NCBI GenBank assembly: GCA_963848305.1
Contig: CAWKDC010000001.1
Location: 1,408,001 to 1,472,000, forward strand
Length of the DNA: 64,000 nucleotides
Source of the DNA: an uncultured Gammaproteobacteria bacterium
Lineage (GTDB): Bacteria; Pseudomonadota; Gammaproteobacteria; JABCZS01
Reading direction: 5' to 3'
Shown here: positions 1 through 64,000 of the stretch, one piece after another
Layout of the letters: each line of letters opens with the position of its first letter
Position numbering within the stretch: the stretch's first letter is position 1
Made by a program: the position numbers and the translations under genes
Notes under the pieces: generated by a model
Told to the model about the DNA's origin: nothing
The model's database searches: none
Seen by the model: only the letters and a program-made list of their open reading frames with translations

Positions 1-742
1 AAAGAAGATGGTAAAACCCCCGCAAACTATGACTACAATGTGCATGTGACGCGTACAGTGGTTGACATGGCGCATGCATGTGGCGTTTCTGTGGAAGGTG
101 AGTTAGGCTGTTTGGGTTCACTTGAAACCAACCGTGCCGGTGAAGAAGATGGTTCTGGCGCTGATGGACATTTTATCGCATGATCAAATGCTGACAGATC
201 CGGAAGAAGCGGCACGTTTTGTGCGTGATACAAAAGTGGATGCATTGGCTATTGCGATTGGCACAAGCCATGGTGCATATAAATTTACGCGTCCACCGAC
301 AGGGGATATTTTAGCGATTGATCGCATTAAAGCGATTCATGCCCGAATTCCTGATACGCATTTGGTCATGCACGGTTCTTCTTCTGTGCCCCAAGATTGG
401 CTCAAAATCATCAATGAGTTTGGTGGCGACATGGGCCAAACTTACGGCGTGCCTGTCTCTGAGATTCAAGAAGGTATTAAACATGGCGTGCGTAAAATCA
501 ACATTGACACGGATTTGCGCATGGCGTCTACTGGGGCGATCCGTCGATATCTGCACAAAAATCCCAAAGAATTTGATCCGCGCAAATACTTGGGCGAATC
601 CGTGAAGGCGATGTACGATATTTGCAAAGCACGTTATGAAGCATTTGGCACTGCCGGTCAAGCCTCCAAGATTCAAGTACTTTCTTTGGAAAAAATGACT
701 GAGCTGTATGCGACGGGAAAATTGGATCCGCGGGTGATGTGA
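1..742 (+). CDS. fba: Class II fructose-bisphosphate aldolase, 5'-partial, apparent +1 frameshift near 169
   Basis: Frame 1 from base 1 reads ...[24 protein letters not shown]; the 122..742 frame continues [11 protein letters not shown]...[11 protein letters not shown]...VMHGSS...KINIDTD, all FBA class II motifs. Confidence 0.93.
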
Positions 743-759
743 TATTTCTTCTCTGATCG

Positions 760-900
760 CGTCATCCCGGAAAACGCGAAGCGTTTATCCGGGATCCAAC
801 TGGATCCCGGGTTCGCGCTGCGCGCACCCGGGATGACGAAATGAAGAAGGAATCGCGCCCTGGAAGACGAAATGAAGAAGGAAGCGCGCCCGGGAAGAGA
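760..900. repeat. Palindromic GTCATCCCGG...CCGGGATGAC element followed by two degenerate ~31-bp copies of its 3' end
   Basis: 760-838 has terminal inverted repeats cgtcatcccgg/ccgggatgacg and two internal hairpins; then cgcgccctggaagacgaaatgaagaagg and cgcgcccgggaagagacatatgaagg. Lies between convergent fba and rho. Confidence 0.8.
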
Positions 901-919
901 CATATGAAGGCTGCCTATT

Positions 920-2185
920 CTATTGTCGTTTCATCGACTCAAAAAACTCTTCATTCGTCTTCGTGTTCTTCAAGCGTTCGATCATGAACTCAGCCGCTGC
1001 AGCAGTTTCCATGGAGTGCAGCAATTTGCGAACAATGGTCATTTTCTTGAGTTCTTCAGGTTTGGTGATCAGATCGGCGCGGCGTGTGCTGCTGGAATGT
1101 AAATTCGCGGCAGGGAATACGCCTTTTTCAGCAATACGGCGCTCTAAATGCAATTCCATATTACCGGTACCTTTAAATTCTTCATAAATCACTTCGTCCA
1201 TCTTCGAGCCTGTGTCGACCAGGCAAGTGGCGATGATCGTCAAGCTGCCGCCTTCTTCCACGTTACGTGCAGCACCAAAAAAGCGTTTAGGACGTTGCAA
1301 GGCATTGGCATCCACACCACCGGTGAGGACTTTACCAGAAGAGGGTGCTACCGCATTGTAGGCACGGGCTAAACGGGTGATGGAATCCAACAAAATGACG
1401 ACGTCGTGTTTATGTTCTACCAAGCGTTTTGCCTTTTCAATCACCATTTCGGCGATTTGAACGTGACGGGTAGGCGGTTCATCGAACGTAGAGGCAATGA
1501 CTTCGCCGCGAACAGAGCGCTCCATTTCGGTCACTTCTTCAGGGCGTTCGTCAATCAACAATACGATTAAATAGCATTCGGGATGATTTTGCGCAATCGA
1601 CTGGGCGATATTTTGCAGCATCATTGTTTTACCGGCTTTTGGCGGCGAAACAATCAAAGCTCGCTGGCCTTTGCCACAGGGTGAAATCAAGTCGATGATG
1701 CGGGAAGTGATATCTTCGGTAGACCCATTGCCTCGTTCCATGCGCAAACGCTCATTGGGGAAGAGGGGGGTAAGGTTTTCAAATAAGACTTTATTGCGGC
1801 AGTTTTCAGCTGGCTCAAAATTGACTTTATCCACTTTGAGCAAAGCAAAATAGCGCTCACCTTCTTTGGGCATGCGGATAGGCCCAACAACATGGTCGCC
1901 CGTCTGAAGGCCTAAGCGGCGTATTTGGGCGGGGGAGACGTAGATATCGTCAGAACCTGCCAGGTACGATGCTTTGGGTGAGCGTAGGAAGCCATAGCCA
2001 TCTTGTAGCACCTCCAGGACGCCTTCCCCAATCACTTCTTCGCCATTTTGGGCAAAGTCTTTGAGGATGATGAAAATAAGGTCTTGCTTGCGCACACGGC
2101 CAATGTTGTCCGCGTGGCTTTTATTAGCAAGGGTCATGAGTTCTTGGACAGATTTACTTTGTAGATCATCGAGATGGGTTGTCAT
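920..2185 (-). CDS. rho: Transcription termination factor Rho
   Basis: [62 protein letters not shown]; 421 aa. Confidence 0.98.
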
Positions 2186-2304
2186 GGTATGGATTTCTTA
2201 ACACAGTGATTGAAGAGTAAGGGTTACTTTGTTTTTGCGCACCCACGGGGAGTACTTGTGTAAAGATACCAGAGATATCCAAAAAAATCCAGCATTTTCT
2301 CACC

Positions 2305-2472
2305 TTAATGGTTTTTTTCCTTGGTTCTTGATATGTTAGGTGCATGAAATTCAGTCAAACTGTACAAATAGGCGCAGCAATGATCTAGGAACAATTCTGA
2401 CAGGGTTTGAGGTTTAGCCGGAGGAGGGCTGTCCTCGGGACTGTGGGTGTTAAGGTAGGGTTTTTCGGTCAT
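2305..2472 (-). CDS. Possible 55-aa rho leader peptide (MTEKPYLNTHSPEDSPPPAKP...)
   Basis: Hand-translated ORF with GAGGT RBS, between the predicted rho promoter and rho; 5' half is C-rich and G-poor. Confidence 0.35.
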   Translation of the reverse strand: MTEKPYLNTHSPEDSPPPAKPQTLSELFLDHCCAYLYSLTEFHAPNISRTKEKNH

Positions 2473-2498
2473 GACTACGTACCTCTAATTCGCATCGC

Positions 2499-2528
2499 AC
2501 TATAATACAAAAAAATGTCAGTTGTCAA
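2499..2528 (-). promoter_or_regulatory. Putative sigma70 promoter for rho (TTGACA-N18-TATAGT)
   Basis: Minus strand reads TTGACA (2528-2523), 18-nt spacer, TATAGT (2504-2499). Confidence 0.55.
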
Positions 2529-2602
2529 TCATTTCCACTAGATATTTATTTTTTAATTTGGTAGAATCCCGAACCCCTTCATTTATCCTTGCGAGGTTTC
2601 AC

Positions 2603-4366
2603 ATGTCTGTTCCCGCGCTGCCTAGATCCGTTTTGCCCTTTCTGTGGCATTATTTGCGCAATAAAAAATGGGCTCTCGCATCCTTCGTGCTGATCGCGCT
2701 GGTTTGGGCGATTGAAATGTCGCTCTCACCGTATTTGATTAAAATCATCGTCGATAAAGTGGCCATGTATCATAGCGATTATCCCTTGTTGGTGCAACAG
2801 GTTATGTGGCCCGCCATTTTTTACGCTGGGATGACTTTGTTGTTGGGTCTCAATTTCCGATTTTTTGATTACGTGCAATTGCGTATCTATCCTGAGATCA
2901 AATCTGGCATCACGCAAGACATGTTTGATTATTTGCTGCACCATTCACATGGTTATTTTCAAAACCATTTTGCGGGAGCGCTCACGAAGAAAATTTTCGA
3001 CATGGTTACTTATGGCGAGCAGATGATACAGATTGTGAATGAATGGTTTTATCCTCGTGCCTTTGCGCTGATCATTGCGAGTGCCATGTTATGGAAAGTG
3101 GTACATCCGATATTGGGGGTTATTTTGTTTGTGTGGACATCATTGTTCATTTTAGGATCTTATTACGCCGCAAAGCTCGGGGAGAAATATGCCAAGCATG
3201 TGGCCGAATGTGGCGTCAAGATGTCGGGTTCTGTATCAGACTCCGTGTCGAATGTGATCAGCACCAAATTGTTTTACAATTTAACGCACGAAAGTCAGCG
3301 CATTCGTCGCGCATTGCAGGAATTAGTCGATGCGGATAGGCAATTGCTGTGGTTTAACTTGAAGAGTCAGTTTTATCAAGGTATGTCTATCCTGGTGTTA
3401 GTGGTGACCTTGTTAATCTTTTTGATTCATGGTGTGGGCAGTGGTTGGGTGTCTGCGGGTGATTTTGCGATGGTGTTGACACTCTCGTCGTGGATGGCAC
3501 AATCTGTGTGGGATATTGGCAAACAAATGCTCGAATTATCGAAAGCCACCGGGGCATGTCAACAAGCGTTGAGCTTTATCATGGAACCTCATGACATTGT
3601 GGATGTGCCTGGTGCAAAGGAACTGGTCGTCACTGCAGGCAAGATTGAATTTGATCAGGTGTCACATGCCTATTCGGGTAGTCCTGTGATCTTTAAAGAT
3701 TTGTCAGTGACGATCCATCCAGGTGAAAAAGTTGGTTTGGTCGGATATTCGGGTGGAGGTAAATCCACCTTCATGCGATTGATTTTGCGTTTGATGGATA
3801 TCAAATCGGGTGCTATCAAGATTGACGGGCAAAATATTGCTACCGTCACGAAAGCATCTTTGCGTAAAAATATCAGCACGATCCCCCAAGAGACGGAATT
3901 GTTTCACCGCAGTATTTTGGAAAATATTCGTTTTGCAAGACCTGATGCCACAGATGATGAAGTGATCCTCGCAGCACAGAAAGCTTGTTGTGATGAGTTT
4001 ATTCAAGCCTTGCCGGATAAATATGAGTCTCTGGTGGGTGAGCGTGGTGTAAAGTTATCCGGTGGTCAACGTCAGCGTATTGCCATTGCCCGCGCCTTTT
4101 TGAAAAACGCGCCGATCCTATTATTGGATGAGGCCACGTCTGCGCTTGATACCGCCACGGAGCAGCTGATCCAGCAAAGCTTACATGAAGTCATGAAGCA
4201 TAAAACCACCATTGTGATTGCGCACCGGTTATCGACCTTGAAAGACATGGACCGAATTCTGTTTTTTGACAAGGGCGCGATTGTGGAGCAGGGTTCATTG
4301 GATGAACTGTTGGCCAATTCCCAGGGCCAGTTTTATCAGCTCTGGCATATGCAGCAGCGAGGGTAA
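2603..4366 (+). CDS. ABC exporter, fused TMD-NBD (MsbA/MdlB-like)
   Basis: Multiple TM segments, then GYSGGGKST, LSGGQRQRIAIARA, LLLDEATSALD, IAHRLST; ATG 2603 follows GAGG. Confidence 0.92.
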   Translation: MSVPALPRSVLPFLWHYLRNKKWALASFVLIALVWAIEMSLSPYLIKIIVDKVAMYHSDYPLLVQQVMWPAIFYAGMTLLLGLNFRFFDYVQLRIYPEIKSGITQDMFDYLLHHSHGYFQNHFAGALTKKIFDMVTYGEQMIQIVNEWFYPRAFALIIASAMLWKVVHPILGVILFVWTSLFILGSYYAAKLGEKYAKHVAECGVKMSGSVSDSVSNVISTKLFYNLTHESQRIRRALQELVDADRQLLWFNLKSQFYQGMSILVLVVTLLIFLIHGVGSGWVSAGDFAMVLTLSSWMAQSVWDIGKQMLELSKATGACQQALSFIMEPHDIVDVPGAKELVVTAGKIEFDQVSHAYSGSPVIFKDLSVTIHPGEKVGLVGYSGGGKSTFMRLILRLMDIKSGAIKIDGQNIATVTKASLRKNISTIPQETELFHRSILENIRFARPDATDDEVILAAQKACCDEFIQALPDKYESLVGERGVKLSGGQRQRIAIARAFLKNAPILLLDEATSALDTATEQLIQQSLHEVMKHKTTIVIAHRLSTLKDMDRILFFDKGAIVEQGSLDELLANSQGQFYQLWHMQQRG

Positions 4367-4452
4367 TTGACACATTGCCTCAACAACTGAATCAACTGCG
4401 AATTTAAAAAGGCAAGCATTATTTATTAAATTCAATGGGTTATGATTTTTCT

Positions 4453-4509
4453 GTATTTTTAGGGAGTATGCTCCTTGAAAATCGTATTTTTAGGGAGTAT
4501 ACATCCTTG
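4453..4509 (+). promoter_or_regulatory. Tandem operator-like repeats (GTATTTTTAGGGAGTAT x2, 31-bp period) over a putative promoter
   Basis: Exact 17-mer at 4453 and 4484; TTGAAA(4475)-N17-TATACA(4498). Confidence 0.7.
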
Positions 4510-4524
4510 TGGATGGGGGGGGAT

Positions 4525-5172
4525 ATGAACTACATCAGACGGTTGCATTATTTAGAAAAGTTTGCGCGATTTATGGATGTGTGTGCATCTAGCCACGGAG
4601 AATTATTGAATTACACGAATATTGCAAGAGACTGCGCTATTGATGCAAAGACAGTAAAAGCTTACTATCAGATATTGGTCGATACGCTGATTGGATATTT
4701 TGTTTATCCCTTTTATAAAAAATCAAAACGAAATCATTTATCGGAAACCCCGAAATTTTATTTATTTGATGTCGGTGTTGCGCAGTACCTGCAAAAAATT
4801 CAAATCCATCAACTCTCAGGCATTGAAGCAGGCAATGCTTTTGAACATTTCATTTTCACTGAATTGATGGCATATAGTTATTATTCGGAAAAATATTTGG
4901 ATATTCGTTTTTGGAGAACGTCTACAGGATTGGAAGTGGATTTTATCTTGGGTGCAGGGAAGGTGGCAATAGAGTGCAAGATTGATTCAAGGGTGCATGC
5001 GTCTGATGTTAAGGGATTATATGCATTTTGTGAAGATTACCATCCTGAAAAAGCAATTGTCGTTAGCCAAGATGTGAGCGCCCGGCGTCTTGTGACTGGG
5101 CATCATACGCCGATTGATATCATTCCCTGGCAAGATTTTTTAACGCGATTGTGGGCAGGGGAGATTATTTAA
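4525..5172 (+). CDS. DUF4143-type wHTH/PD-(D/E)xK-like protein lacking the AAA ATPase domain
   Basis: LLNYTNIARDCAIDAKTVKAYYQIL (wHTH), PKFYLFDVG, EVDFIL...AIECK; no Walker A/B. Confidence 0.8.
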   Translation: MNYIRRLHYLEKFARFMDVCASSHGELLNYTNIARDCAIDAKTVKAYYQILVDTLIGYFVYPFYKKSKRNHLSETPKFYLFDVGVAQYLQKIQIHQLSGIEAGNAFEHFIFTELMAYSYYSEKYLDIRFWRTSTGLEVDFILGAGKVAIECKIDSRVHASDVKGLYAFCEDYHPEKAIVVSQDVSARRLVTGHHTPIDIIPWQDFLTRLWAGEII

Positions 5173-5245
5173 TGACCTCTATTGGCATGTGGATGCGCTT
5201 TGGCTGGGAGAGAGATGAGAAAAATGTTAAATAACGCTTAGTAGA

Positions 5246-5812
5246 TCAATCCCCGGTATGCAACTTCTTCATCGCGTCTTGCCATTTTCCCTGCAGGACA
5301 TCAGGCATGACTTGTAAGGCTTGAATGATCGCATGATCGATGGCTTTTTTTTCATCAGTGCGTGGTTTTTTCAAGACATAATCCACAACGTCTTTTGCAT
5401 TGCCAGGGTGCCCAATGCCAATGCGCAGGCGGTGAAAATGCGGCGTGCCTAATAATTGGATGATATGACGTAAACCATTATGGCCGCCATGGCCGCCGCC
5501 GATTTTGAGACGAGCAGTGCCTGGGGGCAAATCAAGTTCATCATGGACGACAAGGATATTTTCAGGGGGAATTTTGTAAAATTGGGCGACAGCGAGTAAC
5601 GCTTTGCCACTTTCATTCATGTAAGTGGTCGGGATCATCACGCGGCAAGGTTGCCCATGTAGATTGAGTGATGCCATTTGGCAAAACAGTTTAGCTTCCA
5701 GTTTGAGGGAAGTGTTGCCGAGTAAAGCATCCACAAACCACGCGCCCGCATTGTGACGTGTGTTTACGTATTCGGAACCGGGGTTGGCGAGGCCGATGAT
5801 GAGTTGAATCAT
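5246..5812 (-). CDS. pth: Peptidyl-tRNA hydrolase
   Basis: LIIGLANPG...[30 protein letters not shown]. Confidence 0.97.
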
Positions 5813-5828
5813 GAGGAGATCCTGTGTT

Positions 5829-5878
5829 GTAGGGGTGCAGCATTAATACTGATGTTCGCACATCAAGGGCGCCCCTAC
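5829..5878. repeat. GTAG-type REP element
   Basis: GTAGGGGTGC...GCGCCCCTAC inverted termini between rplY and pth. Confidence 0.75.
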
Positions 5879-5897
5879 AAAACACGTTATTTTGAGG

Positions 5898-6611
5898 TTA
5901 GGGCTGCCCTTCTTCCTTCGGCTTCAATGCATCTTCCAATTCCGCAGCTTCAGGATGTTCCGCTAAATATGCTGCATGTTCAGCAGCTTTCAAGGCTTCT
6001 TCAGCAGCATCAGCATCTAAATCTTCCTTCCCTTCTTTGATCACATGTGCGGAGACCACGGGGCGATCATGAGATTCGCCGAGATCCAATTCTGGAATCG
6101 TTACGCCTTTGGGCAACTTGATTTGTGACAAATGCAGGGCATCATCGACATCCATGCTGGAAACATCAACTTCGATGAATTCAGGCAAGTCGCGTGGCAA
6201 GCACTTGACTTCAACGTTCGTCATCACGTGGGTGAATTTCGCTTCCTTCTGCGCGGCAGGTGAATTTTCTTCGCCGATGAAATGCAAGGGAACATGCAAG
6301 GTGATGGGTTCGTTTGCTTTCACGCGTAAGAAATCCATGTGCAGTACACGGGCTTTGAAAGGATGGCGTTGCACGTCTTTCAACACAACATCTTCTTTTT
6401 TGCCATCAATTTTCAGGCTGAGAATGTGTGAATAGAACCCTTCATGTTCTAAATGTTTCATCACTTCTTTGTGCTCGAGTGTCAGCGGAGTGGCATTTTT
6501 GCCAGCACCGTAAACAATCGCAGGCACTTTGTTCGCGTGACGTAGGCGGCGGCTCGCACCCCTCCCAGCGTCTGAGCGCGTTTGCGCTTCGATTTCGTAG
6601 GTATGATTCAT
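5898..6611 (-). CDS. rplY: 50S ribosomal protein L25/Ctc (long form)
   Basis: GRGASRRLR...VPAIVYG, DVQRHPFK...HMDFLR, acidic C-terminal tail; between prs and pth. Confidence 0.96.
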   Translation of the reverse strand: MNHTYEIEAQTRSDAGRGASRRLRHANKVPAIVYGAGKNATPLTLEHKEVMKHLEHEGFYSHILSLKIDGKKEDVVLKDVQRHPFKARVLHMDFLRVKANEPITLHVPLHFIGEENSPAAQKEAKFTHVMTNVEVKCLPRDLPEFIEVDVSSMDVDDALHLSQIKLPKGVTIPELDLGESHDRPVVSAHVIKEGKEDLDADAAEEALKAAEHAAYLAEHPEAAELEDALKPKEEGQP

Positions 6612-6635
6612 GATTAACTCCAACTAGATTTAGGT

Positions 6636-6655
6636 TTGCCCCGCGACCAGGGCAC
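6636..6655 (-). promoter_or_regulatory. Putative L25 leader hairpin
   Basis: Minus strand GCCCT-GGTCGC-GGGGC hairpin just upstream of the rplY RBS; resembles the GGTCGC-containing gammaproteobacterial rplY leader. Confidence 0.45.
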
Positions 6656-6660
6656 ATATA

Positions 6661-7614
6661 TTACTCTGGGAACATACTGCTTAAAGATTCTGCTCCGTGA
6701 ATGCGTCGAATGGCTTCGGACAAAAGCCCGACCAAGCTGATTTGACGTATTTTCGGGCAACTTAAAGCCTCGTTTTTCAACAAGATGGTATCGGTGACGA
6801 CCAATTCATCCAGCGCGGACGCTTGGATATTGTTCACAGCCTTGCCGGACAACACCGCATGGGTGCAGTACGCGGTGACCCCGATCGCGCCACGGTTCTT
6901 CAAGACAGCAGCAGCGGTGCAGAGGGTGCCAGCGGTATCCACAATGTCGTCGACGATTATACACGATTTTCCGGAAACATCACCAATAATGTTCATCACT
7001 TCGCTTTCATTAGGGCGAGGGCGGCGTTTATCGATGATGGCCAGATCCGCGTCGTTCAGGCGTTTGGCAATCGCTCGGGTCACGACCCCGCCCACATCAG
7101 GTGAGACAACCACTAGATTGCCTTGATTCTGCGTATTCAGGTCAGCCAATAAAACAGGAGAGGCATAAACGTTATCCACGGGCATATCAAAGAAGCCCTG
7201 GATTTGTTCCGCATGTAAATCAACTGTCACGACACGGCAAATGCCGACGGATGCCAGCATATCCGCCACCACTTTGGCGGTGATGGGCACGCGGCTCGAG
7301 CGCACGCGGCGATCTTGCCGAGCATAGCCAAAATAAGGGATAACAGCTGTGATGCTGAGGGCGGAAGCGCGTCTCAGTGCATCAGCCATGATGATGAGTT
7401 CCATCAGGTTCTCGTTGGCGGGCGCATGGGTGGATTGAACAATGAACACGTCCTGTCCACGCACATTTTCTAGGATTTCGACTTGTGTTTCGCCGTCGCT
7501 GAAGCGACCGACATTGGCTTTCCCAATGGGCACTTTCAGATGTTGTGCAATGGCACGGGCCATGGCGGGGTTGGCATTACCGGTAAAAATGGTGAAATTA
7601 TTTTGATGTGACAC
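6661..7614 (-). CDS. prs: Ribose-phosphate pyrophosphokinase
   Basis: [46 protein letters not shown]; about one codon missing at GGVV-TRA relative to the usual GGVVRARA. Confidence 0.97.
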
Positions 7615-7647
7615 CGGCCAACCTCTGCATTTTGATGGTGGAAAATT

Positions 7648-7722
7648 TGGCTGGGGTGCTAGGATTCGAACCTAGGTATGCGGGGATCAAAACCCCGTGC
7701 CTTACCGCTTGGCGACACCCCA
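7648..7722 (-). tRNA. tRNA-Gln(TTG)
   Basis: TGGGGTGTCGCCAAGCGGTAAGGCACGGGGTTTTGATCCCCGCATACCTAGGTTCGAATCCTAGCACCCCAGCCA: cloverleaf, TTG anticodon, CCA end. Confidence 0.97.
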
Positions 7723-8544
7723 AATGCTTGGCAGCTGATTCATGCCTTGCGCGACAAATCCTACCACTTGTGAATCGATTTGTCCAATGCATTTTTCAGC
7801 TTTTTCTCGCGATTCGCACGCCACAAAAAAAGCAGAGCCGGAGCCGGTAAGTTTGGGTTCCCCAAAAGGCTTCAGAGCATCGATTGTGTCATGCAATTCA
7901 GGGAAATGCTTCAACAACACGGGTAAAAAATCGTTGTGTGTCTCGGCCCCTGCGCGATAGTCGGCTATTGTCAGCGGTTTAGTGTTTCTTGTCAACAGGG
8001 GATCGCGAAAAAGGGTGGTGGTATTGGCATGGATATTCGGTTTGACTATCGCGTACCAACAGGGAGGGAGATCAATGGGGGTGAGGATATCGCCTACCCC
8101 CTCCCCAAACGCAGAATGACCGAATACAAACACAGGCACATCGGCCCCGAGTGCCAATCCCTGTGCCATCAATTCGGTCTGGCTGAGGTTCAGTCCCCAT
8201 AAATGGTTTAGCACGTGAAGGGTGGTGGCGGCATTTGAGCTGCCGCCGCCCATGCCCGCACCCATGGGGATGCGCTTGTCCAGGCGAATGTTGACACCTT
8301 GCAGCCCAGGGCGCCACAGGGCACGTGCGGCTTTAAGGATAAGGTTGGTGTCAGGGGGGATATTGGGGGTGTTATCGGTCAGGAGGATTTGCGGATCTTT
8401 TCGCAGGGAAAATGTCAAAGTGTCATGTAAATCAATCAGTTGAAAAACAGTTTGCAACAGATGGTAGCCATCCTCTCGCTTGCCGACAATATGCAGGAAC
8501 AGGTTCAGTTTAGCGGGGCTTTGAGCGGTGATGGTGTCTTTCAT
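7702..8544 (-). CDS. ispE: 4-diphosphocytidyl-2-C-methyl-D-erythritol kinase
   Basis: SPAKLNLFLHI, KRIPMGAGMGGGSSNAA, LGADVPVF, LTGSGS. Confidence 0.97.
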   Translation of the reverse strand: MKDTITAQSPAKLNLFLHIVGKREDGYHLLQTVFQLIDLHDTLTFSLRKDPQILLTDNTPNIPPDTNLILKAARALWRPGLQGVNIRLDKRIPMGAGMGGGSSNAATTLHVLNHLWGLNLSQTELMAQGLALGADVPVFVFGHSAFGEGVGDILTPIDLPPCWYAIVKPNIHANTTTLFRDPLLTRNTKPLTIADYRAGAETHNDFLPVLLKHFPELHDTIDALKPFGEPKLTGSGSAFFVACESREKAEKCIGQIDSQVVGFVAQGMNQLPSIWGVAKR

Positions 8545-8559
8545 AAAGGAAATAGTCTG

Positions 8560-9192
8560 TTAATGCCCCGATAAATGCGCATTCCATTCGTGGATACTGA
8601 GCGTGATGGTTACATCAGGGTGTTTCAACACGATTTTGCCAGGCAAACGGTAGCGGTCGTGGGTTGCAAATGCTTCATATTGAATGTGCCAACCTTGCTG
8701 CTTTAGGCTGCGCAAGTCCCCATTGGGTGAAATATTCAAGTCATAGGCAAAGTGGGGGTCAGGCCGTCCTAATACCCAGTAGCGCAAGCTGGAGATAGGC
8801 AGTTCATAGTCTGTATGGCGGCTTAATAGCTCTTCAGGCGATTTGGCTGTATCGACAATCCCTTTTGAATCCTTGTATGAAATACTGCTGGGATTTCCTC
8901 GTAAGAAAATCGTGCCTTGATTGAGCGGGCCAGACAGTTTCAATAAATAATCGTTGTGTTGCTGCAACCAGCTAAGGCTGGCACTATCGGCTTTGTTGTG
9001 GGTGCGAACCGAGAAGCGGCCTTCAAAATGCCAAGATTCGAGATTGGAAATTCTGTCCTGATTTCGGTCAAAGGCCTGGTCGCGGTCTATGCCGGATAGA
9101 TTGGCATCACTGCTGGAAGGCGACTGAGCACAGCCAGAGGCCAAAAGGGCTGCCAGCAGCATCATAAAAGTATGTTTGATGAATAAATTCAT
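8560..9192 (-). CDS. lolB: Outer-membrane lipoprotein insertase LolB
   Basis: Lipobox ASGC, W-HFEGR, LPISSLRYWVLGRP, LKQQGWHIQY, LPGKI; upstream of ispE. Confidence 0.92.
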   Translation of the reverse strand: MNLFIKHTFMMLLAALLASGCAQSPSSSDANLSGIDRDQAFDRNQDRISNLESWHFEGRFSVRTHNKADSASLSWLQQHNDYLLKLSGPLNQGTIFLRGNPSSISYKDSKGIVDTAKSPEELLSRHTDYELPISSLRYWVLGRPDPHFAYDLNISPNGDLRSLKQQGWHIQYEAFATHDRYRLPGKIVLKHPDVTITLSIHEWNAHLSGH

Positions 9193-9311
9193 TGAAGATC
9201 CTTCACATTTAGTGGTCTACTGACATGATAGCATAATGGTGCGATACAGATTAGCGCGCAGAACATTAAGAGTATATAATATCCTCTTCATCTTCAGAGT
9301 GAGGCAGTATC

Positions 9312-11414
9312 ATGAACAGTGCGGAAGAATTACAGGTCATATTTGATATTACCCAAGAAACTATTGGGGTAGTCAGGGTTGATCCCCTTCCATACGATCT
9401 TAGGGTGCTGCAGCATTTGAAAACCATTGTGCCGCGCGGATTTGACATTAATCACACTGATAAAAATGATTATTGCGCATTGGCATATGCTGCAGAATAT
9501 AATTTCATTGAAAGCGTTAAATATTTACTGTCATTCGATCATATTAAAACCAATCTACAAGTCAACGAATCAGAAGATGATTTGGGTGGAATACCATTGC
9601 ACATGGCGGCCTTTCGGGGCCACCTAGAGATCATACGGTTATTGGTGGCAAAATCACCCGATGACATTGATGTACCGGAATACTGTGGCTACACACCCCT
9701 CCATGAAACCGTGTTGAGCGGGCATTATGGAGCTTTCAAATTATTATTGCGCTTAGGCGCGGATGATGGAGCAGAAACAGGGCGTGATGTGTCAGCGATT
9801 GATGTGCCTAAAGGCATGAATACATTACAATTGATTGCGCATCGTGCCAGCGAAGATCCAAATAACCGCGTGTTCTGCGACATGTGGGCATTTTTGGTGC
9901 GTCAAAAATTACGCAAAAATGAGAGTATTATCGGTAATGCTTTGCCGGATGAAGATGACAGTGATGATGATTTTGCTGATCCAATGGCATATGAGTCTAC
10001 AAGCGCTCTCATCGAGCGATCAGGTCGCGATGATTTTAAAGAAGCTTATGAAAGAGAAAAAAAACGAAAAAAAGGCATAGAAGATCACGGTGAAGTATTC
10101 ACGGATTCTGATTCAGAATCGGATGCAGGTTATGATACAGATGACATAAAGGATGCTTCACCCGCACTGGCACTGGAACAACATTTTGCCGTTGACGCAC
10201 CAGACAAACAGTTAGTGCTTCATGCCAGGGGCAATCATTTTTATAAAAATCATGAAACCCTTGCGTCGAGAAGAAAGTACGTCAGATATTCGTCAGCAAA
10301 TGTATTAACAGCGTGGGGCATGTACAGTGCAGACGCTCATGCACGTGCTGAGGTAAGTTTGGCATTGCCAGATCACAATAACACCACCAGAGATATTCAG
10401 CTGGAACAAGCTTCGCAACAAACCAATGCGGTGCTGGCTGGTTTTCATGCGCAAAAAGAAGTTGCGCCGATTTTGCAGCGTGACAGCGCTGAGAGCATGG
10501 CTCGAAAATCATTTGAATCTCGTTTGATTGAATTGGTGCAGCGTTATGTCAATTCATATACAGCGTTGACGGAAGATATCGCCAATGCTCAAAACAAAAC
10601 GGAACGGGATTTTAGAAATGATCGTACCAAAGCAAAGCAACGTACCTTGGTGCAACTGAGGAAAAATCCTTTTGTGTCGACCTCTGAAGACATTGGTGTT
10701 GGTTTAGAATATGCATTCGCCCTCTTAAATTACGATAAAAAAGAGACGCATCGCCCCGTGCCGACACTCGATTTCACATTAACGCCAGAATATCAGCTGG
10801 ATGGGGATGTTAAGCATCCTTACTTGGGGGTAATATTCATCACGTTGCATACTGAACATGCATTGCAGGGTCATAGCCTTAACATTGCGGAATTGTTCCG
10901 CGACAACAAAATTGACCCGATGAAAGGACCCGGTACGCATGAAACGAGTGGTTATGTGCGCGCATTAGAGCATGTATTTTTCGGCGGCATTTCCAGTGAT
11001 CATGTCTGTTTGGCAAAAGTGGTACGTGTGCCGAATTTATATCATCCCTACCGATCATTTGTGATGACAAAATATGGCTTGACTGCTAACGAATATATCA
11101 AATATAAAAAGGATTTGGCTGAATCTGGCAAAATTGATCCCATAAATAAAAAAATGAAAAATGAGAAGGATTTTTATCGAACCCAAGAGCAACTCATTCA
11201 GCATGTGATCAGGTTTGAGCGAACCAAGCTTATCCGCGCGATACAGGCTTGGGCAAGAGAGAAGGGTGTCACCGTGGGTTCATTGGACGATAGGGGTCAA
11301 TTTGTGGCCAACATCGATATTGATATCCCAGCTAAAATTCGGCCGATGTCAATGCCAGGGTCGCCAACAGGCGGATTTAGGAGACAAACTATTTTATATG
11401 TTATTGATTTTTAG
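9312..11414 (+). CDS. Ankyrin-repeat protein with putative C-terminal R-S-E ADP-ribosyltransferase domain (effector/toxin-like)
   Basis: Ank motifs GGIPLHMAAFRGHLEIIRLLV and GYTPLHETVLSGHYGAFKLLL; acidic linker; KKRKK; then HARG, PFVSTS, LEHVFFGGI. Confidence 0.7.
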   Translation: MNSAEELQVIFDITQETIGVVRVDPLPYDLRVLQHLKTIVPRGFDINHTDKNDYCALAYAAEYNFIESVKYLLSFDHIKTNLQVNESEDDLGGIPLHMAAFRGHLEIIRLLVAKSPDDIDVPEYCGYTPLHETVLSGHYGAFKLLLRLGADDGAETGRDVSAIDVPKGMNTLQLIAHRASEDPNNRVFCDMWAFLVRQKLRKNESIIGNALPDEDDSDDDFADPMAYESTSALIERSGRDDFKEAYEREKKRKKGIEDHGEVFTDSDSESDAGYDTDDIKDASPALALEQHFAVDAPDKQLVLHARGNHFYKNHETLASRRKYVRYSSANVLTAWGMYSADAHARAEVSLALPDHNNTTRDIQLEQASQQTNAVLAGFHAQKEVAPILQRDSAESMARKSFESRLIELVQRYVNSYTALTEDIANAQNKTERDFRNDRTKAKQRTLVQLRKNPFVSTSEDIGVGLEYAFALLNYDKKETHRPVPTLDFTLTPEYQLDGDVKHPYLGVIFITLHTEHALQGHSLNIAELFRDNKIDPMKGPGTHETSGYVRALEHVFFGGISSDHVCLAKVVRVPNLYHPYRSFVMTKYGLTANEYIKYKKDLAESGKIDPINKKMKNEKDFYRTQEQLIQHVIRFERTKLIRAIQAWAREKGVTVGSLDDRGQFVANIDIDIPAKIRPMSMPGSPTGGFRRQTILYVIDF

Positions 11415-11476
11415 GGCTTTAAAAGTTTGCGCATGGTGTTGAAACGGCATATAATCAAGGTGTCACAGGAGCAAGT

Positions 11477-13660
11477 ATGAAAAACATTACAAGAGATAAC
11501 ATCACAGCAGTCATGAATGAATGCCTCAAACAGTTGGTATTACAGAAATATGCGCCCATGGGCATCAACATTGATTTATCTAGCGTTCACAGGGAGTTTT
11601 TAGAAAAATCTCAACGTGTTTTTGAACGCGTGGAAGCATTGATGGCGGTCAACGACCTGCGCAGCGATGCGCATTATGTGGAGGCTTTTGTGATGGCCTG
11701 TGAAGAAGTGTTTAAGGAAGATATTAAAGGAGAATCAAATGAATCATTAAAGTCACGCATTACTACCAGCTTAAGCACACAATGGGAAGCAGCCTTTAAG
11801 CAAAAAGTAGTGGTAAATTTTAATGCTTATCAAGCATTATTGCAAAAAAAGAGAGAAGCACCGCAGCCTTCAGGGCTGAAAGCGACTGTTGCTCAAGACA
11901 AATCGGCAGCACAGAAAAGAAAGCATTTCAAGAAAATCACGAGACAAGATATCATCGATGTTGTGGAAGCGTGCATCCAGACAATAATCAATCCATCGCC
12001 CGCAGGTTTAACTGTTGGTGACATTGAAGGGTCTGAGTCGGCGATGGTCATACATGCGGATGTCGTTTCCCCTAACGAGATTAAAAATACCTCAGACCGT
12101 ATTTTCGCCGCCATGCAATTGCTCATGGATCATGCTGGTCGTCATGACGATGCTGCTTTTATGGCCAGTTTCTTATTGGCGGCTAAAATGGTTGTTTCGG
12201 ATAAATTAAGTGAGAGGAATCAAAATCCCAGTGAGATTTTATCTGGGGAGCTGAACAAGCAGCTGCAGATGGGTTGTGATATCTTTGACATCAATTCGCT
12301 TGAATGGGAATTTTATGATTTGTTATTAGAAAAGGGAATGGCGGAGGATTTAAAAAGTATCTCTGCCCAATTGAATGATGTGAGTATCGTCACATCAAAA
12401 TCAGCAGAAGCCATAAAAGTAGAAATACCTGTGACCGAGCTGGAACCTGCAGCCATGGAGTCAGCAGCAGGCGAATCTTCTTCAGCAATCGAGTTACCCG
12501 AAAATACCAAATTCGCGGACATTAGGTTGGATCAACTTGATGAATTGCTTAAAAAATATTTAGAACAATTGGTTAGGGGGGCTGAGTGGCATGCCTATCT
12601 ACACCCTTCAACAGAATTAGCAGATGACGAATACGAAGAGCTTGATCCTGTGGCCGCATCTTCAACAAGATTACCCCATGACAATGGTAAAGTGCCTCCT
12701 CCTCCCGAAGGTTCTCAGACCATGACTGCATTGATTCAAGAAACCACGAGAAATATTGATGCACATATGGGTGTAATGATAAACAAGGCGATTGCTAGGC
12801 TGCCAGGAGTTACAGGTGATCTCAAGCTGACTCCACAAAAACTGTTGATCGGGGCCTATGTTATTGCATTGAAGGTGCAGTTGGGTGCCGAGGGTGAACT
12901 TCGAGGGGTGGCATTGGCTCCTGAGCTTGCGGGATTTTTGAATATGAATGGATTGCAAGATGTGTCTAAGAAACAGATTGAAACAATCGAAGTAAATTTT
13001 TTGGAATTAATTGAGTATGATGCCTCTTATGGTCAGGCACAAACATCTTTTGCGTCGGCAACAGAATCGACAGGCAGTGCAGAGCCAAGCGTTTCTCAAG
13101 ATCCATTGCTCGCGGCTGCAGAGACTGAAAAGGAATCCATTTTGTTGGAAAAATATGCAGAATTGAAAAAAGCAGATATCGAAGAAATATCCGCGCCAGA
13201 AAAAATTGCTGAGATTAAAAAACTCTTAGAACTCATCGGCAATGCTTGCGAACAATATTTAGCTTCTATCAAAAAAGAATACCGTCTTTCATTCTTGAAA
13301 GTGAATGACCCAGTAAAAGTCAAATACGAGTATTTTTTGGATATCTTGAATATCGTGCGCAACAACACAGATAATGAAGTCCAAAAAATGGGTAAACTCG
13401 GCGCTAAATTCCAGAGCGCAGCACATGCCACCGTCATGAAATCATTATCGCAAGAGCGTGGCAGCATCTTTGGGGCTGCGTTGAGGGATATTGTGTCATG
13501 GTTCACCTTGTATTTTAGAAAATCGAAATTGGGTGAAGCGTTTGTAAATAAATTGAATACGTTGAGTCAAGTTAAAACATCAGGTACAGATGCTGAAGTG
13601 CTGGCGCGCAGCGCGGAAGCGTTGGTGAAAACGTCACCTAAGTTAAAACCAGGAAGATAA
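11477..13660 (+). CDS. Hypothetical helical protein with three internal ~130-170-aa repeats (effector-like)
   Basis: 727-aa ORF with AGGAG RBS; repeats begin KNITRDNI, KKITRQDI, ADIRLDQL. Confidence 0.75.
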   Translation: MKNITRDNITAVMNECLKQLVLQKYAPMGINIDLSSVHREFLEKSQRVFERVEALMAVNDLRSDAHYVEAFVMACEEVFKEDIKGESNESLKSRITTSLSTQWEAAFKQKVVVNFNAYQALLQKKREAPQPSGLKATVAQDKSAAQKRKHFKKITRQDIIDVVEACIQTIINPSPAGLTVGDIEGSESAMVIHADVVSPNEIKNTSDRIFAAMQLLMDHAGRHDDAAFMASFLLAAKMVVSDKLSERNQNPSEILSGELNKQLQMGCDIFDINSLEWEFYDLLLEKGMAEDLKSISAQLNDVSIVTSKSAEAIKVEIPVTELEPAAMESAAGESSSAIELPENTKFADIRLDQLDELLKKYLEQLVRGAEWHAYLHPSTELADDEYEELDPVAASSTRLPHDNGKVPPPPEGSQTMTALIQETTRNIDAHMGVMINKAIARLPGVTGDLKLTPQKLLIGAYVIALKVQLGAEGELRGVALAPELAGFLNMNGLQDVSKKQIETIEVNFLELIEYDASYGQAQTSFASATESTGSAEPSVSQDPLLAAAETEKESILLEKYAELKKADIEEISAPEKIAEIKKLLELIGNACEQYLASIKKEYRLSFLKVNDPVKVKYEYFLDILNIVRNNTDNEVQKMGKLGAKFQSAAHATVMKSLSQERGSIFGAALRDIVSWFTLYFRKSKLGEAFVNKLNTLSQVKTSGTDAEVLARSAEALVKTSPKLKPGR

Positions 13661-13664
13661 TTTT

Positions 13665-15395
13665 TTACCGTGCCGCAGGTCTCACCAAATGTGAGCGCAT
13701 CGCATTCAGTAACATTTCGTTTTCTGGGGCTATCTCCAATCCGCGGTTCCACACATTCACTGCTTCACTTTGTTGGCCTTGTGCCCACAATGCTTCACCT
13801 AAACGAGCGGCATAATCGGGATTATTCGTTGCTTGATAAGATTTAGCCAAATAGGGGATGGACGCTTTCACATCACCGCTTCTGAATTTAATCCAACCCG
13901 TGTTGTTCAACACCTCTGGATTGTTCGGAGAAATGGCAGATGCTTGATCATTGTAATGTTTTGCTTCATCCAGTTTACCTTCTGCAATCAACGTTTCGGT
14001 CATCATGTTGATTGCTTGAATGTGCTTGGGGTTGTTGCTGATCACAAATTTCAGATCTGTCACAGCGCTTTGTAACTCATTCAATTCAATCGCAACCAAG
14101 CTTCTTACGTAATGCAATTCGACATTCGCGTCAGTACTGCTATTGATGATTTGCGTCAGTGCTGCATAGGCAGCGCTGTATTGATTGCTGTCCAATAATA
14201 TTTGAGCGCGAACCAGCGCAATGCGTTCTGATTCATCAGGAAATTCTTTCGCCAAGCGATCGATATCATTCAAGGCTGTCTTTGCTTGTCCCAATTTTGT
14301 TTGGCACAAAGCCATTTGCACGCGCGCATTGACAACATAGGCGCCATCTTTCACACGACTGTAAAATTGAACAGCTTGATCATACTTGCCTGTTTCCTGC
14401 GCGATAAATCCACTTAAGAAAAAACCTTCATTCGAATTGGGGTTTTTTGCTTGATAAGCACGCAAATAAGTTTGTGCTTGGGTGAAATCATCCATTTGAA
14501 TGTATTGTTTGACGAGTTCAATGCGAGCATCATCACCATAAGTTTTATCGTTGCTGATCGATTTTAACATCGTCAAGCCTTTGTTTTGCTCACCCATTTC
14601 AAAGGCCATTTTAGCCGCCAACCATTTCAGTGCCGCGTTGTTCGGATCCTTGCCCAATACACTGTTTAAATAAGCGAACGCTTCTTTTTTCTGTCCTTTT
14701 TCATAGAGTAATTGAATGCGCAAGGCATTTGCGCGAATCCAATTTGGTTTGATCTCAAGAATGCTATCGAGGGTTTTATTGGCAGCATTTTGATCGCCCA
14801 TGTCATATTGTAAATCGGCAACAACAAACAAGGCGCGTGTATCTCTTTTCTCATTGCCTAGTGTCTGAAGAACGGCAATATAACGCTGTTGCAAAGTCGG
14901 ATCATCTAACGTGGAGTAGACTTGCATTAAATATTGCATGGTTTCTGTGTCTGAGGGCAGCAATAAGGCGGACAAATAGGGTTTCGCACATTCCAGGCAT
15001 ACTGTTCTCAGTGTGAGGCTGGCGGCAATGGCTTGCGTTTGCAAGTCCGCGGGCACTTTGTGTGCCCATAATTGGCTGATTTCTGCAGCTGCTTGATAAT
15101 TCTCTAGTTCTAGGGCAACGCTCGTGGCGCGTGCGGCGAATACGGGGTCTGTCATGTGCTGGGCGAGCCAGACATAATGGGGGAGTGCTTCATGGTACAG
15201 CCCACGATCAATCGCCACTTCTCCCGCAATAAAATGGTACGTTGGGCTTTGTTCGGCCTCTTGGTCAATGTAGCCCACGTCTTCCATGCCATTGTTTGGC
15301 TCCTGTTTGGAGCAGCTGCTGAGGATGGCCAAGGGAAGGAAGCTTAACATGGCAACCACTGTCATGCCTGTTTTAGTGAAGTAACGCATAGACAC
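13665..15395 (-). CDS. TPR-repeat lipoprotein (hemA/lolB-associated, PA4667/LbcA-like)
   Basis: Lipobox-like LSSC, many TPR helices, C-terminal GWIKFRSG...AARLGEALWAQG; divergent from hemA. Confidence 0.85.
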   Translation of the reverse strand: MSMRYFTKTGMTVVAMLSFLPLAILSSCSKQEPNNGMEDVGYIDQEAEQSPTYHFIAGEVAIDRGLYHEALPHYVWLAQHMTDPVFAARATSVALELENYQAAAEISQLWAHKVPADLQTQAIAASLTLRTVCLECAKPYLSALLLPSDTETMQYLMQVYSTLDDPTLQQRYIAVLQTLGNEKRDTRALFVVADLQYDMGDQNAANKTLDSILEIKPNWIRANALRIQLLYEKGQKKEAFAYLNSVLGKDPNNAALKWLAAKMAFEMGEQNKGLTMLKSISNDKTYGDDARIELVKQYIQMDDFTQAQTYLRAYQAKNPNSNEGFFLSGFIAQETGKYDQAVQFYSRVKDGAYVVNARVQMALCQTKLGQAKTALNDIDRLAKEFPDESERIALVRAQILLDSNQYSAAYAALTQIINSSTDANVELHYVRSLVAIELNELQSAVTDLKFVISNNPKHIQAINMMTETLIAEGKLDEAKHYNDQASAISPNNPEVLNNTGWIKFRSGDVKASIPYLAKSYQATNNPDYAARLGEALWAQGQQSEAVNVWNRGLEIAPENEMLLNAMRSHLVRPAAR

Positions 15396-15529
15396 TCGCT
15401 ATTGTTCGTGATACTACCCTTATCTATCTGTCGATCGCGTGTGATCTTGAGCAAAATCAGGTAAAATAGTCCTTGGCGCGGCTTGGTTCCAGGCTGAATC
15501 TTATAACTACATGAATTTTAAGTGAATTT

Positions 15530-16756
15530 ATGGCCCTTTTTGTCTATGGCATACATCACAGCCGGGTACCGGTTGGTTTGAGAGAGCAGGTAGCACTGTC
15601 ACCTGCCCGGTTGCCTGAGGCATTGGCCGTTTTAAAAGACTGCGTAGAAGAAGTGGTGATCATTTCAACCTGTAATCGACTAGAAGTAATCTGTGAGGCT
15701 GACAAAGATTCGGGTGTTTTTGCCCGGTTTCTGAGCTGGATGGGCTTATCTTTCATAGAATGGGCACCATTAATAGATCAATATGAAGGAGAGGCCGCCG
15801 TTCAACATGTCATGGCTGTCGCTGCAGGGCTAGACTCCATGGTATTAGGTGAACCGCAAATCCTGGGGCAAATGAAGCAGGCCTATGCCGTGGCCCAAGA
15901 AGCGCAGGCTACAGGTAAAATATTGTCCAGGCTTTTTCAAAAAACTTTTTTAGCGGCAAAAACGGTTCGCACAGAAACAGGTATTGGCACACAATCCGTT
16001 TCCGTCGCGTCTGCCGGCATTAAATTGGCCAAACATATTTTTTCAGATTTATCGCAAAAAGCCGTGTTATTGATTGGCACGGGTGACATGATCGTCCTCG
16101 CGGCAAAACACCTTCACAGCGAAGGGGTGACACGCATGATCTTTGCGAATCGTACATTGTCGAAAGCACAATCATTGTCAGCAACCTATGGTGCTGAAGC
16201 AATTGCATTGGGGCAAGTGCGTGAGCGTTTGCATGATGTTGACATGGTAGTGAGTGCAACAGCGAGCGATGTGCCTATTATCGGGAAAGGTTGTGTCGAA
16301 CGTGTGATGAAATCACGTCGTCACAAACCCATGGTGATGATCGATTTGGCGGTGCCGCGAGACATTGAACCTGAAATCAAACAATTAGACGATGTATATT
16401 TATACGACATGGATGCGCTGAAAGATGTGGTCAAAGTGGGCTTGGCTGCGCGTGAACAAGCGGCTGTGTCCGCAGCAGCCATCATTGAAAAACAAATGGC
16501 TTCGTATCAACAATGGTACGCACTACAGCCCCGCATTGCGACAGTGCGAGCGTACCGTCAGCACCATGAGCAACTACGTGATGCGGCATTATCAAAAGCA
16601 ATGAAAGCGATATCACAAGGGCAGCCCGTCTCGCATATTTTAGAACAATTGGCCCATACACTCACCAATCAATTATTGCATTTACCCACATTGCATTTGA
16701 AAAATACCTCGACAGACAATTTACTACTGACACCCAAGGAAAAAGATTCCGCATGA
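15530..16756 (+). CDS. hemA: Glutamyl-tRNA reductase
   Basis: [33 protein letters not shown]. Confidence 0.97.
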
Positions 16757-17841
16757 ACGTATCCATTTCAAGAAAACTCGAGCGTGTTGTTGAGCGTTTT
16801 GAAGAGTTGCAAGGTTTATTGTCTGATGCAAGCGTGATTGCGAAAGCAGATCAGTTTCGTGGTTATTCGAAAGAATACGCGCAATTAGAGCCTGTTGCCC
16901 ATGTGTATCGTGAATGGGTGCAAGCTACAGCCGATCATATCACCGCGCAAGCGATGATGAAAGAAGGTGATCCTGAATTGAAGGCGATGGCGCAAGAAGA
17001 AATGTTGGCGTTGAACGATAAAATCGCGGATTTAGAAAAACAATTGCAAACATTGATGTTGCCACAAGATCCCGATGACAGCCGAAATGTATTTATTGAA
17101 ATTCGCGCGGGCGCAGGCGGCGATGAAGCATCGATCTTTGCTGGCAATTTATTTCGCATGTATACGCGTTATGCCGCGCTTCAAGGTTGGCAAACAGAAA
17201 TTGTGTCTGAAAATGCGTCTGAGCGGGGCGGGTTTAAAGAAATTATTTTGAAAATCATGGGCGATAATGTCTATGCAAAATTGAAATTCGAATCTGGCGC
17301 GCATCGCGTGCAACGTGTCCCAGAAACAGAAGCACAGGGACGTATTCATACATCCACGTGCACCGTGGCAGTGTTACCAGAAGTGGAAGAAATTGGTGCA
17401 ATTGATATCAACCCGGCTGATTTGAAAATTGATACGTACCGTGCTTCTGGCGCGGGTGGTCAGCATGTGAACAAAACGGATTCCGCCATTCGCATCACAC
17501 ACATTCCCACTGGCACTGTGGTTGAATGTCAAGATGAACGTTCACAGCATAAGAATCGTGCCAAAGCCATGGCCCTATTGCAAGCACGATTGTTGCGTGC
17601 AGAACGCGAGAAGCAAGAGAAACAACAAGCCGATACTCGTCGTAATTTGGTCGGTACAGGTGATCGATCAGAACGTATTCGCACCTACAATTTCCCACAA
17701 GGTCGATTAACAGATCACCGCATTAACCTCACGATCTATCAGCTCGAAGATGTGATGGAAGGCCATTTAGATCCCGTGATCAGCGCGCTTGTTCAAGAGC
17801 ATCAAGCTGATTTGTTGGCTGCGTTGCAAGATGAACGTTAA
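16753..17841 (+). CDS. prfA: Peptide chain release factor 1
   Basis: [21 protein letters not shown] (PxT), [17 protein letters not shown]. Confidence 0.98.
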
Positions 17842-18646
17842 AGACGCTTTGAAACAAGCATCATCACTTGTTCCCATCGATGCACATGTGTTACTGGCGC
17901 ATGTTTTACGGACTACGCGTGCTGCGTTATATGCTTTCGACGATCGTATGATAACTTCTGAAGAAAAAACTAAATGGACAGCGCTACTGTCAAAACGTAT
18001 GGAAGGCTTTCCCGTCGCGTATTTAATCGGCGAAAAAGAATGCATGGGATTGATGTTTGAAGTCAATCCAGATGTTCTGATTCCTCGTCCCGATACGGAA
18101 TTATTGATTGAAACCGCTTTATCTTTATTGAAACCGGGTGCAACCGTGTTGGATATTGGCACAGGATCTGGCGTGATTGCGATTTCGATCGCATCTCATG
18201 CTGCTGATTGTTCAGTGCTTGGCTCAGACATTTCAACAGCCGCATTGTCTGTTGCAGCACGCAATATCTCAAGACATCATTTGAAAAATGTGTCTCTTCA
18301 ACAGTCTGATTTGTTTTCAAGCATCACAGCTTCATTCGATATGATTGTGTCGAATCCTCCCTATATTGCAGCGAACGACCCACATTTAAACAGTGATATT
18401 CGATTTGAACCTGCGTTGGCGTTAGTGGCTGGTGAAGACGGACTAGATGTGTTTCGACAATTGATAACACAAGCGCCTGCGCATTTAAACGCAGGTGGTT
18501 GGATTTGTTTGGAACACGGATATAAACAAGCGGCAGCGGTTCAATTGTTACTGAAAGAACAAGGTTTTCAAGCGATATCCACGTTGATAGATTTAGCTGG
18601 TAATGACAGGGTGACAGTTGCTCATTGGTTTGGATCAAGGTGTTAA
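17831..18646 (+). CDS. prmC: Release factor glutamine methyltransferase
   Basis: [29 protein letters not shown]; follows prfA. Confidence 0.96.
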
Positions 18647-19039
18647 TATTTGTACGCCTGGAATTTTTTTGAAGTCTGCTGCATTGCTGGTCAGGACGAC
18701 ATAGCCGTGGGTAATTGCTGTGGCTGAGATTTGCAGATCATGAATTCCAGGGCCTGATTTGCGTGATTTAAGAAAATGTGCATAAAGCTCACTATATGTT
18801 CTTGCCACATGCTCGTCAAAAGCCAACGAGGGAATTTCATTAAGGATATGTTGGACAAAAGCGGATCGGATCATTCGCTCATCAACTGTCTTAGCCATGT
18901 GGACACCAGTCAGCAACTCAGCGACTGTGATCGTCGAAATAAAAACTTCTTTATGGTTTTTCAGAGTAGAGATTTTTGCAAGATCTATTCTGCCTTGTTC
19001 TGCAGCAATGAGAACATTCGTATCGAGTATTATTCCCAT
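18635..19039 (-). CDS. vapC: PIN-domain toxin (VapC)
   Basis: IILDTNVLI, ITVAELLTG, HDLQISATA, VLTSNAADF. Confidence 0.9.
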   Translation of the reverse strand: MGIILDTNVLIAAEQGRIDLAKISTLKNHKEVFISTITVAELLTGVHMAKTVDERMIRSAFVQHILNEIPSLAFDEHVARTYSELYAHFLKSRKSGPGIHDLQISATAITHGYVVLTSNAADFKKIPGVQILTP

Positions 19040-19305
19040 GGATTATCCAATTTGTTTTTGCTGTTCTCCCTGATTGTTTTGATATCTTCGCGCATGCTTG
19101 CTGCTGTGTTCCCCAGCTTTGGTGCACTCGCAATGAGATCGGCCAGCTCACTGAGTGGAAAACCGGTTGGCTGTGGGCGAGTCAACTCGGCTACAATATT
19201 TTTGCCTTTTGTAATTTGAAGGGTTTCGCCAGTGTAGCGGACTTTGTCCAGGTAACCGGAGACATTTCTGGCAAATTTTGTTGCAGAGACAGTTTCATGA
19301 TGCAT
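19030..19305 (-). CDS. Phd/YefM-family antitoxin
   Basis: VSATKFARNVSGYLDKVRYTGETLQITKGKNIVAEL; overlaps the vapC start. Confidence 0.85.
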   Translation of the reverse strand: MHHETVSATKFARNVSGYLDKVRYTGETLQITKGKNIVAELTRPQPTGFPLSELADLIASAPKLGNTAASMREDIKTIRENSKNKLDNPWE

Positions 19306-19521
19306 AGCTAAAATCCTCTCAATTGTTCTGAGTATATCATATTCATAAAATATGTAAAGTATGTATTATACAGAATTTATTTACTATCAAGTGGTTTTTC
19401 TGAAATAAATCAGAAAGCTATGTTATCCTTCCCATAAAGGCTTTGTCATGATTCATGAGGTTAAATTTGCCATGCTCAATTGCTTTGATTATTACGCCAT
19501 TTTGAGACGTTTCGGCACTCG

Positions 19522-19667
19522 ATTTGAAAAATGTGTCTCTTCAACAGTCTGATTTGTTTTCAATTATCACAGCCCCTCCATTGTTACTGAAAGAACAAGG
19601 TTTTCAAGCGATATCCACGTTGATAGATTTAGCTGGTAATGACAGGGTGACGGTGGCCGTTCGGTGA
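19522..19667 (+). repeat. Direct duplication of prmC 3' segments with internal deletion
   Basis: 19522-19573 matches 18279-18330 (2 mismatches); 19580-19651 is identical to 18544-18615; continues in frame as DRVTVAVR-stop. Confidence 0.9.
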
Positions 19668-20200
19668 TAACCATAATAAGTGAGCGCATTTTTTTGTGCG
19701 TCTGTTGTGTTTCGACGATGGGGCGCCTGAAGGTACCAGGCAACCAGGGCAATCAATTCGTCGGGCAATGCTTTCAGCAGGCAGAGGGTGTTGTTATCTG
19801 TTGGGGCTGCCCTGACTTCCCACAGCCATGCAGTGCTCTTCAACCCTGCCAATTGGGCTTTTGTATACACATCGTCTGGAGCAGGCGTGTTGAGATTGGG
19901 GTTGGGGACTATTGCATGAGAGATGGCGTAAGGCTGGAGCTGGAGGAATTGGTGGGCTAATTCATAATGCCCCGCAACCAAGGCTGCGGCAGCCAACCGA
20001 CCCGCCCGTTCAGGGCACTGCCTAAGAGAGAGAAGGGGAAGCCAGTGCTGAATCAAGTTTATGTTATTGTATTCTAAGGCTTCAAGGATGGCAGCATCCT
20101 GGCTGGCGGGCTTGCTGGACTTGAAGAGAGAGGAAGAAAAATCTAACTTATTGATTTTAAACAAAGCAGATGTCACAGTGTAAACGCTTAACAGTGGCAT
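19604..20200 (-). CDS. Hypothetical protein with degenerate ankyrin-like helices and an F-box-like motif
   Basis: AILEALEYNNINLIQHWL, AAALVAGHYELAHQFL, LLKALPDELIALVAWYL; AGGGG RBS-like sequence. Confidence 0.55.
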   Translation of the reverse strand: MPLLSVYTVTSALFKINKLDFSSSLFKSSKPASQDAAILEALEYNNINLIQHWLPLLSLRQCPERAGRLAAAALVAGHYELAHQFLQLQPYAISHAIVPNPNLNTPAPDDVYTKAQLAGLKSTAWLWEVRAAPTDNNTLCLLKALPDELIALVAWYLQAPHRRNTTDAQKNALTYYGYHRTATVTLSLPAKSINVDIA

Positions 20201-20314
20201 GGCTTAACCCCTTGAGCTTTATAGATATAGGTCATCATAGCAGATCAGGCATAGACAAGCAACATGAGCTATACTGCAAACATAGAATAAAGCAGTTTGC
20301 AGTGGAGATGTGTT

Positions 20315-21451
20315 GTGCCTAGCTTATTAGAAAGCAGAGATACATTCGTCAGGGGTTTAAATGTCATCCTTGATGATTATGTTCGTGGAGAGACGACAAG
20401 TACCCGAGGGACTACCTTGTTACGTCAATGGATGGGCGTGGGTCTTACCCATCAACAAGCAGCGATCGACTTAAAGCATCAGCTCAACCTTTATCTTGAA
20501 AGGATATTGAAAGGTGATGAGCCTTCATCGCTTTGGTTAACATTAATCAAAAACCTACGCGCATTCCATGAGAAATTGGTGGAGGCAAACAGTCAGGCAC
20601 TACTGACTGCACTGTTAAATTATATTGAATCAAGTGATTTCAAATCGATTCTCACAGATCCTATATTGATTGATAATAATATCATTGCAACTTTAAATGC
20701 ATTGCCATTCAGCATTACTCAGACTGTTGATGAGCATAAATATAAATGTGTTGACAATGGCCGATTGATACATGATATTCATCGCTATCAAGGCATCATG
20801 AGTATCACAGTTAATAAGGAAACACACGCATTCAATGAATGGATCAAAGTAGAAATTATCGATGAAGCAGAGAATGGACATTATAAGGTCATCGATGTTA
20901 TGCATGACCGATCCCAAGAAGGAGATGCGGACAGTGCCATGGCTGCAGTTGCACATCTATTTGGGCAACATTTTAGCGATCCTGTGACATTTGCGCATCT
21001 TGTTCCATATTTATCACAGAATGCTGTGTTGACAACATTGAGCCAAGATTTATTGTCATTGGTAAGACACACAGGATTGCAATTGTTGAATGTATCTGGC
21101 GTGAATTCCCTACAAGATATTACTAGCATGCAAGGGGTATTAGATAATGACGTTGCCATCATGCCCGGTTTTCAATTGTCCCAGCTTAAAACATTTTTTG
21201 ACATCGCTGATGACAATGGGCCTGTGATCACAGTGCGATATATTTATGATCAATATGTATTACTTGACTCAGAGAGCGGCACGGATCCTATTCCATTGCT
21301 CACCCCTGTTCAAGTGGAAGAGCGTTTCCGTTGCACATTGTCTGAAAATGGCGACAGTGCCACGATCAAACATGAATCTATTCGATTCAGCGCAGTACAA
21401 GACATGCCTGTGTCTGCGGAAAAATCGAGAAATGCGCCTGAGATTTTTTAA
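20315..21451 (+). CDS. Hypothetical protein (orphan, effector-like)
   Basis: ~380-aa ORF, GTG start after GGAG; no recognised motif. Confidence 0.65.
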   Translation: MPSLLESRDTFVRGLNVILDDYVRGETTSTRGTTLLRQWMGVGLTHQQAAIDLKHQLNLYLERILKGDEPSSLWLTLIKNLRAFHEKLVEANSQALLTALLNYIESSDFKSILTDPILIDNNIIATLNALPFSITQTVDEHKYKCVDNGRLIHDIHRYQGIMSITVNKETHAFNEWIKVEIIDEAENGHYKVIDVMHDRSQEGDADSAMAAVAHLFGQHFSDPVTFAHLVPYLSQNAVLTTLSQDLLSLVRHTGLQLLNVSGVNSLQDITSMQGVLDNDVAIMPGFQLSQLKTFFDIADDNGPVITVRYIYDQYVLLDSESGTDPIPLLTPVQVEERFRCTLSENGDSATIKHESIRFSAVQDMPVSAEKSRNAPEIF

Positions 21452-22680
21452 TACAAAAAACCAAATAGCCATAATGGGATTTTAGTTTTATACCCTTGTT
21501 CAATATCATCAATGGCCAAATATGCGTTTTGAATATGTTTGATTTGATTAAAATCTTTGTTCTTTCCACCAACCTCAAAAGTATATTGCTTATCAATAAG
21601 AAAATCGCCTACCGTAGGCAAATGGATATCATGTTGAGATTTGAGCATGGACATGAAAAACACTTCTCGCAGCGTGCCTTTATCGACCTGATGGTCAGCG
21701 CTTAATGCAAAGAGCTGGCAAGTATTGTTCGGGTAGATTTTATCTGATTTTTTGAGACCGCTCATTTTCTTATCGCTTTTGTGCAGACAGATAATGATGC
21801 CAGCTTCCTCGATGATCTTCATGTATTGTTTGAGCGTTCTTTCGTCTGAAATCTCTAAAATATATTTCAATTCTTTTAAGTCAGCAGTGAAGGGAACATG
21901 TGTGCTTAAAAATCCCAAGAGCCTTTTCATTTTATCAACACTCGCACCAGAGAGCGTGGGATGAATCGCGGGTAAATCACTTTCCAGAACGGTATGTAAA
22001 TTTTGCTCCACTGTCATGTAAAAAACGTTTTTGTCATTGAATTCTTTAGAATAAGGAAAATAACCGTATTTTAAATACTCGGAAAATAGCGTTAAAGTAT
22101 TCAATGATCTAGCGTTAATTGTTTTAACAATGTGTTTGCAATATGTTTCATGATCTAACAGCATTTTTTCAAATGCGACGGCCTCAAAATCAAACCCGTG
22201 GCAAAGCGATAAATATTCACGGAATGACATGCCATTCATGTCATACACGATCGCGCGACGCGATAGATCGTAAGCGCCGCGGTGAATGGCCAGCGCTGAG
22301 CTTCCTGATGCGAATACGTGCAATGCGGGGAAAGTGTCATAAATACTTTTGAGCTCTTGTGACCAGTTCGCATATTTGTGAATTTCATCAAACCCGATAT
22401 ATTCGCCGCCTTGCATCACAAACGATTCCGCAATGGCGTATAGCGAATAATTTTTGACTAAAAAATGGTCGACTGGCACATATAAGATTTTGTTTTTGGG
22501 CAACCCTGGTTTTTTTAATAATTGAACGACGACAGTCGATTTCCCTACACCCCGTTGCCCACGAATGACTGTGATGCGATGTTCAAAACTATGCGTTCTA
22601 ATAAAATAGCGAATAAAAGGCCTGTAGAGGACTTCGAGCATTTGTTCGCTCAGCGGAAAGAGAATATCTAGCATGGTCAT
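21448..22680 (-). CDS. AAA_14-family ATPase with C-terminal DUF4143-like/nuclease-like region
   Basis: GQRGVGKS, FDEIHKY, ASGSS, YGYFPY, KIYPNNT, GDFLID...FEVGGKNK. Confidence 0.88.
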   Translation of the reverse strand: MTMLDILFPLSEQMLEVLYRPFIRYFIRTHSFEHRITVIRGQRGVGKSTVVVQLLKKPGLPKNKILYVPVDHFLVKNYSLYAIAESFVMQGGEYIGFDEIHKYANWSQELKSIYDTFPALHVFASGSSALAIHRGAYDLSRRAIVYDMNGMSFREYLSLCHGFDFEAVAFEKMLLDHETYCKHIVKTINARSLNTLTLFSEYLKYGYFPYSKEFNDKNVFYMTVEQNLHTVLESDLPAIHPTLSGASVDKMKRLLGFLSTHVPFTADLKELKYILEISDERTLKQYMKIIEEAGIIICLHKSDKKMSGLKKSDKIYPNNTCQLFALSADHQVDKGTLREVFFMSMLKSQHDIHLPTVGDFLIDKQYTFEVGGKNKDFNQIKHIQNAYLAIDDIEQGYKTKIPLWLFGFLY

Positions 22681-22687
22681 ACCTTAC

Positions 22688-22742
22688 AAATAGGAATGTA
22701 ACCCTATTATAACTCAAAAAAATAGGATTGCAATCCTATTTT
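22688..22742 (-). promoter_or_regulatory. Two palindromic operator-like sites (32-bp period) over promoter TTGCAA-N16-TATAAT
   Basis: AAATAGGAATGTAACCCTATT (22688) and AAATAGGATTGCAATCCTATT (22720; perfect 24-bp palindrome 22719-22742). Confidence 0.75.
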
Positions 22743-22755
22743 CAGAAAAATAACC

Positions 22756-22836
22756 TTGATTTTTGACCATAGATTGGCATAAATAGGGTTGATTTTCGAC
22801 CATGAAAAGCCTATAATTGCATTGAAAAACAACCAT
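22756..22836 (+). promoter_or_regulatory. Three operator-like direct repeats (33-bp period) over promoter TTGATT-N17-TATAAT
   Basis: TTGATTTTTGACCAT (22756), TTGATTTTCGACCAT (22789), TTGAAAAACAACCAT (22822); TATAAT at 22812. Confidence 0.75.
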
Positions 22837-22851
22837 GGGAAAAGCATTGAC

Positions 22852-24208
22852 ATGGAAAGACTGATAGATTCATTTCTAAATCAATGGGTTATTGATAATG
22901 CTCGAAAGCCGCTTTTATTACGTGGTGCGCGCCAGGTGGGAAAAACATTTGCGGTGCGTCAGCTTGGAAAGACCTTTTCAAAGTATGTTGAAATCAATTG
23001 TGAGGAACGCCAAAGAGACTGCCAATTATTATTTGAGCAGGATTTGGATCCATCTAATATATTACGCGGGTTATCTTTATTAGCGGGCGAAACTATCGTT
23101 CCTGGTGAAACATTGTTATTTTTAGATGAAATTCAGAGTGTCCCGCGCGCCATCATTGCATTGCGATATTTCTATGAAAAAATGCCCGAGCTGCATGTCA
23201 TTGCGGCGGGATCATTGCTTGAGTTTGCGTTGGAGCAGGTCGGTGTGCCTGTTGGTCGCATTGATTCATTCTACATGTATCCCATGACATGGCTCGAGTT
23301 TTTGTGGGCAAAAAAAGAAAGATTGTTATTTGATGAAATTTGTCAGCATGATTTGCACACCCCAATGCCAGATGTAATTCATGATAAATTATTACGGTTG
23401 TTGGGTGAATATTTTGCGATAGGCGGTATGCCAGAAGTGGTGAGCCATTGGGTTGAATCCAATGATCCTTATCTATGTTTTAAGACACAGCAGGCATTGG
23501 TTGATAATTATCGACAAGATTTTGAAAAATATGCAAAGAAGCATCAAGTGAAATATGTCGAAGTATTATTCAATCAGATACCGAGACAATTGGGCAAAAA
23601 ATTCAATTTCTCTGCTGTACCAGGAGAATATCGCAAACGTGAATTGCTTCCTTGTTTTGATTTGTTGGTCAAAGCCAGTGTCATACATCCTGTGTATCAT
23701 ACCAGTGCACAAGGCTTGCCGCTCGGTGCAGATGTGGATTTGGATAAATTCAAAGCACTTTTTTTAGACATTGGGATGGCGCAAGCATTATTAGGCTTGG
23801 ATTTGAAAGAGTGGATTTTGAATCCTACTGAAGCTTTTGTGAATCAGGGTGAAATTGTTGAAGCCTTCATTGGACAAGAAATTCTTGCGTATTCACATGC
23901 ATTCCAGAAAAAAATGATTTACTATTGGCATCAGGAAACTAGAGAGGGCCAATGCTGAAATTGATTATGTCATTCAAATCCGAAATGACATTATTCCAAT
24001 TGAAGCAAAAAGTGGAAAGACGGGAAGACTGAGGAGTCTTAGGGAATATTTGAATAGCCATTCAGAGACGCCTTATGCGATACGTTTTTCAGCCCTGAAT
24101 TATTCAGAGTTTCAAGGGCTGCGAAGCTACCCCTTGTATGCAGTGGCGAAAGCCATAGGAATGGATTGGGTACAATTTTTACGCTCATCGGCTAAATCTT
24201 TGTTATAA
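22852..24208 (+). CDS. AAA_14/DUF4143 ATPase-nuclease, frameshift near 23945
   Basis: [31 protein letters not shown]; shifted frame continues [10 protein letters not shown]...IPIEAKSG to TAA at 24206-24208. Confidence 0.88.
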
Positions 24209-24215
24209 TGCCCCC
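24201..24215 (+). promoter_or_regulatory. Extended -10 promoter for nuoA (TGTTATAATGCCCCC)
   Basis: TGnTATAAT plus GC-rich discriminator, ~35 nt upstream of nuoA. Confidence 0.6.
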
Positions 24216-24248
24216 GATTCTCTTAATCACGCGTATCACGGGGTTATA

Positions 24249-24605
24249 ATGCTAGAAAACTATCTTCCTGTCATCGTCTTTATCGCCATCGCCATGGTGG
24301 TAGGGGTGGCGCCTGTCCTATTGGGCATGTTATTGGCACCGTCGCGTCCGGGCGTGGAAAAGGATTCTCCTTATGAATGCGGTTTCGAGCCGTTTGAAGA
24401 TGCGCGCATGCAGTTTGATGTGCGGTACTATTTAATCGCCATTTTATTCATCGTTTTTGATCTTGAAATTGCCTTTCTATTCCCTTGGGCTGTGGTATTC
24501 AAGACGCTCGGGCTTCCCGCTGTGCTCGCCATGGGGCTTTTTTTGGGGTTGCTGACATTGGGCTTTATTTATGAGTGGAAGAAGGGGGCCTTAGAATGGG
24601 AATAG
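24249..24605 (+). CDS. nuoA: NADH-quinone oxidoreductase subunit A
   Basis: [35 protein letters not shown]. Confidence 0.97.
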
Positions 24606-25072
24606 AAGGTATTTTGAAGAAGGGTTTTGTTACCACTTCTGCTGATGCGTTGATCAATTGGGCGCGTACCGGCTCCATGTGGCCGATGACCTTCGGCCTG
24701 GCCTGTTGCGCGGTTGAAATGATGCATGCAGGTGCTTCACGCTACGATCTGGATCGCTTTGGCGTGGTCTTCCGCCCCAGCCCCCGTCAATCCGACGTGA
24801 TGATTGTGGCAGGCACCCTGTGTAACAAGATGGCTCCCGCTTTACGCAAGGTTTATGACCAAATGGCTGAGCCCCGTTGGGTGATTTCCATGGGCTCCTG
24901 CGCCAATGGCGGCGGGTATTATCACTATTCCTATGCTGTCGTTCGCGGGTGTGATCGCATCGTCCCTGTCGATATTTACGTCCCCGGCTGTCCACCAACT
25001 GCTGAAGCCTTGATCTGGGGCATTATACAGCTTCAAAACAAGATCAAACGCACAGATACGATTGCGCGATGA
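24596..25072 (+). CDS. nuoB: NADH-quinone oxidoreductase subunit B
   Basis: [32 protein letters not shown]. Confidence 0.98.
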
Positions 25073-25085
25073 GTGTCGCCCTCAT

Positions 25086-25113
25086 GTAGGGGCGCAGCAT
25101 GCTGAACCCCTAC
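25086..25113. repeat. GTAG-type REP element
   Basis: GTAGGGGCGCAGCATGCTGAACCCCTAC; near-identical to 32996-33023. Confidence 0.85.
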
Positions 25114-25193
25114 ACCAAATTATGCAACAAAGTCCAACAATGAAATATGTTCCATAAAATCATTAAAAATCAATCGACAAGTCATCAGCTTTG

Positions 25194-25241
25194 ATTTAAC
25201 CTTACTTATCCAAAGTTAACTTTTTTTAAGTAAGGTTAAAT
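25194..25241. repeat. 48-bp AT-rich near-perfect palindrome
   Basis: ATTTAACCTTACTTA-tcc-AAAGTTAACTTT-ttt-TAAGTAAGGTTAAAT. Confidence 0.85.
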
Positions 25242-25312
25242 GAAGTCATTCAATTAAATCAAGAGCTTATAGACGAAATCCAGGCGCTCAATCCTTGGTT
25301 AGCAGGCAGCGA

Positions 25313-25338
25313 GCCCCGGCTTTCGCCGGAGTAAACTC
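25313..25338. repeat. CCCCGGCTTTCGCCGG hairpin repeat
   Basis: gccccggctttcgccggagtaaactc; sister copy at 51058-51083. Confidence 0.7.
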
Positions 25339-25409
25339 CCTGAAGCCCTAGACAATGGATCTGAAACAATCCTTTGGAAGCAGCCCACCCTACCATCCTA
25401 CTGTCTTTC

Positions 25410-25424
25410 TGTTATAATGCCCCC
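25410..25424 (+). promoter_or_regulatory. Internal extended -10 promoter for nuoC, identical 15-mer to the nuoA promoter
   Basis: TGTTATAATGCCCCC exact match to 24201-24215. Confidence 0.6.
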
Positions 25425-25446
25425 AGCGAAATGGCTGGAGAACCTC

Positions 25447-26106
25447 ATGAAGATTGAAGCCCTGACTGAACAGGTGGCCCAAACCTTGGGCGATGCGCTG
25501 TTGCGCAGCACGACTCATGTCGGTGAATTAACCATAGAAGTCTCCGCCGCGCGTTGCCATGATGTGTGCAAGACTTTGCGCGATGCGCCAGAGCTTGCGT
25601 TTGACCAGCTCATCGACGTTTGCGCAGTCGACTATCTCACATACGGGCAAGATGAATGGAAGACCGATGCAGCGACCGACACTGGCTTCAGCCGCGGTGT
25701 ATCCATCATGAAGCGCGATGCCGGCCCCCGTTTTGCCGTGGTGTACCATTTATTGTCCCTCACCCACAATCACCGTATTCGCGTGAAATCATTTGTGAAT
25801 GACGACGACCTGTCGATGGACAGTGTGAATGATATCTGGCCATCCGCCAATTGGTTCGAGCGTGAAGCATTTGATTTATTTGGCGTGATCTTCAAAGGAC
25901 ACCCAGATTTGCGCCGCATTCTGACCGATTACGGTTTCATAGGCCACCCATTCCGTAAAGATTTTCCACAATCAGGTTATGTCGAAGTGCGCTATGATGC
26001 CACTCAACAGCGTGTCGTCTATGAGCCCGTGAGCATAGAACCTCGGGTACTCGTGCCCAAAGTGATTCGTGATGACCATCGTTACCTATTAGAAGAGGGC
26101 GAATAA
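25447..26106 (+). CDS. nuoC: NADH-quinone oxidoreductase subunit C
   Basis: [45 protein letters not shown]. Confidence 0.97.
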
Positions 26107-27356
26107 TGGCAGATATTAAAAATTACACCCTCAACTTTGGCCCACAGCATCCTGCGGCGCACGGTGTATTACGTTTGATTCTTGAATTAGACGGCGAAAC
26201 GGTCGTGAGCGCTGATCCACATGTGGGTTTATTGCACCGTGCCACGGAAAAATTGGCTGAAAGTAAACCTTATAATCAAAGCATTGGTTACATGGACCGC
26301 CTCGATTATGTCTCGATGTTGTGCAATGAACATGGTTATGTCTTGGCCATGGAAAAATTATTGGGTATCACGGCACCCATTCGCGCACAATATATTCGTG
26401 TCATGTTTGATGAAATCACCCGTATTCTCAACCATTTATTGTGGATTGGCGCACACGCACTCGACGTTGGTGCAATGACCATGTTTTTATATGCATTCCG
26501 TGAACGTGAAGATTTAATGGATTGTTATGAAGCCGTCTCGGGCGCGCGCTTGCATGCGACGTATTATCGTCCCGGCGGCGTTTACCGTGACTTGCCCGAG
26601 CGCATGGCGCAATATAATCCCGCGCAATTTAAAGCGAAAGATTCAAAATGGCGCAATGCCAATCGTCAAGGGCCCTTGCTCGATTTTATTCAAGATTTTA
26701 CGGAGCGTTTTCCCAAATGCGTTGACGAATACGAAACGTTGTTAACGGATAACCGGATTTGGAAACAACGCACGGTCAATATTGGTATTGTCTCTCCTGA
26801 GAGAGCGATCGCGTTAGGATTCACCGGCCCCATGTTGCGTGGTTCGGGCGTTGCTTGGGATTTGCGTAAAAAACAACCTTACGCCGCCTACGACAAAGTG
26901 GATTTTGATATTCCTGTCGGCAAAACAGGCGACAGCTATGATCGTTATTTGGTGCGTATGGAAGAAATGCGCCAATCCAATCGTATCATTCGTCAATGCG
27001 TTGATTGGCTGCGCGTGAATCCCGGCCCAGTCACGGCGGATGACACAAAAGTAGTGCCGCCCAAACGTGAAAAAATGAAAAACGACATGGAAGCCATGAT
27101 TCACCACTTTAAATTATTCACCGAAGGTTTTTGTATTCCTGCAGGCGAAGCGTATGCCGCTGTTGAACATCCCAAAGGTGAATTCGGGGTATATTTAGTG
27201 TCAGATGGCGCCAACAAACCCTATCGTCTCAAAGTGCGCGCAGCGGGTTTTCCCCATTTGGCTGCACTGGATGAAATGGTGAAAGGACACATGTTATCCG
27301 ACGTGGTCACGATTATTGGTACACAAGACATCGTATTTGGGGAGATAGATCGCTGA
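26106..27356 (+). CDS. nuoD: NADH-quinone oxidoreductase subunit D
   Basis: [31 protein letters not shown]. Confidence 0.98.
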
Positions 27357-27853
27357 TGAATGATGTATATGAATTAAGCGACGTGCTCAGAGCTGCGATT
27401 GATGTGTGGGTAGCGAAGTTCCCACCCGAGCAAAAGCGTTCGGCGGTGATTCCTGCACTCACATTGGTGCAAAAGCGAGAAGGATATTTAAGCAACCCAA
27501 TGATGGATGCTGTTGGCGATTATTTAGGGATGCCGCATATTGCCGTCTATGAAGTCGCTACGTTTTACTCCATGTTCGATTTGGCTCCGCGCGGTAAACA
27601 TAAAATCTGTGTGTGCACGAATATTGCATGCATGTTGCGTGGATCTGAACAAGTGGTTCAGCATCTCAAGAAAAAATTAGACGTTGATTTCAAAGAAACC
27701 ACTCAAGACAAACAATTTTCACTGCATCACGTCGAATGTTTGGGCGCTTGCGGCGGCGCGCCAGCGATGCAAATCGATGAAACCTATTATGAAAATGTGA
27801 CACCTGAAAAGATTGATGCGATTTTAACAAAAATTCGGGAGGAATCATGCTGA
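27356..27853 (+). CDS. nuoE: NADH-quinone oxidoreductase subunit E
   Basis: [29 protein letters not shown]. Confidence 0.97.
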
Positions 27854-29109
27854 TTAACCAGGTTTGTTTCCGAACAATCGATAAAAAAGATCCAGCCTCG
27901 TTGGCAACCTATGAATCTGTCGGGGGATATTCTGTGTGGCGGCGCATTCTCAAAGAAAAACCCGCTGCAGATGTGTTGATCGAAGAGATTAAAAAATCCG
28001 GTTTGCGCGGTCGGGGTGGTGCAGGTTTTCCCACAGGTTTGAAATGGAGCTTCATGCCACGTCAGCGCGCCGGCCAAAAATATGTGGTGTGCAATTCAGA
28101 CGAAGGCGAACCCGGTACATTCAAAGATCGTGATATTCTGCGTTACAATCCCCATCAATTGATTGAAGGCATGGCGATTGCCAGTTACATTCTAAATGCA
28201 ACGGTTGGATACAATTATATTCGCGGTGAATACATTGAGCCTTTCAATGCCTGTGAAAAAGCATTGGCAGAAGCACGTGCTGCTGGCTTGATCGGTAACA
28301 ACATTTTAGGCAGCGGTGTTGATTTTGAATTGCACAATATGATTGGCGCCGGCGCTTATATTTGCGGTGAAGAAACCGCATTATTGGAATCGCTCGAAGG
28401 TAAAAAAGGGTTGCCTCGTTTTAAGCCGCCATTCCCTGCAAATTTTGGTTTGTATGGTTGTCCGACGATCATTAATAACACCGAAAGTTATGCCTCTGTG
28501 CCCGTGATTTTAGAAAAAGGGCCTGAATGGTTTGCATCGATGGGTACCGAGAAAAGTGGCGGTACCAAAATTTTTTCCGTGTCGGGTCATGTAAATCGTC
28601 CTGGCAATTATGAAGTACCCATGGGAACACCATTCAAAACTTTATTAGAAATGGCGGGCGGCATGTTGAATGGACGCTCACTGAAAGCGGTGATCCCTGG
28701 CGGTTCATCTGTCCCGGTTTTGCCCGCGCACATCATGATGGATGTCAACATGGATTATGAATCATTGTCGAAAGCCGGCAGCATGTTGGGCGCAGGGTCA
28801 GTCATTGTGATGGACGATACCACTGACATGGTCAAAGTATTGTCCCGTATTTCTGAATTCTATTTTGAAGAATCTTGTGGTCAATGTACTCCTTGTCGTG
28901 AAGGCACGGGGTGGTTATCACGCATGTTGCACCGTGTGTTGCATGGCGAAGGCACCATGGAAGATTTGGATAAATTGGAAGCGGTAGCCAATAAAATGAT
29001 GGGACGCACGATTTGCGCATTGGCTGATGCCGCTGCCATGCCGGTGTTGAGTTTTATCAAACATTTTAGATCAGAGTTTGATGCGCTTGTTAAAACGCAA
29101 GCGTTGTAA
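27847..29109 (+). CDS. nuoF: NADH-quinone oxidoreductase subunit F
   Basis: [39 protein letters not shown]. Confidence 0.98.
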
Positions 29110-29117
29110 GAGATTGT

Positions 29118-29160
29118 TCCTCCCCATGAAAAGGGAGGTGGCTCCGTTGGGCGGAGGGAT
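29118..29160. repeat. Degenerate CCTCCCC...GGGAGG hairpin between nuoF and nuoG
   Basis: tcctccccatgaaaagggaggtggctccgttgggcggaggga. Confidence 0.45.
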
Positions 29161-29166
29161 TGATAG

Positions 29167-31458
29167 ATGAGTAAAGTCACATTTGAAATAAATGGTAAAC
29201 CAGTTCAAGCTGAACCTGGCCAAATGATCATTGAAGTGGCGGATGAAAATAATATTCGCATCCCCCGTTTTTGTTACCATAAAAAATTGTCGATAGCAGC
29301 GAACTGCCGCATGTGTTTGGTGCAGGTTGAAAAAGCACCCAAGCCATTGCCCGCGTGCGCTACGCCTATCACTGAAGGAATGAAAGTATTCACGCGCTCG
29401 CCCATGGCGCTTGAATCACAACGCATTGTGATGGAATTCTTATTGATCAACCATCCCCTCGATTGCCCCGTCTGTGATCAAGGCGGTGAGTGTGAATTGC
29501 AAGACGTTTCGATGGGGTACGGTGATGGTGTCTCTGAATACACCGAAGGCAAGCGCAGTGTCGAAGATCCTGATCTGGGTCCGTTGGTGGCGACTTACAT
29601 GACACGTTGCATTCATTGCACACGTTGCGTTCGTTTCGGAGATGAAATTTCAGGCATGCGGGAATTGGGTGCTGTCGGTCGTGGTGAATTCACCAAAATC
29701 ACCACGTATGTCCATAAAAATGTGGATTCAGAATTATCAGGGAACGTGATTGATATTTGTCCCGTGGGCGCATTGACCAACAAACCTTTCCAATTTAAAG
29801 CCCGTCCTTGGGAATTGAAGCAACGTGCAGCCATCAGCCCACATGATTGTGTAGGGCCCCATTTGTTCTTACATGAACGCCGTAACGAATTATTCCGCGC
29901 AGTGCCTCGCGAGTGTGAATCTGTGAATGAAGTATGGATTTCAGATCGCGATCGTTTTGGTTTTATGGGCGCTGCATCTGATGATCGTTTAACATTGCCT
30001 GAAATTAAAGTCGATGGTGAATGGCGCGTCACTGATTGGGCAACCGCCTTAGAACATACGGTGAATTTGTTGCAAAAAACCTTGCATGAACAAGACGGTG
30101 CACAGCACATCGGCGCATTGGTTTCACCCAGTGAAACACTTGAAAACATGTATGTGTTTCAAAAACTGTTGCGTGGATTAGGCATCAACAATATTGATCA
30201 TCGTTTGAAAACACAAGATTTCAAAGATGAAGCGCATTTCCCAGTGTACCCTGATTTGGGCATGAAGATTGCTGATCTTGAAACAGCCGATGTGATTGTG
30301 CTCGTCGGCGCACACATTCGCAAAGAACAGCCGATGTTGTGGCACCGCGTTCATAAAGCATCACAACACGGGGCAAAAATCATTGTGGTTGACGTGATGA
30401 AGCATGACATGAATTTACCCGTCACAGCATCGTTCATTGCGGATCGCGGCGATTTATTGTCTGCACTGAACATGGCCGAAAAAGCTTCGAAAGATATATT
30501 CACGTCAGGAAAAAAGATCGCGATTTTATTAGGTGCGCAGGCGATGCATCATCCACAAGCCACACATCTTCGTTTTGCAGCACATTCTTTGGCCACGACT
30601 TATCAGGCACATGTCGGGTTGCTCACAGAAGGTGCAAACAGTGCGGGTGCTTGGTTATCAGGGTGTGTCCCGCATCGCACGTCCGGCGGCAAAACGACCG
30701 CATCAGGCGTGAATGCACAAGACATGTTCAAGCAGCCTCGCCACGCTTATGTATTACTCAATGTTGAACCTGAGCTTGACACTGCTTATGGTGCCATCGT
30801 CCATCACGCATTGACAGCGGCCGAAGCAGTTGTTTGTATCACCTCACATGCGAGTGCATCGATGCGTGAATATGCACACGTGTTACTGCCGGCGACACCG
30901 TTTTCAGAAATGAGCGGAACTTTTGTGAATGTGCAAGGGGATTGGCAGCCGTTCCAAGCAGCCGTGTTGCCTGCGGGTGAAGCGCGGCCTGCTTGGAAGA
31001 TTTGTGCAGCATTGGCAGCATTGTGTCATATAGAAGATCAAGCCTTTGAAACCTTGGATGATGTGCGTGATGATTTGAAAAAACACATCACACCCCACAA
31101 CACCCCAGCCACTTGGATCAAACCCACAACACCCACTCACATGCCAACGGGTAATGTGCGTGTGGCAGAAACACCGATATATGCAGTGGATATGTTGACA
31201 CGTCGCTCCGCACCGTTGCAAGACACGAATGACATGAAAGTCGTGCAAGGCGTGCATGTGTCATCATCACTCTTCAATACATTGGGGCTGAAAGAAGGTG
31301 AATCAGTACGTGTGGCGCAAGCTGGCCATGAAGCTTATTTACCGCTCGTGTTGAATCCACAATTGCCTGATCATGCCGTGTTCGTGGCTTATGGATTGCC
31401 TGCACAAGCAACGCTTGGTTTGGGATTCGCAGAGATCACGGTAGGAGGGCGCTCATGA
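29167..31458 (+). CDS. nuoG: NADH-quinone oxidoreductase subunit G
   Basis: [44 protein letters not shown]. Confidence 0.97.
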
Positions 31459-32480
31459 TCGCACTATTCACGACACTTTTCTGGATCGTCGTTAAATCAT
31501 TGTGCATTGTCTTGCCGGTGATTTTGGGTGTGGCTTACTTGATGTATGCAGAACGTAAAATCATTGGTTACATGCAGGATCGCGTCGGTCCGAATCGAGT
31601 CGGTCCATTGGGTTTGTTCCAACCGATTGCTGACGGAATAAAATTATTTCTGAAAGAAGTGATCTTGCCCACGAAAGCGAATTGGTTTCTATTTTTGATT
31701 GCGCCGATGATCACGATGGCTGCTTCTCTGGCCGCATGGGCGGCAGTCCCCTTTCAAGAAGGTGTGGTATTAGCGAACGTGAATGCCGGCGTATTATATG
31801 TATTGGCAACAACATCGCTCGGCGTATATGGCATTATCATTGCAGGTTGGGCGTCGAATTCAAAATACGCATTATTGGGTTCATTACGTTCTGCTGCTCA
31901 AATGATTTCCTATGAAATTCCCATGGGGTTTGCATTGGTTGGCGTGTTAATGGCGGCTGGATCATTGAATTTAAGTGACATTGTCAATGCGCAAAGTGGT
32001 GGCATCCTGCACTGGTATTTCATCCCACTGTTTCCGCTTTGTGTGATTCACTGGGTTTCCGCAATGGCTGAAACCAATCGTGCCCCATTCGATTTGGCTG
32101 AAGGCGAATCTGAAATCGTGGCAGGCTTCCACGTGGAATATGCGGGCATGGCATTTGCGGTATTTTTTCTTGCTGAATATGCAAACATGATTTTAATGGC
32201 AGTGCTCGCGTCAATATTTTATTTGGGTGGGTGGCACTCACCTTTTGAAGGGATTCCCTTGCTAGCCCAAGCGACTGCTTGGGTGCCCGGGATTGTTTGG
32301 CTGATGGCCAAGACAGGCTTTTTCTTATTCCTCTATTTGTGGATACGCGCAACATTCCCGCGCTTTCGTTATGATCAACTCATGCGTTTGGGTTGGAAAA
32401 TTTTTATTCCTGCCACACTTGTGTGGATTGTGGTATTGGCGGTGATGGTGTCGATGAAACTTCCCCCTTGGTTTGTATGA
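31455..32480 (+). CDS. nuoH: NADH-quinone oxidoreductase subunit H
   Basis: [43 protein letters not shown]. Confidence 0.98.
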
Positions 32481-32487
32481 GGATGAC

Positions 32488-32976
32488 ATGGATAAACTGA
32501 AGCATTTTTTCAAAACATTTTTCTTGTGGGAGCTTTTGCAGGGCATGTCTGTCACAGGGCGGCATTTATTCAGCCGAAAAATCACATTGATGTATCCCGA
32601 ACAAAAAACACCTAAATCCGTACGCTTTCGTGGTTTGCATGCGTTGCGCCGATATCCCAACGGTGAAGAACGTTGCATTGCGTGTAAACTGTGCGAGGCA
32701 GTCTGCCCTGCTTTGGCGATCACGATTGAATCAGCTCCCAGGGCGGATGGCACCCGCCGCACAACGCGGTATGACATCGATTTGTTCAAATGTATTTATT
32801 GCGGATTTTGTGAAGAATCTTGTCCTGTCGATTCTATCGTTGAAACAGGTATTTCTGAATATGCATTTGAAAACCGCAGCGAGTCGATTCTGACCAAACC
32901 ACAATTGCTGGCTATCGGCGATAAATACGAATTACAGTTAGCGGATGAACGCGCACAAGATGCGCCCTATCGCTAG
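32488..32976 (+). CDS. nuoI: NADH-quinone oxidoreductase subunit I
   Basis: [12 protein letters not shown] and [12 protein letters not shown] ferredoxin motifs. Confidence 0.98.
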
Positions 32977-32995
32977 GCATGGGGAACGACCATTT

Positions 32996-33023
32996 GTAGG
33001 GGCGCAGCATGCTGCCCCCCTAC
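32996..33023. repeat. GTAG-type REP element
   Basis: GTAGGGGCGCAGCATGCTGCCCCCCTAC between nuoI and nuoJ; followed by hairpin GTTCTGC-GAA-GCAGAAC. Confidence 0.85.
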
Positions 33024-33092
33024 ACGTTAGGCTTGTTCTGCGAAGCAGAACATGGGGTTTTTGAGATATAGGTAACTTGGGAAATAGAAGGC

Positions 33093-33689
33093 ATGCAAAT
33101 CGATTTTATCAAACTGATTTTCTACGCATTCAGCGCCGTTGCAATCTTTGGCGCTGGGATGGTGGTGTTTTCTCGCCATGCAGTGCGATCCGTACTGTCA
33201 TTGGTACTGACGTTTACCGCAGTCGCTGGCCTGTGGATGTTATTGCAATCAGAATTTTTGGCACTGACCCTGATTTTAGTGTATGTCGGAGCCGTCATGG
33301 TCTTGTTCCTCTTCGTGGTCATGATGTTGAAGATGAGTGCTGATCCGCTGAACGAAGGATTTGCGCGTTATTTACCCGTGGGCATATTATTGGCGGTGTG
33401 TTTGATTGGGCAAATCATTTGGATGTTTGGGAAAGATACAATCATGCAATCATTGAATGTTTTGCCCGTCATGCCGCTGGATTACAGCAATATCACTGTG
33501 CTCGGCAATGCTTTGTATACAGAATATTTATATCCATTTGAAATTGCGGGCGTGATTTTAACGGTTGCCATCATTGCGGCCATTGGTTTGTCGGCGCGTG
33601 GACCGCGCCAGCGTAAGGTTCAAGATGTCAGTGCGCAAATTGCGACGAAAAAATCTGACAGACTGACCGTATTGAAAGGGGTAAAATGA
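33093..33689 (+). CDS. nuoJ: NADH-quinone oxidoreductase subunit J
   Basis: [27 protein letters not shown]. Confidence 0.96.
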
Positions 33690-33994
33690 TGTTGGGGATC
33701 CATGATTATTTAATCATTTCAAGTATACTGTTTGGCTTTGCCGCATTTGGGATTGCCATTAACCGCAAAAACCTGATCAATTTATTGATGTGCATTGAAT
33801 TGATGTTGCTCGCAGTGAATACAAATTTTGTGGCATTTTCTCGCTTCCTCGATCAGAGTACAGGTGAAGTATTTGTGTTTTTCATTTTAACGGTGGCTGC
33901 CGCAGAGGCGGCGATTGGGTTGGCGATTTTAGTGGTTCTTTTCAGAGAACGGCAAACGATCAATGTTGAAGCCTTGAATCGGCTGAAGGGGTAG
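33686..33994 (+). CDS. nuoK: NADH-quinone oxidoreductase subunit K
   Basis: [23 protein letters not shown]. Confidence 0.97.
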
Positions 33995-33997
33995 GGC

Positions 33998-35944
33998 ATG
34001 CTGAAACTGTTATGTTTATGGGTAGTGTTGTTTCCCTTGATTGGTTCGCTCATCACGGGTTTGTTTGTGCGCGTTATTCCGCGTGCAGCTGCGCATTGGG
34101 TCACGTCAACGGGTGTCGCATTGTCATTCTTATGTAGTTTGGCGGCGCTTTATATTTACGTGCAAACATCCATTCCCACGACGTTTGTCCTATATGAATG
34201 GGGACAAATGGCAGGGGTTCCCTTGCATATTGGCTTTCAAATAGATGGGCTGACCTTATTGATGATGAATGTTGTGACATTCATTTCCTTGATGGTTCAC
34301 ATTTATACGATCGGTTATATGAGTGATGATCCAGGTTATCAGCGCTTTTTTTCGTATATTTCTCTGTTCACATTTTCAATGTTGACACTCGTCATGTCTG
34401 ATAATTTCCTTCAATTATTTTTTGGATGGGAAGCCGTGGGGTTGGTGTCTTATTTGTTGATTGGTTTTTGGTTCAAGCGTCCAAGTGCTGTGTATGCAAA
34501 CATGAAAGCCTTTTTGGTCAATCGCGTCGGCGATTTGGGTTTTCTATTAGGCATTGCAGGTATTTTCGCCGTATTTGGGTCTTTGAATTATCAGGATGTG
34601 TTTTCGAACTTGTCATTGCTGACGGACAAACCTGCACTCACCACCGGGATCTGCATTTTGTTATTTATCGGTGCAATGGGTAAATCAGCGCAAGTGCCAT
34701 TGCATGTTTGGTTGCCTGATTCCATGGAAGGTCCTACGCCCATTTCAGCATTGATTCACGCGGCCACCATGGTAACTGCGGGTATCTTCATGGTCGCACG
34801 TTTATCGCCTTTATTTGAATTGAGTGAAGTGGCACGCAGTTTTATTTTAGTGATCGGTGCCACCACAGCGCTGTTCATGGGCTTTTTGGGTATTGTGCAA
34901 AATGATATTAAACGCATCATTGCTTATTCCACATTGTCTCAATTGGGATATATGGTGGTTGCCTTGGGCGCTTCGGCATATGCCGCGGGTATTTTTCATT
35001 TAATGACGCATGCGTTCTTCAAGGCGTTATTATTTTTAGGCGCTGGTTCAGTCATCATTGCCATGCATCATGAACAAGACATTCGCAAAATGGGCGGTTT
35101 GTGGCGCAAATTGCCGATCACTTATGTGACGATGTTGTTGGCGTCTCTCGCATTGGCAGGGCTGCCTCCCTTTTCTGGCTTCTACTCAAAAGATGTGATC
35201 ATTGAAGCCGTGTCTGCCGCGACCATTCCCGGTGCAACTTATGCAAAATGGGCAGTATTGATCGGTGTTTTCGTCACGGCGATGTATTCATTCCGCTTAT
35301 TGTTCTTGGTATTCCACACCAAGCCTCGCATGGATGCGCACACGGCGTCACATGTGCATGAATCGCCGCGCGTCGTGACCATTCCGCTGATATTGTTGGC
35401 GATCCCCTCTGTCGTGGTTGGGGGTATTTTAGCAGAGAATATTTTATTTTCATCCCATGGATTCTTGACAAACAGTATTCATGTCGATGCAGCAAATAAC
35501 GTATTGGGGATCGTGTCGCACCATTTTCATGGTGCACTGTCTTTCGCCATGCACGCCCCGTTGACAGTACCGTTCTGGTTGGCTGTTTCCGGTATTCTGG
35601 TGTCCTATTTGTGCTATGAACATTTTGTATCAATTCCAGCGTGGGTAGCGCAGCGTTTTTCTGTGATTTATCGCCTATTAAACAATAAATATGGTTTTGA
35701 TCAATTCAATGAGTGGTTCTTTGCAAAGGGGTCGATCAAGCTGGGCGATGCGTTCTGGCAAATCGGTGATGTGAAATGCATTGATGATACCTTGGTGAAT
35801 GGTTCAGCAAATGCCTTGGTACGCATGGGTGGCCGTTTACGCTATTTGCAATCGGGTATGTTAAACCAGTATGCATTTATTTTGTTGGTGGGTGTCGTCG
35901 TGTTTGTTACATGGATGTCCTATAGTCTTTTTATTGTTCAGTAA
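33998..35944 (+). CDS. nuoL: NADH-quinone oxidoreductase subunit L
   Basis: GWEAVGLVSYLLIGFW, GKSAQVPLHVWLPDSMEGPTPISALIHAATMV. Confidence 0.97.
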   Translation: MLKLLCLWVVLFPLIGSLITGLFVRVIPRAAAHWVTSTGVALSFLCSLAALYIYVQTSIPTTFVLYEWGQMAGVPLHIGFQIDGLTLLMMNVVTFISLMVHIYTIGYMSDDPGYQRFFSYISLFTFSMLTLVMSDNFLQLFFGWEAVGLVSYLLIGFWFKRPSAVYANMKAFLVNRVGDLGFLLGIAGIFAVFGSLNYQDVFSNLSLLTDKPALTTGICILLFIGAMGKSAQVPLHVWLPDSMEGPTPISALIHAATMVTAGIFMVARLSPLFELSEVARSFILVIGATTALFMGFLGIVQNDIKRIIAYSTLSQLGYMVVALGASAYAAGIFHLMTHAFFKALLFLGAGSVIIAMHHEQDIRKMGGLWRKLPITYVTMLLASLALAGLPPFSGFYSKDVIIEAVSAATIPGATYAKWAVLIGVFVTAMYSFRLLFLVFHTKPRMDAHTASHVHESPRVVTIPLILLAIPSVVVGGILAENILFSSHGFLTNSIHVDAANNVLGIVSHHFHGALSFAMHAPLTVPFWLAVSGILVSYLCYEHFVSIPAWVAQRFSVIYRLLNNKYGFDQFNEWFFAKGSIKLGDAFWQIGDVKCIDDTLVNGSANALVRMGGRLRYLQSGMLNQYAFILLVGVVVFVTWMSYSLFIVQ

Positions 35945-35953
35945 GGGTGAGTC

Positions 35954-37483
35954 ATGTCTTTATGGCCATGGTTAAGTTTGTCAATTTGGGTCCCTATTGT
36001 GGGGGGTGTTTTCCTGCTGGCATTGTCGCGTGACAAAGCGCCGCAATGGATCAAATCGATTGCGTTAGGCATCAGCGTGCTGACGTTGGCCATCACCTGT
36101 GTGATAGCGTATTTATTCGACATGTCGAGCGCTGCTTTGCAATTGCAAGAGATTGTCCCATGGGTTAAATCATTTCGTATTGTTTACGCTTTGGGTGTCG
36201 ATGGGATTGCATTGCCTTTGATCATCTTGTCAGCATTTTGTACGGTGTTGGTGGTGCTAGCAGGCTGGCGTGTGATTGAAACTCGTGTGGCTCAATATTA
36301 CAGCGCCTTCTTGATCTTACAAGGATTGATGACAGGCGCATTTTTGGCCACAGATGCCATGTTGTTCTATATTTTCTGGGAAGCTTTGTTGATCCCGATG
36401 TTTTTAATCATTGGTATTTGGGGCGGCTCACGCCGGGTGTATGCGACGATTAAATTCTTTTTATACACTTTTTTGGGCTCCATTTTCATGCTCGTCGCAT
36501 TGATTTATTTGTATTTTCAAGCGGGCGGCAGTTTCACGATCATGGATTTTTACGCACTTGATTTGTCTGATAAAGCGCAATTCTGGATATTCCTCGCATT
36601 CCTCGTTGCCTTTGCTGTTAAAGTACCCATGTTCCCCGTGCATACTTGGTTGCCTGATGCCCACGTGGAAGCGCCTACGGGCGGCTCTGTGATTTTGGCA
36701 GCCATCATGTTGAAGCTGGGTGGCTACGGTTTTCTGCGGTTTACATTGCCTATCACGCCTGAAGCCAGCTTGGCCATGGCTCAACCAATGATCATCGTAT
36801 CATTGATTGCGGTGGTGTACATTGGTTTCATTGCGATTGTTCAGCGTGACATGAAAAAGTTGATTGCCTATTCATCCATCGCACACATGGGTTTCGCGAC
36901 ATTGGGTATTTTTATCGCTGCCCCCTTAATTGTGGCGGGCAATATGTTACAAGCACGCATTGGTTTAGAAGGCGCGATGATACAAATGATTTCACACGGC
37001 TTGATTTCAAGCGCCCTCTTTTTATGTGTGGGCGTCTTATATGATCGTTTACACAGCCGCGATATCAAAGACTACGGTGGCGTGGCCAATGTCATGCCTG
37101 TCTTCACAGCATTCGCAGTCGTGTTTGCGATGGCCAATGTTGGCTTGCCAGGGACATCCGGTTTTATCGGTGAATTTTTTGTCGTGATTGCCAGCTTTAA
37201 ATTGAGTTTCGTCATTGCCCTATTGGCGGGGCTCACCTTATTGTTATCACCGGCTTATACGTTGTGGATGGTGCGCCGTGTGTTTTACGGAGAAGTGGTG
37301 CACGCCAATGTGGGCGCCCTTAAGGACATCGGCGCGCGTGAAACATTTTATTTAAGTCTGTTGGCTGTGGGTATCATTCTGTTAGGCGTTTGGCCAGAAC
37401 CCATATTGGATATGATGCGCGCATCATTATCACAATTGGCGCACAATTTATCGCTGGGTTTAGTCCCCACGGGAGGTATTTAA
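35954..37483 (+). CDS. nuoM: NADH-quinone oxidoreductase subunit M
   Basis: KVPMFPVHTWLPDAHVEAPT, DMKKLIAYSSIAHMG, GLPGTSGFIGE. Confidence 0.97.
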   Translation: MSLWPWLSLSIWVPIVGGVFLLALSRDKAPQWIKSIALGISVLTLAITCVIAYLFDMSSAALQLQEIVPWVKSFRIVYALGVDGIALPLIILSAFCTVLVVLAGWRVIETRVAQYYSAFLILQGLMTGAFLATDAMLFYIFWEALLIPMFLIIGIWGGSRRVYATIKFFLYTFLGSIFMLVALIYLYFQAGGSFTIMDFYALDLSDKAQFWIFLAFLVAFAVKVPMFPVHTWLPDAHVEAPTGGSVILAAIMLKLGGYGFLRFTLPITPEASLAMAQPMIIVSLIAVVYIGFIAIVQRDMKKLIAYSSIAHMGFATLGIFIAAPLIVAGNMLQARIGLEGAMIQMISHGLISSALFLCVGVLYDRLHSRDIKDYGGVANVMPVFTAFAVVFAMANVGLPGTSGFIGEFFVVIASFKLSFVIALLAGLTLLLSPAYTLWMVRRVFYGEVVHANVGALKDIGARETFYLSLLAVGIILLGVWPEPILDMMRASLSQLAHNLSLGLVPTGGI

Positions 37484-38896
37484 ATGAACATGACCGAATG
37501 GCTTGGGATTTCGCCTGAAATCATTTTACTGATAATGTCTTTTGTGGTGATGTTTGCCCATTTGTTTTGCAAGCCATCGCATGAAGCACAAGTGACCTAT
37601 GTTTTGTCGCAAGCAGGCCTGCTCGCAGCATTTTGTGCAGCGATTAAAACATGGACGATGGACGGCGTGATCATGGGTGGTCATGTGGTCATGTCATCAT
37701 TTTCAGCGTTGCTGAAAATGGGTGTGTTTGTCACCGTATTATTTGTGTTTGCTTATGCAAAAAGCTATTTCAATCATGACAGTAAAAGGGCTTCTGAATA
37801 CTATATGTTAGGCTTGTTTTCAGTGATGGGCATGTGCATCATGATTTCGGCCGGCACTATGTTGTCGCTTTATTTGGGCTTGGAATTACTATCATTGCCA
37901 TTATACGCGATGGTCGCGATCGTTCCTTCACGTGATCTTGGCGTTGAGGCTTCCATGAAATATTTTGTGATGGGTGCATTGGCATCGGGCATGTTATTGT
38001 TCGGGATGTCGTTGGTGTATGGCAGTACAGGCACGCTTGATTTGGTGTCGATCGCAGCGGAAATGCCGACGGCATCGCATACATTATTGATCGTCGGTTT
38101 GGTGTTTATTGTGGTGGGTATTGCGTTTAAATTTGGTGCAGTGCCTTTTCATTTATGGCTTCCCGATGTGTATCAAGGGGCTGCGCAACCCGTGGTATTA
38201 TTCATCGCCTGCGCGCCGAAAATCGCTGCGTTTGGCATGTTGGTGCGGCTGTTGTCCGATCTGTTTGGACATTACGCATTTGAATGGCAAGGGTTCATGC
38301 TGGTGATGGCGGTATTGTCGTTGATATTAGGGAATATCACTGCATTAGTGCAACGGAATATCAAACGGATGCTCGGTTATTCAGCTATTGCGCATGTGGG
38401 TTTTATTTTCCTGGCCGTTTATGCAAGCGCATTTCCCACCGCGCTTTATTATGTTTTCACTTATGTGTTAATGACAGCGGCAGCGTTTGGCGTGTTGGTG
38501 ATACTGTCGCATGTGGGTGCAGATATCCAACAGATAGATGATTTAAAAGGCTTGAGTAAGCGTAATCCTTGGGTTGCCTTCATGATACTGCTGATATTTT
38601 TCTCCTTGGCAGGCGTGCCCCCGACCATTGGCTTTTACGCGAAATTGTCCGTATTAATGGCTCTGGTGAACGATGGGGCGTTGTCTCTCGCGATTCTAGG
38701 ATTGTTGATGTCTGTCGTAGGCGCATTTTACTATTTGCGTATCATCAAAGTGATGTATTTTGATGCTGCGACGGAAGCCCCGTTCAGCATACCTAAGGTG
38801 TCAGGCGCGCTACTAAGCTTGAACGCGGTAGCGACTTAGGCCTTGGGCGTGACGCCTGGGTTGTTGATGGGATTATGCTTGGCCGTCATGCCATAG
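37484..38896 (+). CDS. nuoN: NADH-quinone oxidoreductase subunit N, in-frame TAG at 38837-38839
   Basis: EASMKYFVMGA, FKFGAVPFHLWLPDVYQGA, SLAGVPP; after the amber the same frame gives ALGVTPGLLMGLCLAVMP-stop, the expected last helix. Confidence 0.93.
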
Positions 38897-38911
38897 ATTG
38901 GCAGGGAATAT

Positions 38912-38994
38912 TACCGAGGAGAGGACTCGAACCTCCACGGGCAAAGCCCACGAACACCTGAAGCTCGCGTGTCTACCAATTCCACCACCCCGGC
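38912..38994 (-). tRNA. tRNA-Leu(CAG), no encoded CCA
   Basis: GCCGGGGTGGTGGAATTGGTAGACACGCGAGCTTCAGGTGTTCGTGGGCTTTGCCCGTGGAGGTTCGAGTCCTCTCCTCGGTA; long variable arm. Confidence 0.92.
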
Positions 38995-39208
38995 AATGGG
39001 GACGATTTTAAGCCTTTTCATCAGATTGTGCAAGGGGTGCTTCTTAATCTTCGCCCCCTTTGAACGGGGCAGGCTGCGAGGCATAGATGTCATATGTCCC
39101 TAAAACATTCATTGAAATGTCCATATAAATCATCACTGACATAGGTCAAAAAACCCATTTTACTTTTCCTCCCTCCCGTCGATAAGAGAAAGGCAATGGG
39201 AGAGAAGC

Positions 39209-39601
39209 ATGATGAACAACAGTGAACCTTTTAAAATTTGGCATGCCCAGGCATTATCAACCATAGATTATGATTATGGCAATGTGCCTATTCATTTATC
39301 AAAGGCGAAGATGCTGGCCAGTCATCTCCAGAAGGGCAAGCCCTGCTACTTGATGTTATACAGCGATTTATGCATTGAAATCGTCAATGTAGTTCGCGTC
39401 TTTCATGACATCATCACCATCGAGCGTGCGCAAAAAGGCACAAATGCAACATTGTGGCCTGCCGGCTCTTGCATCAGCGCAAAAATCAGCGCCAAGGTAT
39501 TGAAAGAACTCCATTTGGACAAAGATGCCTTTTTGAAAACCGATAATCGCGCCCGTGTCACGCCCGAGGGGGATGTCATTACCCTTTGTGTTAATAATTA
39601 A
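39209..39601 (+). CDS. Hypothetical protein resembling a phage tail-protein N-terminal module
   Basis: [39 protein letters not shown] resembles the EIV...LTIERAQEGT...W.AG motif of phage tail proteins; GGAGAG RBS. Confidence 0.5.
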
Positions 39602-39714
39602 ATCCGCCTCGGCCCCTGTTTTCAGGGGACGCGGGCAAAAGATTTTTCCAAAATACAATATCGTTCCTCCTAAAAACCCGCTACAATAGGCCAGTTCAGA
39701 AGGAGGGTTTCGTT

Positions 39715-40854
39715 TTGCAAACACCAGCCGTGTTAGCTTTGGAAGATGGGCTTATTTTTCAAGGGATCGCTATTGGTTACCACGGGAGTACGTGTGGTGA
39801 GGTCGTATTCAATACTGCGATGACTGGCTATCAAGAAATTCTGTCTGATCCGTCTTATGCGGAACAAATCGTGACCTTAACTTATCCGCATATTGGCAAT
39901 ACGGGCACCAATGAAGAAGACAATGAATCTGGTGCAGTGTATGCTAAAGGGCTGGTCATCCGGGATTTATCAGGTGTCACCTCTAATTGGCGCAGCACGG
40001 CTTCCCTCTCAGATTATTTAACCTCGCGCAAGATTGTCGGCATCGCAGAACTGGATACCCGCGCGCTCACGCATCATTTGCGTACCCATGGCGCCAAGCG
40101 TGGCGCCATCGTGTGTGGAAACAATATCGATACAGCCGCTGCGGTGAATATGGCCAAAAATGCACGTGATTTAAAGGGTCTAGATCTCGCGAAGGAAGTC
40201 ACGTGCAAAGCGCCCTATGTATTTGAAGAAGGCACCTGGGATGCCACGCAAGCAGGTCAATTTCCTTTGCCCAAAAAATACAAAGTGGTGGTGATGGATT
40301 ATGGCGTGAAGCGCAATATTCTTCGGATTTTGGTTGATTTGGGTTGTGAAGTGCACGTATTGCCAGCCCAATCTTCCCTCGACACGGTATTGTCATATCA
40401 TCCTGACGGCGTGGTATTTTCAAATGGCCCAGGCGATCCTGAACCTTGCGATTATGCAATCCAATTGATCCAAGATCTGATTGCAAAACATATGCCGATC
40501 TATGGCATTTGTTTAGGGCACCAATTGTTGGGCTTGGCGATGGGCGCGCGCACGTATAAAATGGCGTTCGGACACCACGGGGCAAATCATCCCGTGGTCG
40601 ATCTTGACACCGGCAAAGTGTGGACAACCTCACAAAATCATGGTTTTGCCATTCAAGATGATGCATTGCCGCCCGACGTAGTGGTCACCCACCGCAGTTT
40701 ATTTGATCAATCGATACAAGGCATACGCTTGAAACATAAACCCGCTTACAGTTTTCAAGGACATCCTGAAGCCAGTCCCGGGCCGCACGATGCGCTGGGC
40801 TTGTTCAAACCTTTTCTGAAAGACATGGAGCATCACCGTGCCGAAACGCGATAA
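39715..40854 (+). CDS. carA: Carbamoyl-phosphate synthase small subunit
   Basis: [40 protein letters not shown]. Confidence 0.98.
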
Positions 40855-43800
40855 CATTCGGTCTATTTTAATATTAGGTGCCGGGCCAGATCATCATTGG
40901 CCAAGCGTGTGAATTTGATTATTCAGGCGCACAAGCCTGTGCCGCATTGAAAGAAGAAGGGTATCGGGTGATATTCGTGAATTCTAATCCTGCCACTATC
41001 ATGACAGATCCACAATATGCAGATGCCACTTATATAGAAGCTCTAGACTGGCGTGAAGTCGCTAAAATCATCGAAAAAGAACGGCCTGATGCGTTACTGC
41101 CGACCATGGGCGGCCAAACCGCGTTGAATTGTGCTTTAGATTTAGCGAAAAAAGGCATTTTGGAAAAATACAATGTCGAATTGATTGGAGCGACTCGCGA
41201 AGCGATTGATAAAGCAGAAGATCGCGAAAAATTTCGTCAAGCCATGCACCGTATTGGTCTTGAGACGCCTCATTCAGCAATTGCTCACAGCTTAGAAGAA
41301 GCTAAACAAGTTCAAGTGAGATTTGGTTATCCTGTGATCATTCGACCCTCATTTACCATGGGAGGAAGCGGCGGAGGAATTGCATACAATCAAGAAGAAT
41401 TTGCCGAAATATGCGCACGCGGTTTAGATTTATCGCCCACACATGAGTTATTGATTGAAGAATCCATTATTGGGTGGAAAGAATATGAAATGGAAGTGGT
41501 GCGTGATAGAAATGATAATTGTATTATCGTCTGCGCCATTGAGAATGTTGATCCCATGGGTGTTCACACAGGCGATTCGATCACGGTTGCGCCGGCACAA
41601 ACCCTGACAGATAAAGAATATCAACGCATGCGTAATGCATCGATTGCGGTATTACGTGAAATTGGGGTTGAAACGGGCGGGTCAAATGTGCAATTTGCGA
41701 TTGTGTCCCAAGTCAGGTCGTCTTGTGGTGATTGAAATGAATCCACGTGTGTCACGCTCATCCGCATTGGCATCCAAAGCGACAGGTTTTCCAATTGCTA
41801 AAATCGCGGCAAAATTGGCTGTTGGTTATACATTGGATGAATTGAAAAATGAAATCACTGGGGGCGCAACACCTGCATCATTTGAGCCATCGATCGATTA
41901 TGTGGTGACTAAAATTCCGCGCTTTAATTTTGAAAAATTCCCTCAAGCTTCTTCACGTCTAACCACACAAATGAAATCCGTCGGTGAGGTGATGGCGATT
42001 GGGCGCACATTCAAAGAATCGGTTCAAAAAGCCCTGCGTGGTTTGGAAATTGGTATTTCAGGTTTTGATCCGAAGGTTAATGCAGAAGATCCCAATGTCT
42101 ATGATTTATTGCGTTCTGAAATTTCTATTCCTGGACCTGAACGTTTGCGTTATATCGCTGATGCATTTCGTTTGGGTTATTCATTGGCAGAAGTGAAGCA
42201 ATGGTCCCAAATGGATCCTTGGTTCTTAACGCAAATTGAAGCACTCATGCTCACAGAAGCAGAAATGGCACGCACTGCTTGGGGTGATATCACGGCAGAA
42301 AAAATGTTTGCGTGGAAACGAGATGGTTTTTCTGATCATCGAATATCCGCAATATTAAAAGTGAGCGAGCAATCCGTTCGCGAATTGCGCAATCGTTTTA
42401 ACATTCATCCCGTTTATAAACGAGTCGATACTTGCGCCGGCGAATTTGCGACACAAACCGCCTATCTTTATTCCACCTATGAACGTTTCTGTGAAGCAAA
42501 ACCGACGGATAAAGAAAAAATCATGGTGTTGGGCGGTGGGCCTAATCGCATCGGGCAGGGAATCGAATTTGATTATTGTTGCGTTCATGCAGCCCTTGCT
42601 ATTCGTGAATGTGGGTATGAAGCCATCATGGTGAATTGCAATCCTGAAACGGTATCAACGGATTATAATATTTCTGATCGTCTTTATTTTGAACCTCTCA
42701 CTTTGGAAGATGTATTGGAAATTGTGCGCATCGAAAAACCCAAAGGTGTTGTCGTTCAATATGGTGGTCAAACACCATTGAAATTAGCAAAAGCATTGGA
42801 AGAAGCGGGCGTGCCTATTATTGGCACATCACCAGATGCCATTGATTGCGCCGAAGATCGCGAACGATTCAGTGCATTGTTACGTGAATTGGGTTTAAAA
42901 CAACCAGCAAATTGCACTGTGCGTACAGTCGCACAAGGGCTCGAAAAAGCGCAAGATATTGGTTATCCATTGGTCGTTCGGCCTTCCTATGTATTGGGTG
43001 GGCGCGCGATGGAAATTGTGTATAACGATGCAGAACTGAAATTTTATTTGGAAAATGCTGTACAGCTCGGTCACGATTCTCCCGTATTATTAGATCGTTT
43101 CTTGGATGATGCCGTAGAAGTCGATGTCGATGCCGTCTGTGATGGGAAAGATGTCATGATTTGTGGCATCATGGAGCATATTGAGCAAGCAGGTATTCAT
43201 TCGGGAGATTCAGCCTGCACGTTGCCTCCTCATCAGCTCAGTGAATCTGTACAAAAAGCCTTGCGCGATAGCATGACCCGTATGTCTAAAGCATTAAATG
43301 TGATTGGGTTGGTGAATGCGCAATTTGCGATTCAACGCGATGAGATTTATGTGCTTGAAGTGAACCCCCGTGCTTCTCGTACAGTACCATTTGTGGCAAA
43401 GGCAACGGGTGTGCCTCTCGCTAAAATCGGCGTGCGCTGCATGTTAGGTATTCCTTTGTCGAAACAATCTGATGCACGTATGCCTAAACTGGATTATTTT
43501 GCAGTGAAAGCCCCTGTTTTCCCCTTTGATAAATTCCAGAATGTGGATCCTATTCTAGGGCCTGAAATGAAGTCAACGGGCGAAGTCATGGGCGTTGGCC
43601 CGACCTTCGCACAAGCCTATGCGAAAGCGCAACTCGCGATTGGTCAGGATTTAAACCCCGGTGGTAAAGCGTTTATCAGCGTGCGTGATGCAGATAAGCC
43701 AGGTGCAATCAACCTTGCTGCACAACTTATTCAACTGGGTTTTGAATTGGTTGCCACGCGCGGTACAGCAGATACATTGCGTGCCGCGGGTGTGCCTTGT

Positions 43801-44052
43801 GAAACCGTGAAAAAAGTGGCGGAAGGTCGTCCTCACGTGGTTGACATGATTAAAAACGGTGAGATTGAATTTATTGTGAATACCACAGAGGGTAAACAAG
43901 CGATTGCGGATTCTTTTGCCATCCGCCGCAGTGCATTGCAATCGAAAATCAAATATACTACGACATTGGCGGGCGGGTTTGCTGCAGCCAGTGCCTTTGC
44001 TTGTGATAAGCAATGGCAAGTTGTTCCTCTTCAAATTTTACACAACAGGTGA
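40838..44052 (+). CDS. carB: Carbamoyl-phosphate synthase large subunit, apparent frameshifts near 40890 and 41702
   Basis: GTG start [17 protein letters not shown] / [13 protein letters not shown] ... GGSNVQFA / [28 protein letters not shown] ... MGS domain. Confidence 0.95.
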
Positions 44053-44055
44053 GAA

Positions 44056-44532
44056 ATGGTACGTATTCCCGTAACCCCCGAGGGACAGAAGGCTATGCAG
44101 GAAGAATTGGATTTTTTGAAAAAGGTCGAGCGTCCTCGCATCATTGAGGCGATCAAAACAGCGCGAGAATTAGGCGACTTGAAAGAAAATGCTGAATACC
44201 ATGAAGCGAAACGTGAACAATCGCACATTGAAGGCCGCATTCAATATTTGGAAGGTACCTTGTCAAATTGCCAAGTCATTGATGTCACGAAATTAAATGC
44301 AACTGGCCGCGTGGTTTTTGGTTGCACTGTGACGATCATGAATCTGTCGAATGAAGAGGAAGTGACCTATAAATTAGTCGGCGAAGATGAAGCAGATATC
44401 AGGAAAAATAAATTGTCTGTTTCTTCTCCCATTGCGCATGCTTTGATTGGGAAAGAAGAGGGCGACGAAGTCACGGTTCAAACCCCGAGTGGCTTGTTGA
44501 AATATGAAATCATTGAAGTGAAATATTTGTAA
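44056..44532 (+). CDS. greA: Transcription elongation factor GreA
   Basis: [30 protein letters not shown]. Confidence 0.97.
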
Positions 44533-44573
44533 CGTCATGACGAAATTTATACCATTATCAAGGATTGAATCAC

Positions 44574-45053
44574 ATGAAAAAAACTGGCTTCGAACATGTC
44601 CGTGAATTCCACGAGACTTTCAACCATCCCATCCATACCACGCCTTTCGTCCCTGACGAAAAAACCATCAAACTGCGTTTGGCCTTGATTTTGGAAGAGT
44701 TCACCGAATTGACTGAAGCCTGCTTGGGTGATACTGAATGCGCTCACAAAACGTTGAGCACCCTGGCTCAGGCCATGGACAATGTGAAGGCCTTGCAAGC
44801 TGACGATCTCAATGTGGATCTTGTCGCTGTCGCAGATGCCCTGACAGACATCAATTACGTCACCTACGGCGCTGGTCATTGTTTTGGCCTGGATTTGGAC
44901 GCCTGCATGCAAGAAGTCCAGCGCGCCAACATGAGTAAACTCGGCGAAGATGGCAAGCCCATCTACAACGAGCATGGCAAAATCATGAAGGGCTCACGAT
45001 ACACCCCGCCGGATATTGCCAAAGTGCTGCAAGTTCCGCCTGATAAAGAGTAG
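44574..45053 (+). CDS. MazG-like all-alpha NTP pyrophosphohydrolase (DR2231/PRA-PH type)
   Basis: VREFHETF, LRLALILEEFTEL, VADALTDINYVTYG, EVQRANMSK, GKIMKG. Confidence 0.85.
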   Translation: MKKTGFEHVREFHETFNHPIHTTPFVPDEKTIKLRLALILEEFTELTEACLGDTECAHKTLSTLAQAMDNVKALQADDLNVDLVAVADALTDINYVTYGAGHCFGLDLDACMQEVQRANMSKLGEDGKPIYNEHGKIMKGSRYTPPDIAKVLQVPPDKE

Positions 45054-45120
45054 GATGCCCATTAACTGAATCCAGATATTATGCCATTGCTCTCTATAAT
45101 GAATTGAAAAATATGGGGAT

Positions 45121-45464
45121 ATTGGCATAGATTCAGTCGATCACTTTCTGATGGCTGCACCAAAGAAAAATAGGAAAATTTATCTTCAAGACCCTTTTAT
45201 TTATCATGCGGTATCTGGTTTTGTTCATCAAGATTAAGGGCTCCAAGGGGGAGGTCGATGTGGCCGTGGTCAACGGGCAATCGTTTTTTACCCATTGGGA
45301 CCTCACAGCTCCGCTTGGATGATTTGAAGCAGATTCTCCTTTATCCCAGTGGGCTGATCTTATGGAACCGTCCCGAGGGGCAGGGTTTTCAAGATGTACC
45401 GGTCATCCCATTGCCAAGATTTTTGCTGAGCGAATCTATCCCATTGAATTATATACGATCATAA
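45121..45464 (+). pseudogene. Degraded AAA_14/DUF4143 C-terminal remnant
   Basis: Broken frames encode LMAAPKKNRKIYLQDPFIYHAV, KGEVDVAVVNG and TSQLRLDDLKQIL...IPLPRFLL. Confidence 0.6.
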
Positions 45465-45555
45465 ATGAGCGATATTTTTCATTAAACCCGAGACAAACCC
45501 CAATTTTAATGTTAAAATTCTTCATCTCAAGATGACACAGTTTAGGAGTTTATTC

Positions 45556-45837
45556 ATGGCATTAACAACCGCCCAGAAAGCAGACGTAGTTAGCAAATCA
45601 GCTACACAATTCGCCTTAAATGCAAAAGACACAGGCTCTCCTGAAGTCCAAGTGGCTTTGCTCACAGAGTCAATCACCAAATTGACCGCTCACCTCAAAA
45701 TCAATAAGCAAGACAAACATTCACGTTATGGGTTGATCAAGATGGTCAGCAAACGCCGTCGTTTGTTGAACTACTTGCGCGCCAACGATGTCGCACGCTA
45801 CCAACAAGTGTTGGCTGCGCTGGATTTACGCCGTTAA
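45556..45837 (+). CDS. rpsO: 30S ribosomal protein S15
   Basis: [32 protein letters not shown]; AGGAG RBS. Confidence 0.97.
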
Positions 45838-45916
45838 TCGCCGTAACGATGCCGCGCATCTGCTCCCGCTCGCTTTTTAAAATCGCTTTTATATACAAAA
45901 GGAAATATCGCTCGTG

Positions 45917-48007
45917 ATGAAAATGACAAGAAAGACTTTCAAGTTTGGCAGACACACTGTCACCCTGGAAACAGGCCGCATTGCCAGACAAGCCTCTGGT
46001 GCTGTGTGGGTAGATATGGAGGGGACCATCGTCCTCGTTACCGCTGTCGCCATGAAACAAGCGGATCCGAAAAAAACATTTTTTCCATTAACCGTTAACT
46101 ACCAAGAACGTACGTATGCAGCAGGCTTGATCCCTGGCAACTACTTCCGTCGTGAAGGCCGTCCTTCAGAAGCTGAAACATTGATTTCACGCTTGATTGA
46201 CCGTCCTATCCGTCCTCTTTTCCCCGATGGTTTCATGAATGAAGTGCAAATCATTGCAACCGTGAAATCATTGAATCCCGATGCCAGTCCTGATATCGCC
46301 GCATTGATTGGCGCGTCTGCTGCATTGAAAATTGCCGGTGTGCCATGGGCTGGTCCTATTGCTGCGGCACGTGTCGGCTATCAAGATGGTGAGTATCTTT
46401 TAAATCCCTCTGAGAAAATGCTTGAAACTTCAGAATTGGATTTGGTCGTCGCAGGTACTGCGAAAGCGGTGTTGATGGTTGAATCTGAAGCCAAAGAATT
46501 GCCTGAAGAAATCATGTTGGGCGCGGTGATGTACGGTCATGCGGAATTCCAAGTGGTGATCAATGCCATTAACGAATTTGTCGCAGAAGCCGGCAGTGAA
46601 TCTTGGAACTGGCAGCCTGCTGTGTCCAATGTTGAATTGAAGGCGCAAGTGGAAGCATTCGTGAAAGGCGATATTGCCAAAGCCTATGAAATGCGCGATA
46701 AGCTCGTTCGTCGTGATCAGTTATCTGCACTCAAAAAAGCTTCGCTCGAAAAATTCGTGGTGGAAGGTGGCAGTGTCACTGCTGACGATGTTGGCAATAT
46801 TTTTGGTGAAATCGAAAAAGAACACGTCCGTCATCAAATTCTGTCAGGTCATTTACGTATTGACGGTCGCGACAATCAAACTGTTCGCCCGATTACGACG
46901 GAAGTGGGCTTGTTGCCACGAACACACGGTTCTGCATTGTTTACACGCGGTGAAACTCAAGCCATTGTGGTGGCAACACTCGGTACTGAGCGTGATGCAC
47001 AAAAGATGGATGGTTTAGCGGGTGAATTCAGCGAACGCTTCATGCTGCATTACAACTTCCCTCCTTTCTGCGTGGGTGAAGTTGGTATGGTCGGTGCGCC
47101 CAAACGCCGTGAAATTGGTCACGGAAATTTGGCTAAACGCGCCATCAAACCGTTATTGCCTGACATGAAAGATTTCCCTTATGTCCTGCGTGTTGTGTCT
47201 GAAATCACTGAATCTAATGGTTCAAGCTCCATGGCTTCTGTGTGTGGCACCAGCTTGGCGTTGATGGATGCGGGCGTGCCGCTTAAGGCGCCTGTCGCAG
47301 GTATTGCCATGGGTCTGATCAAAGAAGGCGAACGTTTCGCTGTGTTGACCGATATCTTGGGTGATGAAGATCATTTGGGTGACATGGACTTTAAAGTCGC
47401 AGGTACCGAAGAAGGTGTCACAGCCTTGCAAATGGACATCAAGATTGAAGGCATTAACCATCAAATCATGCAAGTTGCCTTGGAACAAGCCCGTAAAGGC
47501 CGTTTGCATATTTTAGGTAAAATGGCTGAATCCTTGACCGGTCCTCGCCAAGATATTTCAGATTTTGCACCCCGTATCACGACGATCAAAGTCAACCCTG
47601 ATAAGATCCGCGATATCATCGGTAAAGGTGGCGCGACTATCCGTGCCTTGACCGAAGAAACCGGCACCACGATCGACATCACTGACGATGGCACTGTGAA
47701 GATTGCCGCAGTCGACGGCGAAGCTGCGAAGAAAGCGGTAGAACGCATTCATGCGTTAACCGCCGAAGCAGAAGTCGGCGCAGTTTACAAAGGCAAAGTG
47801 GTGAAGGTTGTCGATTTCGGCGCATTCGTGAACTTCTTGCCCGGTAAAGACGGTTTGGTTCATATTTCGGAACTGAGCCATGAACGCGTTCAAAACGTCA
47901 ATGACGTGGTTCATGAAGGTCAAGAAATCATGGTCAAAGTGCTTGAAATCGACAAGCAAGGCCGTGTACGTCTGAGCGTGAAAGCGTTGGATGAACAGCC
48001 TGCGTAA
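45917..48007 (+). CDS. pnp: Polyribonucleotide nucleotidyltransferase
   Basis: [42 protein letters not shown] and S1 domains. Confidence 0.98.
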
Positions 48008-48013
48008 TGGCTT

Positions 48014-48170
48014 GTAAGGGCGCGTCTTCGACGCGCACGGGCGGGAATACCCGCCGCCCCTACAAACACGCGCTACCGGTTGCATTTGTAGGGGCGCATA
48101 TTTGCGCCCGTCGCGCTCTGCGTTTACAAAAAATATCTAATGAATAGGGCGAATGACTATTCGCCCCTAT
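48014..48170. repeat. Cluster of three GTAG-type REP-like palindromes downstream of pnp
   Basis: GTAAGGGCGC...CGCCCCTAC (48014-48063), GTAGGGGCGCATATTTGCGCCC (48088), TAGGGCGAATGACTATTCGCCCCTA (48145). Confidence 0.8.
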
Positions 48171-48188
48171 ACCCCTGAGCAATCACGA

Positions 48189-49508
48189 TCATACAATCAA
48201 CTCAGCAAAATACAAGGGATAATATCGAACATAACCATCCTGCATCCCAGGTGCTTTTGCACTGAAAATAATTTGATAAGGTGGGTGATACTTTGCAGCG
48301 AATGTTTGTAAACTTTTCGCACGTGTCACGTTTCCTGATTTAACTTCCAGTGGAATAATATCTGCACCATCAGTGTGCAAAAATTCAATTTCAGATCGTC
48401 CTTCCTGCCAAGCATATAATGAAGCGTGTCTCGCATTCAATAAGGCTTGAGCCACATAGTTTTCTGCGAAATAGCCCTTGTAACTGCCATAATCTTGATC
48501 CAAGATAGCTTTCACAGGAAGTTGGCTCATGGCGCCTAATAGGCCGATATCATTCATATATAATTTAAAAGTATTATCTTTCGCATAAGCAGGTAGGGGA
48601 ATGCGTGGTGTTTCTATCACAGGGACTTTGATCACGAGCTGAGCCGCGCATAACCAATCAATGGTATCTGCCAATCGTTGGTAACGATCAATACCAGGTA
48701 AAATACCTTTGAATTTGAACTTTTGAGTGCTGCCGTCTTGAGCGCGGGCGAGTTGCGCTGGCACATCTCTCCACACACGTGCAATGTGCATGGCATTGAC
48801 CTTCCCTGCATGTTTAGCGATATCAGCTTCATAAGCAATGATCAGATCCTCCTGCTTATCACGTACTTTTTGAAATGCAGTGAAGAGCGTATCCTGATAT
48901 TCGACATAGATACTCACTGCGGCCGGCATGCCGCCGACCACAAAGTATTTTTTTAAGAATGTCCATAAGGATTGATGTATGCTATCTGGTATGTGCGTGG
49001 TTGTGGGTGAAAGAGTATTTAATAAGTCGAATAATTTTTGCTGCCCAATGGCGAGTAAAAATTCTTTGAAACTCATCGGGTAAAGGGTTAAAAATTGTAC
49101 TTTTCCAACGGGAAAAGACGCCTGATTTAAATGTAGTCCTAACAAAGAGCCTGCGCCGCAAATAGCCGCTTTAGGCATATCCTCACAAAAATATTTGAGG
49201 CTGGTGAGTGCACGTGGGCAAGCCTGAATTTCATCAAAAAAAATAAAATCTTCGGCGGGGTTGATGTCCTGGTTGATCAGAAAGCTGAGCTCAGAAAGGA
49301 TGTTTTTAGGATCTAACGGGCCGTTGAAAATGGGTGACAGGCGGCTGTCTTGCTCAAAATTGAAATAGTGCATACAAGGGAAATGGGATGCGCCAAACTC
49401 CTTGAGGATATAGGTTTTGCCACATTGTCTAACACCCTTTAAAATCAATGGGATACGATTTTTTTGGTTTTTCCATTGGATAAGTTGAGCCATGATTTGC
49501 CGTTGCAT
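48189..49508 (-). CDS. AAA_14/DUF4143 ATPase-nuclease
   Basis: GVRQCGKT, IFFDEIQ, VGGMPAAV, FKLYMNDIG, EIEFL...IPLEVKSG; GAGGT RBS. Confidence 0.9.
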   Translation of the reverse strand: MQRQIMAQLIQWKNQKNRIPLILKGVRQCGKTYILKEFGASHFPCMHYFNFEQDSRLSPIFNGPLDPKNILSELSFLINQDINPAEDFIFFDEIQACPRALTSLKYFCEDMPKAAICGAGSLLGLHLNQASFPVGKVQFLTLYPMSFKEFLLAIGQQKLFDLLNTLSPTTTHIPDSIHQSLWTFLKKYFVVGGMPAAVSIYVEYQDTLFTAFQKVRDKQEDLIIAYEADIAKHAGKVNAMHIARVWRDVPAQLARAQDGSTQKFKFKGILPGIDRYQRLADTIDWLCAAQLVIKVPVIETPRIPLPAYAKDNTFKLYMNDIGLLGAMSQLPVKAILDQDYGSYKGYFAENYVAQALLNARHASLYAWQEGRSEIEFLHTDGADIIPLEVKSGNVTRAKSLQTFAAKYHPPYQIIFSAKAPGMQDGYVRYYPLYFAELIV

Positions 49509-49530
49509 AGATACCTCATTTGTTGCCATT

Positions 49531-49598
49531 CTTGCAAATTATGACAGATTTGACATTTTTTACAAGCAAAAAATGTCAAATTTGACGTTTTTTGCAAG
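49531..49598 (-). promoter_or_regulatory. Two palindromic operator-like sites (32-bp period) upstream of the AAA gene
   Basis: GCAAATTATGACAGATTTGACATTTTTTACAAG (49534) and GCAAAAAATGTCAAATTTGACGTTTTTTGCAAG (49566; 30-bp palindrome with 1 mismatch). Confidence 0.75.
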
Positions 49599-49609
49599 TT
49601 CGAGAAACC

Positions 49610-49638
49610 TTGACAGGCGAACGGGGGGGGGGTAAAAT
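49610..49638 (+). promoter_or_regulatory. sigma70 promoter TTGACA-N17-TAAAAT with G10 tract in the spacer
   Basis: TTGACA 49610-15, GGCGAAC plus G10 (49623-32), TAAAAT 49633-38. Confidence 0.7.
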
Positions 49639-49679
49639 CCAGATTAGTCATAGACCGGTCAAATAGTGAGACAATTAAC

Positions 49680-50201
49680 ATGAATTCAGAAGCCAAGATT
49701 CCACAGCAAAACAGTATGCTCAAAAACCTACAGACCACGTTTGCATCGCCCAATATGCATGCCTTAATGTTTTGTTATTCTTTGCCTTTGGTTGTTATGG
49801 GGTTCAATGAAAAGAATCCATTGCTGGAGAGTTTATTTCCATTCGAATTTAACGAACAGGGTGGTCTTCTGGCCCTTATCATATTATTTGGATTGGTAAC
49901 GCCATTCACATATCTAGTTGATCGCACATTCACCGATTATAAAACAACAGAAAAGGATCAAATGGTTCAAAATAAATTCCCAGGCTCTTATTGGACGACC
50001 ATCAATTCATTGATGTTATTTGGCACTGCACTCTATTTGTTACATGCAGGCTTCATTGCAGATGATCCGGGCGGGTTACAGCCTAGCACCACAGAAGAGA
50101 ATGTCTTTTTTGGGTTTATGTGGGGTGGCTATGCTTTATTAACGGGCGCTGTGGCAACAGCCAATGCGGTAGGCTTGTATAAGCAACGTCAAAGTGCTTG
50201 A
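49680..50201 (+). CDS. Hypothetical membrane protein (~4 TM)
   Basis: 173 aa with four hydrophobic segments; stop codon lies inside the duplicated pnp segment. Confidence 0.7.
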   Translation: MNSEAKIPQQNSMLKNLQTTFASPNMHALMFCYSLPLVVMGFNEKNPLLESLFPFEFNEQGGLLALIILFGLVTPFTYLVDRTFTDYKTTEKDQMVQNKFPGSYWTTINSLMLFGTALYLLHAGFIADDPGGLQPSTTEENVFFGFMWGGYALLTGAVATANAVGLYKQRQSA

Positions 50202-50293
50202 AATTGACAAGCAAGGCCGTGTACGTCTGAGCGTGAAAGCGTTGGATGAACAGCCTGCGTAATGGCTTGTAAGGGCGCATATTTGCGCCCGTC
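50188..50293 (+). repeat. Direct duplication of the pnp 3' end joined to a REP
   Basis: 50188-50278 matches 47933-48023 (91 bp, 1 mismatch), then continues as the 48088 REP (GCGCATATTTGCGCCCGTC). Confidence 0.92.
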
Positions 50294-50335
50294 TGCGCCA
50301 TAGGCGTTTTTGTTCTTCACAATCTCTTACTTGCT

Positions 50336-50977
50336 TCAATACCTGAAAAGCAATCCCACATTAAAATACGGATCACTGACCGAATCTTCCGAATCCGCTT
50401 TGAATAGAATATTCGCATCAGCAGTGAATGCAATGAAGTGGTTAAACCAAAAATTGGCGCCTAACGCATAACTACCGTAGAACGTATCATAAATATATTC
50501 CTCTTCAAATTCATCTTGATCATCCGTACGTTCCACGCCGTAAACGTAATTAGCGCGCAACAATGTATAAGCTTCAAACCATTGGGCTTTGTAGCTGAGG
50601 ATAGGGCCGGCATAAATGTTGTATACGCTGCTATCTTGATTTTCAAATATTTTAGTGTTTTTCCCCGCGCCTGCACCGCCAATCAACGCAAGCGCAACAC
50701 CCTGATCAAGTGGGTTGATAAAACTGTATCGTGTCCAAAGACCCATTTGAGCGCTGGTGGTTTCCGCATTTATCCCCAGATCCCAAGCGTCGAAAACACC
50801 ATATCCCTGGCGGAGGTATACGCCGCCAAAACCTTCGAATGCAGCAGTGGCGCCGAATTGCGAACTCCAATTGCCCTTGCCTAAACTACGTGCTGTGGTT
50901 TCATTGGAGAAAGGAGCCGAAGAGCAGGCTACGATCAGCGAGGAAAGCAACAGTACGGGTATGGCGTTGTATTTCAT
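50336..50977 (-). CDS. Putative outer-membrane beta-barrel/lipoprotein
   Basis: Lipobox LIVAC, amphipathic aromatic strands, C-terminal FNVGLLFRY. Confidence 0.65.
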   Translation of the reverse strand: MKYNAIPVLLLSSLIVACSSAPFSNETTARSLGKGNWSSQFGATAAFEGFGGVYLRQGYGVFDAWDLGINAETTSAQMGLWTRYSFINPLDQGVALALIGGAGAGKNTKIFENQDSSVYNIYAGPILSYKAQWFEAYTLLRANYVYGVERTDDQDEFEEEYIYDTFYGSYALGANFWFNHFIAFTADANILFKADSEDSVSDPYFNVGLLFRY

Positions 50978-51057
50978 GAAACATCCCATTGTTCAAAACA
51001 TGTGAAAATGGGCTTCAGGCCGAAGGCCTGCAAGTTTTTTAGCCCAGGGTTAGGTGT

Positions 51058-51083
51058 GCCCCGGCTTTCGCCGGGGTACACTC
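51058..51083. repeat. CCCCGGCTTTCGCCGGGG hairpin repeat
   Basis: gccccggctttcgccggggtacactc; sister of 25313-25338. Confidence 0.7.
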
Positions 51084-51170
51084 TTTTGCGCATCGCAACC
51101 TTGGGTACCTGCTTGATATCTGGGCCAGTTTGGTGGTAAACTGAACAAATAACGGCTCAGGGGGCAACAT

Positions 51171-52298
51171 ATGAATACAGCAGCTCAAATCGCATTTTCC
51201 CATAAAATTCAGTCTCTTAAAGAGGAAAATGGTGGCACCATCCAAAGCTTTGTTCTGTTCGAAGCGTTTGCCATTTGGTTGAGGCAATATGTTCAACCAT
51301 GGACACAACCACCACATGCAGACGCGCCGGATCACAGTTTTAACCGTATTAGAGATGCCGCCGATACTTTTGATCGTGCAATAAGATCTGCTGTCAAGGG
51401 ATCTCAAAAAACCGCTGCCCATGCTCAATTCATTCTGGATATTATTTTCGATCCCATCGATCCTGAGCCAAAGACCATTATCATTCAAAAGCCTATTATT
51501 TTTTATGGCGCAAATCCTTCTCCGGGCATCCATGATTTCGATACCCTATCTCGCATTCAAAATCTCAAGTTAGTGCAACGTAAACAGGGCATTGCGGCCT
51601 CTGGGAATTATGATAAGTTACTTTCTCTGGCAGCAGCGATTCATTGCTTCAAGCAAGAAGCCAAGGCGCTCAAAAGAAAAATGAGGAGTTGGACACTAGA
51701 TGCTCAACCTCGAGGGGCACTGATAAAAAATTGGCTAGAAAAACATCTTGAGGAAACTCCAGCTGTTTCAAATCTCCCTTCGAGTCGTATCCCAGCACAT
51801 CATGAGGAAACTCCAGCTGTTTCAAATCTCCCTTCGAGTCGTATCCCAGCACATCATGAGGAAACTCCAGCTGTTTCAAATCTCCCTTCGAGTCGTATCC
51901 CAGCACATCATGAGGAAACTCCAGCTGTTTCAAATCTCCCTTCGAGTCGTATCCCAGCACATCATGAGGAAACTGAAGACAGCTCGCGGCGCGTATCGCC
52001 GGGTGTAGCGTTTTATTACGGCTTTATCGAATGTTTTTATGTGGGCGCAATACTCAGCATAGCTTTTTCATTCGCCAATCTTCCGCCAGAAATCCACGAT
52101 GATATCTTTTCATTGCCTGGTGGCGGACCAATGGCTTGTTTATGGATAGGCGTGGTGGTTGGTGTGGTCGTCGGTTTTGGTGCGGCGTACTACGTTGCTT
52201 CAAGACAGGCTGCAACGCGAAACATGCAGATTGTGCAGGGAACAAATCCGAGTGATCATAGTATCAATACTCCCCTGCTAGATGTGTCCCGGAGCTAA
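51171..52298 (+). CDS. Hypothetical protein with an 18-aa tandem repeat and two C-terminal TM helices
   Basis: EETPAVSNLPSSRIPAHH x4; hydrophobic FYVGAILSIAFSF and LWIGVVVGVVVGFGAAYYV. Confidence 0.72.
   Translation: MNTAAQIAFSHKIQSLKEENGGTIQSFVLFEAFAIWLRQYVQPWTQPPHADAPDHSFNRIRDAADTFDRAIRSAVKGSQKTAAHAQFILDIIFDPIDPEPKTIIIQKPIIFYGANPSPGIHDFDTLSRIQNLKLVQRKQGIAASGNYDKLLSLAAAIHCFKQEAKALKRKMRSWTLDAQPRGALIKNWLEKHLEETPAVSNLPSSRIPAHHEETPAVSNLPSSRIPAHHEETPAVSNLPSSRIPAHHEETPAVSNLPSSRIPAHHEETEDSSRRVSPGVAFYYGFIECFYVGAILSIAFSFANLPPEIHDDIFSLPGGGPMACLWIGVVVGVVVGFGAAYYVASRQAATRNMQIVQGTNPSDHSINTPLLDVSRS
51749..51974 (+). repeat. Perfect 54-bp coding tandem repeat, ~4.2 copies
   Basis: GAGGAAACTCCAGCTGTTTCAAATCTCCCTTCGAGTCGTATCCCAGCACATCAT at 51750, 51804, 51858, 51912, partial at 51966. 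Confidence 0.97.
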
Positions 52299-52349
52299 AG
52301 TATCAAACTTCTGGTTTTATCTCAATAGCAATTTATAAAAAGCTCTAAG

Positions 52350-52374
52350 GCTACAAGGCCATTGGCCTTGTAGC
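52350..52374. terminator. Hairpin between convergent genes (possible bidirectional terminator)
   Basis: GCTACAAGGCC-ATT-GGCCTTGTAGC perfect 11-bp stem. Confidence 0.55.
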
Positions 52375-52390
52375 TACGGTAAACCAGCGT

Positions 52391-53164
52391 TCAGTACGTC
52401 GTTGGTTTCGTTGTGGGATCCGAGGTTGCATGAGCCGTTGATGACGCACCCGTTGCAGCAGCACCCGCGGGGGTGTTGATAATGATCGATGAAGATGCTG
52501 GACTGGCCGGCGTGTCGAGACTTTGTAAACGTGATCGAATGAGAGCCGCCGTGTTGGGTTCTTGAGCAAAGTATGCGCCAAGTGCAGTGGATTCATCTAA
52601 CGCTTGATTGAGACGTGCCCTTTGATTTTCAACCGGTGTATCATTGACCAGGCGAGTGATGAGATATTGATAGAGACTGGCGTGAGTCATATGCTCATTG
52701 AGCACATTTCTTGCATTTAATAATTGATTCAGTTGGGCAGGTGCTGCCTTTCGTGCTGAGTCATAAAAAATTGCATTATGAAGCAGTACGAAGAAATCAT
52801 TATCAACCGTATTAATGAAAGATTCTACAGTCAATCCTAAGCGGACAATACTTGCATCTGCACCCGATCTGAGTAGATAAATAACAGTTTGTTGTTGATT
52901 TGTTTGTGTTGCTTTCATAAGGGGAGTGTAATCATCAGAGGGTAAGCCATTTACCGCGCCTCCCTTTGCTAGAAAGATAGGAAGTATATTGAACCTCCCC
53001 AATACTGCAGCATATTCGAAAGGAGAATCTTGACCTTGACTCGGTTGGTTGATCAGGTCAGGTATATTAACGTTAGGCGTGTCGAGTAGCTGGGAGATTT
53101 CATCCTGAGAATCTGCGAAAATCAAAGCCATGAGTTGTTGGCGTAGTGCTTCAATGTTAACCAT
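52391..53164 (-). CDS. Ankyrin-repeat protein
   Basis: DSPFEYAAVLGRFNILPIFLAKGGAVN, YTPLMKATQTNQQQTVIYLLRSGADAS; low-complexity A/S/T tail; GGAG RBS. Confidence 0.8.
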   Translation of the reverse strand: MVNIEALRQQLMALIFADSQDEISQLLDTPNVNIPDLINQPSQGQDSPFEYAAVLGRFNILPIFLAKGGAVNGLPSDDYTPLMKATQTNQQQTVIYLLRSGADASIVRLGLTVESFINTVDNDFFVLLHNAIFYDSARKAAPAQLNQLLNARNVLNEHMTHASLYQYLITRLVNDTPVENQRARLNQALDESTALGAYFAQEPNTAALIRSRLQSLDTPASPASSSIIINTPAGAAATGASSTAHATSDPTTKPTTY

Positions 53165-53364
53165 AAGATTTCTCCCAATGCGTTCAAAAAAGTTTGATAA
53201 TCCATTCCAATCATGAGATGCAATGTTTGAAAAACAATTCTCGCGACCTCATATTCATTTGTGATGATACCTCAAAAATATAAAACAATTCAACCCTTAT
53301 CTCTATTCATTAGAGAAGAAGTGGTGGATGAGGAAGAGGATTTTTAAAGGCGCATACAAAAGCA

Positions 53365-53740
53365 TCAGTTGATGACACATTCGCTTGTAGTCGCCGTATT
53401 GTCAGGATGCAATCTAGCCCAGTTTTCTTCAGCGTCCCTAAGAAACAGCACAGCTTTTTCTCTCGGTTCTGTCTTTTGAAGTTCATAGTCACGCGCAGTT
53501 TTTTGATCGTTGTCTCTGACGGTAGGGTTTGTGCCAGCTTCTACGAATAAACGAAGTTCTTTGCGTAACGTGAATCCATTTATTCCCACAGTCAAATTAT
53601 GCAGGTGTGTTCGACCATGCACATCGACCTCGTTTACTTTAACAATATTCATATTGATGAGGGAACGAACCTCATTGTAGTAGTTTAAGCGCATTAGAAA
53701 TAGATGGAATCCCGAGACAGTACATATTGATTAACGACAT
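53365..53740 (-). pseudogene. Short/degenerate ankyrin-like ORF, possibly frameshifted near 53690
   Basis: VNEVDVHGRTHLH...LFVEAGTNPTVRDNDQKTARDY; upstream ATG 53740 in another frame (MSLINMYCLGIPSISNALK). Confidence 0.5.
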
Positions 53741-53889
53741 GACATTCCTAGGCAGTATAGGGGTGCTTTGATTTTTCGAAAATTTTTTTTGCTGACAAAT
53801 CAGTTGGGTTTGGAAATTATCAAATGCATTGACAAGAGAGCCTGGCACCCTTTAAGATAGTCAACATATTGGGTATTTTGTAGGGGGAT

Positions 53890-54591
53890 ATGATGAAAGC
53901 AACGATAGAGCAGTATTTCGAAAAAGAAGATTTGAAAAATATCAATCATTACAGTGGGTTAGCTGAGCTGGTTTTTGCCGTGGCTTTCGTAACCACTTTA
54001 CAGTTCAGCGAAGAAACCATCACCCAAGATCAAGGGTTTTATGCACTGGCCGTGTTGATCCCGCTTTATTTGCTGATGTGTGCGTCTAAGATTGCTCGAG
54101 TGGAGCTCAAGAAGGAGTCCCTGACTGAGTGGGATAGGGGTGCTCAACTTTGGAACGTCGCCAAGTTTGGTTTGGTAGCGACTGGCACTGTTTTCGCGAT
54201 TTTGGGCTTTGAGGCATTGCGACTCGATCCGAATGATGCCATGGGGGATGTGGATCTCAAATTAGGATTTGGGCTGATCATCGCTGCTGGATTGCTGTCG
54301 ACGGTATATGCCGCCTACAAAGCGACGAAATATGCTGATAGCAGCAACACTAAACACAACAAAGTTGAGAAAATCAATCACAATCGTGCCAAAGCGGCCA
54401 TTGGATTTTTGATTGTAGCGGCTTTTACGTGCTTAACATTTGGGGATATGTTTGCGGACACAACGCAGCCATTCAAATTCAGTTATGGCGAAACTGAGGA
54501 TTGGCACAAAGCAGGTTGGGGCTTGCTGCTGTTTGGCGCTGGACTCCCGGTCATGTCGGAATTGACGAAGGTGCGGCCTCAGAATAAATAG
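53890..54591 (+). CDS. Hypothetical multi-pass membrane protein (~6 TM)
   Basis: 233 aa, hydrophobic segments; TTGACA-N18-TAAGAT at 53829-53858 and GGGGG RBS. Confidence 0.72.
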   Translation: MMKATIEQYFEKEDLKNINHYSGLAELVFAVAFVTTLQFSEETITQDQGFYALAVLIPLYLLMCASKIARVELKKESLTEWDRGAQLWNVAKFGLVATGTVFAILGFEALRLDPNDAMGDVDLKLGFGLIIAAGLLSTVYAAYKATKYADSSNTKHNKVEKINHNRAKAAIGFLIVAAFTCLTFGDMFADTTQPFKFSYGETEDWHKAGWGLLLFGAGLPVMSELTKVRPQNK

Positions 54592-54597
54592 CGTTTT

Positions 54598-54642
54598 GTA
54601 GGGGCGGGTATACCCGCCCCTGCGCCGCGAATGCGTTCCTAC
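54598..54642. repeat. GTAG-type REP element
   Basis: GTAGGGGCGGGTATACCCGCCCCTGC...CCTAC at the valS 3' end. Confidence 0.8.
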
Positions 54643-54656
54643 AAAGGTGAATACAA

Positions 54657-57422
54657 TTACCTCAATCTCTCTTGTTGCCCCTTCAACCCCGCAATCAAAC
54701 CTGTCAGCTCGATCACCCGGGCTTTATCGCGTTCGACAACATCAGCCGGGGCGCGCTCAGCATAATTTGGCACAGCCAATTTTTGTGACAGCTTCAACCA
54801 TTCTTTCTCATGTTTTTCCAATAATTTCGCGATGCGGGCGAGTTCCACTTTTTTATCAATAAAATCAGCGAGCGGCACATGAATTTCGAGGCCTTCAATG
54901 ATTGCACTGGATGTCGCAGGCAATGTTGCATGATTCTCGACAAAAGTGATTGTTCCCGTATTCGCCAAGCGTTGCATGAAAGCAGTGTATAAATCAAATC
55001 GTTTGATAGCGTTTTGATCAGCATTTTTGATTAAAAGCGGTAGTGCAATTTTCGGAGACACATTCATTTCACCGCGAATATTGCGCACGGCGACAATCAC
55101 AGATTGTAACCAGGCCATGTCTTTTTCTGCGTCCACATCGATCAGATCAACATTTACCGCAGGATAATCCATGATCATGATCGAATTCAATGCGGGCTGG
55201 GTGATCACCGCCACACGCTGCCAAATTTCTTCTGTGATGAATGGTGCGAAAGGATGCATCAAACGCAACACGCATTCTAACACTGTGACCAACGTATAAC
55301 GCGCAGCATATTGCACGCGATGGTTCTCAGATTGTAATAACGGTTTGGATAATTCCAAATACCAATCACAAAAATGATTCCACACAAATTCATACAAGGC
55401 TTGCGTTGCAAAATCATAACGGAAATGATCTAAACTCTCACGAACTGTGGCGACTGTTTTTTGCAATGTTGAAAAAATATAACGTTCGGCAATGCTGAAT
55501 TCACAATCAGTTACCAACGGATAAGCGTGTGATTCTGTGTTCATTAATACATAGCGTGCACTGTTCCACAATTTATTGCAAAAATTGCGATAGCCATTCA
55601 CGCGTTGCATATCAAATTGAACGTGGCGCTGGCTGGATGGCAATGAACAAAACATCAGGCGCAATGCATCTGTGCCATGCGCATCAATCCCATCGGGGAA
55701 TTCATTGCGTGTTTCTTTTTCAATTTTTTTTGCCATCTGCGGTTGCATCAAACCTGATGTGCGTTTAGCGACGAGGGGTTCAAGATCAATGCCTTGAATG
55801 ATATCGATCGGATCAAGCACGTTGCCCTTCGATTTAGACATTTTTTGCCCATGCGAATCACAGATCAGGCCGTGAATATAGACACGTTTAAAAGGCACTT
55901 TTCCTGTGAATTTAAGCCCCATCATGATCATGCGGGCGACCCAGAAGAAAATAATATCAAAGCCGGAAATGAGAACGCTGGTGGGATAGAACAGGTTGAA
56001 ATCAGGTGTTTTGTCAGGCCAGCCCAAAGTGGAGAAAGGCCAGAGTGCTGATGAAAACCAAGTGTCCAATACGTCTTCATCTTGACGTAACACAACGTCA
56101 GAACCCAATCCATATTTGGCGCGTACCAAATCTTCATTGTCAGCGACATATATTTTACCGGCATTATCGTACCAAGCCGGGATACGATGACCCCACCAAA
56201 GTTGGCGTGAAATACACCAATCTTTAATATCGCGCATCCAGGCGAAATACGTGTTTTCCCAATGTTTCGGTGAAAATTCAATGTCACCCTTTTCGACCGC
56301 TTCAATGGCAGGCTTGGCCAAAGGTTCAATTTTCACAAACCATTGCGAGGTGAGCATGGGTTCCAAAATGGTACCAGATCGATCGCCGCGTGGACGTTTG
56401 GTACGATAGGGTTCAATTTTATCGATCAAGCCCAGTGCATTCAAATCTTCAACAATGCGTTCACGTGCGACCGTGCGATCTAATCCTTGGTATTGTTTAG
56501 GCGTATTGTCATTCAAGGTGCCATTCAAATGAAACACACTGATCATGGGTAATTCGTGACGCAAGCCTAGCTCATAATCGTTGAAATCATGGGCGGGCGT
56601 GATTTTCACGCAACCAGTTCCAAATGAGGCATCGACATAATCATCAGCAATGATAGGGATTTGACGACCTGTGATAGGATGTGCAATGAATTGGCCAATC
56701 AATACTTGATAACGTTCATCGCTTGGGTTGACCGCAACAGCTGTATCGCCCAACATGGTTTCAGGACGTGTGGTTGCAACATGAATAAACATATCAGGTT
56801 GGTTCGCGAGAGGATAACGCATATGCCATAAAAAAGTATCTTCCTCAACCATCTCTACTTCGAGATCTGACACGGCAGTGTTCAACGCGCAATCCCAGTT
56901 AACCAGACGTTGACCACGGTAAATTAAATCTTCATCGTATAACCGTACAAACACTTCACGAACTGCACGTGATAACCCTTCATCCATGGTGAAGCGTTCA
57001 CGCGACCAGTCGGCAGAAATTCCCATGCGTTTGAATTGGCTGGCGATCATGTTGCCGGATTCTTCCTTCCATGCCCAGACGGATTTGACGAATGCATCGC
57101 GCCCAATCTCAATGCGTGATTGACCTTGCGCATTCAACTGGCGCTCCACCACCATTTGAGTTGCGATGCCCGCGTGATCCGTGCCGACTTGCCAATGCGT
57201 GGTTTGGCCTTTCATGCGATGATAGCGGATCAAACAATCCATGAGGGATGCTTCGAGCGCATGTCCCATGTGCAAACTGCCGGTGACATTGGGTGGTGGC
57301 AACATCAAACAGAATGGTTCTTGATTCCCTTTCGGAATGAAGTGCCCCGCAGTTTCCCAAGTCGTATACCAATGCGACTCAATCGCAGCGGGATCGTATG
57401 TTTTGTTTAATGCTTCCGACAT
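54657..57422 (-). CDS. valS: Valine--tRNA ligase
   Basis: PPPNVTGSLHMGHA, DWCISRQLWWGHRIP, DVLDTWFSS, KMSKS. Confidence 0.98.
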   Translation of the reverse strand: MSEALNKTYDPAAIESHWYTTWETAGHFIPKGNQEPFCLMLPPPNVTGSLHMGHALEASLMDCLIRYHRMKGQTTHWQVGTDHAGIATQMVVERQLNAQGQSRIEIGRDAFVKSVWAWKEESGNMIASQFKRMGISADWSRERFTMDEGLSRAVREVFVRLYDEDLIYRGQRLVNWDCALNTAVSDLEVEMVEEDTFLWHMRYPLANQPDMFIHVATTRPETMLGDTAVAVNPSDERYQVLIGQFIAHPITGRQIPIIADDYVDASFGTGCVKITPAHDFNDYELGLRHELPMISVFHLNGTLNDNTPKQYQGLDRTVARERIVEDLNALGLIDKIEPYRTKRPRGDRSGTILEPMLTSQWFVKIEPLAKPAIEAVEKGDIEFSPKHWENTYFAWMRDIKDWCISRQLWWGHRIPAWYDNAGKIYVADNEDLVRAKYGLGSDVVLRQDEDVLDTWFSSALWPFSTLGWPDKTPDFNLFYPTSVLISGFDIIFFWVARMIMMGLKFTGKVPFKRVYIHGLICDSHGQKMSKSKGNVLDPIDIIQGIDLEPLVAKRTSGLMQPQMAKKIEKETRNEFPDGIDAHGTDALRLMFCSLPSSQRHVQFDMQRVNGYRNFCNKLWNSARYVLMNTESHAYPLVTDCEFSIAERYIFSTLQKTVATVRESLDHFRYDFATQALYEFVWNHFCDWYLELSKPLLQSENHRVQYAARYTLVTVLECVLRLMHPFAPFITEEIWQRVAVITQPALNSIMIMDYPAVNVDLIDVDAEKDMAWLQSVIVAVRNIRGEMNVSPKIALPLLIKNADQNAIKRFDLYTAFMQRLANTGTITFVENHATLPATSSAIIEGLEIHVPLADFIDKKVELARIAKLLEKHEKEWLKLSQKLAVPNYAERAPADVVERDKARVIELTGLIAGLKGQQERLR

Positions 57423-57461
57423 ATGGCACCTATCTCATTTATCAATCTATGATGCCCCCTT

Positions 57462-57484
57462 GTAGGGGGCGCATACTTGTGTCC
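57462..57484. repeat. Degenerate GTAG REP between pepA and valS
   Basis: GTAGGGGGCGCATACTTGTGTCC resembles the 48088 copy. Confidence 0.55.
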
Positions 57485-57498
57485 ATCAGGGGAGGTTG

Positions 57499-59007
57499 TT
57501 AACGACCCGAACGATTCAATAAAAACGCCGCCAATAACGACACGGGCCTACCAGTCGCATGCGCGTCTTTGCCTGTGACAAAAGCAGTTCCCGCGACATC
57601 CAAATGTGCCCACGCAGTGCCTTCATCAATAAAGCGCGATAAGAAACACGCAGCGGTGATGCTGCCCGCTTCACTGCCGCCTACATTGCCCATGTCGGCA
57701 AATGGACTGTCGAGTTGTGATTGATATTCTTCCCACACAGGCAATTGCCATACGCGATCCAAACTGTTTTCACCGGCTTTGATCAATTCGTCAGCCAATG
57801 CCTGTTGATTGCTAAACACCGCGCTAGCATGACGACCCAGTGACACGATAACCGCCCCGGTGAGCGTGGCAACGTCAATGATTGTCTCGGGATGAAATGT
57901 TTGTTGCGCATAGGTAAGCGTATCGCATAATACCAGGCGACCTTCCGCATCCGTATTGGCGATTTCAACGGTTTTGCCACTCATTGTTGTGACGATATCA
58001 TCAGGACGGGTAGCATGACCAGACGGCATGTTTTCAGCGCAAGCCATCAATGCAACGATATTGAGTGGCAGCTTCAATGTCGCTGCCAATTCGATGGCGG
58101 CCAAGACACTGGCGGCACCACACATGTCGTATTTCATGCCCACAATCGCTTGACTGTTTTTCAATGAAATACCGCCGGTATCGAAGGTGATACCCTTCCC
58201 AACGAGTGCAATGGGTTTATCTTGTTTGTCGCCGCCTTTGTATTCAATCACCACAAGTTGAGCGGGTTTATCACTGCCTTGTGTCACGGCCATGAAAGCG
58301 CCCATGCCCAAGTGTGCGATGTCTTTTTGTGACAAAACTTTCACGTGCGTATTGGGCAGTTTTTTGCAAAGTGTCACAGCGGTGTCAGCCATGTATTCAG
58401 GCGTGCAGACATTGGGTGGTGTATTGCCGAGATCGCGCACCTGTTTGACCGCCTTCGCAACAGCTTGACTTTGTGCCAGGGCAAGGGTTAATGCAGGGTG
58501 TGATAATGCATCATCGGGGAAAAAGACATGCATGGATGAAGGATCCGCAGGTTTGTCAGCGTCCTCTTTGGGTGTCCCTTTGAATGCTTTTAATTCATAG
58601 GCCGCATATTCCAATGTTTCGATGGCTTGACGGATTTTCCATGCATGGGTTTGGCCTGTGACAGGGATATCGGTTAAAAAACAGGCGACCATTTTGCTGG
58701 TTTTTTTAGCGAGTGTTGAAGCCGCCCCGCGCATGATTTTTTGAAATGCCAGGTTGTCCAGTTTATCGGCCTTGCCCAATCCTACCAGGATGATCCGTGC
58801 GATCGGTTGAGCTTGTGTGGGATAGATCACACAGGTAGAACCTGCTTTTGGGGTAAAATCTTTCAAGGAGACTGTGGATGTCAAGGCGCCTTGGAGGCGA
58901 GCATCAACGCTGGCAGTGGCAGGGGGGAAGTCGGCTGATTCATATACACCGAGGATGAGTGTGTCACAGGCTTGTGTCAACAATGACTCAGATAATCCAA
59001 ATTGCAT
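57499..59007 (-). CDS. pepA: Leucyl aminopeptidase (M17)
   Basis: LVGKGITFDTGGISLK, MKYDMCGAA, NTDAEGRL, WAHLDVAG. Confidence 0.97.
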   Translation of the reverse strand: MQFGLSESLLTQACDTLILGVYESADFPPATASVDARLQGALTSTVSLKDFTPKAGSTCVIYPTQAQPIARIILVGLGKADKLDNLAFQKIMRGAASTLAKKTSKMVACFLTDIPVTGQTHAWKIRQAIETLEYAAYELKAFKGTPKEDADKPADPSSMHVFFPDDALSHPALTLALAQSQAVAKAVKQVRDLGNTPPNVCTPEYMADTAVTLCKKLPNTHVKVLSQKDIAHLGMGAFMAVTQGSDKPAQLVVIEYKGGDKQDKPIALVGKGITFDTGGISLKNSQAIVGMKYDMCGAASVLAAIELAATLKLPLNIVALMACAENMPSGHATRPDDIVTTMSGKTVEIANTDAEGRLVLCDTLTYAQQTFHPETIIDVATLTGAVIVSLGRHASAVFSNQQALADELIKAGENSLDRVWQLPVWEEYQSQLDSPFADMGNVGGSEAGSITAACFLSRFIDEGTAWAHLDVAGTAFVTGKDAHATGRPVSLLAAFLLNRSGR

Positions 59008-59116
59008 GTTCTGCTCCTTAAATGTTACACCTCATGTATAATCCCTTCAGGTATAATACATAGGTGGCGCTGGCAAAAGCGTATTGTAACGTAATTTACA
59101 GACTTAGGGGCTACGG

Positions 59117-60214
59117 TTGACAATCATTGGGCGCACCCTTGGGCGCGAAATACTTTCATCGATGGCGGCTGTGCTGTCGGTGCTGTTGCTGGTAGGCATC
59201 AGTAATAAGTTTGTTTCCTATCTTTCTGATGCGGCGGCGGGCGAAGTCGCTGCAGGTTTAGTGTTGAAAATTGTTGGCATGCATTTGCCCAGTTTGCTGG
59301 GCGTGTTAATACCCTTGGCATTCTTTCTGGGGGTGGTGTTGTCTTTGGGGCGGATGTATGCGGATGCGGAAATGCCGGCGTTGTTTGCTTGTGGCATGTC
59401 CTTTAATACCTTGATCAAAGTTGTGATGGTGCCAGCGGCCGCACTCACTGCTATCGCGCTGGTGATCAATCTGTGGGTTGCACCGCATTATATGTATCAG
59501 GTCGCGCAAGTGGTGGCCACATCACAAACAGATTTGGTGTCACGTGCCATTCAACCTGGGCGATTTCAAATGTCAGATAATGGGCAATATGTGCTGTACA
59601 TCGATCATGTATCGCCTAATAGCGAGGAAGCCTTTGATGTCTTCATTGCTGAGCAAGCCCCGAAAAACGCAAAGTTTAATGTCGGTGTGATTGCCAGTTC
59701 ATCAGGTTACCACTGGATTGATCCTAAAACGGACAATGAATATATTGTGTTGAAGGATGGACACCGCTATCAAGGTTTGCCCGGCCAGGGGAATTATCAG
59801 CTCATGACGTTCCAAGAATATGGTTTGAAAGTGTCCAATGGCGCGCCTAAATTTCGCATCAAGGAACGCGCAATGCAGCCTTCTGCGCTGATCGGCAGCG
59901 ATGACAGGGAGCAACAAGCGGAATTACAATGGCGAATTTGCCTCAGCATTTCCACGTTTATCCTGGGGTTATGGGGTATTGTCATGTCTCGCGTCAAGCC
60001 CCGACAAGGGAAATACGCGAAAGCATTTCCAGCCATTCTCACCGCGATCATCTATATCAATGCGCTCATTTTTGCGCGAAGTTATTATGAAGATTCATCC
60101 TTGCCGATCTGGATTGGGTTGTATTGGCTACCTGTATTGGCGTTGATATTATTGGCCGCTGTGTTGTGGTGGCAATCCCGCTGGCGTCACATTTTCCGGG
60201 GGCGAGATGTTTAA
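59117..60214 (+). CDS. lptF: LPS export permease LptF
   Basis: LGRMYADAEM...ACG, PGRFQ, LKDGHRYQG, AELQWRI, PRQGKY; divergent from pepA. Confidence 0.93.
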   Translation: MTIIGRTLGREILSSMAAVLSVLLLVGISNKFVSYLSDAAAGEVAAGLVLKIVGMHLPSLLGVLIPLAFFLGVVLSLGRMYADAEMPALFACGMSFNTLIKVVMVPAAALTAIALVINLWVAPHYMYQVAQVVATSQTDLVSRAIQPGRFQMSDNGQYVLYIDHVSPNSEEAFDVFIAEQAPKNAKFNVGVIASSSGYHWIDPKTDNEYIVLKDGHRYQGLPGQGNYQLMTFQEYGLKVSNGAPKFRIKERAMQPSALIGSDDREQQAELQWRICLSISTFILGLWGIVMSRVKPRQGKYAKAFPAILTAIIYINALIFARSYYEDSSLPIWIGLYWLPVLALILLAAVLWWQSRWRHIFRGRDV

Positions 60215-61271
60215 CATATTAGATCGATACATTGCCAGCACTTCATTACTCCTGATTGCTGCCGCGCTATTATTGGTGTTGGGTGTTGATTTTTTATTTG
60301 CGTATATTCATGAATTGACAGTGGCCGGAAAAGGCGACTATCACGCAGCCTCTGCATTGGTTTATGTGATACTCACGTTGCCGCGTCGTCTGTATGATAT
60401 GTTTCCCATTGCGAGCCTGATTGGCGTGTTGATGGCATTGGGTTTGTTGGCATCGCGCAGCGAGTTGATCGTGATGCGCGCGAGCGGGATGTCCATGACG
60501 CAAATCGCGGGTGCTGTTGCAAAAGTCGGTTTGCTGATGGCATTGTTGGCGTCATTGCTCGGTGAATTTGTCGTACCCCGCGCGGAATACGCGGCAGAAG
60601 GTTTGAAAATCCAGGCGAAAAGCAGTGGACAAGCAGTGTTAACGGCTCAGGGAACATGGGTGCGTGAAAACAGGGACTTCATTCACATCCGTCGTTTGTT
60701 ACCCAATGGTTTGTTGCAAGAAGTGACACGTTATCATTTCAATGATCATTACGAATTGCAAAGCACGACGTTTATCCAAGAAGCAACATTCGATGACGAC
60801 CAGTGGATATTGAAAGGCATTAAAAAAAGCAAGATCACGCCCGAGCGGGTGACGATGGAAGCAAAAGACAATGGCACCACAAAAGATTTAATTGATCCTA
60901 CTTTACTCGATGTTTTGTTAAGTGAGCCCGACAATTTATCCTTGATGGGACTGTATCATTATATCGATTACTTGAAAGACAATCGCTTGGATCCCAGCCA
61001 TTATCAGTTGATTTTTTGGCAAAAAATAGTGGCGCCCTTTGCCGTTGTGTTGATGATTTTGTTGGGTGTGCCTTTCGTGTTCGGGCCACTGCGCAATGCG
61101 TCCATGGGCTTGCGTATGTTGTCGGGTATTTTCTTTGGGTTTTTATTTTATTTGATCAATGAAATGTTCGGACCGTTAAGTTTGGTGTATCATTTTCCGC
61201 CCGTGGTGGCTGCGCTGGCACCCTTGGTTTTGTTTTCTGTATTAGGACTGTGGATGATGAGGCGTGTATGA
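60207..61271 (+). CDS. lptG: LPS export permease LptG
   Basis: ILDRYIA, LASRSELIVMRASG, FWQKI, PFVFGPLR. Confidence 0.95.
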   Translation: MFNILDRYIASTSLLLIAAALLLVLGVDFLFAYIHELTVAGKGDYHAASALVYVILTLPRRLYDMFPIASLIGVLMALGLLASRSELIVMRASGMSMTQIAGAVAKVGLLMALLASLLGEFVVPRAEYAAEGLKIQAKSSGQAVLTAQGTWVRENRDFIHIRRLLPNGLLQEVTRYHFNDHYELQSTTFIQEATFDDDQWILKGIKKSKITPERVTMEAKDNGTTKDLIDPTLLDVLLSEPDNLSLMGLYHYIDYLKDNRLDPSHYQLIFWQKIVAPFAVVLMILLGVPFVFGPLRNASMGLRMLSGIFFGFLFYLINEMFGPLSLVYHFPPVVAALAPLVLFSVLGLWMMRRV

Positions 61272-62008
61272 CAATCAGTAAACATCAATTGAATGATTTT
61301 GAAGTCCTTTGGGCACACGAAGCGGATCAAGTAGAAGAGGGTAATGATAAAAAAACAGGCGGGCATTCGCATGTCGTGCATTTTGTGACAAATGATGCTG
61401 AGCCCGCGCACGTGTACATGAAAAAGCAATACAATTACAGCACGCGATGGTCACGTTTGATCGGGAGGCCCCGCTCAGTGTGTTGTCGTGAATATGACAA
61501 TATTGCTGCATGGAAAAAATTGGGTATCCCCACATTAGATGCTTTGTATTGTGCTGAGCGTTACAATCCATTGCGCGCTCTGTTGATCACCTCCGCATTG
61601 GATGGCTATTTGCCCTTGAATGAATATTTATTGACTGTGTCCGAAGAAAAACGTGGTCACATCTTACAAGACGTGGGTCGATTGATCCGCCGTATTCATG
61701 CTGCACATTGGGCGTATCGTTGCTGTTATCCAAAGCATTTGTTTGTGTCTGTGGCAACCGGTGAAATTAAGATCATTGATTTGGAAAAGGCACGCAGGTC
61801 ATGGATATGGATGTATGATCATCTCCGGGATTTGTCTGCGTTTGATCGACGCATGGTGTGGCAGAGCAAGGCAGAGCGCCAGGCATTCTACGATGCTTAT
61901 TTTGAAAAGACGTCGAGGCTATACCGTCAGTTGACAATGTATTGTTTGGGTCGCATGAATGTGAGAAAGAACCTTTATAATGGACATCAGTCTCCTGAAC
62001 TGCCGTAA
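61268..62008 (+). CDS. Lipopolysaccharide kinase (InaA/WaaP/Kdo family)
   Basis: VEEGN...GGHSHV, YMKKQ, RALLITSALDGY, CCYPKHLFV, IIDLEKAR. Confidence 0.82.
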   Translation: MTISKHQLNDFEVLWAHEADQVEEGNDKKTGGHSHVVHFVTNDAEPAHVYMKKQYNYSTRWSRLIGRPRSVCCREYDNIAAWKKLGIPTLDALYCAERYNPLRALLITSALDGYLPLNEYLLTVSEEKRGHILQDVGRLIRRIHAAHWAYRCCYPKHLFVSVATGEIKIIDLEKARRSWIWMYDHLRDLSAFDRRMVWQSKAERQAFYDAYFEKTSRLYRQLTMYCLGRMNVRKNLYNGHQSPELP

Positions 62009-62065
62009 ATGTAGGGAAGGGGGTTGCCGAGATCCTTAAATCCGTGTATCCTTGCCACATTGTCC

Positions 62066-62157
62066 GGAGAGATGGCCGAGCGGCTGAAGGCACTCCCCTG
62101 CTAAGGGAGTATAGGGCTAAAACCTTATCGAGGGTTCGAATCCCTCTCTCTCCGCCA
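62066..62157 (+). tRNA. tRNA-Ser(GCT)
   Basis: GGAGAGATGGCCGAGCGGCTGAAGGCACTCCCCTGCTAAGGGAG...GGTTCGAATCCCTCTCTCTCCGCCA; promoter-like TTGCCG-N17-TATCCT at 62024-62052. Confidence 0.97.
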
Positions 62158-64000
62158 CTATGTTAATTCACCCAATATCTCCCACGCCCTCGCAATCACA
62201 TTCGCCGGCAACCCTGATTTCTCAGCCACTTGAATGCCGTAACTCTTATTCGCCGGTCCTGTTTTCACGCTGTGTAAAAATATCAATTCACCGTCCTGTT
62301 CCGTGGCGGTTAAATGCACATTTTGGATGGATAAAAACTCAACTGGCAGTGAGGTCAATTCAAAATAATGCGTCGCAAATAAGGTGAACGCACGTGTGGT
62401 AGAAGCCAAATGTTCGGCAATGCTGCGGGCGAGGCTCATGCCATCAAATGTAGACGTGCCACGGCCAATTTCATCAATCAATACGAGACTTTTTTCTGTC
62501 GCGCGCGATAAGATCGCAGACATTTCCGTCATTTCCACCATGAACGTTGAATGTCCTGCACTGAGATCATCGGCACTGCCTATGCGTGTGTAAATCGCAT
62601 CAATGGGTCCCAGTCGCGCAGATGTTGCAGGCACAAAAGAACCGATCGCTGCTAAAATAACCATCAAAGCAGTTTGTCGCATGTACGTGGATTTGCCGCC
62701 CATGTTGGGGCCGGTGATCAATAACATGCGCGTTGCATCATTTAATAACAAATCATTTGGAATAAACGGGTGCGATAAAGTCTGCTCAACCATTAAATGG
62801 CGGCCGCCGACAATCTCAATGCCGGGTGTGTCAACCCACGTCGGGCAAGATAAATGCAAGGCTTGTGCACGCTCTGCAAAATTGCAGACGACATCAGTTT
62901 GTGCAATAAACTGTGCCCATGCTTGGAGCGTTTTAACATCTGGCAACAAACGATCCAATAATTGATCATATAAATATTTTTCTCGAGACAAAGCGCGCTC
63001 GTGTGCGCTCAGAATTTTATCTTCAAAGGATTTCAATTCATCCGTGATGTATCGCTCTACGTTTTTCAAAGTTTGGCGGCGATGGTATCGCGTGGGCGCC
63101 AAATGCGCATTCGCGCGAGACAATTCAATATAATATCCGTGCACACTGTTAAAGCCGACTTTCACTTGCGATGTGCCCAGTGCTTCTTTTTCCTTTTGTT
63201 CGAGTAACAGCAAGAAACTGCTGGCATCGTTGCTCAGGGCGCGTAATTCGTCAAGCGTTTCATCATATCCTGTGGCGATCACGCCGCCATCTCGGATAAG
63301 CAATGCAGGTTCTTCCTGAATGGCACGGCACAATAAAGTGTATAGATCATTGACTGTGGGTAGTGACTTTAATTGCGCGTGAAGATAATTGTTCGAAATT
63401 GTATTTAATTCATCTTGCAACAACGGTAACAAAGCCAACGTTCTGCGCAGTGCCGTTAAGTCACGAGGGCGTGCTTGTTTCAGCGCAATACGGGCTGTGA
63501 TGCGCTCCATATCAGCGATGTGTTTTAAATGGTTGCCAATCGTTAAATAATGTTGTTTCTCAATGAATGCATGCACTGCGGATTGTGTGCGTTGAATGTG
63601 CGTTACATCCATCAATGGCGCCAGTATTAATCGTTTCAATAAACGGCTGCCCATCAATGTATGCGTGCGATCGATGACACTCAATAAAGTGTGTTCTTTT
63701 CCGCCACGTGTATTTTTCACCAACTCTAAATGGCGTTGGGTTTGTGCATCCATGTATAATGTCATGACATGGTCGAGTGATTGAGGGATTTTTAAATGCG
63801 GCAGAGCGACTTGATGCGTTTCATCTAAATAGCGCAACACAGCGCCTAGTGCACAGAGTAATGGTTCACTCGTGAAGGGCGGTTTGCCCCACTGCATCTG
63901 TGTGCGCATTTGGCTTTGCATAGCATTAAAATAAGTGTCTGGTAGACAGTGAGCTGTTTTGCAAGTTTTGGCCAGTGTATGCAACATGGGATGATCGGAT
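62158..64000 (-). CDS. mutS: DNA mismatch repair protein MutS, 5'-partial
   Basis: RRQTLKNVERY, ITGPNMGGKSTYMRQ, STFMVEM, DEIGRGTSTFDG, FATHYFELT, SYGIQVA. Confidence 0.97.
   Translation of the reverse strand, partial: SDHPMLHTLAKTCKTAHCLPDTYFNAMQSQMRTQMQWGKPPFTSEPLLCALGAVLRYLDETHQVALPHLKIPQSLDHVMTLYMDAQTQRHLELVKNTRGGKEHTLLSVIDRTHTLMGSRLLKRLILAPLMDVTHIQRTQSAVHAFIEKQHYLTIGNHLKHIADMERITARIALKQARPRDLTALRRTLALLPLLQDELNTISNNYLHAQLKSLPTVNDLYTLLCRAIQEEPALLIRDGGVIATGYDETLDELRALSNDASSFLLLLEQKEKEALGTSQVKVGFNSVHGYYIELSRANAHLAPTRYHRRQTLKNVERYITDELKSFEDKILSAHERALSREKYLYDQLLDRLLPDVKTLQAWAQFIAQTDVVCNFAERAQALHLSCPTWVDTPGIEIVGGRHLMVEQTLSHPFIPNDLLLNDATRMLLITGPNMGGKSTYMRQTALMVILAAIGSFVPATSARLGPIDAIYTRIGSADDLSAGHSTFMVEMTEMSAILSRATEKSLVLIDEIGRGTSTFDGMSLARSIAEHLASTTRAFTLFATHYFELTSLPVEFLSIQNVHLTATEQDGELIFLHSVKTGPANKSYGIQVAEKSGLPANVIARAWEILGELT

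Follow-up and report, generated by a model that had tools for sequence, protein, structure and literature searches.

The window, i.e. the whole 64,000-nucleotide stretch of DNA that was analysed, contains four genes that match models of the PADLOC candidate PDC-S01. An earlier note had described them as four ATPase-nuclease paralogues; two of them are intact (21448–22680 and 48189–49508), the gene at 22852 is frameshifted, and the gene at 4525 is a truncated remnant without an AAA domain. Pfam places AAA_14 and DUF4143 together in the frames 48189–49529 and 22789–23958, and not in 21448–22680 or 4435–5172. The genome carries 13 near-complete copies of the family. All four repeat sets that had been described upstream of these genes were found; those at 22690–22741, 22757–22836 and 49534–49597 lie over a predicted sigma70-like promoter as claimed, whereas the one at 4453–4500 does not. 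No recognisable regulator was seen among the flanking genes scanned (an ABC transporter, pth, nuoA, nuoB, pnp and three frames without a Pfam match).

Gene G (48189–49508, minus strand) encodes a 439-aa protein with a predicted AAA+ ATPase, helical lid, winged helix and PD-(D/E)xK-like nuclease. Both AAA_14 and DUF4143 are recognised by Pfam, and the frame 48189–49529 matches PDC-S01 model PDLC04786 at 3.3e-143. Upstream, at 49534–49597, lie two 32-nt units (starting at 49534 and 49566) that are 81% alike and partly palindromic, with the core AAAAAAYGTCAAAT on the gene strand; arrays from other phyla have a similar core, AAAA[AG]TGTGA. A predicted promoter on the minus strand, TTGTAA-16-(TG)CATAAT (49565–49538), is contained in the proximal unit. 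Identity to a same-genus orthologue is 54 of 64 positions in the array, compared with 9 of 26 in the leader and 48 of 127 on the far side of the array. DNA homology to the same-genus genome is confined to window positions 48195–49599, i.e. the gene plus its array, which there have a different neighbourhood. It stops at the stop codon, and no second array was seen at that end of the unit. In the window, 103-nt direct repeats (47926–48028 and 50181–50283, 94% alike) flank a segment of 2255 bp, located at the pnp 3′ end, in which gene G, its array and an unassigned 173-aa frame lie; pnp is present without this segment in the same-genus genome.

Gene F (21448–22680, minus strand) encodes a 410-aa protein with an AAA_14 ATPase domain (Pfam, 5e-26) and a divergent C-terminal half in which Pfam found no match to DUF4143. 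It matches PDC-S01 model PDLC04787 at 4.4e-31, over positions 6–340 of 412. Two AATAGG-N8-CCTATT palindromes lie proximal to the gene at 22690–22709 and 22722–22741, with a lag of 32, and the motif has one other occurrence in the 1.89-Mb genome. The predicted promoter (TTGCAA, 16 nt, TATAAT; 22706–22733, minus strand) is a consensus match only, with 10 of 12 positions; its −35 element is at the centre of the distal palindrome and its −10 element abuts the proximal one. Orthologues of gene F in three other genomes are 74–76% identical, and those from two other genera preserve the two palindromes and the intervening TATAAT amid unrelated flanks. The description of these loci as solo cassettes, in which a gene and its private sites stay together, is supported.

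Gene J (22852–24154, plus strand) is frameshifted: one frame carries the ATPase, lid and winged helix as far as 23958, and the nuclease core lies in another frame at 23954–24154. This was seen by tblastn with paralogues H and G, whose C-termini were found in that different frame. The frame 22789–23958 matches AAA_14 and, in part, DUF4143 (positions 2–137 of the 160-position profile); its match to the PDC-S01 profile is 5.4e-114. Upstream of the gene, on the same strand, are three direct copies of TTGATTTTYGACCAT (22757–22836), namely TTGATTTTTGACCAT at 22757, TTGATTTTCGACCAT at 22790 and, at 22822, a third copy that is degenerate. The first lag is 33, with 13 of 14 matches, and the exact motif is found only here in the whole genome. 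A predicted promoter, TTGATT-17-TATAAT (22789–22817, plus strand), is located inside the array. An F-type half-site, AAATAGGGTTG, occurs at 22781–22791, between copies 1 and 2.

The fourth gene is a 5′-truncated remnant (4525–5172, plus strand) that retains the winged helix and nuclease without the ATPase. Its open frame reaches upstream to 4435; over 4435–5172 Pfam detects DUF4143 and no AAA domain, and the PDC-S01 profile match (3.7e-34) covers the C-terminal half only. The preceding repeat consists of two perfect 17-mers, GTATTTTTAGGGAGTAT, on the same strand at 4453 and 4484 (4453–4500, lag 31, both copies 100%). The remnant aligns to residues 168–394 of a 396-aa full-length relative, and this coding homology begins within the second 17-mer, so that the array falls partly in leftover coding sequence and is probably not an ancestral operator. 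The likely explanation of this repeat, and of this one only, is a 31-bp tandem duplication that arose when the 5′ part of the gene was lost and that has no regulatory function. The missing ATPase and the start of homology inside the second copy favour such an origin, as do the failure to find a consensus sigma-70-like promoter over 4360–4560 and the lack of such a motif upstream of the closest full-length relatives (55–59% identity). On the other hand, the lag is within the usual range for the family, and the 17-mers are perfect although the other positions of the 31-bp unit have diverged, a pattern that selection on the 17-mer could explain. We also considered that an internal deletion might have removed part of the gene in frame and left its original N-terminus and promoter in place. 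This origin was rejected because the closest full-length relatives share neither N-terminus nor motif, and because homology continues upstream of the ATG. The site would indicate that a 31-bp repeat can arise in this genome without being an operator, which counts against reading such repeats as self-operators.

Upstream regions were then scored across the genome for a 14-mer repeated with at least 12 of 14 matches at a lag of 31–33 within 160 nt of the gene. The arrays exceed chance in their own genome: with automatic gene calls the repeat was present upstream of 6 of the 12 family genes, compared with 11 of the 860 others (one-sided Fisher p = 1.8e-8; the paralogues are not independent, but their motifs are mutually unrelated). 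Hand-chosen starts gave 8 of 13 paralogues. Either a repeat or a palindrome (at least 9 of 10 pairs) was found for 11 of 13 paralogues, compared with 122 of 860 other genes. The motifs of different paralogues are unrelated, as had been stated, and each is essentially confined to its own promoter in the 1.89-Mb genome; those of F, H and J bear no likeness to promoter hexamers. A spacing of about 31 bp is also found between sites of other regulators in this genome. Poly-G tracts were rejected as a family feature: 17 runs of at least eight G or C were counted against about 24 expected from base composition, and the one near paralogue D, in a GC-rich stretch, has no visible link to D. No RNA run was listed among the sequencing runs. 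The DNA shares in soil and wetland metagenomes were partial (at most 0.27).

Homologous loci from other phyla were gathered with subfamily alignments as queries, and the expectation that periodic arrays would recur in other taxa was borne out for one subfamily. At 40 of 67 non-redundant loci of the G/H/J subfamily an array with a lag of 32 or 33 bp was present, while the controls gave none (0/67 inside the gene, 0/65 downstream, 0/58 far upstream and 0/335 shuffles). These arrays have two units at 19 loci, three at 19, four at one and five at one; the remaining 27 of 67 loci had no detectable repeat at the thresholds used. Loci with clear arrays include some from MAGs of gut commensals and environmental bacteria. 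The B/D/E/I-type subfamily has instead a single 31–33-bp palindrome, with a lag-type repeat at 1 of 75 loci. Palindromes of at least 9 of 10 pairs occurred at 43 of these 75 loci versus 6/75, 7/68 and 23/225 in controls, and the majority have their end no more than 60 nt from the start codon; none was detectable at the other 32 loci at the thresholds used. Among mixed loci of relatives a repeat with a lag of 29–34 was found in only 6 of 26. The shared geometry of about three helical turns proposed earlier thus holds for the G/H/J subfamily (32–33 bp) and is rejected as a universal feature, since the B/D/E/I-type genes do not follow it. By site type, G/H/J genes have two to five direct units, one per 32–33 bp, and F, A and L have a pair of palindromes with a 32-bp spacing. 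In nearly all arrays the proximal unit overlaps or adjoins the −10 element or the start region. Many loci share a core, AAAATGTGATA(TAAT), that looks like an extended −10 element; part of the conservation could therefore be promoter sequence.

Operator similarity tracked protein similarity (Mantel r 0.36–0.43, reached by 0 of 2000 permutations). The proposal that the winged helix reads the array was not supported, as partial Mantel analysis gave no signal of its own for this segment (r 0.009; 886 of 2000 permutations reached this value). It was the nuclease segment that gave the strongest signal (r 0.18; 20 of 2000 permutations). The counterpart of this winged helix in STAND proteins has a regulatory role and is not known to bind DNA.

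An AlphaFold2 model of the gene G protein (pLDDT 90.8) places a P-loop domain, a helical lid and a winged helix in the order of ORC/Cdc6- and STAND-like AAA+ switches. Its best Foldseek matches were 2qen and 2fna (E 3e-8 and 1e-7; TM 0.44/0.53), followed by CED-4, Apaf-1 and ORC/Cdc6, and the AAA+/winged-helix proteins matched include Orc1/Cdc6 bound to origin DNA. A homodimer prediction scored 0.00, below the mark, which is uninformative either way. The C-terminal domain aligned best with McrC (Z 5.9) and Can2/Card1 (Z 5.2–5.6), a Z range that is common by the tool's own scale; almost all of its matches are REase-fold proteins, but at Z of only 4–5.9. A Foldseek test for a restriction-endonuclease-like fold gave no match at E ≤0.001, a sequence search of solved structures gave no match, and NCBIfam gave nothing above cut-off. 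The acidic/lysine motif of PD-(D/E)xK enzymes is present: among 65 sequences E349, E388 and K390 do not vary and E373 hardly varies. DUF4143 is assigned to the PD-(D/E)xK superfamily in the accessible text of PMC3424549. On the preferred reading, each intact gene encodes a PDC-S01-type ORC/STAND-like AAA+ ATPase with lid and winged helix, fused to a PD-(D/E)xK-type nuclease.

We lean towards the explanation that the arrays are self-operators that travel with the gene, and that each product controls its own gene. The promoter would be built into a short set of lineage-specific sites, to which the gene's own product may bind in adjacent copies along a single face of the DNA helix. Bound protein would cover the −35 and −10 elements and thereby limit its own synthesis, and gene and sites would be inherited and moved as one unit. 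Given how far the sites of co-resident paralogues have diverged, these paralogues would not cross-regulate one another. What the sequences show is the repeats, their place over predicted promoters, their enrichment and conservation, and their inheritance together with the protein; binding by the gene's own product, autorepression, protein-operator orthogonality, the identity of the reading domain and any part played by ATP or the nuclease are what we infer. The DNA-binding fold of the gene G model and the absence of a recognisable regulator among the flanking genes scanned also favour self-operators, whereas the loci without a detectable repeat and the missing winged-helix signal count against them.

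It is rather unlikely that the arrays serve mainly for docking or assembly and not for transcriptional control, any repression being a by-product. ATP-bound protomers could, for example, assemble on them in head-to-tail order, as on an ORC-like or iteron-like platform, and thereby restrain the nuclease, mark self, or help to move or copy the cassette. The resemblance of ATPase, lid and winged helix to Orc1/Cdc6 and STAND switches would fit a platform of this kind, as would a fixed 32–33-bp period that runs to as many as five units and reaches well upstream of the promoter. The array is moreover one exact boundary of the unit common to same-genus genomes, and the nuclease segment co-varies most with operator similarity. 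Against it, the position of the proximal unit at the −10 element or start region is that expected of an operator, and no second array was seen at the other end of the unit. A still more remote explanation is that an unrelated host regulator binds the repeats, or that they are tandem promoter or UP-like elements without a dedicated protein. The extended −10-like core and the ~31-bp spacing of sites for other regulators in this genome are consistent with this, but the motifs differ wholly between paralogues, each being unique to one promoter, and follow the protein across phyla and differing neighbourhoods. The F, H and J motifs, as noted, are also unlike promoter hexamers.

Self-operators and assembly sites might be combined in a two-part module, a conjecture that we hold to be doubtful. 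PDC-S01 would then consist of a protein and a private array acting as its assembly platform, on which ATP/ADP-switched protomers would be arranged head to tail every three helical turns, with the promoter silenced and the nuclease inactive until a trigger arrives. Fast divergence of the pair would let at least 10 paralogues coexist without cross-talk in a 1.9-Mb genome, and the DNA reader may be the nuclease-fold domain rather than the winged helix.

The idea of a defence function is already catalogued as PDC-S01, and from sequence such a role is a candidate one. The accessible text of PMC12988326 describes PDC-S01 as a widespread single-gene ATPase fused to a PD-(D/E)xK domain, ranks it fourth among defence systems in PADLOC-based prokaryote surveys, and gives 29,494 bacterial and 9,986 archaeal copies for one survey. 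The main text of the original PDC paper (bioRxiv 10.1101/2024.01.29.577857) does not name it. One representative was challenged in E. coli B with T7, T5 and T4, as the coding sequence alone behind an inducible promoter; the four protective candidates named in the available text do not include PDC-S01 (bioRxiv 10.1101/2024.09.26.614923). Our findings suggest that coding-sequence-only constructs left out half of the unit. A cis element that is conserved and travels with its gene can serve as a defined DNA ligand in binding assays, footprinting and structural studies, and 13 near-complete copies with private motifs are a natural panel for tests of orthogonal protein-DNA recognition.

With respect to known systems, the likeness to PDC-S01 (Pfam AAA_14 plus DUF4143; COG1373) is that of all four window genes to its models; the difference is that the published record, in the portions available, treats the protein family as survey counts, without an upstream array. 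Within the portions of papers available, our literature search found no account of arrays upstream of PDC-S01-type genes. McrBC likewise pairs an AAA+ motor with a PD-(D/E)xK nuclease, and McrC is the best alignment of the C-terminal domain; in contrast to McrBC and Can2/Card1, both activities are here in one chain, with no CARF domain and no McrB-type DNA reader. Plasmid Rep iterons and phased-operator autorepressors have fixed-period direct repeats at a promoter that are bound by its own product, resulting in autoregulation. Iterons have a period of roughly 22 bp, compared with 32–33 bp here, and the window proteins are unrelated to Rep in fold, are encoded by chromosomal solo genes, and bind their sites only putatively. 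Archaeal Orc1/Cdc6 proteins share the AAA+ ATPase, lid and winged helix and have repeated cognate sites beside their own gene; the fold matches include 2qby and 2v1u, with low TM-scores (0.24–0.29). The PDC-S01-type protein differs from them in having a C-terminal nuclease and sites that overlap the promoter.

All four repeat sets claimed in the earlier note were found at the positions it named in the window (C1:1408001-1472000), which belongs to an assembly (G000) of 1.89 Mb, 46.7% G+C and four contigs. Upstream of the gene at 4525, a 17-mer occurs at 4453 and again, unchanged, at 4484 (lag between copies, 31). Gene F (21448-22680, minus strand) has the palindrome AATAGG-N8-CCTATT ahead of it at both 22690 and 22722 (lag 32), and copies of TTGATTTTYGACCAT at 22757 and 22790, with a third, degenerate copy at 22822, precede the divergent neighbour of F, gene J (22852-24154, plus strand). 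Two partly palindromic 32-nt units at 49534 and 49566 precede gene G (48189-49508, minus strand). A sigma-70-like promoter lies inside each of the F, J and G arrays. An F-type half-site, AAATAGGGTTG, at 22781-22791 falls between the first two copies in the J array and hints at cross-talk between these back-to-back cassettes. Directly past the G array is a near-consensus divergent promoter at 49610-49638 (TTGACA, 17 nt, TAAAAT; 11/12 matches). Its spacer holds a run of ten G, absent at this position in the same-genus orthologue of G, and changes in the length of the run would shift the promoter spacing.

Pfam detected both AAA_14 and DUF4143 in 48189-49529 and 22789-23958; of the other two genes, 21448-22680 gave AAA_14 alone and 4435-5172 DUF4143 alone. 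All four genes matched the PADLOC phage-defence candidate PDC-S01. Two of these genes are damaged: that at 22852 carries a frameshift, with its nuclease core carrying on in another frame (23954-24154), and that at 4525 has lost its 5' part and survives as a remnant, which aligns with residues 168-394 of a relative of 396 aa. As homology of this truncated gene to the relative starts upstream of its ATG, within the second 17-mer, no promoter-like site was found around the 4453-4500 repeat, and the 17-mer motif is absent from the nearest full-length relatives, we conclude that this repeat is probably a duplication at the truncation point and not an operator. The claim that each array lies over a promoter holds for F, J and G and fails at 4453-4500. 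Overall, the observation is real at three loci out of four.

About 13 complete or near-complete paralogues, along with fragments, are present in G000; the paralogues share 17-36% identity with the gene at 48189. A repeat was scored when a 14-mer recurred with at least 12/14 matches at a lag of 31-33, no more than 160 nt upstream. With hand-chosen starts, 8 of the 13 paralogues scored, and hardly any of the other lags from 8 to 70 did so. Using automatic gene calls, 6/12 family genes scored compared to 11/860 others (Fisher p = 1.8e-8); a repeat or a palindrome (at least 9/10 pairs) was present in 11/13 family genes and 122/860 others. Each motif was essentially restricted to its own promoter in G000. 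Among the non-family genes that scored, some have repeats resembling operators of other regulators. Several non-family genes have upstream sites spaced by about 31 bp, among them two TATTAGCATA..GCTAATA palindromes ahead of C1:1015150 and CGTATTAAAATAC, present twice ahead of a small HTH-like protein at C1:1212557; three-turn operator spacing is thus not exclusive to the family.

Paralogue A (L019 2010-2200; G000:C1 about 1153420-1153610) carries a pair of CTTCCTTTT..AAGGAAG palindromes at a spacing of 32 bp. Farther upstream, AATTGCACCAATTGCACC occurs three times, every 29 bp, adjoining a divergent gene that we take, from its N-terminal sequence, to encode an AlbA_2/Schlafen-like putative regulator. 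Paralogue K (G000:C3:64056-65240) is apparently frameshifted near its start; an ATG frame lying upstream reaches the Walker A region in the wrong frame. A lag 32 repeat and a palindrome are nonetheless present upstream of this paralogue. All 11 genomes examined within the taxonomic family of the organism had AAA_14 matches (3 to 35 each, 0.9-2.2 Mb), an expansion that is unusually large for small genomes.

Searches in other taxa were carried out separately for two subfamilies. For that of gene G (G/H/J), one genome per species gave 80 loci from many phyla and 67 non-redundant upstream regions. A lag 32 or 33 repeat was present in 40/67 of these, many also repeating at 64-66, compared to 0/67 inside the gene, 0/65 downstream, 0/58 far upstream and 0/335 shuffles. 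The arrays comprised two units (19 loci), three (19), four (1) or five (1). Many share the core AAAA[AG]TGTGA, and the promoter-proximal unit often continues into TGTGATATAAT. The gene G array (49534-49597) represents a variant of such arrays. For the B/D/E/I subfamily, searched in metagenomes (75 loci), such a lag was found in only 1/75; instead, 43/75 had a palindrome, typically one of 31-33 bp whose end lay no more than about 60 nt from the start (controls, 6/75, 7/68 and 23/225). The shared geometry of about three helical turns is thus borne out for G/H/J but not for B/D/E/I. Among mixed loci from relatives of the organism, 6/26 had a lag 29-34 repeat and 18/26 a repeat or palindrome. The gene-plus-array finding generalises strongly beyond the window.

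In two other genera, orthologues of F (protein identity, 74-76%) retain the palindrome pair as well as the intervening TATAAT, while all sequence farther upstream is unrelated. The gene at 48189 has a same-genus orthologue in a different neighbourhood, and the two share DNA homology (74%) across window 48195-49599 alone, a stretch running from the stop codon to the distal edge of the array. The two arrays are identical at 54/64 positions, compared to 9/26 in the leader and 48/127 beyond. With arrays kept while flanks differ, and homology coinciding with gene plus array, the idea of a cassette inherited as a unit is supported. Direct repeats of 103 nt (94% alike; 47926-48028 and 50181-50283) overlie the 3' end of pnp, flanking a 2255-bp segment that contains gene G with its array, plus a 173-aa frame lacking any Pfam match. 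No integrase was found within this segment, which resembles an insertion accompanied by target duplication. Also present twice is a terminator-like 27-mer (48086-48112 and 50267-50293).

The gene family is already known. In the available portions of surveys, PDC-S01 is among the most abundant systems and unvalidated (PMC12988326, PMC13356809). In one study, a PDC-S01 coding sequence was cloned in E. coli B and challenged with T7, T5 and T4; PDC-S01 is not one of the four protective candidates named in the part of that study available to us (bioRxiv 10.1101/2024.09.26.614923). A defence role is a candidate function. The papers found to mention DUF4143 contained nothing on function or upstream repeats, and no description of arrays of PDC-S01-type genes was found, supplements aside. 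Within these searches, the conserved cis array appears to be undescribed in print.

The best explanation for the arrays, and a reasonably likely one, is repression of the gene by the protein it encodes. Operator similarity tracked protein similarity (Mantel r 0.36-0.43, reached by 0/2000 permutations). The earlier note had assigned array recognition to the winged helix; in a small, phylogeny-confounded test of 43 loci with the other domains controlled, this segment showed no independent signal (r 0.009), and the nuclease segment had the highest (r 0.18, reached by 20/2000 permutations). On this result, winged-helix binding is unproven and the nuclease-fold domain is a candidate reader of the array.

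An AlphaFold2 model of the gene G product (65 sequences) was of high confidence, with a pLDDT of 90.8 and a pTM of 0.90. Its best Foldseek matches were the archaeal AAA+ ATPases 2qen and 2fna, followed by CED-4/Apaf-1-type STAND proteins and then by ORC/Cdc6, including Orc1 on origin DNA. The PD-(D/E)xK families tabulated in the portion of PMC3424549 available include DUF4143, and E349, E388 and K390 are invariant among the 65 sequences. The C-terminal half, modelled separately (pLDDT 85.3), gave no strong Foldseek match; it aligned mostly with restriction-endonuclease-fold proteins at modest Z scores of 4-5.9, among them McrC, Can2/Card1 and NucS.
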